Below, one piece after another: positions 1-64,000 of a stretch of 64,000 bases of DNA. The notes under the pieces were generated by a model. The model ran no database searches. It saw only the letters and a list, made by a program, of their open reading frames with translations, and was not told the DNA's origin. The DNA comes from Octopus sinensis (lineage: Eukaryota), in NCBI RefSeq assembly GCF_006345805.1, contig NC_042999.1:144460001-144524000 (forward strand), in the 5' to 3' direction. Made by a program: the position numbers and the translations under genes. Position 1 is the stretch's first letter, and every line of letters starts with the position of its first letter.

Positions 1-2251
1 CCCCTGCATGGGCACAGCCCAGTGAACGAACCAGTAAAAATTCGAAAGTTTTATTTAAAAAAAAGTGACCTAACTATATTTTTAAAGATATATTTATTAA
101 TCTTATCTCAACTCTCTAGGTTTAAGTAGTGTGTGTGTGTCTTTCTCTCTGAACACAGATGTTGTCTTTCCTCAAAGAAAAACATGAAATAAATAGGACA
201 GATAAAGACTTTCATGTGAGCTGAGTGAGCAACTATGTAAAAGCTCCCTCGTCATTGTGTTGTGTTCAAGATATCTTTCGAAGTAATATACATTTAAGAT
301 ATAAATATGTTTAACTGACTGACTCATACTGTTCTGACTTTAATTAGCATTTCATTGTGTTGTTATTTAACTACAAATTAGCCTGATGATCGAATGTGTT
401 CCAGCCATAAAAAACATCTACAATACCCACTGAGCCCTTTTTTAAAAATAACAGTAGAGTCTGATCTATGGGAATTAGTTGCTATTTCTATCATGTCTTG
501 TCACCACATAGAGACAGCTTCTTACTTAAACCACAATCCTATTTCTAAAACCCATCCCATTTAAGCTATGTGAAAATTGAATGGTGAGTAATATATGAAT
601 CAGAGATAGCGTGACTTGTTAGTTTAAGTGTTGGCAACTCATAGCCCTTCTCGTTAACTGTTTTTACTCAGTCTACCTATCTGTAAAATAAGAATCAATC
701 ACAAGCCAAGATGCCTTTATATAGTTGCTCAGTCTGCTAGAAATAGCAATCAGACTTTTATCAAACTATATTTTTCAATCTTAAAGAAATATGGGATACA
801 TTGGATAATGTAGTTGTACATGCAATTGACAGGATGGCTATAACTTCAACACTTTTGATCATAATGCTGCTCAATCTAAGCTGAACTAGAACTAAACAGC
901 AAGCATTAACCATGTGCATATCAAGCAGATCTTTTCAGTTTGACACACTTCTTCCAGTTGTATTCAAAATTTCTATATGGTGTAGTTTTTCATTCCAATT
1001 ACAAAAATCACAACTTTTTTTTTTAAGAAATTAATGAAAAATGTTACAAATGGTCATGTGGTTTCAGGTTCAGTCTCACTACATTGTACCTGAAGCAAGT
1101 GTCTTCTGCTATAGCCCTAGGCCAATCAATGTCTTGTGAACAAATTTCATTGATAAAAACTGAAAGAAGCCTGTCATGTATATGTGTGTGTGTGTGTGTG
1201 AAGTGAAAGCGTATAGAAAATGCACAAACAAAAATTAAAAAACATAATGAATGCACAGGTGAACGGGAAATGTATAGTGAGTGCACAAACGGACAGAAAA
1301 CAAAAACATTCCCTAATTCTTCATCAGTTATCAACCAGATGGTATTTCTCAGTTTTTTACCATTTTGTCCTTGAAAAGACAAAAGGCAAAAACAACTTCA
1401 ACAGAATTTGAACTGAGAATGTAAAGAACTGTAACAGATATTGCAAAAACATTTTTCTAATGCCCTTACAATTCTGCCAGCTTTCCACACTATTAATAAT
1501 AATAACAGTAGTTTCAAATTGTGGCACAAGACTAGCAGTTTTCAGGGTTGAGGTTAGTCAATTACATCAACCCCAGTTTTCAATTGGTACTTACCTTATT
1601 GACCTTGAAAAGATGAAAGGCAAAGTCAGCCTCAGCAGCATTTGAACTTGGAACATAAAGATGGACAAAATGCCACTGAGCATTTTGTCTGGTGTTCTAA
1701 CAATTCTTCCAGCTCACCACAATAATAATAATAATAGTCCTTTCTACTATAGGCGCAAGGCCTGGAATTTGGGAAGAGAGGACAGAACAAGTCAATTTCT
1801 TATCAATCCTGAAGCGACAAAAGGCAAAATCAACCTCAGCAGAATTTGAACTCAGAACATAAAGACAGATGAAATGTCACTCAGCATTTTGTCCAGTGTG
1901 CTAATGATTCTGCCAGCTCACTGCCCTAATAATAATAACATGGTGATCTTGAACCTACTCATGATACTTGATAGAAACAGGTATAGCTATGGGATTAAGA
2001 AATTTTCTTTGCAGCTGCCTGGTTTCAAATTCAGTTCCATTGTGTGGCATATTTGGCAAACACACTCTGAGATTAACATAATTAATTGCCTATTTTTAGC
2101 ACTGACATCTGGCCCTTTGGTGGTTTGTCAGAGTTCATTGTCACAAATATTTGATCCAGGCCTCTGATTTGAGAATAACCCTTCCCCATTCCTACAAGCC
2201 ACAGATACCCTGATAAAATTAATGAATGAACATTAGTATCATTCTCTAAGT

Positions 2252-2880
2252 CAAGTGTTTTCAAACTTTTCCTTCCAGCATACCCCTTTATCATGTGCAT
2301 CTGTGTTGATGTACCTTGTGAAGAATATATTGAAAACTGTTTGGGTGCTGTTGTGCAAACAATAAACATGTCTTACTTATTAATGTTATTTAATTTAATG
2401 TGTTCAAATCCTGTTGTGGTCAGCTTTAACTTTCATCTTTCTGAGGCGGAGGGTCAATAAAATAAAGTACCAGTCAAGTACTTGAGATAACTGTTCTTTC
2501 CCTCAAAATTTCTGACGTTGTGCCTATGTAAGAAATTAGTTTAGATTTAATGTTACATTTTTAATGAGGTGGATGACCTTGGCTTTTTCTAACATGTAAC
2601 TCAATTCTAAGTACAGTTTCATAGATACACACCTGCATATCATTGTCAATTGGCAGTCTTAAATGAAATTTGTTTTCACTTAAAACATTGTTGGAAACTT
2701 TGTTCACAAAGTTAAACAGATCAGAACAACAGAAGGCTTTACATGCATTTTCTGTATACACAAGTTTCTTTTAGTTGGTTTTGATTATTTCAAAATTCTA
2801 GGTTTTTATGAGCTTCATATACCCTGTGTCTTTTCTTGCATACCTCTGGGAGTGCACATATCCTGGTTTGAGAACTTCTC
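2252..2880 (-). mobile_element. Internally deleted hAT (Charlie/Buster-type) DNA transposon
   Basis: Ends CAAGTGTTTTCAAAC and GTTTGAGAACTTCTC, flanked by ctctaagt (2244-2251) and ctttaagt (2881-2888), a 7/8 match of an 8-bp TSD. Minus ORF 2561-2761 (RLPIDNDMQVCIYETVLRIELHVRKSQGHPPH) resembles a Charlie/ZBED transposase C-terminus. Confidence 0.72.
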
Positions 2881-3229
2881 CTTTAAGTCATGTTTAAAGA
2901 TATTTATACAAGAAACCTATTTAACAAAGTTGGTAGTACACACCATTTCATAAAATAAATGTCATATTTTTATGTAACATAATCGTAAGTGCAGTATCTT
3001 CTGAAACAGGATATACTGAGTCATATCATTGCATAAATTTGAATGCTTTAAAAACAGATTAACAACCAGAGTACATGAGATAAGCAGTAAAACAGAAATA
3101 GTGCAAAAGTATAGTAGTTAATGGTGATACATCCTGAAAAGTTGACTCATACCAACTATATATCCTTTGTAAATACACTACATGAAAAAAAGCAATAATT
3201 TTTTTTTTTTTTTTATCTTATCACTTCAG

Positions 3230-3318
3230 GTTTCAGCCAGATGTGCTATACTGCTGTAGCAAATTTAACTTTTCAAAACCAATCACATCCTGATCAGAAA
3301 TTCATGTTTTCAAAAAAG
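3230..3318 (+). CDS. ASH2L: ASH2L coding exon (first found in window)
   Basis: Poly-T tract then cttcag|GT TTC, donor AAG|gtaatt. Reads FSQMCYTAVANLTFQNQSHPDQKFMFSKK, like vertebrate ASH2L EMCLSALANLTW...KTMFSKDK. Phase 1 to 0. Confidence 0.88.
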
Positions 3319-3882
3319 GTAATTTTTTTTAACAGTTATCTATGTGTTTCCTTGTAATAGTTTGGAACTCAAGACAGCCTATATGAGCTGTGTGTAAAAA
3401 CAAAAAGTAATGGTATATGGCAGTGAAACATAAACAGTGATTGGAAAGAGAGAAATAAGTGGATAGTTTGCACATAGTCTGACCAGTTGTAAATTATGAT
3501 TGATAGTTTAAGATAGGCAATTTCACTTTGGTGTGTTACATCATCATCATTTAACGTCCCCTTTCCATGCTGGTATGGGTTGGACGCTTTGACAGGTCTG
3601 GCAAGCCAGTGGGCTGCACCAGGCACCAATCTCATCTAGCAATGTTTCTACAACTGGATGCTCTTCCTAATGCCAACCAATCCAAGAGTGTGGTGGGTGC
3701 TTTTTATATGCCAGTATCACGGCACTGGCATCGACCACATTCAGATTGTGCTTTTTTACATGTGGAAGTTAATTGTTTAATACAGATCAGATTTAATCAA
3801 ACAAACCTATGATTAACAGTGCTTCAAGTGTGATTATTTCTTATACTCTTAATTATAGTATATCTAAGACTGTGTTATTCAA

Positions 3883-4163
3883 TACGGTTCTATATTTAAG
3901 AGATGAGGAATTATGTACATTATTTACATTTGACAGATATTTGTCCTCATCTTGTTTGTTGTTAACACGTTTCGGCTGATATATCCTCCAGCCTTCATCA
4001 GGTGCCCATAGGCATATGGCGTAGTGGTTAAGAGTGCAGGCTACTAACCCCAAGATTCTGAGTTCGATTCCAGGCAGTGACCTGAATAATAATAATAATA
4101 ACATCAAAAAATACCTTAGGAATGAGAACCCATGTTCGAAAATTACCCAAAATACCTAATGAT
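3883..4163. mobile_element. tRNA-headed element with Penelope-like hammerhead tail; tail inverted upstream of head
   Basis: On +: tRNA-like head 4011-4082 (A box TGGCGTAGTGG, B box GAGTTCGATTCC), (AAT)n, then tail start truncated at ACCTAATGAT. On -: 3883-4004 holds the rest of the same tail; the copy at 23142-23286 joins both halves collinearly. Confidence 0.7.
3963..4004 (-). ncRNA. Minimal type I hammerhead ribozyme motif, degenerate (family 1)
   Basis: Minus strand reads CAC-CTGATGA-A-GGCTG-gaggatatat-CAGCC-GAAAC-GTGTT. Both cores and a 5-bp stem II are intact; a 3-nt deletion versus the 23190 copy (GAAATGTTGTGT) removes the cleavage triplet. Confidence 0.65.
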
Positions 4164-5039
4164 ACATTCAAGGGTATCATTTAAGGGACACTTGGTTACT
4201 GATTTTATCTGGTCAAACAACTTCATGGACTTGTGATTTGAAGATTTTTTTTTTTCAGCCCCACATCAACTTTGGTTCAGCTGGCCAATGATCAAAGGTA
4301 TTCCATCTGTATCTACTTTGTCTTTTTATGGATAGTCAAAGATTATAATATACAGTGCATCTCTTCCTTAATGGTAGTGGTGAGGTGATTGCTATTTGTA
4401 GCAAGTCAAGTGAATATACTGAGATTCCTGTTTATTCCCATATTTTATATCCTAGCCTTCTACAGACTAGATTTTCATTTGGAAAGCTAGTACAATTGTT
4501 TAAGTGGACTAAAGTAGCTTGTTTTTTTTTTTTGTTTTTTTTTTTTGTAAATAGAGAAATTGTTGTGGTATACAATGTGTTTGGGCATTTTCTGTATTGT
4601 CCATCTTGTCATTGTATTCCTGCAGGTTCAGCTGTGGACACATTTGTTTGGCTTAATGGAATTAGCAGCTAAATCTCCCATACATACTTCCTACAGAAAA
4701 AGATAGGATAGTCGTTTCTGCTGATGGTGGATAGCTTTTATCACCTATGGCATAGTTAACCACACGTTAAAGCATGACCTACATAAAAGAGCTGCAAACA
4801 AGGTATTCCAAACTGCTTCTCAGTTGTGTAGTTGCTGTTGTTCATGATAATAATGTTGAAGATGATGGTAGTAGTTATTTTAGATTAAGTTGATAGTTAA
4901 AGTGTTATCACATACATATCTAAAATTATCAGTGTAAGCATATGAAATTACATTTATGGTCATAGACGTAATGAAGAGTTGTAAATTTCACTGGGTTATT
5001 AAACTCTTATCTTTTTTTTATTTTCTGTTTTTTTTTCAG

Positions 5040-5135
5040 GACATTATTCCCTATATAGATAAGAACTGGGAGAGTCTGACTACTATGCCACGACGAATTA
5101 AACCAACATGGCACACAACTATAGTTAAGACAATG
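5040..5135 (+). CDS. ASH2L: ASH2L coding exon (winged-helix region)
   Basis: ttttcag|GAC to ATG|gtgagt, 96 nt. DIIPYIDKNWESLTTMPRRIKPTWHTTIVKTM matches ASH2L DIIPFIDKYWE...TWPNNIVKTM. Confidence 0.95.
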
Positions 5136-5184
5136 GTGAGTTTACTGAGTGATGACGATGATGAGGAGGAGGAGGAGGATTATT

Positions 5185-5580
5185 AAGCTAGCAAGATGAC
5201 AGAATCATTAATACATTAGACAAAATGCTTAACATTTCTTCCAGCTCTTTATGTTCTGAGTTCAAACACTACTGGTTAACTTTGCCTTTCATCCTTTCAG
5301 GGTTAATAAAATAAGTACCATTTAAGCACTGGGGTCAATGTAATTGACTTGCTTCTCTCCTCAAAATTGCTGGCCTTGTGCCAAGAATTAGAAAGGATTA
5401 TGGCAGTGAACTGGTAGAATTGTTAGCTTCACATTCTTAGTTCAGATTCCGCCAAGGTTGACTTTGCCTTTCATCCTTTTGAGATCAATGAAATTAAGTA
5501 TCAGTTGAACACTGAGGGTGATATGATTGACTTGTTCCCTTTCCCAAAATTTTAGGCCTTGTGCCTATAATAAAATGGAT
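5185..5580 (+). mobile_element. Two tandem tRNA-derived SINE copies (family D here)
   Basis: Each has a GTTCA(A/G)A B-box-like motif followed by ACTTTGCCTTTCATCCTT...AAGTACCA...CACTG. Further copies near 1.3-1.9, 2.4, 36.3, 46.6-47.0, 52.1 and 55.0 kb. Confidence 0.75.
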
Positions 5581-5786
5581 TGTTATTATTCTTTACAACT
5601 GTGGTTTTGTTGGAACTCTTTGAGTCTTGCATGTGTAGGCAGGCTTGCTGTCTGCAGCCTATGGTAACGTACTATCTGTTCTTTTCAGCTATCTAATACT
5701 TTCATGATTATTCTGGCTGTGCCAAGGAGGTAAACCATTTGTAACAGTTCTATTTTTATTATTATTGTTAAAGTAAAATACTGCTA

Positions 5787-5825
<39 letters not shown>

Positions 5826-5828
<3 letters not shown>

Positions 5829-6014
5829 GTTAATCCAAACACAACAATGTGAGGATGTGGAACAAGTATAGTGTAATTGGACACTCAGGAAAGGAAAGAA
5901 AGAAAGAGGATTTAACGTTTTGAGTGGAGCTCTTTGTCAGAAACATAGCAAAAGGAAAGGTCCAAGGAAGAAAAGACGGAGAAAGAAAATCGCCAATGAT
6001 ACACATGTTGTCAC
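5826..6014 (-). mobile_element. Short hammerhead-bearing repeat between (TA)n tracts (Penelope-like, family 2)
   Basis: ~190-bp unit flanked by (TA)n on both sides, carrying the motif at 5911-5943. Penelope-like assignment is inferred from the motif only. Confidence 0.5.
5911..5943 (-). ncRNA. CpG-decayed minimal hammerhead ribozyme motif (family 2)
   Basis: Minus strand reads TTT-CTGACAA-A-GAGC-TCC-ACTC-AAAA-CGTT-AAA. Reverting three TpG to CpG (+ strand 5921, 5925, 5935) gives TTT-CTGACGA-A-GAGC-TCC-GCTC-GAAA-CGTT-AAA, a complete minimal type I fold. Confidence 0.65.
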
Positions 6015-6371
6015 ATATATATATATAAAAGCACCCAGTTCACTCTGTAAAGTGGTTAGTGTTCAATTGGGAAGCAAATTTCTTAACCATACAACCATTC
6101 CTGTGCCTGACATATTTGTGTACAAGGGGGTGCTGGAAAGTTCCTGGCTTTGGGTAAAAGAAAATACAGGAGGATCAGTTAATTATGATTTTATTGAACA
6201 TACTGCCCTCTCAAATTCACACACTTATTTCAGCAAATCTTCTGTTTTTCTAAACCCTGTAAAAGCACTCAGTAGGTTGGGCTTCCAACCAGGACTTTCA
6301 TGATACCTTCAAAACAAGGAACTTTTCAACACCCCCTTGTGTATGTGTGTGTGTTTGTGTGTGTGTATATT

Positions 6372-6528
6372 AATGAAATTCCAACTTATTCTGATTTTCA
6401 CAGTTGTCAACTGTGGAACACTACTGTCTCTATATAAACCTGATGAAAGTATTAGTTTACTTCAGTAATGTAAAACTAGGAATTGCAAATAATAAAACAT
6501 GAAAATCAGGCTAAGCTGGAATTTCATT
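6372..6528. mobile_element. MITE-like element with 29-bp terminal inverted repeats
   Basis: 6372-6400 aatgaaattccaacttattctgattttca versus the reverse complement of 6500-6528 aatgaaattccagcttagcctgattttca, 26/29 identical. No clear TSD. Confidence 0.65.
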
Positions 6529-6568
6529 GATTAATATATTGTTCTATGCACACTGATACAAACTTATA

Positions 6569-6640
<72 letters not shown>

Positions 6641-7583
6641 TACACAAACACACACATATAACATATAGCTATCATCCACAAGCAAAATATGACTAGTGAC
6701 ATGTACCATGCTTTTGCTAATTGTTTTAGGTACTCGTGTAGTCATGAACTCACATAGACATCTTCTCTGGCCACTCCTTGACACTACAACTGGGAGGAGA
6801 CAATAATGCACTGGTATTTATGTTTGCATGCAGTAGTCTTACTCATAGTTGTGTCAGCTTCCATCATATATATATACACTCAACTGGAACCAGGTGCAGC
6901 TCACCAGCCCTAGCCAAGTTGTCCAACCCATGCTAGCATGGAAAACAGATATGAAATGGTGATGATGATGATGATGAGGATGATGAATATATCATAGTGT
7001 TAACCGTCAGAATAAAGAGTACTTAGTACCATAGTTGAGATTAATAATATATTTTATTTTGGTTGAGTTGCTCCTTTGCTATTCAGTTTCACTTGTGAGT
7101 ACACAGGGTCTTCGAGCAAGTTCCAGCTGACTTGTAATTTGCCTGAAGACCCTGTGCACTCACAGGCAAAACTCAGAGTAACAAGAGATTGACTCAACTA
7201 AAATATAATTTATTGTGTGTGCACACATACATACACACACATCCATACATATATATGTGTGTAACTTGACTGACAAAAACTTAGTGTAGGCCAAAGATGA
7301 AGGTCACTGCATAAAGAAGTGATATGTATATATATAGATATATATATACTATGTAGATAACACATCCCCACTCCCAGTAACATACCTTGTCCCATTCAGC
7401 ACTACTGATTGTCACACTACTTTGTTGCCAGTTAAATGGCTCCCCTTCTCCTCTCTAGATATACAGCATAATCCTTCTGTCCAAGAATCCTTCACCTCTA
7501 TGCTTGGGAAGGATATAAACTAATAGAACTATAAGAAAAGACAAGTAGGAAAATTTTGTTTTTACTTTTTGTTACTGTTATAG

Positions 7584-7655
7584 ACCAAAGACGCTGATAT
7601 TTTTATGTGCAGTGAAGAAATTCCTGGAGATCCTCATTTTGGCCTTGTAAATTCT
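7584..7655 (+). CDS. ASH2L: ASH2L coding exon
   Basis: ttatag|ACC to TCT|gtgagt, 72 nt, phase 0/0. TKDADIFMCSEEIPGDPHFGLVNS resembles SKERDVFLV...PKFGLLDQ. Confidence 0.88.
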
Positions 7656-7713
7656 GTGAGTACTTCATATTGTTTATATATACAATATTTCTTTCTTTCT
7701 GTCCCACTTTCTC

Positions 7714-7775
<62 letters not shown>

Positions 7776-7809
7776 CCCCTTTCTTTCATAACCTTTGGTT
7801 TATGTAAAT

Positions 7810-8037
7810 CAGTGGTTTTCAAGCATTTTTTACTTTTGGACCCTCATAGCCATTTGATGTTTAAAAGAGACTTTATTGTATATCTATAATTAAATATTAT
7901 TAGGAATTGTATAAAAAAAAATTGGTAAAATATTTTGTGTATTGTAGAAGTATAATAAATTTATTGCTCATAAATTTTAAGAACAAAATCTTATATGGAT
8001 TCCCAAGGGCCATATAGACCCCAGATGAGACCCACTG
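7810..8037. mobile_element. Non-autonomous hAT-Charlie-type MITE
   Basis: Starts CAGTGGTTTTCAA, ends TGAGACCCACTG. Perfect 8-bp TSD ATGTAAAT at 7802-7809 and 8038-8045. Confidence 0.85.
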
Positions 8038-8795
8038 ATGTAAATGAATGGTGAACATGGAAAAATAAAAATATCAAAAGAACTAGAATTCAAGGAACCT
8101 GAATAGTGATGGTGGTCTGTTTCACCAAAAATTGTTTTAAAAACCTACAAAATTGATAACAAGAAATATTTGTTTGCCTTGAGAAGAAGCAAGTGCTAAT
8201 GCCCATATCTTCAATGACAAGCCCTTATCTAAAACTTCAGAATTCAACTCTTCAAGGAAAATTAAACAAAGTACTCGAAGTGTTACTTGCTGATAATAAA
8301 TTTATCTTTCCATCTAAATTCAGTAACAGTTATTTCAATGATTTATAAAAATGTAAGAAATACTGACATCATGAAACAGATAAATTTCATAAGAAAGATT
8401 ATGACAATACTGCAGTGTAGAAGGGGTGGGGGCTTCTGATAAGCCAAAACTGCAACCTGCTTTTGATTCCTGTGAATGTTGTTGTTGCTGATCATGCAGA
8501 CTTATGATCAGTTGTACCATCCCGTGGCAATGTATTGAGAGCCTTGCTATCCAGTTCATCCCTCTTTTAAGACTGTAGAGTTGATGGCAATTTGGCTGCT
8601 ATTTCTAGCAAATCAAGCAACTTTGTGAAGGCTCCTTTAATTCAAAGAGCTGTATGTGGGATGGGGGTTGCAGGATTTGGCAGAAATTACCACATTTACC
8701 TTGTTTCTCAGTTTTTTATATATTTAAGTATAAGTTAATGTAATATTTACGTACTTAATATTCTTTTTCTCTTTCTGTTTGATTTTTGATTAAAG

Positions 8796-8895
8796 GACTT
8801 GGAGAAAATTAGTCCAAATTATGACCTTATAAAGAGTATCATTATGAACAAAGGTGCTGATCCAAAGGGCAGCAGTGGTTTATCAGAAGGGCCAA
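8796..8895 (+). CDS. ASH2L: ASH2L coding exon (linker start)
   Basis: Pyrimidine tract then taaag|GAC, donor CCA A|gtgagt, 100 nt, phase 0 to 1. DLEKISPNYDLIKSIIMNKGADPKGSSGLSEGP resembles DLSNIGPAYD. Confidence 0.88.
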
Positions 8896-9132
8896 GTGAG
8901 TGAATCGGTTTTTGCATTAAACTAGTATGAGAAGTAAAAATGTGTGTGGAAGGTGTGTATGTGTTCTTGATATATTTATGTATTTGTTTACACATGTGTA
9001 TCCAAGTTGTCCAATCCAAATTTCTATCTCTCTTTTCTATATCTATCTGTTTCTTTGTCTGTCTATAAGTACACATGTTTGCTTACATGCTGTTATATAT
9101 GTCTTGTGATCTGTTCACATATCTGCCCCTCC

Positions 9133-9218
<86 letters not shown>
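9133..9218. repeat. (TC)n microsatellite
   Basis: Directly visible. Similar tracts near 7709-7771, 18378-18455, 30253-30333 and 57990-58038. Confidence 0.95.
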
Positions 9219-9224
<6 letters not shown>

Positions 9225-11904
9225 TCTATCTCATACTCTCCAAAGTACCTGATTCAAATATAGAACTACTATCTATTTATGACCCAAGTATTTTAGTTTA
9301 CAATTTTTTTAGTAGATGAGAACGACCATCTTCATACTAAACAGACAATAAAGATAGTCTCCATTATATCAGACTAGCAGAAAGACCGCCCTCCAGGCAG
9401 TTTTCTGCCAGTCCCTTGATAATGTTTTCACATTTGATTTTTATATAATTCTTATATTTCACATCTAATTATTTATTTGTATAATAGTGCTCACTTGCTT
9501 AGTAAATATTGCTTTCATTATCTTATCACAGTCATAATCTCTCTTTTTTTAAACAAACATCACAGTTGTCCAAAACAGAGGGAGAAGCAGTTTGTCAAGT
9601 TTTACCTTCCCCTCAAAGCAACATAGCGATTTCAATTCAGCAACCCATCAGTAAGCTTTGTGGTGTCTGTATGTGAGAGAGAGAAAGAGAGAGCGCAGGA
9701 GAGAGAACATTACAAATAATTAATGATAAACATGAAATGAAAAAATCATAAATAAAAAGATATATATGCCCCCGAATTTGTTGCCTCATAACATCCAGAA
9801 AAATAGATACGTTTTGATAAAATTTTCTACAAATACCGCTTAGATGTTGTGGCTTCAGAGTATATAGAGATTTATAGGAAACAATTTTTCCAAGGGGGTG
9901 GAGAGGGGTTTTGGAAAATTCAATGATCTGACTTTTTTCGCCATAACTTTCAAGAAAATGGGGTTATCTTTTAATGAAAATTAATACAAATCCCTTTCAG
10001 ATGGCATAGATTACAATTATAAAGAAATTTATATGGGGAAATTTTTTCAGGATTTTCCCCATTTTTTTTTTAAACCACAGCCTTTGAAATGGAAACTTTT
10101 TTTTACAGCCGCTCCCTCATCATCCCACTCTGGACCTATTTTGGACAATTTTTTTTTTTTTGCACTTCAAAACCATGGGAAGAGCATTTTTGATAAAGAA
10201 ATTTTTTCAAATTGTCAGTATTTTCAAAGGGAAAAGTGAGTGATTTAAGGACAATTTGGCAGTTGTTTCTAGCGCATCCAAAGACAACCTTCCTCGTTTC
10301 TTCATCACTCTCACATATATTGATGTTTTGCAATATTTTTTCCTCATAAATACAATTACATTTAAATGCTATAAAAAAAAAAATTGAGAAATTATGAATT
10401 TTTTGCGACCCCACTCCCTGCACCCCAATTGTTTCTGTTTAGAAATTAAAATATTGGAGAACCTGAGAAGGTTATTACTGGCATTTATCCACAGTGATTT
10501 TTTAAAATTACAGAGATGCACTTGCATAGCAAGTGACTTTAGCTGAGATCGTGTGCTGAAACAAAAACAATTGCAGCATGGAAGATGTTTGTAAGTCATC
10601 CAAGAACACACAAAAACTGTTAGTTTCACAGCACTACTTAAATACAGAGGTCCCGATGCATCTACGTAACAATATGATGGGGAGGGCTAGTTTTAAGGTT
10701 AGAGCTAGGGTGTCATTACACGTCCACACAACGTACATTTAAAATGTTTTGTACATAACACCTGTATTTAATTAGTACCATTAAGAGACCTCTATTTAAG
10801 TAGTACCTGTTTCACTTCAACATTAAAATTTCATTTGTGTCGAAATATTTTCGTCACTTTGAAACTGCGACCTGTTCACTGACAGAACTTCACAAAAGTT
10901 ATGCAGCAAAGTTTTGTCAGTGAGAACATGCACGCACACACATTCATTGCTTTTCATTTGTGTGTGTGTATTGGTGTGTGTGCGTCACTTGAAGATACTC
11001 GTGCAACTCATTTGTGTATATTTTGGCTTAGTGGTACAGTGTTTGGAAACTGAATAAGGTGCAGATTTCAAGTACTTGTCAGTAACTTGTTGTTTTTTTT
11101 CTCCTTGTCTTCTAATAATAATTACCCAACTTTCTAAGCTCTTCTCACAGCTATCCTAGGTTCAAAAATTATACAAGTATTTCAAAAAATTTCATTCAGT
11201 AAATGTTTTTAAATTACATATACATTAATAGACTAAACTGTCAGTTTTCCAAAGAACAAATTAAAATTTAAGAAAAAGTGGGAGACTTTGCAAATGAAAA
11301 TGGAATACTCTGTAGTGAATGCAATGAATATTTAAATTTGCAAGAAATTGAAGTTTAAAAAATTCAGTAAACTTGAGAAATCAAAATTATAGGGAAATTT
11401 CTTAGAACATGAAGTTATAAAAATATGTCCAGACGGTCAACCTTTAATAATTGCTTTCTTTTAGTACTTTTAGTAATTGTTACATACCTAATTAATAAGT
11501 AGCTTTCTCCGTTATAGTATAAGATAGATATGAACTACATATTTTAAACTAGTAAAGAAGCAATACTTGAATAAAAAAACATTGTAACAGTATATAGTTT
11601 TCCATTGAAAACATTTTCTTGCATATTTGAAACAATATCTAGATTCACCTAAGTGAATATCAGATCTTTGTTAAATAACCTTATATCAAAAAGTCAGTAA
11701 ATAACAGACCATTCCAGTATTTCCTTTGCAAAGAAGCTATGTTTATGCTTCACCTTACAGGATTATCAAAGGTGACTTAGACTTAATACTAACCATTACC
11801 TAATCTCCTATATTCTCTCGTGATTACATTTTCTTTCATACTAGGGATCACTGTCCAAATGGTCACGAAATTGAAACAATGTTGCTTATGCAGTGACATA
11901 CCGT

Positions 11905-12296
11905 TATCTTTTACTTGTTTCAGTCATTAGAATGCAGCCATTTTCGGCACTGCTTCGAAGAATTTTTAGTCAAATGTATCAACCCCAGTACTTATTTATA
12001 TTTTAAAGCCTGGTACTTACTCTATCAGTCTCTTTTGCCAAACTGCTAGGGTTATGGGGATGTAAACACACCAGCACCAGTTGTCAAGCAGTGTGGGTGG
12101 AGGGACAAACAAAGACACACACACATGCATATATGTATATATATGACAGACTTCATTCAGTTTCCATCTACCAAATCCACACAAGGCTTTGGTCGGCCCA
12201 AGACTATAGTAGAAGACACTTGCCCAAGGTGCCATGCAGTGGGGCTGAATCCTGAACCATGTGAATGAGAAGTAAGCTTCTTACCACACAGACATA
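11905..12296 (-). mobile_element. tRNA-derived SINE (head A + microsatellite + body C)
   Basis: Collinear with 41711-42103 and 60872-61280 but more diverged. Confidence 0.8.
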
Positions 12297-13218
12297 CAAA
12301 ATATATTCATAAAAATTTGTCCAGGATGAGTGTTTACACCAACTGACTGATATTTGGAAGGCAAAACTGATAGGCAAGTGAAGGAGCTTTAATATTGTCG
12401 TTCATTTTATTTCATTTCACGTATTCTAATTAGTCCACTTTGCGGGGTGGTTGGTGTTAAGTTGGGCATCCTGCCATAAAGACCATGGCAAACAGACACT
12501 AAAGCTTGATGCAATCTTCTACCTAGCTAGCTTCTGTCAAACTGTTCAACCCATACCAGCATGGAAAGCAGACATTAAATGATGAAGATGATAACTGAAA
12601 TTTTTCAATGCAGAATCAAATGCTTGGATCAGATTGTCAAACTTCACAAAAAGGCTTTTTCTGTGTTCTCATGCTTTTTCTGAAGTCTGGTGTAGGCTGA
12701 AGATCATATCCACTGTACTTATCTAAAACTACACAAACACTGAATATATAGTGAATATAAAGTGTATGTTGGTTTATTCGGATTTAAAAGACACAAGCCA
12801 AAGATGTGCAAGATACCTTTGTAGTGTCTAACTCAGCTTTCCAATGTGCTTTTCAGCTACTTAGTTCAGTCACTGCAATAAATAGATCTCTCAACAGACT
12901 ATTTCTGTCTTCACAATGTATAGCTTAATAAGTTAAAACTCTAGCTAAAATAGTTCTCACTGAAGACAATTACATCCACATCTTGACTGCTGAACATACA
13001 TGGAAATTCAGCCCCAAACCAATGTGCTAGAAACCTTTTATTGTTACTCAGCACTTATGGGCTACTCCTAAATATTCGATCAATCACATTCATTTCCTAA
13101 GTTTACTCAAGCTGAGCTGACCAGCTACTACACAACAAAAGCATACAAGATTTGTCTTGCTCTCTTGTTTTTTTTGGGGGTGGGGGGGGGGGGGGTTGTT
13201 GTTTTTTTTTTTTTTTAG

Positions 13219-13314
13219 TGGGAGGTCATTATAAGGGAGGATCTTTGTCCATAACATTCTCGGATTCTCTAGAACTAATGAGAAAGATGTGGCTTCTGGT
13301 CAGCTTCAGCATCT
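13219..13314 (+). CDS. Candidate in-frame ASH2L cassette exon
   Basis: Long poly-T run then ag acceptor, donor TCT|gtaagt, exactly 96 nt. Only the frame compatible with the flanking phase-1 intron is open: (M)GGHYKGGSLSITFSDSLELMRKMWLLVSFSI. No homology recognised. Confidence 0.35.
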
Positions 13315-16300
13315 GTAAGTAGATGTCTACAGAAACATGTGGCTGGAAAGGTATTCCAAAGAGTTGACTATCTGGTAAGGCAAAATTAGACAAGAGGACT
13401 AGTACAAATCCTGTGGAGAACACAGTTGTAGTGACAAGAGGAAGAGAAACAGGTGAAGGTGGTATGCAAATGGCTACTATAAACTACTTCCTAGTTGTTT
13501 CTTTGAATGTGTATCACAGTTACTAATATTACATTGTATGTATGACTGTCACAGATAGACCTTCAATAAAAATTTGAACTGCAAGTCACTCCTGAAATTT
13601 TTTTGCAATGAAATAGAATGGTAGCGGGGGTCAGAGGAATTTCGTCATTTATTTTGACATTTCTTTTCATGCAATCATTTTAATGGTGCATGAGGGTGGG
13701 GTTTGTCTTTCACTTTCATATTTGTTTCATAGAAATTATATGAAATTTTTATTGTATTTGCTTTTCTTAAATTCATACAAGTTATAAGATATTTTATCAG
13801 TATAGAAAGTCACTCACCTATTCTGCATATCACTTTTCTTCTCTTTAAAGACTTTTTCTCTTTGGTGAGTGTTATTTTTCTCTCTATCAAGAAGATTTTT
13901 TTGTTAAACCAATATATGTATCACAAGAGATAGTGTACAAAATTTAAGTTTTAACTAATAATACTCAGTTAACTGTTATAATTAATTATTATTATACACT
14001 GTTGAGTCTATTCAGACAACTTTTATTTTTCTGCATGTATACATTAATAATAAAGAAGGAGAATTAGAAAGGCAAAAGACACTGGAAAAGAACAAAGATA
14101 TTATAGGGAGGTAAAAAGGAAACAGAAGGAAGAAAAAAAATGGAAAAAACAAATAGGTGATAATTCAGGAATTCCAGTAACAGGTCATGGGGCTGAGCAG
14201 CCACAAGACTGAAGCCTTGATAAACCTTCTAACAGATAAACATACACACACACACATGTATAGCTGACTTATAGTTTCTTATAGATACTTATAGATTCAC
14301 AATATATAATGTGTGCAAACTGGATATTGGACAGACACTTTTGATGTATTAAATTTCTAAAATTTTCTCTTTTTGTCTCTTGGTCTTGTGGCCCATTTCT
14401 GTAGGGAGATTATTTTCAACTTGACTTTCTGTTTCATGGCCCCTCAGTGTTGTGAATCTTTGGTCTATTACAATGTACCTGCATCCCAATGCATATAACA
14501 GCAATTCATGTGTATTACTTAAGTTACTTTTACATGGAATATTCAGAGACAAAACAATACCAGGTAGTGGTAAATGAAGAGGTTGCTGCATGAATTGCTT
14601 GAATAGTGGCAGTTTTTAGAGCAATGGCTATAATACCTTACAACATTTGGTCTAGCTCTCTGCACTCTGAGATCAAATCCCATTGGGTTGACTTTACATT
14701 ATCATTTCAAGATTGATGAAGTCGCAGTTCAGAGCACTGAATTGGCAGAATTGCTAGAGGATTATACAAAATGCTTTATAATTATTCTGGATCTTTGCAT
14801 TCAGAATTAATCTCCAGCTTTCTGGAATCCCATCAGTAGCAAATTTATTCTAGAGTACTGGTATGATATCCAATGTAAGAAAGAGACTGCCAATAAAATT
14901 CCTGTAAACTCACAAAACTAATATAGTATGAGTTCAAAAATGTGCAGAATTTTCATTTTTATGTCACTTCACTTAGCAACTATTTATGTAAAACTACAGT
15001 TTGGTCATTGGTTCATGTTCTAAGAAAAATTATGGCGCTCTTACTGCTTCTGAAATAGCAACCATTCTATTTAGAACAGAAGAAAAGAGTAGTGGACATT
15101 AAACATTGTTTTCTGTAAACATGATGAGAGTTTACTGCAAATTATCCTGCTGAATCTGGGTTATGTTCCATTGCACATTGTTCTTTTATCCGTAAGGAGT
15201 GAGAAATGTTGAAACTTTTGGCTCATGGGTGTGAATCAATATAATGCAGATGGACAACAGAATTATGCAAGCAGAATGAAGTATCATATCAATGATTCTT
15301 AAATGTTTTACTTGAGAGGAAGATTTTCACAAGATTACATTCATGATAGCCATTGCAAAGTAGAAAAACAGCTCAACAGGTCAAAAAAGAATCAATAGAA
15401 GAGCAGTGTTTTTACAGTTTGATAAACTAATGCAAAAGTGGTGACCTAAATAACGATGCTACTAACTATCGTGTGCTTCTATTTTCCTTCATTAAGGGGT
15501 CTGTGTTATACAAAATCTCTTAATGCTGTTGTTGAAGCTATAAATAAGGAAATTATCAACTTACTTGAATGGCAAAACAGTCACTTACAAAATCATTCGT
15601 AGCTGCAATTGAAGAAGACAAACTCCAGTGAAGTTCCTTGCCATTGAGAAAAAGATATGTTATAATATTGTGAAATTTATATAAAATTAATAGGTTTTGC
15701 AATCAAAGAATTTGAATAACCCATTAACATGAGCACGTGATTGAATGCAACATTGTTACAGAAGATATATTGCACAATTAAACTGAGAACTTAACATTCT
15801 TCTGCTAGTACCTTTATACAATTACTATTTTCAGTTAATAAATCTCATTATCAGTCAATGAATAAGTAGATTTATTTTTCCAACTAATCTATTTGCAGGT
15901 TGCTATAATAATGATGTTGGACAAGTCACCAACATTTGTATATTGAACTTTTCTAGTGATAAAGCTTTTGCTTTATCATTTCAAATAAATTTATATTCAT
16001 ATAGACTTGTTTTTGTAGGTTTTTTTTATCATCCAGAATCAACTACCTAGCAAAGCAAGACTGAGCACATTTATTGTTATGAATATATCCGTAAAAAAAT
16101 TATGTAAAATGTATTTATAATGCTCAAAGAATCAAAATATAAATTTACTCATCCAACAACAGCCATTGTGTTGTTCTTTTGACCAAGGTGCATAACTTTG
16201 CACTCTCCACTTTGTGTGACTCAAAAAAACAGGTTCATTCATGCTTCTATTGATAGTGTTATAAGGAAATGCATCCAGTTCTAAATACAACTGTTCCAAC

Positions 16301-16539
16301 ATAAAAAGAATTTACTCTCACTCCTATACACTCCTATACACTCAAGAAAATCAGTGTGAAATAATAAAAAGATTATTCATTCTTTTGGCTTTTATTAAGC
16401 TATAATTGACGAAATGAAATGCTTTCAAAGATAAAAAATTCAACTATTTATTTTGTAATAAGGTTATTGTTGAACTTTATATCAACTTTTATTTCTTGTC
16501 TTTATTTACATAAACCTATTCTGATTCTGTTATGAACAG

Positions 16540-16615
16540 CTTCAAAAGGCCGTGGCAACAAAAGGAAAGCACCTCTGGATGGTACGCAGCAAACTGGGAC
16601 AAAGCAAAAGAAAAG
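16540..16615 (+). CDS. ASH2L: ASH2L coding exon (basic linker)
   Basis: aacag|CT to AG|gttagt, 76 nt, phase 1 to 2. SKGRGNKRKAPLDGTQQTGTKQKK matches SGKGRGAKRK...TKKARS. The ORF track reads this region in the wrong frame. Confidence 0.9.
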
Positions 16616-17409
16616 GTTAGTGATGTGTTACATCCATTTTCACTTTGCTCTTTGCTTTGTAAGCATGTGAGTGTCAGCAGGTGGTGGGAGTGGGGAGTAT
16701 CAATTTGGGTACGGTGAGAGGAGTGTGAATATGTTGGTGTTAAATGGTATGTGTGATTGAGATAGGAAAATGTTTACAATCTGAACAAACTATCCTCTTT
16801 TTGGAAGTTACTTAATTCAGATTGAGTTCTTGTCATGCAGACCTATGTTAAATATGTTCTACCCATGACCAACAGGACCAACCATTTTTTTGTTTTTTGT
16901 TGTTTTTTTTTCAACCTTACCATGTATTTAGGTCTCTTATCTATCCAATATATCCTTCCTTTCAAAAAACAAAGACAATAGAGTGGGATTTGAGAGGAAT
17001 TTTGCTGCTATTTCTAGCAAGTTATGTGATCTCCTTATTGTCTTAATGGGTGTTGCTTGACCTGATACGCATGTAAGTAATTTAACATTTTTTAGCTTGT
17101 GGCTTAGGCTGTAACAGCAGGTTACCTGATAGTAGCAACAGGTTTGGAGAAGTTTCATGTCTTAGTTGCTGTCACTTCAATTTCTTCATGCTGCTAATGA
17201 TCTTGGAAAAAGTATCAATCCCACAACCTCTTATTTGCTCTTCTTAAAAAGTTCAAGCTTTACACCTATGAAAGAAATTAATATTGTCATCGTCGTGTTT
17301 CAGATAGGGATGTTGGCATATTTGTTATGGAGTAGGCCTGGGTATTTTAGTTGTGTCACATTGTTGTAAATTTAAATCATTGCATGGATAACACTTGCCT
17401 TTTATTATT

Positions 17410-17783
17410 CATCATCATCATCATTTAACATCTGTTCTCTATGCTGGCATGGGTTGGACAGTTTGACTGAGGTCTGGAGAGCCAGCAGCTGCACTAGGCT
17501 CCAATCTGGCTTAGCAGAGTTTCTACAGCTGGATGCCTTTCCTAACACCAATCATTCCGAGAGTGTAGTGGGTGCTTTTTACATGCCACCGGCACAGGAT
17601 AAAGTCAGGCAGGCCTGGCGTCGATCATGTTCGGATAGTGCTTTTTACATGCCACCGGCACGGAAGCCAGTCAGGGGTTACTGGCCTCAGCCTTGTTCAG
17701 ATTGTGCTTTTTACATGTCATTTGCACAGGAGCCAGTCAGGCAGACCTGGCAGCGATCACATTCAGATGTTGCTTTTTACATG
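17410..17783 (-). mobile_element. RTE-type LINE/SINE 3' UTR with (ATG)n tail and ~4 degenerate stem-loop units
   Basis: (CAT)n-TTAACATC on + followed by repeated GCTTTTTACATGCCACCGGCAC units. Same family as copies at 25.2, 28.9, 36.5, 40.9, 44.0 and 51.6 kb. Confidence 0.8.
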
Positions 17784-18646
17784 AAGGCATATAAGGATGT
17801 GTTGATCACATATAGTGGATCAAACCTGCAGAAGAGGAGACCCCGAAAGACGTGAAATGAAGCAGTGGGAGCTGATCTCAAGATGTCTGGTGATATGAAG
17901 GTCTTGAGAAGACCCGCTCTCCTCAGTGAAACTGAATTCTGAAAGTGTTGTGTATTATGTGCTCTTCATCCACACATAACATTAATTCACACATCTCACC
18001 CCAATGAACCAAACTACATCTCTTTATGCACTAAGCTTGTCTGTCATCTCTCTCCTGCCCTCACCCTGCCAAATGTATTATTACTATCCTGCTGTTCTTT
18101 TACACATCTTTGTTCACTACTCACTGCATTCCCTTTCTCCTTCCTTCTCCCCCCCCCCCCGTTATACTCATGTGAACTCCCTGCTCACTCACCATCCAAT
18201 CTTTTGTACCACTCCACTTATATTCACACTCTTGTATATCATCACCATTGGTGACAGGAAGAGCATTCAGCTGTAGAGCATCTGCCTCAGCAAATTCAGT
18301 CCAGCCCATGCGAACCTGCAAAAGAGAACATTAAAACAATGATCATGTATATATAAATAAATAAATCAATTGATCTTTCTCTCTCTCTCTCCTCTCTCTC
18401 TCTCTCACTATCTCTCTCTCTCCCTCTCTCTCTCTCACTATCTCTCTCTCTCTCACACACACACACACATGTATGTCTGCTTTGGTTTGGGTGATTTGAT
18501 AGTAACTGATGAAACAGAGGACCATGTCATTCTCCAATGTCTCGGGTTTTGCATGGTTTCTATGGCTGAATGCTCTTCCTAATGTCAACCATTTTACTTG
18601 GAGGTGGGCTAGAGTATGTGTGTACATACACACACACACATATATA

Positions 18647-19850
18647 CAGGGTGTGTAAAATATATGAGGAGAGCTTTATGTTTATGAAAAAAAAGATATA
18701 TAATAACCGATAATAACTTTATTTTTCAAAAAATACTATGTGGATAAAAATAAACTTTCTTTTCTATAATGTTATTCAATAAAGCCACCTTCAGCTTCAA
18801 CAACTACTTCTATATGAGATCTAAATCATCTACATGCTTGAATCAAGTGATCCTGGTTCATTTTGGACATTAGTCTGACTATGGCAGCTTTCAAAGAATC
18901 TTTGGTGTTATGGGCGTGCTCATTAACCTCTCTCTCTCAACAATGCTCCACATGTAATATTCCAATGGATTGACATCTGGGGAAGTAGGAGGCCAAATGT
19001 TAGGGCTTATGTGATCATGAAAATTTTCAGCCATCCATTCCTGTGTCATTAGAGCCATGTGTGATAGTGCAGTCTTACTGAAACACATATGGCCTTCCAT
19101 TGCATACACTGTCTATCCAGGGCTTAACAATTGTTTTCAGGACCTCAATGTAGGCAGTAGAGTTAACTCTAAGGTCTTGTGGAAAGATGTAAGGAGGCAT
19201 CATATGTCCTTCATTGCTGATAACCCCTAAAACCATGACAGTTGCAGGAAATTTTGTATGCATAACACTTGGAACTTCAGAAGGTTCTGCACATAACCAT
19301 CTGTCATTTCTTCTGTTAACTTTTTGATCTTGGTTGAAGTTTTTCTCATTGAGAAAAACCAAATCAAATCTTTTGCTGAATTTTCCAGTTTGTTTAAGAA
19401 CCTTTTAGATCTGATGTAGTGATTTTCTTTTGCTTTTTCTGACAAATTGGCCTTTTTTCATCATATAAGACTTGTCTTCATGGACAACATTTCTGACTGT
19501 TCCTTTTGACACATGGGGATCTTTTGCATGGACTTTCTGGGATTGTAATCAATAGTCTGTTGAACTTGCAAGATAAATTCAAGGGTTCTGATGATTTCAG
19601 AGTGTTTAGAATGCTTTTTATGCTTCAATACTGGTGATATGTTTCCATCTTCAGTTTCTAACTCCTTACAAACTTTCTAGACGAAAGATCTGGCAACATA
19701 TAAAAATCAAGATATTTCTAAATTGCTATACTCAGCCTTTATAACTGCAATAACAGCATGCCTCTTCATTTCTTGAGTAAGCTGAGAGTCTGCCATTATT
19801 ATTTTCTGAAACAAAGATTATACAGAGTTAGCAACAAATGCAGCAGTGAC
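18647..19850 (-). mobile_element. Decayed Tc1/mariner element, maT (DD37D-like) type
   Basis: TA|CAGGGTG terminus at 18645-18653 and a near full-length disrupted transposase. The other terminus was not identified, so that boundary is approximate. Confidence 0.8.
18772..19796 (-). pseudogene. maT-type transposase pseudogene
   Basis: MADSQLTQEMKRHAVI...FLNEKNF.QDQKVNRRNDRW...VMVLGVISNEG...FQ*D...WPPTSPDVNPLEY...VVVEAEGGFIE*, with several stops and frameshifts. After repairing a 2-nt deletion, 37 residues separate the second and third catalytic positions. Confidence 0.88.
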
Positions 19851-19859
19851 CCAAAAAAT

Positions 19860-20470
19860 ACCTTACAAAGGTATGACATCTGCAGAACTTCTACCAAGCA
19901 TAAAGCCTAATTCTGTTCTTATAAAGTTGTGCTGTAACTCTTTCTGTAACCCTCATAGCTTGATCCAACAACATGATAACTCTAATTGCCTTTCTCTAAT
20001 GCATTTCCTCTTCCCTTGTAGTGGGATACACTGATACTGCTATGCCAGTCATCAGGTATAGTGCCTTCCTGTTTTCCTGGTTAATACTTTGGTGGTTTGT
20101 GCCTATCCTCCATTGCCAGATAACTTAAGCATCTCAGCAACTATACTCAATAGACAGCTGAACCTATCTTCATATCCTTAGTTACTCTATCTACCCTCCT
20201 GCTGTCAACTTGAATCTCTAATCCTTTTCTTGAGTTAACTTGCGGAATACTATCTTTTTCTTATGCACTCTTCTCATTCAACAACCTCTCATAATAGCAT
20301 TTCCATGCCTCTTTTCATCAGCTGTAAGAGCACATGTGCTTCTATCAATGCAGATGTACTTGTCCTCAATGACATCTTGGTCTTCTCTGGCACACTGTCT
20401 TGCAATCCAGAACACCTCGTACTTCTGATTTTTACATCATGAAACATTTTCAAATTTCTTCCTTTCTGCT
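19860..20470 (-). mobile_element. RTE LINE fragment (EN-RT linker and RT start)
   Basis: Disrupted reading EVFWIARQCARE...IVAEMLKLSG...PDDWHSS...YKGRGNALEKGN...LLDQAMRVTERV. Boundaries approximate. Confidence 0.7.
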
Positions 20471-20998
20471 TTCATGTTCCCTGTCTTAATTATTAATTGT
20501 AAGTCAGTTGCTCTTGTGGAACAAAAAGTAAGTTATTAACAACTCAAAACATCTACGTAGTTTTGAGCCATGACCAATACTACAAATTTCATTAGGATAC
20601 AGTTCCTGGGCCTTTCTGTCTCACAAAAAAAGAAACCAATTTTTAAGACTGTAGAATTGATGCAAATGGTTGAGAGTGGTATTAGATGCTATACAAATAT
20701 GAAGTTAACTTTATGGATGTAAGTTTTCCCCACCTTCATCATCATTATAGTCATTGTTTTGACTATTTGATTTGTCAGTTGGCTAGGTCTGCAATACAAC
20801 TTGTTTCCATTCTGTACCATATTACCTGTTAGGTCCAACTATCTCTGATGTAACCTATTCAACCAAAAATCTATCATTTACCTTTACTATCAACTCACAA
20901 CACTTTTTTAGTTAACATGACAGCAAATTTGAAGTGGTCAAATTATTCTTAAATCTCTTAAGAGCACAATTTTTATCTTTTGTATTTTTTAAATCCAG

Positions 20999-21216
20999 TG
21001 AATTGAATTCTGCAATGAAGCTAGCCCCCCATGGCTACCCTCTGGAGCATCCATTTAACAAAGATGGCTATCGTTATATCCTAGCAGAACAAGACCCACA
21101 TGCACCTAATAGACAAGCTTTTGATGAGAGTTCAGACTGGGCTGGAAAGCCTATTCCCGGTTATTTGTACCGAACATCTTTAGGAAATGATGTCCTCTTC
21201 GCTTTGCATGACCGTG
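20999..21216 (+). CDS. ASH2L: ASH2L coding exon (pre-SPRY)
   Basis: atccag|T to CGT G|gtaagc, 218 nt, phase 2 to 1. Contains [35 protein letters not shown] and LFALHDR, diagnostic of ASH2. Confidence 0.98.
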
Positions 21217-21758
21217 GTAAGCAGGAATTTACTGATCTTGTGACTGCTTTATATTACACTTAAAAATGTATTCTTTTTCTCTTTTTCATTTTTCTCTAAC
21301 TATAGGAAAGGATATACTCCTTGCCTTATTGTGTGCTGGTAGAACTAAACAAATGCTAGACACCTTTTGGAGTTGTCTTAAGAAATTGTAATGATCAAAA
21401 ATGAATATGGTGACAAAAATTTATTTAACTTGTTATTTAGCCTCAGGTCAGTTCTATAATAGAGGACATTTCAGCTATGGCTATTCCAGCTTTGAATTTA
21501 TTTTTTCAGGTGCTACTGTGTGGTTGAGAAGTTTGCTTCCCAACTACATGATTTCAGGTTCTGTCTAACTGTGTGGCACCTACTATAGCCTTGATTCAAC
21601 CAAAACCTTATCAGTGGATTTGGTAGACAGAAGCTGAAAGAAGCCTGTCACATATATATATATAAACAGAAAATCTAATTCCTATTCTATTATTAATTGT
21701 TTTGAATCCCTGTTTATGTGCTTCTTCTCTTCTACAGTATTTGTTTTGTTTCTTTTAG

Positions 21759-21836
21759 CTCCACAACTAAAAATTTCAGACGATTGTTTAACTGTGACTG
21801 GAGATAAAGGATACAGCATGGTGAGAGCCACACATG
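21759..21836 (+). CDS. ASH2L: ASH2L coding exon (SPRY start)
   Basis: cttttag|CT to CAT G|gtcagt, 78 nt. [26 protein letters not shown] matches [26 protein letters not shown]. Not in the ORF track. Confidence 0.97.
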
Positions 21837-22411
21837 GTCAGTTATTGGTTTTGTTATTTTATTTATCTCGTTAGAACTGTTTATATTATTTAATTTGTAT
21901 TATGCTATAATAAGTATTGCTATATGTTGTGTTGTGCTGCTTGAAAGAGCATGTTGTGTATTTTGTTGCAATCTGTATGTTCTGTGTTGTGGCATTGTAT
22001 CTTCTGAATTGTAGTCTTCTGTTCTGATTGCAGTCTTCCTTGTTCTGTATTAATATGTTGTGTTCTATGTCACAGTGTCAAATATTGTGTTGCTATGTCA
22101 TATGTGCTGTCTTGCAGTTTCATGTATTTTTTGTTGTAATGTTATGTGTCCCTTGTTGTGATGTCAAATATTGTGTTGCAATGTTATGTGTTTTGTTTTG
22201 CCATCTCATGTTTTTTTTTTCTTTTGAGCTATGATGTGGTCCTATCTGATCTGTGATACTATGTCAAGTTTTCTAAATTATCCAGTTCGTTAATGCAAAT
22301 ATAAGGAGCCCCTACAACTTTGCTCTACCTACTTAGTAATAGTAGCCAAATTTCCCTCAAATTACACCCTTCTCTCTTAAAAAAGAGCAGTCACATGAGA
22401 TAATGTAGTCC

Positions 22412-22452
<41 letters not shown>

Positions 22453-23141
22453 CTGAAAAAGACAAGCTAGTTATCGCTGGAAAGCCCTTAATCAGGGTTG
22501 AGCCAGGGCTAAAGCAACAACAAGCATGATACACTTGGAAACAAAATTCAAATGATTCTGATACAGTAATGCTGTACTTGAAAATAATATATATTTTACT
22601 ACAAACAATTTTAAAAACAAAATATTCTTGTCATTTTATGGCAGGACTGCACATCATTGCCGTGAACCTGTAAAAATTAATAATACAAGCTTCCAATAAG
22701 ACAGTGCGATAAGTCATCTTTCTTGAATGGGTTGGACAGGTCCTTGCCAACACAGCATCTCCCTAATTATCATGTTCTTTTGTCATTTGTTGTATGAGAT
22801 TAAACGCCCCAAGATCAGCTTTAACCACTTCTGCTCATGTTTTCCTCGGTCTTTCTCTTCTTCAGCTTCCTTCTACATGGATATTCTAGCACTTTACCTA
22901 TCTGTTACCCACCATACATATTACATGTTCATACCAATGTAGACTTGCACACTACTGCTAATTCCTTTTATAACTGGTCTATATTGCAACTCATCTTTAT
23001 CTCTTCATTCATGCAAACTAATATTACAGACCCAGCAGATTTGTAATAATGATAATAATAATAATAATAATAATAACAATAACACACATATGACATAGCA
23101 ACACAATATTTGACACTGTGACATAGAACAACAGCAACAAC

Positions 23142-23286
23142 AAATACCTTAAGAGAACCCAGGTTCGAAATTTTCCCAAGAAGGTATATCAGCCGAAATG
23201 TTGTGTTAACAACAAACAAGATGAGGACAAATATCCATCAATTGTAAATAATATACATAATTCCTCAGCTCTTAAATATAGAACTG
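23142..23286 (+). mobile_element. Second copy of the family-1 hammerhead tail, CUGAUGA core deleted
   Basis: ATACCTTAAGAGAACCCAGGTTCGAAA...CCCAAG[deletion]AAGGTATATCAGCCGAAATGTTGTGTTAACAACAAACAAGATGAGG, collinear with 4110-4163 and the reverse complement of 3883-4004. Confidence 0.8.
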
Positions 23287-23529
23287 GAAGGACTAAGTTA
23301 TCAACAGATAGGAGTTCCCATGGACAGCCAATTTTAAATTACTATTATAACTTCGAGAACTATAATAAATAGGAAATCACTAAGAACTGGGAGCCTTGAT
23401 GGACACCTATCTGCATGCTAAATTCTGCTAAACTCCTTGCCAATTCTCACTTCGCATTCTTTACATAGCTTGCACTGCTCTTACAAGCCATTCATTTACA
23501 TCTACTTTTCTTAAAGCCCACCAAACTAT

Positions 23530-24200
23530 AAATTATAGTGCCTTTCAAAGGTTTCCTGCAAGTCAACAAATACTAGATAAAGAGGTTTATTCTTAGCTAA
23601 AAGTTTTTCATACAGTTGCCTCACTATAAAAAGAGCAACAGAAGTACTATGGCCTGGTACAAATCTAAACTGCATTTTATCTAAACTGATTTTCCTCCTA
23701 ATCATTTGTGTTAATACTCTTTTTGTCACTTTAATAATCTGATGTCTCTGTTGTTGCTTGTTTCCATTGCCCTTTTAACAGTTGGCAATTTTTGCTATTA
23801 CACCAATCTTTGGGTATGACACCTCCCTATTTTACCTGGTTGATTATGTGAGTTACTTATTTGATCCCCATTTCATCAGATATTTTCAGCATTTCAGCAA
23901 CTATTCCTGGTGGGTCCGTCTTCATATCTCTTAAGTGCTTGTTTGCTTGCTTCACATTCTTACTTGATGGGACTGGGGTTATCCCAGGTTAGTGGTCCCA
24001 GAGACAGCATGCAGTCTACCTGTACTTTCCTTCGCTGACAGTCCCATGTCAGCCCCTGTGCATCCTCCAAAGTGACGTCGAGCCTCTAGAGATCTTCCTT
24101 AATCACATCCAGTCATCTGGTGCAGGGTCTGCCATGAAGTATCTTCCAGCCTGCAGCTGCTGTGCCACATGAGAGTAAGGCCTTGGCAGGATGATCTCTT
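23530..24200 (-). mobile_element. RTE LINE fragments (RT domain plus an ORF 3' end)
   Basis: 23526-23729 reads QFRFVPGHSTSVALFIVRQLYEKLLAKNKPLYLVFVDL (RT). ~23990-24200 reads DHPAKALL...HGRPCTR*LDVIKEDL (RTE C-terminus). Confidence 0.8.
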
Positions 24201-24574
24201 AAGTGAATTTTTGTTAATGAATCTTACTGATAATCTAATATTGTTGTGCTGTTTAACCCCAAAGAGCAAACTTATCAATGGCATCACTGCTTTGTCTCTC
24301 CTCGAAATTAAGAGGTGCTAAGATTACAACTGATGTGTATTTTCCTTTTTTATGATGATATGATGTGCGTTAAGGTGGATTTGGCTGCAATTTCTAGCAG
24401 GGCAAACAAACATAGAAGTTTCCTTTTTGACTCCAGGTAATATAAAGTTAATGATGGTGGTAATTATAATCTCTGTTAATATAAAATAAAAAAATTCAAA
24501 CCATTAACTATATTGTGAAGTAGTGCTATGTATTTCTAACTTTTGTTTGTTTTTGTTTTTTTACTGTACGTCAG

Positions 24575-24664
24575 GTATTCGCTGTGGTTCTTGGTACTAT
24601 GAAGCAAAAATAGACGACATGCCACTTGACACTGCCACCCGGATTGGATGGGCTCAGCCACTTG
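24575..24664 (+). CDS. ASH2L: ASH2L coding exon (SPRY)
   Basis: gtcag|GT to CTT G|gttagt, 90 nt. [30 protein letters not shown] matches [30 protein letters not shown]. Confidence 0.97.
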
Positions 24665-25218
24665 GTTAGTATTGGTAGTTGATATTTGTATATAGTATAG
24701 ATGTTTGTGTATATAGTGAGCACCTAATATGCGTAATAGTAAGATTCCATAGATTTGAAGCAGCAACTTAGGTTCACTTTAGTTCACTTTCTCTGCTAAT
24801 ACCTCTGGAAGATTATCAAAACTTCATTTCTACATTCTATAAAGTCATATCAGATGTGATATTGAGGCATATGCCACTGCAGTACATTGCGCCATGCATC
24901 ATTTGTCAACATCTGCTCAGGTTGTCTCAGGCAACCCTCCAATGTCCCATTCAGTTCCTCATCGTGATCATGAGACATGTGGCCAGCCAACACAAGCCAT
25001 CACCGTAGCTGGATCCTCAGAAAAGAGGACACAGGATCCCACTCAGAAAACCAAGCAACATGATCAAACAGTCTAAGCTGATGCTCCCAAATCATACTGG
25101 CAATAGGATACATCCATAAAGTCAACAAGGTTATTTAGATGTATATCTGTGATCACAAAAGATCAAGTTATTTATGTGGAACAAATATTTACTCTTAGTT
25201 ATTTGTATGTGTGTATAT

Positions 25219-25503
25219 TCGAGCACAGTTGTTGCCAGTGCCGCTGGACTAGCTCCTGTGCAAGTAGCACATGAAAACACCTTTTGAGTGTGGTCGTTGC
25301 CAGAACTGCCTGACTGGCCCTCGTGCCGGTGGCACGTAAAAAGCACCCACTACACTCTCGGTGTAGTTGGTGTTAGGAAGGGCATTCAGCTGTAGAAACT
25401 TTGCCAGATCAGACTGAACCTGGTGCAGCCTCTGGATCACCAGTCCTCAGTCAAACCGTCCAACCCATGCCAGCATGGAAAGCGGACGTTAAACGAACAA
25501 TGA
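25219..25503 (+). mobile_element. RTE-type 3' UTR element with 2 stem-loop units
   Basis: GTGCCGGTGGCACGTAAAAAGCACCCACTACAC...CCCATGCCAGCATGGAAAGCGGACGTTAAA. Confidence 0.8.
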
Positions 25504-27394
25504 TCTCATGTCCAATAATTTTATCAGTCTTTGGACAGTGAAACTTGTTTAAATGTTGCCTTACTTATTGATACTACATTGATATATGCATTAATTTATA
25601 TGTATGAGACATACACAACACACATTGGAAATTAGGAATTTATGCCAATTTCAGGCGCAGTGGTTCATGGACAGGAAACTGCTTCCAATAGAGAATCAAA
25701 GTCTATGTCTCTGTATTAGCTTTAGTTATTTTCATTATCATCATCATCACCATCTCTGGTATGGACTGAAAATCATAACTAACCAAGCTGAAAGGCCATA
25801 GACAGCCAACTAAGTACTTCTGGAATTTATCTTATCATCTGCACTGTGTTGTATCCCTAGCCAAGATACTTAATTCTTAATTACTGAGCGTTGCTCTAAG
25901 TTGATACTCATTGGAAGAAGCTGCACAGTACTCAGTTGAAGTCCTCCTTTAAACCTAAAAAAAGAGCAACAGGAACATGCCCAGATGTATTACTCCTTTG
26001 AATTACTTCAAAGAAGACCAGATCTTGAATGATTTATGTGGAATTCAAGTTTGGGGTTACAAGACCAACTACCATTACTACAATACAACCTGGTTCTTGA
26101 TGCCTAGTTGAAACCAATTTATTTATGCTAACTTCAGATCTTTTGAGAACCATGAGCATCACGCAATACCATATCTTTCATCAAATATAAATCTGAGATT
26201 TTGAACATATATTTATAAATCATTAATGAATGAGGACATGTTAATAGATATTTGTGTATGTATCCACAGTAATATTCATACTTCTAGAATAACTTTATAA
26301 TTATTCAAAGAGCTTGAATCAGATATATGATTAGTGTTAAAGATTGTTTTTGTAGTACTTGTGCAACCCAGGTCTTCTATTTATCAGGAATACCTAGTCT
26401 CAGTAATAAGAAACTACTTTGCTTGAACTTTTGCATTTAATTAGCATTTTTATTGTAACTATGCAACTTTGTTGTGGGATGTTTTCTCTTTATTTTTTTT
26501 TCTCTTAGATTTCCAGCAATCATATAGTCAGTATTCTAAAGTGAGATTTTGTGGTTGGTGGGGAAATATGGAAGTTAACATTAAATATACAAAACACTTA
26601 TGTAAATGTTTTTTCCTTTGTAAGTTATTTGAAGTAAAAAAAAAAAAAGTTCATTTCCATTTCTGGTGTCCATGAGAAAGTCATGTACAGTCTGATATCT
26701 CATTTTCCATCACTGATAAATCTATGTGTGTAAATAAAAAATTATCATCCTTTTGATTAGAATAATCCACATAATAGATTACCATAGTAAATATGTTAGA
26801 ATGTTTAGTTTCATTGCTCTTGGTTATAAGCTCAATTTTACTTTTACCTCATTTCAGAAGTCAATAAATTATTGACTATATCTAGTCTGATGAACTATTG
26901 CATTTTATGCTAAAATAGGAAATCATTTTCATAATCAAAAAGCTAATGGAATTTGGTATTCAGTCCATCTCTCTATTCCCCAAGTTCAAATTCCCATTAG
27001 ATTTGATTTCATTTTCATCCCACTTAGGTAACTGAAATAACTGTCATTCTTGCATTTTTTATTCAATCCATTATATCTGTTCTTAGTCAAATCAGTGCCA
27101 GTGGGTGAAATTATTTGAAAAATTAAGTGTTTTAGGAAAGTGAGACTGTAGAGTAGCAGATTGAGTTTAACACAACATTAGCTAAAGACTTCTTAGCAAT
27201 GAATTCAAATCTCACAAGAATTAATTTTGCTTTTCATCCTTACATTAATTTGAAAAGTTTATTTCATTTCTAGCTTTATACCAATATAAGATATGGTCAT
27301 TAACATATTTGTTTCTGTTTATTACTTTGGAGTATATGCCCTCCTTCTTAACACAATTTCTTTATTTCTTTTAACATGAAAAAACCACACACAG

Positions 27395-27588
27395 GGAATG
27401 TCCAAGCTCCATGCGGTTATGATAAGTTTAGCTATTCTTGGAGGTCAAAGAAAGGGACAAGCTTCCATCAGAGTCGTGGCAAACATTTTTCATTTGGATA
27501 TGGTGAAGGTGATGTTTTAGGTTTCTACATTTATTTACCCCAGCCAGATGATCCAGGGAAACTGTTACCACCAACATACAAAGATAAG
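27395..27588 (+). CDS. ASH2L: ASH2L coding exon (SPRY; last found in window)
   Basis: acacag|GG to AAG|gtagga, 194 nt, phase 1 to 0. [32 protein letters not shown]...[11 protein letters not shown]...PPTYKDK. Confidence 0.98.
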
Positions 27589-28710
27589 GTAGGAAATTTT
27601 GATTCTTGTAGTTTTATAGACACACACATTTTTTTTTTTTTCAGTTTGTACTTTAATTTTTGTTCCTTGTGAAGTGGCACGAATGACATTTTCAATCTAT
27701 AAATCTTGCAGTATTTAGTTTGATTCCTCTACATTTTCAGCTCAAATTCCACTAGAGTCATTTTACCTCCCATACTTCTAGGATCATGTACCAATGTGTC
27801 CTTCCTATTTTTGAGACAGTAGAGTATGATTTTAGGGAGATTTAACTGCTATTTCAAGTTGATTAAATAACCACAAAGTGGCTTCCACTCTCAACATAGT
27901 CTTGTTAAACTGTATTTAAGTTTTTTAACTCTTCTGAAATGTCGTACTGAGATTTGACACCCCAGCCTGTCTGTGTGTAATATCATCAACAGTAGCATCA
28001 TCGTTTTATGTCCACAATCCTTTCTGGTATAAGTTTGATAGTTTGACAGGATCCAGCAAGCTGAAGGAATATAACTTGCACCAACATCTTCAGTTTGGTA
28101 TACTTTCTACACCTTATTACCTCTCCAAACACCAACCACTTTACAAAATATACCAAGTGTATTTTTTATTGTGGTACCAGCACAATAGAGGTTGTCTCCC
28201 CCTCAGCAAAACAAAAGTGTTCTCTCAATCCTGCATTGTCTCAACAACCACTTACAGATTTGTATCGGCTACTTTTCTTGTAGCTCTAGTGCGGTATCTT
28301 TGTAACTAATAAGACTAAAGAGCCCCACAACTATAAGGGAGAATAAAAGAGAGAGTAATGACATTAGATGAGGTGTTGAGAGACAGTGAAAGATGATTGA
28401 AGAACAGATTTTTGTTGTGAGAGAGTGGTAATGAATAGCATGACAGAAGACAGTGTTGGGGGAATAATGAAAGGGACAGAGGAAAGGAGAAGGGAAATAT
28501 TAGTATTAGGGGTCAGTGAGAAAGAGATGAAGGCTGGTAAGGATGATGGGGTAGGTTAAGTTGGAGTGGATCAAATGCTACCCTGCATTACAAGCATGAA
28601 TAAGAGTGGGTGGAGGGGTGCATGAAAGAGAGATAGAAATGAGGATGACAAGAAACCAGAGAAGGTATGTGGAGAAGATAAATGAAAGAAATAAGAAGTT
28701 TTCTCAAGTA

Positions 28711-29585
28711 CTGCATGGCTGTGTAGTTAAGAAGTCCACTTCCCATCCACATGATTTTTGTGTCAGTTCTTTGTAGCCTCTTGGGTAAGTGTCTTCTACA
28801 ATAGCCCCAGACTGGCCAAAGCCTTTTAAGTGGGTTTGGTTGATGGAAACTGAAAGAAATCAGTTGTGTATATGTGTCTCCTTGTCTTGACATAGCATCA
28901 TCATCATCATCATCATCATTTAACGTCCGCTTTCCATGCTAGCATGGGTTGGACGGTTCAACTGGGGTCTGGGGAGCCCGAAGGCTGCACCAGGCCAGTC
29001 AGATCTGGTAGTGTTTCTACAGCTGGATGCCCTTCCTAACGCCAACCACTCCAAGAGTGTAGTGGGTGATTTTATGTGCCACCGACACAGGTGCCAGACG
29101 AGGCTGGCGAACGGCCACGCTCGGATGGTGTTTTTATGTGCCACCGACACAGGTGCCAGACGAGGCTGGCGAACGGCCATGCTCGGATGGTGTTTTTATG
29201 TGCCACCGACAGGTGCCAGACGAGGCTGACAAATGGCCACGCTCGGATGGTGTTTTTATGTGCCACCGACAGGTGCCAGACGAGGCTGACGAACGGCCAC
29301 GATCGGATGGTGTTTCTTACGTGCCCACAGTACGGAGGCCAGTCGATGCGGTACTGGCTACGGCCACAATTGTAAATGAGCATCACTGTCACACAAGTGG
29401 TATCCTCCATTTCCACTCTTCCATGGAAACATGTCCAGTCTTAGAGAAATATTACATCACTTGCAAATGGGTGAGAGTTGGGAGTTGGTAACAGGTAAGG
29501 CATCCAACCATTGAAAATCTGCCTCAGTGAACTGTTTCTAATTCAGTTAACCATAGAAAAGTAAACATTAAAATGATGATGATTA
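28711..29585 (+). mobile_element. Older SINE (head A + body E) split by a young antisense insertion
   Basis: Head A at 28711-28870. Body E resumes near 29370 and ends TTAAAATGATGATGAT. Same architecture at about 32545-32900. Confidence 0.65.
28906..29370 (-). mobile_element. Young RTE-type 3' UTR element with 62/60-bp tandem units
   Basis: CpG-rich. Two differences over ~180 nt from the reverse complement of 41461-41640. Two 62-bp and two 60-bp units. Confidence 0.9.
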
Positions 29586-29689
29586 TGCATATTGCCAGTC
29601 AATATGGTCTCTTTTCTGATGTTCAGCATCTTAACATGAATTGTCACCACTTCGTCATTTGTCTTTCAAGATTTTTGTCTTCTATAGGT

Positions 29690-29930
29690 ACAGTCTGCTT
29701 TGAGCACTCAGTACTTTTTCCTCTTATCATTTAGGTCATTCATACTATGTCATTCATGTACACTAACTTTATATGTCCAGTAAAGCAGGCTCATTTCATT
29801 CTAGTCCTCACACATCTTTTGCAATCAAGGCCCAAATCTTACTATGATGTAACATTGCACTCCGGACATAAACATCATATAATCTGCCCTTCACTCTGAG
29901 ACAGGTTCTTTGTTGCCAGGAGAATTGATA
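29690..29930 (-). mobile_element. RTE LINE C-terminal fragment
   Basis: Disrupted reading LLATKNL...GRLYDVYVRSAMLHHSKIWAL, like RTE GRLYDACVRTAMLHGSETW. Boundaries approximate. Confidence 0.6.
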
Positions 29931-30249
29931 ACTCTGAGCTTTTCCCAAGTCTAAAAACTATGCTTTCAGAGCAACCACTCCTACAGCTAATTAGGTAGGT
30001 CATTTAGGTAACAGAAACTATTGACTACACCTAGGGAGCACTCTGAGCAGTTGAGTGAATCTGTTTCCCAAGTGTTTTTCAGGTTTAATGCCCCTATGTT
30101 CCTGCCACATATGAAGGCTACCATTGCTGATCATACTGTACCTGTTGTGCAGTCATCATATTCATAAGACATGTATAAAGTTTCTACTTATTCCTTTACT
30201 GTATACCAAGCATAGTTATTTCCCTTTCTCAACTACTCTCTTCCTCCTC

Positions 30250-30337
<88 letters not shown>

Positions 30338-31336
30338 AGCTGTATATCTCTACTGCTTCAGTTTTCATTAGCCTTCATCCCTTTATAGTTTGAAAATTAC
30401 AGCTGATAGAAAATCCATACTAGGAATTTAACAGTTTTTTTTTTCTTCTCTTTCTACCTCTTTCCATTCTTAGAAATTTTAAGTATTCATAACTTACAGA
30501 TGATAATCTATAACTACAAACAACTTCTAGAAATTCACAATTTATATGTATATGATAACCTATAAGTTATAAATAACTTGTTGAATTTTATACTTTATAG
30601 GATGGTTTTGCTAGGAATTCAAAACTCCACCCTAATTTCATTTTTCTGTTTTTAAGCTGTATATTTAACAACTGATACCCTGGTTTTGTATTCATTTGAG
30701 AATATTGTAAAATTGAAACATACTGCAGTTTGTAATGAAGCATGTATGTATATGTTTGTGTGTTCACACACATGTATATATGTCAGAATACCTTGTATGA
30801 GCAAGCCCCATCTCTTTTGTCTCCTCTTCTCCCACCCTAACACTGTTCCTTCCATTATTCTTTCCATTACCATCTTCTCTCAATAAACCTCTTCTTTTCC
30901 ATCATGGGATGCTCTCTTTTGCTTTGCAAGTTGCCTCAAAAAGTACCCAATACACTCCAATTGATAACTGATTCAAACTGTTGCAATGCAGGGTTTGAGA
31001 GAATTCTTTAGTCATGGCAAAGCAGTCAGTATAGTTCTGGTGCACTATACACCTAGTACACACGGTGACGTAGTTGTTAGTAGGAAAGACATCCAGTCTA
31101 GAAGCCAAAAATGAGACATTGGAGGAAGACTGACCCATGGAATCCCTTGACACATTGAATTCTATCAAACCATTCTACCCATGCCAGCATGGAATATGGA
31201 CATCAAATGATGATAGAATGGATTCCGCAAGCTGCATCCCAAACTTCCAAACAAGAAAAGCAATAATTCTAAATAAGAACTGATGCAGCATAAAGAGGAT
31301 TCGTTAGTCTTTCTCTCTCTACTTTCTTTCTTTCTC

Positions 31337-31367
<31 letters not shown>

Positions 31368-32035
31368 TGCTACAACATGATAAAATATACCTAAAAAGTT
31401 AGTCTTCCCTTTTAAGGTACCAATTTTTGTATAATTCTCTTGATCCACTCCCACTCATTATGAAGAAATGAAATTCAAAGCTGACCTTTACAAACAGGAA
31501 TTGAACTTGGATTTAGCGGAGTACAGTAGAATGAAAGTAAATAGTATAAGATGATAATTACTCTGATGTGCTACTGTTTTTGACAACTCACCAGCCTGCA
31601 AATCAGGAAGTATGATTTGCTGTGACTGAAAATCTAACCCAGAATTTTATTTCAAGACAAAATATAAAATAAATAACACGAAAAATAATCAAAAAATTAA
31701 AAGAAAACAAGACTAACAAAATAAAGTTACATAACTGTATGTGTTAGCTTATATATAAATATATATATATATGTGTGTGTGTGTATATATATATATATAT
31801 CAAATATATAATATGTGTGCACATATAGATATATACATATTATTTATTAATTTATTATTTAACAGTTTTTTGGTTTTTTTTACATAAAACACTTTAATCA
31901 TTGTTCTGATATACTTTTAACAAATTCAAAAACAATATACTCTGTGGAATTGAAAAGAAAGCAGGCATGTGATGTGAAAGTTTACAGATTAAAAAAATAT
32001 TTTGAATAATCACAGCTTCAGATAATTTATAGCTG

Positions 32036-32075
<40 letters not shown>

Positions 32076-35000
32076 GGTATTTTGATGGGTACAAATCAGT
32101 TTCAAGTGTAAGAAAATGTACAGCACAAAGTAGATGTCTGCCCTTTATGATGATAGCTATTAACAGCCTGTTTTCTAGTTATTATATCACTTTTTCTTTG
32201 AAATGTCATTGGAAAATTTTTTTCTTTTTGTTGCTGTTGATTTGCTTCTTACTCTTGTGTCTGAGAGAGTTAAATCATTACAGTGAAAATGAGTAATTTT
32301 TTCTCGTATGAGAGTGTGTGTGTTTTAGGAACTGTCTACTTGTAGAGCTACTGTGTGTTGTTATTGTTTAGCTCTGATCAAAGACACTACTACTGTGACC
32401 TCTTTCTTTTTTACATTCAGAATTACATTTTTCCATGTATCCTTATTTTAGGACAGGAGAGAATGATTTGAGAAAATATGGCTATTTCTAAAAAGTTCAG
32501 TTACCATTTAGAGTCTACTTCATTGGCTCGTGTGTGTGTGTGTAGGTGTGGCTGTGAAGTTAAGAAGTTCACTTGCTAACCACAGGTTTCAAGTTCAACC
32601 TCACTATGCGACATCTTGGGCAAGTGTCTTCTTTTACAGTGTGAGAGGATTTTGGTGTGTGCAAACTGAGAGAAGCCTATCAAGTGTGTGTTTGTGACTC
32701 TTTGTGCTGACATTGCATAATAATAATAAACAACTATCCCCATCATCAAATGGTGTCTCTCATTTCCAATTTTCTATGAAAACATACCATTGGGAAATAT
32801 TATCTTGCTTAAAAATGTTGGAAACAAGAAGGACATCTGGATAGAAAATCTGCCTCACTCAATTCTGTCAGACACATGTTAGCATAGTAAACTGGCCAAA
32901 GTAATAACTATAGATATATATATACATTCCCAATATAGACCCCCATATGATGCTTTTGTTGAATACTTAAAGTGACAAGTGGTAGTTGGATAGAATTTCT
33001 GTGCAGTAATGATTACAGAGTGGGAAGTCAGTATCTGGAAACGTTATATAGAATAGCGTGAGTGTATGTGTGTTTTTATTTGAAGAACAATTAACTGTAT
33101 TTCATTTGGGATATCAGTTTTCAATGTTTCTTTCATTTTTATGTCTACTTTTCTTTGTTTGCCTTAGACAGAATTCATTGAGATAGATTTTCATAACTAC
33201 ATGCCATTCCCATCATCAACCCACACTTGCTTCCTTCCATGGTAATACTTCCCTATGCCCAGACAATATTTCCACAAAGATTGGAAATGAAGGACACTGC
33301 TTGCATGATGGTAACAACTATTGTGCAATATCAAAACAAGGAGACACACACAAACACACAGGTCTTCTTTCAGTTTTCGCCAGCCTGTTGAAGACACGTT
33401 TCCAGGATACCATGCTGTGAAACTAAACCTGAACTCATGCTATTAATGTTTAGCACTAACTGAATAGACAGCATAAATTTAGAACAAAACTGTACATTTC
33501 TTAACTAATTAACTCTTGTGAAGATATACCAAGCATTATATTAGCATGTTTTAATAACTACCCAAACACACAGACATGTGTATGTGACTGACAGGGAGTG
33601 AACATACATGTAGATATATACATGCAAGCATATATCATGCATACAAATGAGATACAGGCATGACTACATAGTTACAAAGTTTGCTTTGCAACCATATCAT
33701 TTCAAGTTCAATCCTGCTGCATGGCACCTTGTGCTGCCAACCAATGTCTTTTGAGCAAATTGGTAGACAAAGCTGTATAAAACATGTTATTGTATATATA
33801 TGTGTGTGTATATGTCTTGTCTTGAAATTTCAGCACTAATTGTGAATGAAATCACCATTCATACCAACAGGGTCATTTGCAGTCTTCCATGAAAATATGC
33901 CTGGCCTTTGATCTTTTCATTGTTTAAGGAACTAGGGGAAGTATTACTTTGATTGGAAATTAGTGAGGGTTGGTCACATAAATAGTGGATATTAAAATGA
34001 TAATGATGGTGTGTTTGTGTGTGTGTGTGTGTGTGTAAGAAAGGAAATTTCTGCAATGAAACTAAGAATGTTAAGCTTTACAAAAGATTTCATGATTTAC
34101 AGTAGTAGTGGTAGTAATAACGGTGGTGGTAATTGTAATATTTGTAACGTTACAGTAGTGATGTGATACTGGTTCAGGAAAGAAGTGGTTACGGGTGTGT
34201 TGGTAGCAGGAATGGTTTGGTGATGGTTGTTGCTATTGTAACTTGGTGGTGGCTTAGAAATTTGTCGTCTCCCACACAATTGAACTTGATTCAACCTCAC
34301 TTGGATAATATCAAAAAGAGAGGGAGTTTATGGAAGGAAGAGAAAAAGTCAAAAAGAACAACTTACTGATGAAACTTAGCATTTAATTGTAAAGATGCTC
34401 AAAAGCTTTCAATTTTTGCTTTTGAGCAAGGCACTTGTCTGGCTGAATTTATCTGTAGCTGAGATAGCGACTTTTAGTTGCAATTCATGTAGAAACACTA
34501 TCACAGATTCCTTTGGCCAAATAACATTCATCTACTTAATCATGTTTACGAACACACATGCCCTTCCCTTCTTAGACCCTCCAATTATCAAATTTAAAAT
34601 GTATAAAATTTTACTGCTCTGTAGCATAACTTATTGGTTGACTAGCTCAAACCAAAGCATAAGCATCATAGTTATCCATGTTTATTACCTTTAAAATTCC
34701 AAGCTCATTCGTAAGATAATTTATTTCTTTTGTCTACACTCATGGCCAACTTTTGCTAGGAATGCAGCATAGCTGATTAAATAGATTCACATTGTATTAC
34801 TGGTACTTACTTTACTGCCTTGACCATCCCCATAATAAACAAGTAACAATTATCTGATGAAATATGAAGCTAAGCTGTAGTCCAATGAGCTGTTTCTATC
34901 ATTACTACTACTACAATGGCTGTAGGGCAAAAACGAAATTATAGAATACTGAAGTAAATGCCTAGTAAGTATATAAGTGTTGTACCTGTCAAAAACTACT

Positions 35001-35952
35001 GTCCGTTTAATTAGTTATACCCTTCCCCTCAAAATTGCTCGTCCTGTGCCTAAATTAGAAACAATTATTATTATCATCATCATTGTAAAAAGGGCAGAGC
35101 TTGTCAAGATGGGTATTTAATAATGTCTCTTTACATTCCGGCTTCAAATCCCATCAAGATTCATTTAAACTTTCATCCTTCTGAGTTAAGTACTGAGTAT
35201 CCACATAATTGACTAACCCCTCCCCACAAATGAAACTTGGTGCCTGTATAAAAATTCATTATGTTTACTATCATAGAATTCATTTGCTGTACTATTGGAA
35301 GTAAACTAGCAATTTGAATCTGTAACCCAGTTGCTTAACCTTGTCATTTCACTCTACATTGATTCCTTTTAGTAAGACATGACCATCATGCAATTTCTTT
35401 CTCCTTTCCCTCTGCAATTCTTAGACTTTGGCCAAGTATAAAATCAGAATTGGGAGAAGGGTAAACCTTTTTCATTTTATTATTTTTTTTTCATATAATT
35501 CTTTGACATTTAAAAAAAATTGCTTGTGCAATATGGTTATCAGGTTAGAGTGTGGGTTTAAAAGAAAGCTAACCTCATTGTTACAGTCATATCTCTCCGC
35601 CAAGTAATAAATATTACACTACTTGTCTGGATCTGCACAGCTATAAAAATGGGAGGACATATCTCGACCTCTTGTTGAATTATTATAAAATTTATCCAGT
35701 TTTAGAAACAAAACAAACAAAAAAAAAGACAAACACTTCTTCCAAAGATTCATATGCAAATATCCAGATTTGCAAAAAGAATTTCTGCCCATGCTAGCAT
35801 GGGATGGCGGGAATAATTATTTAAATCTGTACAAAAAAAGGCTGCATTTTAATTTTTGTTGGGTTTTTCTTTTTGCGTTGTTGCATTCTTTTTATGTTTT
35901 ATTCTTGTTTTATTTTTCATTAGTGTAAATGTAGGCTATATTTTAAATGTTT

Positions 35953-35956
<4 letters not shown>

Positions 35957-36044
<88 letters not shown>

Positions 36045-36050
36045 CCTCTC
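35957..36050. repeat. (TC)n/(GA)n microsatellite just 3' of the minus-gene stop
   Basis: Nearly uninterrupted tract beginning about 34 nt past the TGA on the minus strand. Confidence 0.95.
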
Positions 36051-36083
36051 AATCAATCAAAGAAAAATATATGTTATTGTGTA

Positions 36084-36260
36084 TCAAAGCTTGGTTTGCA
36101 TGCTTTCTTCCTCTTCTGCCTCTTCCTCCTCTACCTCTTCTTCTGCCGATGCCTCCTGTGCCGCTGCTTCTTCTTCCATCACGTTACCCTCCTCTTCTGT
36201 TTCTGTGATTGTGGGTTTAGCTTCCATTAACATATCACTTTTTTCTTCCATAATCTCCAC
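36084..36260 (-). CDS. Uncharacterised acidic protein, terminal coding exon
   Basis: ttacttttgtag|GTG to CTT TGA, 58 aa plus stop. VEIMEEKSDM...EEEAAAQEASAEEEVEEEEAEEEESMQTKL*; 24 of 58 residues are E/D. Not in the ORF track. Confidence 0.82.
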   Translation of the reverse strand: MEIMEEKSDMLMEAKPTITETEEEGNVMEEEAAAQEASAEEEVEEEEAEEEESMQTKL

Positions 36261-36488
36261 CTACAAAAGTAATTGGTTTATAAACTTATTAAAATTAAAT
36301 ATCGTTATTATAAAAACAGCATGCCAAACAAAATGCTTTGCAGCATTTCTTCCAGCTTTACATTCTGAGTACAAATACCTGCCTTTCAATCTTTAGGGGT
36401 CTAGCACTGGGGTTGATGTAATCACCTAGTGTCTTCACCCAAAATTTCAGGTCTTATGTCTATAGTAGAAAGAATTGTTACTATTATA

Positions 36489-36909
36489 AAATATCAAATA
36501 TTGCTATCAATGGAAATTGTAGCTGTGATACCAGTGCCGGTGGCACGTAAGAGAACCATCCGAACGTGGCCATTGCCAGCGCCGCCCCAACTGGCCTCCG
36601 TGCCAGTGGCACATAAAAAGCACCATCCGATTGTGGCCGTTGCCAGCCTCGTCTGGCCCCCGTGACGGTGGCACGTAAAAAGCACCATCCGATCATGGCC
36701 GTTTGCCAGCCTCATCTGGCACCTGTGCAGGTGGCACATAAAAAGCACCCACTACACTCATGGAGTGGTTGGCATTAGGAAGGGCATCTAGCTGTAGAAA
36801 CACTGCCAGATCAGACTGGGCCTGGCGCAGCCTTCCGGCTTCCCGGACCCCAATTGAACCGTCCAACCCATGCTAGCATGGAAAAAGGACGTTAAATGAT
36901 GATGATGAT
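36489..36909 (+). mobile_element. RTE-type 3' UTR element with ~4 stem-loop units, in last intron of the minus gene
   Basis: Begins ATCAAAT...ATCAATGGAAATTG like the 40905 copy, ends GACGTTAAATGATGATGATG. Confidence 0.85.
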
Positions 36910-37346
36910 TTAAACTTAGCAGTTTGGTGTTTTATAAAAATATGGAATTGTCACATTTGGCCTTGTCAGTCTTGTGTTAGATACAGTGGCTAAAAGAACC
37001 AAAGTTCAAATCCAATAACTAGTGCTGGACTGTTGTGAATTTGGCAAAACATAAGTAAATTTTCATCACCTGTAAGATTTCAATTGATTGATTTAAAGTT
37101 TTTGGTTTGGAGTACTGAGATATATTCTTAACCTTCCCAATGCTGTTTGTGGCATAAAAGAACTAGCATCAACAAGGCAGTTCAAAACTGCAGCACAATT
37201 TTATCTTTCTGGAACTTAAAACTCTTACACTACAGTGTTAGGCCCCAAAAGAGAAGCTCTTTGTGTGTGTGCTTGCATGTTTGTTGTTTTGCTTCAAGTC
37301 AGTGTCTTGATCCAGCAGATGAAAGCTATGTCAATCCCATATTTAA

Positions 37347-37466
37347 CCCTTTAGCATTTAAACTGACCATATTCAGCCTAAATATTCTACTTGCATGATT
37401 ATTTGAAAACAATGAGAATAAATAAACTTTACATTTGATAGTTATCTGAATGCTTAACCCTTATGG
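37347..37466. mobile_element. Degenerate piggyBac-type MITE
   Basis: TTAA|CCCTTTAGCATTTAAA left end. Right end is degenerate but finishes in GG|TTAA. Confidence 0.4.
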
Positions 37467-38995
37467 TTAAGTGGTTCAGTATTGTGCATGCTAGCATGGA
37501 GGGCAGACATTAAATGATGATTTAAGATAGTTGGGTAAGATTTAAAAGAGATTTAGTTGCTGTTTATAGCAGGTCAGGTGATCACATAGAGGCTCTTATG
37601 TTGGCTCAACACACACACACACACTACATGTATATAGTAAAAGGATTGGACTTAGATATGTTGTGGTACAAAGCTTGATAACTCACATGGTTGAAATTTA
37701 AATAGCTACATCACCAGGATGTGCTTTTGTGTTCATCTCTAACCTTGCAGTACGTATGAGCACACACCCTCCTTATCAGGTTCAATTGTTATTATGGGAA
37801 AATCCAAATAATGCTTAAAGGAAATTAAACTCTACACAAAAAATAAATTTAAGTATTTGTTTAAGATGAGTGTATGTTCCATAAGCTCCATATATCTCTT
37901 AGAACAAGGAAGTACTTTACACAATATATTTCAAATCAAAAATATAGATTTTCTTTTTAATGACCAACTATGAGGACTAAAGTAGTTATGACCACCTCCC
38001 TTCATCAGGTTAAATTACACAAAAACAGCTTATATCAATCAACTAATCATACTTCCATCTTGTTTACAATAAAGATAGTGGATGACAGTATGCAGTCTAC
38101 AAAGATGATTGGTTTCAGTCTCTGTCTCGTTCTTGAAAAGCTCTGCTCACAACCCGACAAAAATACATTGTATGTTTTAATCTGAGGAGGTAGTGCAGTC
38201 CCTACTCTTGATCTTTTTCTAAGGCCTCTTATATAGATAAATGAAATAAAGGAGGAACCATGACTTCTGAGTTGCTGTAATTGAAAGTAGTGTATCAGAG
38301 TATTGTTCTGTTTTTAGACCAGAGACTTGGTGTGTATGCTTGCTGCAGAATGGACTCTCCTAAAGTAACCTCGTGCCAGATTATTGTATTGAACCACTCT
38401 ATGGATTTAGTCTACTGCTACCCAAAAAGAGATACAGTCCTTCTGAAGTGTTTCCATCTACCCAATTTCACTCAAAATATTGGCATCATTGCTCTAACTA
38501 GTTGGCCAAGAATATATCACATTCTATGATTAATCAGTGATGCAAGCCATTCCACTGCCAGTTCCCTTCATTCAGGGTTGAGATTCCAAACTTTGAAATA
38601 AAGAGCTAACCAATTTAAGAACACACTCTACTCTTGTGCTAATCACATCCTGAACAGACAACTATCTACAAACCAACTTGTGTATAATTACCATTCTATA
38701 TCCTGTTGCTCTTTTAAAGTTAATAACCTCAACTTACGCAATAAACTGTGTATAATTGAACTCAATCAAACCTCATTTCACTTTATGTGAGAAACACCTA
38801 CAGCATAAAGGATCCTTTTTGAAGTCTTATGATCTTTACAACAGGATCAGTTTGCATCATTGCCAGTATAAATGCTAATGCAACAAGCAATCACTGGATT
38901 ACATGTATGAATAAGCTACTCAACTAGAAACTTCCAGTGTTCATCTAATGTCTCATTAAAAGTAAAAGAAATTAAAAAAGAAATTGTTTGCTTAC

Positions 38996-39045
38996 TGCTG
39001 TTTCTTTGATAATCTTCTCACTTTCAGTTTTTAGTTCTTCTGATG
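38996..39045 (-). CDS. Uncharacterised acidic protein, exon g
   Basis: ttttttttcag|CA TCA to GCA|gtaagc, 50 nt, phase 1 to 0. (A)SEELKTESEKIIKETA. Confidence 0.8.
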
Positions 39046-39823
39046 CTGAAAAAAAATAATAATGTATAATAATGTTAGTGATGATAAGGCCGCAGATTTT
39101 TTTTGAGATATTATTATAACCAATGTAATTAATGTTAGAACATGACTATTTTCTTTACCTATACTCTACCGTTTCTACCATAAGATCCTGCAATTTTTGG
39201 TACAATACCTTCAATTTTTAGGAGAGAAGTTATTGTCACTTGAATCAGTATTCAAGCCAAATTGGTATTTATTTTATCACTCTTAAAATAATGAAAAGCT
39301 AAGTCTACTTAAGTAGAACTTAAAATATCTTAGACATAATTGCTGCCATTCCCCTAATAGTTTGCTGTACTTTATTTGACATTATATTTCAATTTGCTTT
39401 GTTGTTAATCAGCCCAAGGAGCCCAGGGATCAAAAGCATTCTAAATTTGACCATCCTATCTTTTGTTTTATTTTCAAACATAATGTATTAAGATGCAAAG
39501 ATGTCATTTGAGTGAACTTGACTGTTTCTAACAAGTTACTTAGCAATGGAGATAGTAGCTCCCTTGTTAGTATATGATTGGAGGGTGATCCAAATATCAT
39601 TTCTAGCAGTTCATGCAACCATGTTGAGATTCCTACTTAAGCACATGATTTGAGGGAAATTTGGCTCCTATTTTCTTTGTAGTTTCATATTGAGAAAATT
39701 TGTGTTCAGGCTTTAATAGCAGAGGAGGATTAGTCATAATCTGATTAATGCTTTCTCAAAATTCTTTTATTTTATTCTATAGATATTCTGACTAATTAAG
39801 GTAGAATACAATCTGTTACTTAC

Positions 39824-39858
39824 CTGTTATATCCACTTCTGCTTTTACCTCTTCTTGC
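39824..39858 (-). CDS. Uncharacterised acidic protein, exon f
   Basis: ttttctaacaatag|G CAA to ACA G|gtaagt, 35 nt, phase 2 to 1. QEEVKAEVDIT. Confidence 0.7.
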
Positions 39859-40685
39859 CTATTGTTAGAAAAGTGAACATTGTATGTGTGCATTTCATAT
39901 ATACAATTACAATTTCTCAAGTACTATAAATTAGATGTACATTATGACAATGGTCGTGTCAAATATACGAAAGTTTCATAAACAAAAATTATAAAAAGAC
40001 ATTACTAGTAATCCAATAGGTCTGGTTGGATAGGAATGTTTTGTTTATTAATATTAAAGATTCTCTTGAGTTTTTGATATCATATTTCAGCTTTTTCATG
40101 CAGCCTAGACAGATAACACTTTCCTCAATACATGTTCTGTTCTGAGTGTGGCCACCAACTGTACTTCCAACTTTTATGCTAGGTTTTTGTGTTTCCCTGA
40201 AATGATTCTGAGTACACCAATCATGATGGGTATACACTCAATATTGAAGGCTTATGAATATACTTCTTTTCAAATTATCATAATTTTTGTTGTTGTTGTT
40301 GTTGGTATTATTATTATCATTATTATTATTATTATTATTCCACTTGCCACACTGCATTTGTTGCTGATGGTGTAATAAGATGCCGGTTGTCCACACCCAG
40401 TGGACTGAAGTAACACCTTAATTGTCATACACTTTAATAAGTATTCTAGCAGTTCCCAGAAGTGTTGTTTTCTGTAAGTGCCCCTTCCTGATGGGGTCCC
40501 TGAGTTTTTAAAAATAGTTTTCAATTCTGATGTTCACAGTACCAAATGCTCCAACAACTGGGACTGCCTCAACCATTTCTATTACACACAAATGTTTTAT
40601 CTCCTATGCTAGTAGTTATTATTACTAACAATTAGAGGAACCCAATACAAAAACAGATGTTAAATGATGATGATGATATATATAT

Positions 40686-40850
40686 AGGCACAGGAGTGGC
40701 TGTGTGGTAAGTAGCTTGCTTATCAACCGCATGATTCTGGGTTCAGTCCCGCTGCGTGGCACCTTGTGCAGGTGTTTTGTACTATAGCCTCTGGCCGACC
40801 AAAACCTTGTGAGTGGACTGGTAGATGGAAACTGGAAGAAGCCCATTGTA

Positions 40851-40860
<10 letters not shown>
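40686..40860 (+). mobile_element. tRNA-derived SINE head A
   Basis: GGCACAGGAGTGGCTGTGTGGTAAG (A box), GGTTCAGTCCC (B box), GGTAGATGGAAACTGGAAGAAGCCC, then (TA)n. Confidence 0.85.
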
Positions 40861-40904
<44 letters not shown>

Positions 40905-40906
<2 letters not shown>

Positions 40907-41660
40907 CAAATCAAATCAAAAATCAAACAAAATCAAATAGATGAACATCAATGGAATTTGTGGTACCAGTGCCGGTGGCACACAAGAAAATCATCCGAAC
41001 GTGGCCGTAGCCAGTACCGCACCGACTGGCCTCCATGCTGTGGGCACGTAACAATCACCATCCAATCGTGGCCGATCGCCAGCCTAATCTGGCTCCTGTG
41101 TCGGTGGCACATAAAAACACCATCCGAGCGTGGCCGTTCGCCAGCCTCGTCTGGCACCTGTGTCGGTGGCACATAAAAACACCATCCGAGCATGGCCGTT
41201 CGCCAGCCTCGTCTGGCACCTGTGTCGGTGGCACATAAAAACACCATCCGAGCGTGGTCGTCTGCTAGCCTTGTCTGGCACCTGTGTCGGTGGCACATAA
41301 AAACACCATCCGAGCGTGGCCGTTCGCCAGCTTCGTCTGGCACCTGTGTCGGTGGCACATAAAAACACCATCCGAGCGTGGCCGTTCGCCAGCTTCGTCT
41401 GGCACCTGTGTCGGTGGCACATAAAAACACCATCCGAGCGTGGCCGTTCGCCAGCCTCGTCTGGCACCTGTGTCGGTGGCACATAAAATCACCCACTACA
41501 CTCTCGGAGTGGTTGGCGTTAGGAAGGGCATCCAGCTGTAGAAACACTGCCAGATCTGACTGGCCTGGTGCAGCCTTCGGGCTCCCCAGACCCCAGTTGA
41601 ACCGTCCAACCCATGCTAGCATGGAAAGCGGACGTTAAATGATGATGATGATGATGATGA
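40905..41660 (+). mobile_element. Young RTE-type 3' UTR element with expanded VNTR
   Basis: (ATCAA)n-like start, two divergent units, six full 62-bp units, conserved 3' end and (ATG)n tail. Source of the spurious ORFs at 40766-41749. Confidence 0.9.
41089..41488 (+). repeat. 62-bp tandem repeat, 6 full copies plus a partial
   Basis: Units start at 41089, 41151, 41213, 41275, 41337, 41399 and 41461. Unit: CTGGCACCTGTGTCGGTGGCACATAAAAACACCATCCGAGCGTGGCCGTTCGCCAGCCTCGT. Confidence 0.97.
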
Positions 41661-41710
41661 TATATATACACACACACACACATACATATATATATATACA
41701 CACACATACA

Positions 41711-42103
41711 TACTCTTTTACTCTTTTCAGTCATTTTGACTGCGGCCATGCTGGAGCACCGCCTTTAGTTGAGCAACTCGACTCCGGGACTTATTCTTTG
41801 TAAGCCCAGTACTTATTCTATCAGTCTCTTTTGCCGAACCGCTAAGTGACGGGGATATAGACACACCAAGCGATGCTAGGGGGACAAACACAGACACACA
41901 AACATACACACACACACATATATATATATATACATATATACGACGGGCTTCTTTCAGTTTCCGTCTACCAAATCCACTCACAAGGCTTTGGTCGGCCCGA
42001 GGCTATAGTAGAAGACACTTGCCCAAGATGCCACGCAGTGGGACTGAACCCCGAACCATGTGGTTGGTTAGCAAGCTACTTACCACACAGCCACTCCTGC
42101 GCC
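41711..42103 (-). mobile_element. Full-length tRNA-derived SINE (head A + microsatellite + body C, AAAAGAGT tail)
   Basis: Minus strand: GGCGCAGGAGTGGCTGTGTGG, GGTTCAGTCCC, (TA/TG)n, CAGTCAAAATGACTGAAAAGAGTAAAAGAGTA. CpG-rich, so probably young. Confidence 0.9.
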
Positions 42104-42114
42104 ATACATATATA

Positions 42115-42335
42115 TATATGTATGTTTGTGTGTCTATATTTGTTCCCCCAACATCACTTAACAACTGATGCTGGTGTGTTTGTGTCCTCATAACTTAGTA
42201 GTTCGGCAAAAGAGACCAATGGAATTAGTACTAGGCTTACAAAGAATAAATCCTGGGGTCAATTTGCTTGACTAAAGGCAGTGCTCCAGTGTGACTGCAG
42301 TCAAATGACTGAAACAAGTAAAAGAATAAAGAATA
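42115..42335 (+). mobile_element. SINE body C, inverted relative to 41711-41930
   Basis: TTCGGCAAAAGAGACC...CTAGGCTTACAAAGAATAA...CAGTCAAATGACTGAAACAAGTAAAAGAATAAAGAATA. Confidence 0.85.
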
Positions 42336-43373
42336 TCTATTTTTTTATGTAATGTAGCTAAATATGATGTGTTGAAACTGATACTGGCAGCTGTAAGATC
42401 TGAACATTTGACAGAATGGTCAATAGACCAGCACTTCAACCTCATAACCATTGTACTTCCTCGATATGTTAGCTACATAATTTAAATCTTTTCCAGTCAT
42501 TTAGCAGCTCTGGTAATTAAGTCAAATTCCAATATTCTACAAATAACAGCAGTTACAGAAATCCCTCCATTTACATTTATGCATATAATTGAAACTTTTC
42601 TAATGATTAAACTCACTTTAGGCAACAGACAATAGTGTGAGAAATTATTACATTTTTGTTTCAGATTTTTATATAAATATTGCAATTTCCATTTGATGTT
42701 GTCATTTGTTCCATATAAGTTACTTTAGATTACACTAGAAATACTTGTTTCAAACTAAAAGTTTCCAAAGAAACATAAAAAGATTCAGGTATGTAAATTA
42801 GCAGATAGAATGTGAAAATATAAGAGATATGCAAGCTGGAAAAGTGGACATTAATACAATGATAAAATACTGTTAAGCAGTGATTTGCATTTTGAAATCA
42901 CATTTCAGTTTAGATATCCAAGTGTAGCATTTCATGAAAGTCTGTAAACTCATTAATCTGCCTGAAATAGGATGCAACAACACTTCATTAATTTATTTGA
43001 TACAACAGGTATTTTGAGTTAGTTATTATTGTTGTTCATTAACCCCAGGTCAGTTTTGATGAGGTAGACTTATGTTCAAAGGTGTTCTAGCATCACCATC
43101 CTATCATTATTATTCACAGACATAGTCTAAGACCACATTATGCAGTATGAACTTCCTTCTTTGAGACAATAGAGCATGATTTGAGAGATATTTGGCTGTT
43201 ATTTTTAGCAGTTCTAGTAGCCATTTAGAGTTATTCTTTTAGCTTGGTTTTCATTAGTTGTTATTCATCAAGCTACCCTGGTGCAAAACATAATTTCTGT
43301 GATTATGTGCTATCATACAAAGATATTTGAAATTAATCAAAACACTTTGTATTTTATGACACTAACTCTTTAA

Positions 43374-43574
43374 TCCTTTCGTTACTGTGTTTATTTTGAG
43401 ATGTTCTGCGTTTCTTTCAATTACTTTAAATATAACAAAGAATTTAGTAAAATAACTTAGTTATCATTAAGTAAGTGTTAGGAACATAAATTGTGAAAGA
43501 TTTTAATTCAAAATTTTTGAAAACAAGACATTTGTACCACAGAGCCAGTTTCAGCCGTGTTGGTATCAACGGGG
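43374..43574. mobile_element. piggyBac-type MITE
   Basis: TTAA TSD at 43370-43373 and 43575-43578. Ends TCCTTTCGTTAC and GGTATCAACGGGG are degenerate CCCTTTCG-type TIRs. Confidence 0.7.
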
Positions 43575-43762
43575 TTAAATACATCATGGCAATTATGTTT
43601 TCAATTATAATACATGACTGGTATTTATTTTTTCCACCTTGTCAGCATTTAAACTTAAGGTTTTGAGTAACAGAATTAGTCTGGCACTACCCATTCCTAC
43701 CATATCATTTCCTTCACATGTGATATTATTTCTAAGAAATTTTGGTATGAAAATTAACTTAC

Positions 43763-43802
43763 TTGTTCTCTGCTTCATTTTCACTTTCTGTTGTTGATGA
43801 TT
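43763..43802 (-). CDS. Uncharacterised acidic protein, exon e
   Basis: Strong donor AAC AA|gtaagt. Acceptor ttatctttgtcaaag gives 40 nt, phase 1 to 2, (K)SSTTESENEAEN. A competing acceptor ttatcttctag would start the exon at 43840 (78 nt, different frame). Confidence 0.55.
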
Positions 43803-43967
43803 CTTTGACAAAGATAATTTTTCACTTTGTTCATCTGTATCTAGAAGATAATTTTCATAGTTTAGCATTCCACATTAAATATGTATTGATTTCTTTTGGA
43901 TTAGGGAGAGACAAGTAAGTTGATATGAAGCTCATACTTTTCCAAAATTATTTACTGCATAATTTAA

Positions 43968-44563
43968 TTGATAGAAGTGATGACAAGTGACCAAGACCTT
44001 TGGAGATATACTGTACTTGAGAAGACCCAGCAAGCCAAATGAGACCATAACCATGGCCTATGCCAGTGCAGCATAACCAGCTCATTTAAGAGCACTCTTA
44101 TATTGTTGGGCAATAAACTGTGATTGTGAAGACCTGTGAAGTCATTGTCGTGGCCGATAAAGGTACTGCCTGATTGGCACCCATACCGGTGGCACATAAA
44201 AAGCACCATTTGAGTGTGATCGTTGCCAGTACCACCTGACTGGCTCCTGTGCTGGTGGCACATAAAAAGCACCATTCAAGCATAGTTGATGCCAGTACCA
44301 GTTGACTGGTTCCATGCCGGCGGCATGTAAAAAGCACCATTCAAGCATGGTCAATGCCAGTACCGCCTGACTGGCCCTCATGCCAGTGGCATGTAAAAAG
44401 CACCCACTACACTCAGAGTGGGTGGCATTAGGAAGGGCATCCAGCTGTAGAAACTTTGCAAGATCAGATTGGAACCTGGCGCAGCCTTCTGGCTTGCTAG
44501 CCCTCAGTCAAACCATCCAATCCATGCCAGTATGGAAAACAGATGTTAAACAACGATGATGAT
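43968..44563 (+). mobile_element. 5'-truncated RTE LINE (ORF end + 3' UTR with 4 units)
   Basis: IEVMTSDQDLWRYTVLEKTQQAK* (RTE DRxxWR-type end) runs directly into the stem-loop units and (ATG)n tail, showing the units belong to the LINE 3' UTR. Confidence 0.85.
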
Positions 44564-45664
44564 GGTGGCGGCAGCAGCAATGATGACTGAATGAATGAAT
44601 GAATGAAATAAGGTTTCAACTACAATTCGAAACCTGATTACAGACTTGGTTTGATTGCAATTTTATTTTCAGTAGCAAACTAATAAATACATATATGACA
44701 ATGAGCTCTCCCATCGAAAACTATATATGAAAACTCAGTAGCAGTCACTTGTATGCAAAGCTTTGATTTGCTTGTTCCACTAACCTTCATCACTACAGGA
44801 TTTTAAGAACAGCATTGAAAGTGTTGATACTGACAACCTGCTCCAATAATGTATTTTAAATGGAGTAAATTTGTACAGAGTCTGCTCCTAATTGTTGAAA
44901 ACTCTCCTCCTAACTAACGTAAACTGAACTGCTGCACAATGTGCCATGTACCACACAAAAAGATGCATGTTAGGAAAAGGTAGGAATACTAATCAAAGTA
45001 GACTGATGTTGATCTTCTTCACCATTCACAGTCTACATCATATATGAAGTTCCCCCTTGCCTAAGTTTATCTAGTAATGCTAAACATACACCAAAGCAGA
45101 TTGCAAATGTAAACCAGAATACACAGAATAGCATACATAACTGCAATGTAATACATCAAAATTCATTGGTTAAGATTTTTGCACAGGTTTGCTAGCATAG
45201 AACATAATTGCAACTTTGAGATACTCTTCTGGAAAATTTCCAAAGTAATGCTCACCTTGCTAGTTGGCTGTTGATCCTATGCAAGGTCCATCTGTTCTTT
45301 AGACAGGACTTGTTTCTGTCCTGTTGGACTTCTGGTAACCCTTTTCACTAAGATCAGTTAGTTTTTGATGACCCAACCAAGTGACTGGTTGCATTAGATT
45401 ACATATTACTGATAGCACACTCACAAGCAAACTGACATTACACACCCACAACCCACACCACATATACCATATGTTTAATAAAGGTATACTTAATCTTGCA
45501 GCTTGGACTGAAGATTAAACTGACTAAATTTGTCCATTATTAAATACTAATCAAAGATCAGTTACCACTGCCTTTCAAACTGTCAAAGTTAAGAATCATA
45601 TAGCCACTTATAGATACTTGAACAAAATCATGACATGCATAAAAATGGGGTTTTGCCAACTTAC

Positions 45665-46214
45665 TGTGTGACATTCTTTTAGAATTGTATTCTTCCATTA
45701 TTTCTGAGACTAAACTGCTGGTATTTTTGTCCACTTCTAGTTCAATCAGATCTTCTGCATTGTCTTCTATGCTCACCTCCTCCTCACTTTTCTCTTCTTT
45801 CTTTTCTTCATTGTCATCATCGCTTTTATTGTCTTTGTCACTTTGGTGATCAACGTTATCTTCAACGGAGCTGGAGGTCTGATTGATATCTTCAGTTTGA
45901 TCATTGTGAGAACATGGGCCTTGTTTGAGGGATAAATCCTCACCAACATCCTCTGTCAACAAACTAACTACTTCATTACCAGTATCTACTCCTCCACTTT
46001 GCTCTTTATCATTTGCATCTTCAATACTGCTCTTGCTACTGTCGCTGCTACTACTGCTGCTTCTACTACATTTCTTGTTGTTCTTGTTTTTGACTTTATC
46101 TGTCAGAACAATTGGCACCAAATTGGTCTGTTGCTTCTTTTTGACTTCCTTGCTCTCTGTACTTTGTTCTGTGAAGTGAACAGTGTCTTTGCCTTCATGG
46201 GAAATGAACTCTAA
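45665..46214 (-). CDS. Uncharacterised acidic protein, exon d (large D/E/S/K-rich exon)
   Basis: Inside track ORF 45558-46316. Acceptor attttgcag|TTA GAG, donor CAC A|gtaagt, 550 nt, phase 0 to 1. Contains SSSSSSDSSKSS and DDDNEEKKEEKSEEE stretches. Confidence 0.85.
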
Positions 46215-48998
46215 CTGCAAAATAGAATTGAGAGGGAATTTGAAGATCTTAGCTGTCATAATGGTTATGGTGATGGTAGTGGAACATTGAGGAAGAAAAT
46301 GAATGGGGACAACCATTATAGAAATAGCATGTAGTCAAAGAGGTAGTGTTACCAACAATGATTGATGTTGTGTGGACAAAGTGTGACTTTAACAATGAAC
46401 TCTACTAAGAGACTGACAAAAGATTGAATGTTAGACAAACTTATACCCTTAATAAATTTGGATGAGTTCTTACATTTATATGACACCAGATCAATTCTGT
46501 AATCAAACATTTTTCTTTTTTACTTCTATGGGAATACAGAGTTCAGGCAATGTATGTTGGACTATATTTTCTTTATGGCCTGTGTAAAATTTGGCTATTA
46601 TTTCTAGCATGTCAAGCAATTACAGGACATTTTTGGTATTTATCTTAATGAATGAATCCAGTTTGAATGTTGAAGTCAACACCACTGGATTTGAAATTAA
46701 AATATAGTGGAGCATAATTAAATACCTTGCAGTATTTTGTTTGGCTGTCCTAAATATTTGCCAGTCTACCAGCTTAATGATAATAATAACAACAACAATA
46801 ATGGTTTCAAATTTTGGTACAGGCCAGCAGATTTTAGAGAAGATTATATCAACCCCAGTACTCAACTGGTACTTATTTTATCAATCCTGAAATGATGAAA
46901 GACAAAGTCAGCCTCAGCAGAATTGGAACTCAGAACATAAAACTTGAAACAATTATAATAATAATAATGGTTTCAAATTTTGGCAAAAGGCCAGAAATTT
47001 CATGAGAAGGGGCTGAGTCAATTATATCGACCCTAGTGATAAACTGAGGAACATAACTCCACTCAACAATGCTTCATCTTCAAAGATCTTACCCCACCCT
47101 GTTCAACACCACTACATTGGTCCTTGAGTGTCTTTAGCAGGATTCTTCCTGTTGTAAGCCTTCAAACCAGACCAATTTGTTCTCTCCCCACTCAAATTTT
47201 TCCTGCAGATATATAGCCCAGCCAAAGATCAGGCAATGCATCAATCTCACCAGTCTATGAAGACTTGCAATGGTTATGGACACTGTCCCTACCTACACTG
47301 ACTACCTTATATAAAAAAGTAAAAAGCCTATACAGTATTATAACATTTGAAATAACTGTAAGCACTTACATCATTGCTCTCTATTGTTGGAAGAACCTTT
47401 CTGGATATACGACTGGATTTTGCCCTGTTTCGAGGTGCTGGTGGTCTCCGGAACTGAAAAGAAAAAAATTTCAATTCACATGTTTTCTGATCTTCAAAAT
47501 CTCAATAGGAAATAACTCCCTGTAACAGGAGGTGTTGTTTTCTATCTCACTCAGGTTAAAAAAAGTGATTTTCTTTGTGTGTATGTGTGTGTGTGCACAT
47601 GTATGCATATGATCGTGTTTGAAATTTTTGGTACATTCTCTAAAATATGTGTGCGTGTGTGTGCATATGTTCATATAAGTGGCTCTTGAAGCAATCCTAT
47701 GTAGTGTTTCTGCATGTATATGCTTGCCTCACATATTTAAGTGTGCATGTATGTATATGTTTGCATATATGTGAGCATGCATGTCTTTATCAGTAGTAAA
47801 TAAATTGCCACACCTCCCTTATCAGACCAGTTATAGTGAATCAATATATAGAACATTGTTTCAGATCCAGTCAATAACTTGTGAAAAATGTATCAGTGAA
47901 CATGATGAAAAAAAATCATTCTAATATTATCATCATCACATGAGATGGGTCTTTTGCTGACGTGGACTGTACAATACAACATCTCTCCATACTGAACCAG
48001 CTTGTTTGAGGTTGATTATTTTCATGTTTGATCTAATTAAATATTTTTGATACTTCTTTATCTACCTCTAATATAGATGCCTTATATTAGATGTCTGCAT
48101 TAACCTAGCATATATTGCCCAAAAATAGATGATGCTCTGTCCTGGTTGTTTTCTCAATTCACTTATGCTTGTTTAAGTTAGCATTTCATATTCAGTGATC
48201 TTTTATTTAACTTTTTCATTACTGATACCTACAAATTTTCTGCATTCACTGATTATGCTTTGATTGCTATAGAAAATGTCATATTTTTTAGACATCGTGT
48301 AATTTCTTCCTTCTTTTTATGCAGCAAAAAACTCATCATGGCCAACACAAGAAGTAGATTTAAAATCTTTTCCAACCAATTTCATGCACTATGATGTTAC
48401 TCACTACAGTGTATGCTGCATCACTAGGATAGTTAGATTTATCTGCCACTTTCTTCAAGCCATATGAGCAGTCTGAAATCTACGAGTTTATGATTACTAA
48501 AGGTTAATATTTACTTAAATACACTAGATGACCCCAGATTTCTGGTATTTTAGCTTAATATTGATTTCTATTGCATACTGAAAGAAATCTCTCTGTTAAC
48601 AAGTACTGTAGTCTGAGTTACATATTTTCTTTTAACTCATTTGGCACTAACCCTCTGAGACTACCTCTTGTAATATGATATAAAGCCTTCTGCTTTAAAG
48701 CATTCACTTTTAAATTAAAACCTTCCAATATAATTTTTATGAAAGAACATAAGCTTATACCAATAAATGAAAATGCTAATAATGTTACTAAATCTCTCCA
48801 AAGTTTTGATGTATTTCATTAGCAGTATGTTTACAACTTTGTGATTCACGCTTTTAAGATTTAAGCAGTTACAGTTCTCAGTGGATTCTGCAATAAGAAT
48901 CACATCCTTGTGATAAGAATTTTCAAGATCTTGGAGCCTATGAGCAGAACAAAGCAAAGCACAAAACTGCTAATTTTAAGTGAAAAAGAAAGAATTAC

Positions 48999-49068
48999 CG
49001 ATTTTAAAATTTCTGATTCCCTCTGTATTAATCCAAAGTCATCTTCAATATTCTCATTTTTATTTTTG
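48999..49068 (-). CDS. Uncharacterised acidic protein, exon c
   Basis: ttgcatttcag|C AAA to TCG|gtaatt, 70 nt, phase 2 to 0. KNKNENIEDDFGLIQRESEILKS. Bridges the phases of exons b and d exactly. Confidence 0.75.
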
Positions 49069-49885
49069 CTGAAATGCAAGAAATGCTCTCATCAGTTTTC
49101 TATAAAATCTAGAACCGTGAATCCAATATGAAGCTTTGATTTTTTTTTTTTTTTTTTTTTTTACATAGCTGCATCATAATAAAGTATATTTATGCCTAAA
49201 ACAGGCTTAAATTTATTATCTTTACATATAGAGTTAAAAATAAAATTTTAAAAATTGTAATAGTTTATATTTAATCAGAAAATATAATTCTCCATGAGTT
49301 GTGGGGTTCTTTCTGTCAAAGACAGTATTGTTTCTATTTGTTTCTAGCAAACAGTATGCATAAATCATGTTTTTGCCTCTAGCTTACTAATTTGTAATTA
49401 TATCTAGCTAAGTCACAAGGAAATGATCCAGCCAACCAAAATATCACCAACTGCTAACATTACAAAGTGTTTCTAACAAAAAAAAATGATTCAGTATATC
49501 TGTGCATATTAGGCACCGTGCAGAAATACAGTTCATCATTGTAGATTGTATTTAGTTGTTTTTTTAAATGTCTTAAAAGCTAAGGTAAACTAACTTGATG
49601 TGGAACCTTTCAGTAAATATAAAAACTGCTTCTAGCAAATGCATGTGTCCAGAAATCATAAGTGGGGGATATAGAGGATTAAATGGAACTACAGGCTTTA
49701 CTAGGTTGTTTTGTGGGGCTTTTTTTAATCCAAAACAAGAAAGATAGATGGCAAAATCTATCTGACTGGATTTAAACTCAGAAAGTATAAAAAGACATAA
49801 ATAAATAATAAACACCACATGGTATTTAATCTTTTGTTCTACCAGAGCAAGTGCACAGAAAAAGTAGAAAATGTGAGGTACTTAC

Positions 49886-49971
49886 TCTACAGAATGTTTT
49901 ATAGAACCTTTCCCTCCTTTTTGCTTCTGATCCTTGTCTGAAGCATCGCCATGTTTTCGTAAAACTTGACC
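49886..49971 (-). CDS. Uncharacterised acidic protein, exon b
   Basis: tttgtttcag|GGT to GTA GA|gtaagt, 86 nt, phase 0 to 2. GQVLRKHGDASDKDQKQKGGKGSIKHSV. Confidence 0.78.
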
Positions 49972-50639
49972 CTGAAACAAAGCTTAGTGTTTATAGCATT
50001 CCATATCATAAATAATTATTAAAACTAAAAGTTAACACATTGTAGAGCTATTGTTAAAACAATTACATGGTGTACTAGGTAGCAAATAATGATGTTGGTT
50101 GTTTAGTCTTAGGCTTGCCCTGAAGAAACCAACCTGTGATCAAAGGCATTCCAATTGTGATCATCCCACATTTTTTCCAGGTTACATTACCCAAGGGGTT
50201 TTTTTTCTTCTTAATTTGTATACTTAAAAAAATATAGAGAACTGATGGAAATAACTCAAATGAGCCAATGAGATGAATTTGGGTAAATAAGGAAGTGATA
50301 TACTAATCATCATTGTTCCATTTAATGTCCATTATTTTGAGCTTGCAATGGCTGGACAGAATTTGTTGAAACAGATTTTCTACACCCAGATGCCTTCCTG
50401 TCACCAGCTCTTACCTGTTTGCAAGTAAGATAATATTCCCTATGACTAGACATGTTTTCAAGGAAGATTGGAAACAAAGGACACTGTATGATAATGGCAT
50501 TCATTTATGGCTATCACATGAAGTCAAAGCAATGAGACAGTAACACATACAAACTGAAAGAAGCCTGTTGTGTGTGTAAATGCTAGACACCAAAAATTTG
50601 TAAATGTAACTACCCACTTAGCTGACAATAAGTTTTAGT

Positions 50640-50698
50640 GTTGTTGTTGTTGCTGCTGCTGCTGCAGCAGCAGCAGTAGCAGTAGTAGTAGTAGTAGT
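50640..50698. repeat. Compound trinucleotide microsatellite
   Basis: (GTT)4(GCT)4(GCA)4 GTA GCA (GTA)5. Confidence 0.95.
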
Positions 50699-51618
50699 CA
50701 AGGGTGTTAAGGGAAGCTCTTACACAGCATTGCACTGTAAAATAGTCGTCCCTTTAACTTTGGCTTTACAATTAGAATAAAGATGTTCCAGCCATTAGAT
50801 AATGCTGCCGACAATTGTGAACTGTGAAAGGTTTACCTTAATGATGGCATTTAACAGTGAGGGTAGTTAGATGTACTAGAAATTGTTACACATTTACCAG
50901 CAGCTACAGAATATGAAAGACTTAACTCATGGTCAACTGCCACTTGCTTTACAATTAGAACAATTACACTTAATTGCTCTAATTAGCTAATTCTGTCAGA
51001 AGTTGTGAACTTTTTAAAGGATTAATTTACTGAAAACAGAGGTAGTTAATATCTACAGAGTAGCCATTACACAATGTTACCTACAAAATTGATAAATTGT
51101 CACAAGAAAGTCACTTGACCTATGATAAATAACAACCAAATCTCTTATATTACTCATTTCCTTCCTTTTACCTTTACCTCCTGGTAAAAAGGAATGACAC
51201 ATGGTATAATTATATATTCCTAGACATGATAACATCAGGAATCCTATGCAACTGGCAATGGCTGCAATCCACAACCTAGTGAGAACACTTATCTACTTCA
51301 CTCTAAGACAAAGAACTAAATCATTAGGCTTTTTACTCCTCATAGCAACTAAACTTACTGAATTTTTCTAGGAACGTTTCTATAGTCCTAGATATACTAG
51401 CTCGGGTTGGGAGAAAACAATGGTTGTGGCTGAACACATTTGGTCTAGAGATAAACATTAACACATGGACAAATAATTCACTGTTACAATTGATACATAT
51501 AGTGGTAACCATTAAACAACACTGCTAGCAGTTTCAGTCTTGATAGAGTTAACTCATTAAACACTGGATAGTCAGGTTAGCAGAGGCTGATTAGTGGTAA
51601 CTAAGATGGGCCCTTCTT

Positions 51619-52024
51619 AATGACAAGCAACTGAGACCTTTGGAGATATACTGTGATTGAGAAGACCCAGCAAGTCAAGTGAGATCATAGCTGTGGCCAA
51701 TACCAGTGTTGCATAACCGGCCCATTTAAAAGCACCCTTCAATCATCAAGCAATGAGTCAAGTGAAATCATACTCGTGGCAGATGCCTCACTGGCTCCCA
51801 TGCCAGTGGCACATGAAATACATCATTCAAGCATGATCGATGCCTGGTGACATGTAAAAAGCACCCACTACACTCTTAGAATGGTTGGTGTTAAGAAGGG
51901 CATCTAGCTGTAGAAACCTTGCTAGATCAGATTGGAGTCTGGTGCAATCTTCTGAGTGGCCGGTCCTCAGTCAAACCATCAAACCCATGCCAGCATGGAA
52001 AGCAGACATTAAATGATGATGATT
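51619..52024 (+). mobile_element. 5'-truncated RTE LINE (ORF end + 3' UTR)
   Basis: MTSN*DLWRYTVIEKTQQVK* followed by 2 degenerate units and TTAAATGATGATGAT. Confidence 0.8.
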
Positions 52025-54032
52025 ATTTCAGTTTATTCTCACACAAAGAACAAATTACACTAAATTAAATGATATACAATTATTGTTTCTAACATAAACA
52101 CAAGCTAGAAATTTGGTTATTAGTCAATTATATCAGCTGCAGTAATTGACTGAAAAGTAAAGTTGGCCTTAGAAGAATTTGAGCTCAAAACATAAAGAGC
52201 CATAACAAAATAAAAAGCATTTTGTTTGATGCTGTAATAATTCTGCCAATCCACCACTTGTTTGTAAGTCATGCAAAATAATACATGAAGAGTGGTTTGA
52301 GTTGCTTTTAAGTACTGAGATACAGATAAAATATTTTTAAAATTAAAAATGTATATTAGCATACATTATTTGCTTGTGTGATCAGGAAGTCATGCTGTCT
52401 CCAGTGACTTATTTCCTATGTGAAATACAATAAATTAGGTAATTCAGTTAATGTACTTTATTTGTTATAAGGATTTATGCTTATCATTGGTCATTATGTT
52501 TCATAACAGAAGTTAGATTTACTTTAACCTCTTCAGTATAGAATTTATTAATTGTTGAAGCTAAAACAACAAAAACATTCCAAATTTTAATTGATCAAAG
52601 AAAAAGTAGTACTTTCAACTGTCTCACTCCTTGCATTCTTAAACTAATTTCAGTCCATTAGCTCACCATCAGCATTATTTTATCAACCATCTTTCCATGC
52701 TTCCACATGTTAGACTGAATTCATAGAAGCAGAATTTATTTCTGTGGCTGGATGCCCTTCTTGTCACCTACCCTCACTTTTTTCCATACAAGGTAATATT
52801 TCCCATGGTCAGACAGGTTTTCCACAGAAGATTGGAAATGAAAACATCACTTGTATGAGAGTGATCCTTATTTACAACCATCATATGATGTCAGGACAAG
52901 GGTATTCTGTTTCACATACACACACCAGCATGGAAAATGAATGTTAAATGATATTCACACATATACAACAGGCTTCTTTCAGTTTCCATCTACCAAACCC
53001 ATTCACAAGGCTTTGGTCAACCTAAAGCTATTGTAGAAGACACTTGCCCAAGGTGCTGTTCCGTGGGACTGAACACAAAAACACATTTCTGGAAGGCAAG
53101 CTTCTCAACCACACCACTAACCTTGTGCTTAACATACAGTGGAGATGGGGGGGAATCAAAATATAATCCCTATTATGTTACATATATCAAAAAACTTAAG
53201 GATAAAACAATCACTTGTGTTCTATTGTACAGATCTGATATGTTTCTGTACACTCTTTTCCTCTTTATCTCTTTCTGTGTGTGTGTTCTGAATTCATATC
53301 CTGCTGAGCTCAAATTTACCTTTCATCCTTCAGGGTCAAAAGTAATGATTACTGGAATTATTGGAACTGTTAGAGGGTTAGACAAAATTCTTTGCTGTAT
53401 TTGTATCAACTCTACATGCTGAGGCCACCTGGGACAACTTTGTTGGTGTGCAAAAGAGAGGCTCGTTAATAAATACTGGTGCTGGCCTTCCATATAAATC
53501 TGTGTCCAGGTGCTGATACTTGAACAACCAATATGGTTCCATGACCTCGGTTGAACTGCAGAGGAAGGAGAGATTTTACAATTGTGTAGATATCTGGGCA
53601 CAATACCAACAGCCGATAAGCTAGGTTTCCTCAGACAAGTTTAATGCAAGGGTAGTGAAGGATTTCCAAACATAGGACCAAACAATTCATTATGATAAAA
53701 GATATCTTATTCCCAATTTATGCACTTTCTACTCAAAATATGAACCATGTGAAATATTTTATTCCAGCTCTCAAAAATGGTTTCATTGCTAATGTCATCC
53801 ACATTTGAAATAATGACCTTTAAATTGTATGGTTGTGAGTTCACTGATTCACTAAGAATGTATTGATATGTACCACATGAACTTTGCTCATGAGACCAAA
53901 GTACAATGTGAACTTGCTGCAATAAATATAAATTGGAAATTTTTGCTAACACTACACCAGTCAATATACACTGGGAGCAGCTACTACCTCAATTGATTTC
54001 TGTAATCATAGGCATGTTAACTGGCTTTATTA

Positions 54033-54222
54033 TGTATTTTGTCCATTTAGAACAATTTGAAGATACTTTCATTTTTCAGATAGCAGCTGTTATATCTTTA
54101 TATTCATCATCATCATGGACAACAGACATTAAATGATGATGATGATGATGAATATAAAGATACAACAGCTGCTATCTGAAAGATGAAAGTACCTTCAAAT
54201 TGTTGTAAATGGACATAATACA
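54033..54222. repeat. Fold-back inverted repeat, ~84-bp arms
   Basis: 54033-54116 versus the reverse complement of ~54139-54222: 5 mismatches. The spacer is a retroelement tail remnant (GGACAACAGACATTAAATGATG). Confidence 0.95.
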
Positions 54223-55149
54223 CAGTAAGCTTCAAGCTGATTCTTAGATGCTATGACCATGTTAAAAGACCAGTGGTAGGAGCTGAATGCAGATGAAATT
54301 CAGTTCTTTGCTGTTACCAACAACATAAAAGACTTGTATGCCAGTCTGAGAGAGGTTTACGGTCCTCAGAACAGTCATAATGCATCAATGAAGAGTTAGG
54401 ATAGCTCACAAGAAGAGCAAAAGTAGCTCATGGTACTTAGTAAGTCATGGATTGAGGAAAAACAAAACATAAAGCTGTCAGTAAATGCAAAGTGTACTGA
54501 ATCATAGTGTTATCTAGTCAAAGCCATAGAAAATCAGCCTCGGCAAATTCTGACCCATGCAAGCATGGAAAAGTGAGCATTATAATGATGATAGTACATA
54601 TTCTTCACTGCAAACATCACAGCATTGATATTAGAATACAATTCATATGTAACCAACAATGTTATTGTTCACAAATTGTGATATATAATAAATACTGTGC
54701 AATGATGCCCTAACAATGTTTAGAGATGCCAGTGTTGTTATTTTCTGGATCATGCTTTACCTATTCTTATAGATAATCTGTCAATATTTTTACAGAGCCA
54801 TTATCATTCCAGTTGTACCATTTACAAAATTAGATGAATAATGAACACATTCTTTAACTACCATAATTATTTTCATTCAACAAATTGATGTAAATTCCTT
54901 AGCTTTTTACAACTTCATATTTAGTTGGTATTTATTACTATTATTATTTAAAACATTGAAAAAATTGCTTTGTTGCATTTGTTTTGGCTCTGTACATTCT
55001 TAGTTTAAATTCGACCAATATCAATCTTTGCTTTTCATCCTTCATGGATAATAAAATAAAGTACCAATCAAGAACTGGGACCAGTGATATCAAATACTCT
55101 GACTCCTCTCAAAAATATTACTGGCTTTGTGCTGAAACCAGAAACCGTT

Positions 55150-55690
55150 GGTGTTGTTGTTGTTGTTGTTGTTGTTCAACATTTGGTAGTTTGAGGCAAA
55201 TTTCTACTGCATCCCTTGCTACACCGCCATGTTACTGGGGTGTGTGCAGCATTGTGTGTTCTTTTTTTGTTGTTGGGAGTGTGCAAACTCTTCCCAGTAT
55301 TGTATTGTGTTTTTAGGTGTAGTGCTGTCTTTTGTTGTATTAGTGTTTGTATTGTGTGTCATGTGTGTAATGTGTTGGTTATATGGATTGCTGGTGGTAG
55401 TTTATTTCATTGGATAATTTCTATGTATAGTCTGTCTTGTGTTTGTGAATTGTTTTGTTTAGGTTGTATTTTTGAATTGATAGTGTTTGGCATAGGATGT
55501 GGGCTGTTCCTAACAGGGCTATTTTTTGGATAGTATTAGTGTTAAGGATCTAGGTATAGCTTCTACATTTTTGTTCATAAGTTTGTTTGTTTTTTTATCC
55601 TGCCCAGTGCTTCAGTTATTACTGGTACTGTTTTCACCTTCATGTCCCACATCTTGAATACTTCAATTTTGAGGTTTTTGTTATTATTAT
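55150..55690 (-). mobile_element. 3' remnant of an RLE-endonuclease non-LTR retrotransposon (R4/Dong-like)
   Basis: KNLKIEVFKMWDMKVKTVPVITEALGRIKK and TIQKIALLGTAHILCQTLSIQK match the conserved RLE-element C-terminus. Ends at an (AAC)n tract. Confidence 0.75.
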
Positions 55691-56355
55691 CATGTACTTG
55701 GTGGTCAGGATGATCTTAGACCTATGGGATTCTTTGATTGGTAGCAGCTGGAGGCTCTCCTGTATCAAGAGGACTATATATTTTGTATTCTGTGTTAACT
55801 TTTTATCTCCCTTCACTTTTCTTCCCTCATTTTTTTTTTTATGTAAACCCCCATATAAATTGTAAACTGGTCTAGTAATATTCTCCTCATTAGATACCTC
55901 TGTGGCAAATAAAAGAAATCGTCATCATCATCATAATAATTATTATTATTATTATTAGTTTATGGTATCAGACCACTGGGATGGGACCCTGTTTGTAGTA
56001 ACTAACTCTGCTTGCTCCACTTTACCTGTTTGGACAAAACAAAAAATAGTCTGTACCTCTACCTCACAGTTGGATGTATAGCAGTCAGAAGGGCAGCTAT
56101 CTTTAAAACCTGCAGTATTTCATGCAGGTGTAGAAAAATAAAGATGCTGTTCGGGGGTAGGTTATAGAAAATGATTTACATTTGAATTAACACATGCAAT
56201 TAATGCATACACATACACCCACAGTTTACACATAAAAATACATACCACTACATACTGCACTTAACTCACATAAACACCACTTTGTAAAAGGCAGTTTTTG
56301 TCATTTCTATATAGTCAGTTCTCATTTAAACAAACCAATTCAAATCACAGCTTAC

Positions 56356-56533
56356 CATTATGAGTATATCACTAGGGAGTTCTTCTTCGTAAGTTTCAGA
56401 ATACCTGAAGCATGGTTTCTTCACCGCAACTTCTACAGTGTTGTTAACAATTAGTTTTGGTGGTTGGCTCTCAAACGCTCTGATTTTATCCTTTATTGAA
56501 AGAAGTTCTTCTTGCTCAGGTTCCTGAAGTTTT
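56356..56533 (-). CDS. Uncharacterised acidic protein, exon a (most 5' found)
   Basis: Minus strand: tttttgatag|A AAA CTT to ATA ATG|gtaagc, 178 nt, phase 2 to 0, open. KLQEPEQEELLSIKDKIRAFESQPPKLIVNNTVEVAVKKPCFRYSETYEEELPSDILIM. Confidence 0.8.
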
Positions 56534-56775
56534 CTATCAAAAAGAAGTTAAATGAACAAATAACTAAGATAAAATAAACAAAATGTTGAAAAGGGAAAAA
56601 ATTATTATTAGGTGTGTGTGTGTGTGCATATATACATGCATACATACAGATTGTCTATACAATTGAAAATATCAAACTTGGAAATATGGCTCAAGCAGCT
56701 TCAGTTTTTAATAAACTAGAGGGAGTAGGATCAAACTTAGGTTAGATAGATAGATATAAATGTACATATAATATA

Positions 56776-56940
56776 TTTATTTACTACCCACAAGGGGCTA
56801 AACACAGAGGGGACAAACAAAGACAGACGAACGGATTAAGTCGATTACATCGACCCCAGTGCGTAACTGGTACTTAATTTATCGACCCCGAAAGGATGAA
56901 AGGCAAAGTCAACCTCGGCGGAATTTGAACCCAGAACATA
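56776..56940 (-). mobile_element. tRNA-derived SINE family D, CpG-rich copy
   Basis: GGTTCAAATTCCGCCGAGGTTGACTTTGCCTTTCATCCTTTCGGGGTCGATAAATTAAGTACCAG. Abuts a head-A fragment on the + strand (about 56943-57020). Confidence 0.85.
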
Positions 56941-57991
56941 ATGGCACAAGCATGGCTGTATGGTTAAAAAGTTAACTTTACAACCACATATATGGTCTGG
57001 GGATTCAATTCCACTGCGTTTGTCATGAATGTTTATATTCCACACTTAACCTGTTTGAGCAAAGCACCATTAATGTGAACATCCTTTATTGACTAGTTGC
57101 TCAGCACTTTTGAAAAACCTTTGGAATAAGGCAACAGGAAGAGCATCCTGACCCAAATAATTCTCCATCCAAATCTATGCTAGCATGGAAAAAGAATCAT
57201 TAAACAAATGAATGAATATATAAATGTGTGTGTGTGTGTGTGATGTTCTATCCAAATCACAATTGTATTCTAGTTTTATTATCAAGTTTTGTTTTGTTTT
57301 TTTCATATATTCATGAGTTCATTACTGTTTGCTTGAAAAAGTAAAGTTCCTCAATCTAACATCAATGTTTCTGGGTTATCATACCCTCATAGTCAGTGGA
57401 GTATGATTTGCCCACTTGTTGCTGCCTGTTTTTACTGGGCTGAACCACTATGATTGGTGTATAGATGTAACTGGTGAAATTTGAATCTTGACTTTAAGAT
57501 TTATACATCATCTGTCAAATTTGTATTATATATTATATACACACACACACTCACACACACATGCATTCACATATAAATTCCATAGTTGTCATTTGTTACG
57601 GTTAGTTAGGCATTGGTAAAATCTAAGTTGCTAAGTAAACTTGATATAGGCAGTATCAGCTGACAGAAAACATCTCTCTTTCTCTCTCACTCTCAGTCTC
57701 TCTCTCTCTCTCTCTCTCACTCACACACACATTTCCTATTTCATTCTTTCATCTTCTTAGTCTCTGTACTTTTCTGTCTCACATACTTTCTCTCACTGTT
57801 GTACTTCTTTTCTCTTTCTCTCTCTTCTGCTTTCTCTGTTTCTCCCCATCAGGCATGAGTATATTAATTCAGAGTTTGTTCCATAACTATGTGGTTTCAA
57901 GTTCTGTCTAACCACTAGGCATCTTGGGCAAGTGTCACAGGTCAGTCAATGCCTTTTGAGTGGAATTGATAGACAGAAACTGTATGGAAAT

Positions 57992-58042
<51 letters not shown>

Positions 58043-58049
58043 TTAGCAT

Positions 58050-58440
58050 GTTATGGACTAGTCTTTCTAAAACCTGCTATTAAGGTTATCAAGTATCTTT
58101 TCTCTCTGGCTTTTTCCTTTCAGTTTCCTGGTTGTCACCAAGTGTTCAAAGTTTTTTCTTTACGTATGGTGTCCAGTGAACTGAGCCTGTCTCTTTATGT
58201 TGTTGAGAAACTTTCCAGTAGGTTTTACTTGCCTAAAAACCTCAATGTTTGTCACTCTACCTGCATAGGGCAACTCCAGTATTCTTCTAAGGAACCTCTT
58301 CTCTACAGTATTTATAAAGTAGAGAGTGTTGATCATGAAATGCTTTATCTGTCCTTTCAGTTCTGTTAATACTATTCATAATGATAATTCCAAATACATC
58401 GATCACCTCATGAGTGGACTAGATCTTCCATTTCTTGTTA
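58050..58440 (-). mobile_element. RTE LINE C-terminal fragment
   Basis: FLRRILELPYAGRVTNIEVF...RQAQFTGH...EHLVTTRKLKGKSQREKILDNL, like BovB/RTE C-termini. Confidence 0.75.
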
Positions 58441-60871
58441 GGCAAAAGAATCAGACGTAAACATATATCTGTTTTGTAAATTGAAAATTATGCTATGTTG
58501 TTTAAGTATCAGTTATGGCTATGATCACATTGTTAGCAGCACAGTGGTTGTGCAAAAAAAATTTGGTATGAGTATAGAAATACTACTTAATGAAACATCA
58601 TTATTATGCACCTGGTTATAAAGTTACAATTGTAATAGTAAGTAAATTGATGAAATCAAAATATGATACTGTTACTATTTGTCACATATTTATTTCCTTT
58701 ACTCTTCTTTTTATTTATCATGCTTCATTAAGTTCTGTCAACTCCTTTTTTCCTTCTTCCACATTAGATGTCACCATACTGCGGATTCAGACCTTGTATG
58801 TATATATAATAGACCTCTCTTAATCCCAGACTCTCACCAGTTCATTTACTTCATAATATATCAAACTCCAATTACGTTGCATTGAGTGTTGCGAGGGAGT
58901 ACACATTCCCTATATTAAAACAGTACCAGTACCTCCACACTTCTGTATACTTCTCTTGCCAGAGCAGTATTATTCTTGCTGCAATATTTTTCTAAAGATT
59001 ATTTTATTGACCAGACAAAAACAGGTTGAGACTAAAATGCTGCTATAATTAGCCCTCATCGTACACAAAATTTATCTACTTGACAATATCTTTATCAACA
59101 GTTTACTTGAAATGAGAAATATAGTTCCAAAAGGACTGCTTTTAGGAACAAAAACTAGAACCACTTCTCAACAATGGCACCTTTAACTGCTTTCTGAGAT
59201 ATAAACATTCCTAAAACAAATGAAGGAAAGAGAGCTGGGAAAGTCGGGGAAAGCAAAAATATTATTGAAACACTCCTTTGCTTTCTTCCTAAACTCCTGA
59301 TATATGTGATCATCTAAATTTTATCTCTGCATGAACACTTTGTCCTAATCTAAATCCTACACTCTACATTGATATCATCATCATCACCATTATCACACCT
59401 ACAGTTAACCATATTGTTTGAATATTGAAATGGTTATTCAAGCTTATTACTGACAGTATTTTGTTAACTTGTAGTTCTGAGGCATTATATCATTAATAAG
59501 CACAACAGATTTGGTATCCTAAAATCACCTTGGTAAATGCTTGAACATGTTAAGCTCTGTCCCACCATCATTTTCACTGCTCCCTGTCAAGCTTCCTCCA
59601 AATCTCATTCCCTACACACATCATCTCTTTATCTCTGATATTATTCAGCCACCATAATCACCTGAGAGCAGAATTGGCACATTCTATGCAATCTCACCCC
59701 TTCCTTGTTACATTCTTTTTCCTCCACTCTCTCCAGAACCACTTCTATTCCCCATTATCTTCCTCCACTCATGCTCTCTTCTCTCAACTATATTCCATCC
59801 ATCCTTACACCTCTTTCATCCCCTATCACTCTCAATGCCTTTACATATTTAACATAACTCCATACCCACTGAACCACTCCCATACAACTCACCTTCAATT
59901 ACTACAGCCACCTCGATCCCATCTAATCATTTCCCCTCACATTCTGATGAAATTTTCACCTTTATCCCTCTTGCATCTCTTCTACAACAAGATATCTATT
60001 TCTATCCCTCTATTATTCTTTTAACTTCTCATCTACTGGCACAAAGCCACCTCCCTTAGTACTACTACCTCCAGTTGAGAGGACTTTATCCTGTCTTGCA
60101 AGGTATTTGGTAACCCCACCAGTGCTGGTGCCACAAAAAAAAAAAGCACCTAGTATGCTCTGTAAAGTGGTTGGCATTAGGAAGGGTATCCAGCCATAGA
60201 AACCATGCCAAAATAGACATAGCCTTCCAGCTTGCTAGCACTTGTCAAACCATCCAACTCATGCCAGCATGGAAAGAGAACATTAAATAATGATGATGAC
60301 GACGACAACAATGATGAAGCAGTTCTTTAATTTAAACTTTCCCACAAACAAATCCTAAATACACTTGAGCATACCTAACCAGAAAAGATGTCATTCAACC
60401 ACATAATGCAATGAAAGCTGAGATAACTTTCAATACATCATATTAGAACACACAGTTGGGAAGTGCAAAAATTTCTCCATCCAATACTGTCACCAGTTCA
60501 AGCATTGATCCTTGGATCTCAGTCACTGCAAACCCAAGCTAAATCAAATGCTTGACTCATTTCCTCTCTGCAGAAAAATGCCAATCTTTGGAACACAATG
60601 TGTTCTAGCCCCAAAAGGATATTCTTTTTCACTATGACTGCTACAAACTGTTGCCATTGTACAAGATAACAGAAAGTCATAATCAGCCACTTTCTTTATC
60701 ATTTTATGTCTCATTTCTTTCTTAGTTGGGCCTACCATCTCTCTGTTCTCTACATCAGGCATTATTGCTATACTGCTTCTGGGAATTTTATTCAAAGTAG
60801 TGTTGTAGCATTTGACTGACTGACATAAAAATGTACTATATAACTTCCATCGATGAGCTCCTTCTGTGTGC

Positions 60872-61280
60872 TACTCTTACTCTCTTTTACTTGTTTCAGT
60901 CATTTGACTGTGGCCATGCTGGAGCACCACCTTTAGTCGAGCAAATTGACCCCAGGACTTATTCTTTGTAAGCCTAGTACTTATTCTATCGGTCTGTTTT
61001 GTCGAACCGCTAAGTTACAGGGACGTAAACACACCAGCATCAGTTGTCAAGCGATGTTGTGGGGACAAACACAGACACAAAAACACACACATATATATAT
61101 ATGTACATATACATATATACGACAGACTTCTTTCAGTTTCCATCTACCAAATCCACTCACAAGGCTTTGGTCGGCCCGAGGCTATAGTAGAAGACACTTG
61201 CCCAAGGTGCCACACAGTGGGACTGAACCAGGAACCATGTGGTTGGTAAGCAAGCTACTTACCACACAGCCACTCCTGTG
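60872..61280 (-). mobile_element. Full-length tRNA-derived SINE (head A + body C)
   Basis: Collinear with 41711-42103. Confidence 0.9.
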
Positions 61281-63018
61281 TTGTCAACTAAATTGCAAGT
61301 TTCCAGTCAGACTACTCCACTATAAGAGATATTGAAGAAGATTCAATTACATATCTCCCACACTCTTCCTCTTTGTTAATTCCAACAGAACATATACACT
61401 TCATTCCTCTATCTTTCTACATACAACTGAGCCATCTCACATTAGTTTTTCACTGTTTCTATGAAAATCCATTGCACATATTTTCCAGTAGGTTCAACCA
61501 AAGAAACAGTCTTCCAACACCACATCCTTGCTATTTATGAGTAATGTTCAAACTCACTACTAATGATCTCATGACACTGACACATTTATTAACATTGTTA
61601 AAACATATTTCATCCTGATTCATTTCCTGACCTTCTACAAAGCACAAGTGTAACACATTAAGAGTATTGTTCACATTTTTGGCAGTGTTGATGCTACATG
61701 TGTAGCAATCCTAGGTTACATCCATATAAGTCCATCAGATTAACAAAGATTTTCATCACCCTACAAAAATTAACCACAAATATCCTGTGTCTTTGTTTTC
61801 TACTGCTGCTCCTCTGAAGTGGCAAGCCATGCACTATCTCCACACAAACCAATTTGATGACCCATCTGTCTTCTATTCATCAGCTTTACTTTGTTTTACA
61901 CACCAAATATTTTATCTACTTGATCCTACTTAGAAGTATTGCTTTCTAGCATGCTTACGCTCTTCACATTTTCCTCTATAGTAATCAACCTATTGGAGTT
62001 CAAGATAAACATAAACCACATTTGCCTCACCTGTCTAGGAGAGCCCACAATGGTTATAACCAACACTCTTCTTTCTTCAGTTATATAATTAAACCAGTTA
62101 TCTAATGAAGCATTCAATCATTAAGCAGGTTTATATGGTCTTAATTGAAATTACCCTTTTCAGTATGTGTGTGTGTGTATGTAGTGCAAAGGTTACAAAA
62201 TATACAACAAAGAAGTAAACACTAAAAACAGGATTGGAAATGGGGTGTGGGGAAGAAGGAAATGTCTTTAATGTTTTGAGTATTCACTCTTATTTCCAAA
62301 AGATAGAATAGACATAGAGAGGATAGAATGGAGAAATTGAAATGCACATGTAGCCAACTATCACAGCTTTGTGAATGACCAGCAATAGTTGGGAGGTCAC
62401 TTTAGGTGTTAATAGCAAGGGGAATGATTTTGGGCTCAATGTGTGTGTGTGTGTGTAAGGAATTACCAGCAAAGCAGAAACTGGGGTGTCATTTTTGAGT
62501 CTTATGTCCTATAAGGCTCAGCAAAACAGTCAACAAAGCATCATCCAGTTTGTCCTATGTAAGAAGAGATGTAAAACGAACAGAGAATGCAGTAAATGAA
62601 ATTGCTGGAGATACATGTGAAGGAGTGAATCATGAATTTTTGAAAATATATATTCATATATGTTTGCAAAAGATCCACTCTCTTTTCTCACAAACTCAAA
62701 TTTTCCACTATTTGTGTTCAAGTAACAGTAAGATTTGTAGTAACAGCAAATCATCACTTCAAATGAATAAATTCTACTATATATATTAAGTACACTTTCT
62801 ATGGTTTAACATCCAAACATATATATATAAACAATTTAACATTGAAGGATTACTCAGTACTATTTCATAGAGTACATATTTACTAACTTTTACAAGGAAA
62901 AGTTGGCAGTGATTTCAAAGTTTTTGGTTTGCTTATTATATTCTAATTCTGTTAGTAAATTAGCACATGTGATGCACTCTGTTGGGCAGTTATCACTAAA
63001 AATTGGTATCATTATTAA

Positions 63019-63230
63019 GATAGTAAGCTAGCAGAATCATTAGCATGCTGGACCAAATGCTTTGTAGCATTTCTTCCAGTTTTACAGTCTGAGTTCAAAT
63101 TCTACCAAGGTTGATTTTGTTTTTCATCTTTCCAGGGGTCAATAAAATACCAGTTGAGCACTGAGGTTGATGTAATCAACTGGCCATTTCCCTACTAAAT
63201 TTCAGGCCTTGCCCCTCTAATAGAAAGGAT
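63019..63230 (+). mobile_element. tRNA-derived SINE family D
   Basis: AGCTAGCAGAATCATTAGC...GAGTTCAAATTC...CAGTTGAGCACTGAGG...AAATTTCAGGCCTTG, then (ATT)n. Confidence 0.75.
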
Positions 63231-64000
63231 TATTATTATTGTTATTATCATTACTACTTGAAGAAATATTGCCCTCTGGGTGGTTTTCTGTTACTATATA
63301 TAATCGTGACTTCATTCTGCAGTCATAGTTAGAAAGAGCATTCAATGAGTACATGGTTTGTAGAGCAATTAATTTGAGTTGGATTATGGTGAGAGAGAGA
63401 GAATAATGCGGAGCTAACAAAATGTTGTGCTTTAGTTGCCTTTATAGCTGTTCTCTCATCTGTCCTCTGTGTGTATGTGAACAATAAGGCTTCGTACACT
63501 GGGATAGGCTAGTTCCTTGTCCACTGAATTTTGGAGACACATCAGCTTTCTTTGTCTGGTTTTGCTTGCCAGTTAAAACCATTTATCAGATTGTGGTGGC
63601 TGCTGCATCTGTTTTTTTACAGATTAATGCTTAGTTGCATCACAAATATTATTTTCTAATTAATTATGGGAGAGGAGTACTGTGAAAATATTGCATATAT
63701 GTTGGTCAAGTCAGTTCCTGAGCAACTAGTCCATAATCATATTTCGGATGATGGTTTATAGTTTTGCAAAATATAAGTTACTTATTCAATCTTAAACATT
63801 TTTGTTTTGCTTTTGTGTTGCTCTCTTCAATTTTAAATATATATTTATGTAAAAACTAAGAAAGTTTATGACCCAGTTTCAATTTCCCAGCTGGGCAATT
63901 ACTCTATTTTAACAAGTAGCCATTCCCTAAGAAGGCTATGAACATCACAATTTGCCATTACTCGTCTATGTTTTAGGATTTATGAATTTATAGTAAAGAA

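What the first reader, a model, noticed from the sequence alone, without database searches (positions are those of the whole stretch)
27589..64000. ASH2L 3' exons are missing for 36 kb while an antisense multi-exon gene occupies the space: probable nested gene
Seen: ASH2L stops at a phase-0 donor after YKDK. Established: orthologues continue with xLxKFKSxLYFEEKD, IFYKNG, FPAISLY, NFGP and the DPY30-binding tail. I found none of these on the + strand, yet an eight-exon minus gene runs 56533 to 36084 and probably beyond the window. Inference: ASH2L has an intron over 36 kb hosting an antiparallel gene, or the locus is truncated or misassembled. A manual scan can miss short exons.
Basis: partly seen in the sequence, partly recalled or inferred. 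Interest (0 to 1): 0.7.

Follow-up and report, generated by a model that had tools for sequence, protein, structure and literature searches.

The report
Ordinary nested gene inside ASH2L intron
In this octopus chromosome piece the chromatin gene ASH2L is interrupted by a giant intron (over 81 kb) that holds a second, octopus-specific gene on the opposite strand; this is a common arrangement in animals, and NCBI's annotation of the genome already draws the two genes this way.

Summary
The window is Octopus sinensis chromosome CM016861.1, about 144,460,001-144,524,000. ASH2L (+ strand) ends in the window at exon 27395-27588 (…YKDK|GTAGGA, phase 0). The 119-residue C-terminus is not found anywhere in the window on either strand, by tblastn with human and mollusc tails or by a 27-sequence profile.

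The minus-strand gene is real. Exon 56533-56356 matches XP_036357347.1 (600 aa) at 100%. Nine of its exons lie in the window, from 56533 to 36084. Its first exon (signal peptide and transmembrane helix) lies about 35 kb beyond the window.

In the NCBI gene table for the 79-kb locus, a 763-aa gene with ASH2L domains (PHD, WH, SPRY) on the opposite strand spans the whole locus and runs past both ends. So the 600-aa gene is nested, and the ASH2L intron exceeds 81 kb.

An independent O. vulgaris assembly is collinear over all 79 kb, which argues against a misjoin.

The RefSeq name "DNA ligase 1" is spurious: the protein has no Pfam domain. The exon searched found no homologue outside Octopus.

Nested genes in long introns are common, so interest is low.

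Caveat: I did not see the ASH2L tail exons themselves.

The parts
3230..3318 (+). ASH2L exon (about human residues 165-192)
   Evidence: tblastn with human ASH2L. The cag|...|gtaatt boundaries were located by script.
5040..5135 (+). ASH2L exon (about human residues 195-227, DIIPYIDKNWE...)
20999..21216 (+). ASH2L exon (about human residues 317-389, start of the SPRY region)
   Evidence: 67% identity to human
21759..21836 (+). ASH2L exon (APQLKISDD...ATHG)
24575..24664 (+). ASH2L exon ([16 protein letters not shown]...)
27395..27588 (+). Last ASH2L exon in the window; ends YKDK at a phase-0 GT donor
27589..64000 (+). First 36.4 kb of the giant ASH2L intron. The intron continues at least to window-equivalent position 108,984, so it is longer than 81 kb.
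   Evidence: No ASH2L tail in the window or in the 79-kb locus L003. The ASH2L gene range overruns L003.
56356..56533 (-). Nested gene, exon 2 (residues 231-289 of XP_036357347.1)
   Evidence: 100% match to P0281; gatag|...ATG|gtaagc
49886..49971 (-). Nested gene, exon 3
48999..49068 (-). Nested gene, exon 4
47370..47453 (-). Nested gene, exon 5
45665..46214 (-). Nested gene, exon 6 (550 nt; acidic, Ser-rich). It lies in the longest open frame of the window.
   Evidence: The open frame is 258 codons, against a maximum of 185 in 100 Markov simulations.
43763..43840 (-). Nested gene, exon 7: 78 nt here and 79 nt in O. vulgaris (one G missing here)
39824..39858 (-). Nested gene, exon 8 (long isoform)
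38996..39045 (-). Nested gene, exon 9 (long isoform). The O. vulgaris model uses a GC donor 3 nt earlier, at 38999.
36084..36260 (-). Nested gene, last coding exon of the long isoform; includes the stop codon at 36084-36086
   Evidence: (100% to residues 607-664 of O. vulgaris CAI9720258.1)

Best explanation
The window is part of Octopus sinensis chromosome CM016861.1. ASH2L is the SPRY-domain core subunit of the SET1/MLL (COMPASS) histone H3K4 methyltransferase complexes. It is transcribed left to right. After the exon that ends YKDK it has an intron of more than 81 kb, which splits the SPRY domain.

A second protein-coding gene lies entirely inside that intron, on the opposite strand. It has ten exons spanning about 59-63 kb. 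It encodes a 600-664-aa protein with an N-terminal signal peptide, one transmembrane helix and a long acidic, serine-rich, probably disordered cytoplasmic tail. It has no recognised domain, and its RefSeq name 'DNA ligase 1' comes from low-complexity similarity.

The two genes share no exon sequence. ASH2L pre-mRNA has to be transcribed through the whole nested gene and spliced across it to reach the last roughly 120 codons (the end of SPRY and the DPY30-binding motif).

Shown directly: the ASH2L exons and donor; the absence of the tail in the window and in the 79-kb locus; the nested gene's exons; the overlapping gene ranges in the public annotation; and collinearity between two assemblies. 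Inferred: that the 763-aa ASH2L product contains the tail exons, and that the nested gene is expressed.
For: Source of the window: positions 29845-64000 are 100% identical to L003 = CM016861.1:144489845-144568984.

Gene table of L003: the 600-aa gene is at 10001-69140 (+). A 763-aa gene with PF21257 PHD_ash2p_like, PF21198 ASH2L-like_WH and PF00622 SPRY is at 1-79140 (-) and 'runs over the end of the locus'.

The O. vulgaris ASH2L model stops about 3 kb after the YKDK exon. It has 641 aa and no SPRY hit. The 122-aa difference from 763 aa matches the 115-130-aa tails seen in other molluscs.

The tail is absent from the window, from L003 and from L004.

Nested gene: exon 2 hits P0281 at E = 3.8e-28 with 100% identity. 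P0281 residues 231-600 map to the window at 100%. O. vulgaris P0282 residues 231-664 are reproduced exactly by nine GT/GC-AG exons in L004, and those exons are 98.6-100% identical in the window. Hydropathy shows a transmembrane segment at residues 160-185.

The two assemblies are collinear over 79 kb.

A long intron at the same position in other species: no tail within 10 kb after the YKDK exon in three unnamed relatives (L001, L005, L006); no upstream ASH2L exon within 10.6-11.7 kb before the tail in Batillaria and Mactra.
Against: I never saw the ASH2L tail exons. They lie beyond every stretch I could fetch, so the statement that they sit past the nested gene's 5' end rests on the range and length of NCBI's predicted model, not on sequence I read.

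That model is a computational prediction, and I had no RNA data. The O. vulgaris annotators drew ASH2L as ending before the nested gene.

Substitution divergence between the two octopus species is lower in the nested gene's exons (0.31%) than in its introns (0.67%), but not significantly so (p = 0.15). Purifying selection on the nested gene is therefore not shown.
Confidence: 0.9

Rival explanations
1. Gene fission, or a truncated ASH2L. In octopus the ASH2L transcript ends shortly after the YKDK exon, as in the O. vulgaris 641-aa model. The tail is then either a separate transcription unit or lost, and the minus-strand gene is simply a convergent neighbour.
For: The O. vulgaris annotation ends ASH2L at about window position 30,559, 5.5 kb from the other gene's 3' end. 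Tail-only proteins of 115-140 aa are annotated in seven molluscs, two annelids and Saccoglossus, including a RefSeq 'isoform X2' in Biomphalaria.
Against: The O. sinensis RefSeq model joins both parts into 763 aa and spans the locus. The SPRY fold and the DPY30-binding motif need the tail (established knowledge of ASH2L structure). Tail-only models are what gene predictors produce when an intron is very long. The YKDK exon ends at a good GT donor in phase 0, not at a stop codon.
Confidence: 0.06
2. Assembly misjoin or local rearrangement: foreign sequence was placed after the YKDK exon.
For: Only that the tail is absent for more than 36 kb, while the other ASH2L introns in the window are 0.5-16 kb.
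Against: An independent O. vulgaris chromosome assembly has the same order and orientation from the YKDK exon through the whole nested gene and 10 kb beyond. Intervals of more than 10 kb at the same intron position occur in five other loci.
Confidence: 0.02
3. The minus-strand 'gene' is not a real gene but a chance or transposon-derived open frame that annotation pipelines strung together.
For: No Pfam domain. Exon 2 has no homologue outside the Octopus cluster among 1.84 billion representatives. The sequence is low-complexity. The RefSeq 3' end uses non-canonical junctions. Exon conservation is not significantly above that of introns.
Against: The 258-codon open frame exceeds all 100 simulations. 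Nine consecutive exons have canonical splice sites and a maintained frame in O. vulgaris. Exon 1 has a signal peptide and a transmembrane helix. Two independent annotations call the gene. It does not match the repeat families that fill the rest of the intron.
Confidence: 0.04

Closest known systems
Nested (intronic) protein-coding genes of metazoans, e.g. the roughly 10% of Drosophila melanogaster genes in nested structures (PMC3814207, PMC5174743), and 2mit in an intron of timeless2 on the opposite strand (PMC3786989)
   Same: A complete gene lies inside one long intron of a host gene, on the opposite strand, with no shared exons. As described for most nested genes, the inner gene looks young or lineage-restricted and the host gene is old and conserved.
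   Different: The inner gene here is itself large: about 60 kb, ten exons and a 41.7-kb first intron. It is not a short, recently inserted duplicate.
ASH2L / Ash2 (SET1/MLL COMPASS core subunit; PDB 6KIU, 6PWV, 3TOJ and others)
   Same: The window's exons are 56-74% identical to human ASH2L over residues 195-509, with lower identity for residues 165-200. The order is the same. The O. sinensis gene product carries the PHD_ash2p_like, ASH2L-like_WH and SPRY Pfam hits.
   Different: The product is 763 aa against 628 aa in human. The gene has a giant intron inside the SPRY domain. I did not compare this with the human intron lengths.
DNA ligase 1 (the RefSeq name of the nested gene)
   Same: Only a long acidic, lysine- and serine-rich low-complexity stretch.
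   Different: There is no ligase adenylation, DNA-binding or OB-fold domain. The protein has a signal peptide and a transmembrane helix instead.

Membership tests
Nested intronic gene pair | A host-gene exon lies upstream of the inner gene on the host strand | tested here: met
   ASH2L exon 27395-27588 lies 8.5 kb to the left of the inner gene's stop codon at 36084.
Nested intronic gene pair | Host-gene exons also lie beyond the other end of the inner gene (annotation level) | tested here: met
   The 763-aa ASH2L gene range covers L003 1-79140 and overruns it. The inner gene starts at 10001.
Nested intronic gene pair | Host-gene tail exons seen in sequence beyond the inner gene, and joined to the upstream exon in RNA | not testable with these tools
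   The tail is not in L003 or L004. No tool reaches further along the chromosome, and no RNA data were available.
Nested intronic gene pair | No host exon is interleaved with the inner gene's exons | tested here: met
   No ASH2L-like segment on either strand of window 27.6-64 kb or of L003.
ASH2L orthologue | PHD-like, winged-helix and SPRY domains with high identity to ASH2L | tested here: met
   PDB ASH2L E = 8e-29. Six exons are collinear with human ASH2L. Pfam families of the annotated product are listed.
ASH2L orthologue | C-terminal end of SPRY and the DPY30-binding motif | not testable with these tools
   These are outside the window and outside the fetched loci. They are inferred from the 763-aa versus 641-aa lengths and from the SPRY hit.
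ATP-dependent DNA ligase (the RefSeq name of the inner gene) | Ligase adenylation, DNA-binding and OB-fold domains | tested here: not met
   hmmscan of P0281 and P0282 against Pfam found 0 families at E <= 0.1.
Single-pass type I membrane protein | N-terminal signal peptide plus one hydrophobic helix | tested here: met
   N-terminus MEMLLVLSLTLLFNSVSIHC. Kyte-Doolittle maximum of 2.6 over residues 160-185. This is a simple hydropathy calculation; no dedicated predictor was run.

The most novel reading that the evidence does not exclude
The very long intron after the YKDK codon may be an old, conserved feature of lophotrochozoan (and perhaps hemichordate) ASH2L that holds an internal promoter. 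That promoter would produce tail-only proteins, such as the 134-aa Biomphalaria 'isoform X2'. Such proteins contain the DPY30-binding end but not the rest of ASH2L and could modulate COMPASS. In octopus, antisense transcription of the nested gene might additionally tune how much full-length versus truncated ASH2L is made.
Probability: 0.06. Interest if true: 0.4.

Novelty: already known. Interest (0 to 1): 0.12.

Why it matters
It matters little for biology. Nested genes in long introns are routine in animals, cephalopod introns are long, and NCBI's annotation of O. sinensis already shows this pair.

The practical value is for annotation quality:
- The O. vulgaris ASH2L model is truncated by about 120 residues.
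- Many mollusc and annelid genomes carry ASH2L split into two gene models at this same intron.
- The name 'DNA ligase 1' for the nested gene is wrong.
- The O. sinensis assembly has a one-base difference that breaks the long isoform of the nested gene.

Tried and rejected
- An exact look-up of the 252-aa open frame at 45558-46316 found no record.
- A look-up of the Nucella tail protein found no record.
- Pfam on single candidate exons gave nothing.
- My codon-usage and splice-site exon finders recovered only some of the exons. They also picked a weak GTTAAT donor for exon 7, which happens to restore the frame. Mapping the annotated proteins replaced these guesses.
- None of the 120 listed tail-like proteins looked cephalopod, so the octopus tail sequence could not be obtained.
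- A test for lower divergence in exons than in introns between the two octopus species was not significant.
- Rfam and tRNA scans of the window found nothing.
- The window's downstream region has no similarity to the region after the YKDK exon in relative L001, and the nested gene's exons have none in the Batillaria tail locus L002. The nested gene is therefore not detectably shared with them.
Full report
**Where the window comes from.** One exon of the minus-strand gene (window 56356-56532) was searched against 1.84 billion representative proteins. It found a single hit: P0281, 600 aa, 100% identical over residues 231-289, E = 3.8e-28. The cluster look-up names it XP_036357347.1, 'DNA ligase 1 isoform X1 [Octopus sinensis]'. 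The other cluster members are O. sinensis isoform X2 (582 aa) and two O. vulgaris proteins of 664 and 592 aa. Its gene lies on CM016861.1, and the locus fetched was L003 (144,489,845-144,568,984, reversed). Window 29845-64000 aligns to L003 79140-44985 at 100% identity. By arithmetic on those coordinates, the window is CM016861.1:144,460,001-144,524,000 on the forward strand.

**The ASH2L observation.** Its C-terminal 119 residues turned out identical to database protein P0069, and residues 445-509 agree with the PDB ASH2 chains. With this probe, tblastn finds six + strand exons. I placed their boundaries on AG/GT sites: 3230-3318, 5040-5135, 20999-21216, 21759-21836, 24575-24664 and 27395-27588.

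I then searched for human residues 510-628 in three ways:
- tblastn with the human tail at E <= 100 and word size 2;
- hmmsearch --max with a profile of 27 ASH2L tails against every six-frame fragment of 8 aa or more (best E = 3);
- tblastn with tails from seven molluscs, two annelids and Saccoglossus (best E = 0.14).

All hits are chance-level, on both strands. The same tblastn probe finds 78-90-nt upstream exons at E = 1e-9 to 1e-11. The absence is therefore real and not a sensitivity problem.

**The minus-strand gene.** Residues 231-600 of P0281 map to the window at 100%. The first five window exons chain exactly with GT-AG sites: 56533-56356, 49971-49886, 49068-48999, 47453-47370 and 46214-45665. 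The longer O. vulgaris isoform P0282 (664 aa) continues through 43840-43763, 39858-39824, 39045-38999 and 36260-36084. In the O. vulgaris locus L004, nine GT/GC-AG exons reproduce P0282 residues 231-664 exactly. All nine are 98.6-100% identical in the window.

The count is nine exons in the window, not eight. Exon 1 (residues 1-230) is at L003 10001-10690, about 35 kb past the window's right end. It is followed by a 41.7-kb intron.

The protein has these features:
- a hydrophobic N-terminus typical of a signal peptide;
- one strongly hydrophobic segment at residues 160-185;
- a cytoplasmic part of about 400 residues in the 600-aa form, longer in the 664-aa form, with 89 Asp+Glu and 52 Ser in P0281;
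- no Pfam domain, so the ligase name is a low-complexity artefact.

The big exon sits in a 258-codon open frame, longer than any seen in 100 dinucleotide-preserving simulations of the window (maximum 185). Exon 2 has no homologue outside this Octopus cluster.

**Is it nested?** The gene table returned with L003 lists two genes. The first is the 600-aa gene at 10001-69140 (+). The second is a 763-aa gene on the opposite strand, with Pfam PHD_ash2p_like, ASH2L-like_WH and SPRY, drawn from 1 to 79140 and flagged as running over the end of the locus. In the same tool's output for O. vulgaris, a gene that really ends inside the locus is shown with its true end coordinate (78327). The 1-79140 range therefore means that ASH2L overruns both ends of L003.

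L003 position 1 corresponds to window coordinate 108,984. The ASH2L intron that opens at 27589 is thus longer than 81 kb, and the 600-aa gene lies wholly inside it.

tblastn finds no tail in L003 or L004. The tail exons must therefore lie more than 10 kb beyond the nested gene's start.

The O. vulgaris annotators ended ASH2L about 3 kb after the YKDK exon: 641 aa with no SPRY hit. The 122-aa difference from 763 aa matches the 115-130-aa tails of other molluscs. I infer that the O. sinensis model contains the tail and that the O. vulgaris model is truncated.

**Misassembly.** O. vulgaris chromosome OX597816.1 is an independent assembly. It is collinear with the window from 25,843 to 64,000 and with all of L003, at 97.5-99.6% identity, with only small unaligned gaps (under about 1.2 kb) between blocks and no rearrangement. 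A misjoin in this stretch is therefore very unlikely.

**Comparative context.** Three long contigs from unnamed relatives carry the YKDK exon (67-70% identical to human in tblastn; the called ORF products were 74-79% identical to the window's exon):
- In L001 the other ASH2L introns are 0.4-3 kb, yet no tail exon occurs in the 10 kb after the YKDK exon.
- The same holds in L005 and L006.

Conversely, in Batillaria (L002) and Mactra (L007) the four tail exons sit within 2-6.3 kb of each other, with no upstream ASH2L exon in the preceding 10.6-11.7 kb.

Tail-only proteins of 115-140 aa are annotated in Magallana, Candidula, Biomphalaria, Nucella, Elysia, Batillaria, Mactra, Lamellibrachia, Paralvinella and Saccoglossus. 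The simplest reading is that a long intron at this position is widespread and often makes gene predictors split ASH2L. In Octopus the intron has grown further and acquired a gene. None of these loci shows similarity to the nested gene.

[quoted passage not shown] Opposite-strand examples such as 2mit in timeless2 are well described (PMC3786989). This locus fits that pattern. The public annotation already draws it this way. I therefore rate it as already known and of low interest.

**What remains unproven.** I did not see the tail exons or any RNA evidence. Divergence between the two octopus species is too low to show selection on the nested gene: 0.31% in exons against 0.67% in introns, p = 0.15.

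Noticed in passing
window 43763-43840 (- strand), around 43793: Relative to O. vulgaris, the O. sinensis sequence lacks one G (TTGTCA-AAGAATC versus TTGTCAGAAGAATC). Exon 7 of the nested gene is therefore 78 nt instead of 79 nt, and the frame into the last three exons is broken. This probably explains why the RefSeq isoforms X1 and X2 end early, X1 through junctions that are not GT-AG. The three downstream exons are still open and 98.6-100% identical to O. vulgaris. It could be an assembly error or a real variant.
   Followed up: partly
L004 (O. vulgaris OX597816.1) 78327-82771; roughly window 30,559 leftwards: The O. vulgaris ASH2L gene model (641 aa, no SPRY hit) ends about 3 kb after the YKDK exon. 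It apparently lacks the roughly 120-residue C-terminus that the 763-aa O. sinensis model has. This is probably a truncated annotation.
   Followed up: partly
L001, L005, L006 (unnamed ENA contigs); L002 (Batillaria); L007 (Mactra): The intron after the YKDK codon is longer than 10 kb in every relative I could examine, while neighbouring ASH2L introns are 0.3-7 kb. Tail-only 'ASH2' proteins are annotated in ten lophotrochozoan or hemichordate genomes, which suggests ASH2L is widely split by gene predictors at this intron.
   Followed up: partly
Nested gene product XP_036357347.1 / XP_029634042.1: The RefSeq name 'DNA ligase 1' is not supported: there is no ligase domain. The protein looks like a single-pass membrane protein with an acidic, disordered tail, and the one exon searched has no homologue outside Octopus.
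   Followed up: yes
window 29065-29325, 36534-36749, 41043-41493, 44169-44404; similar copies near 3.5-3.8, 17.4-17.9, 25.1-25.4 and 60.0-60.3 kb: A repeat family occurs in both orientations. It has a conserved head (translating as ...WVGRFNWGLGSPKAAPGQSDL..LQLDALPNANHS...) followed by arrays of 60-66-bp tandem units. It produces long spurious open frames (up to 228 aa) that could be mistaken for exons. More copies lie in L003 beyond the window.
   Followed up: no
window 18891-19109 (-) and 23526-23729 (-): There are weak, sub-threshold Pfam matches to a DDE_3 transposase (E = 5e-4) and to a reverse transcriptase, RVT_1 (E = 8e-3). These look like decayed transposon remnants inside earlier ASH2L introns.
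   Followed up: partly
window 5136-20998: This 15.9-kb gap between ASH2L exons should contain the poorly conserved linker exons (human residues 228-314 and the extra length of the 763-aa octopus protein). tblastn with the human protein did not detect them, and I did not resolve them.
   Followed up: no
L001 14819-17260 (-): In an unnamed relative, an 813-aa open frame with no Pfam hit sits in the long interval after the YKDK exon, on the opposite strand. It has no similarity to the octopus nested gene.
   Followed up: partly
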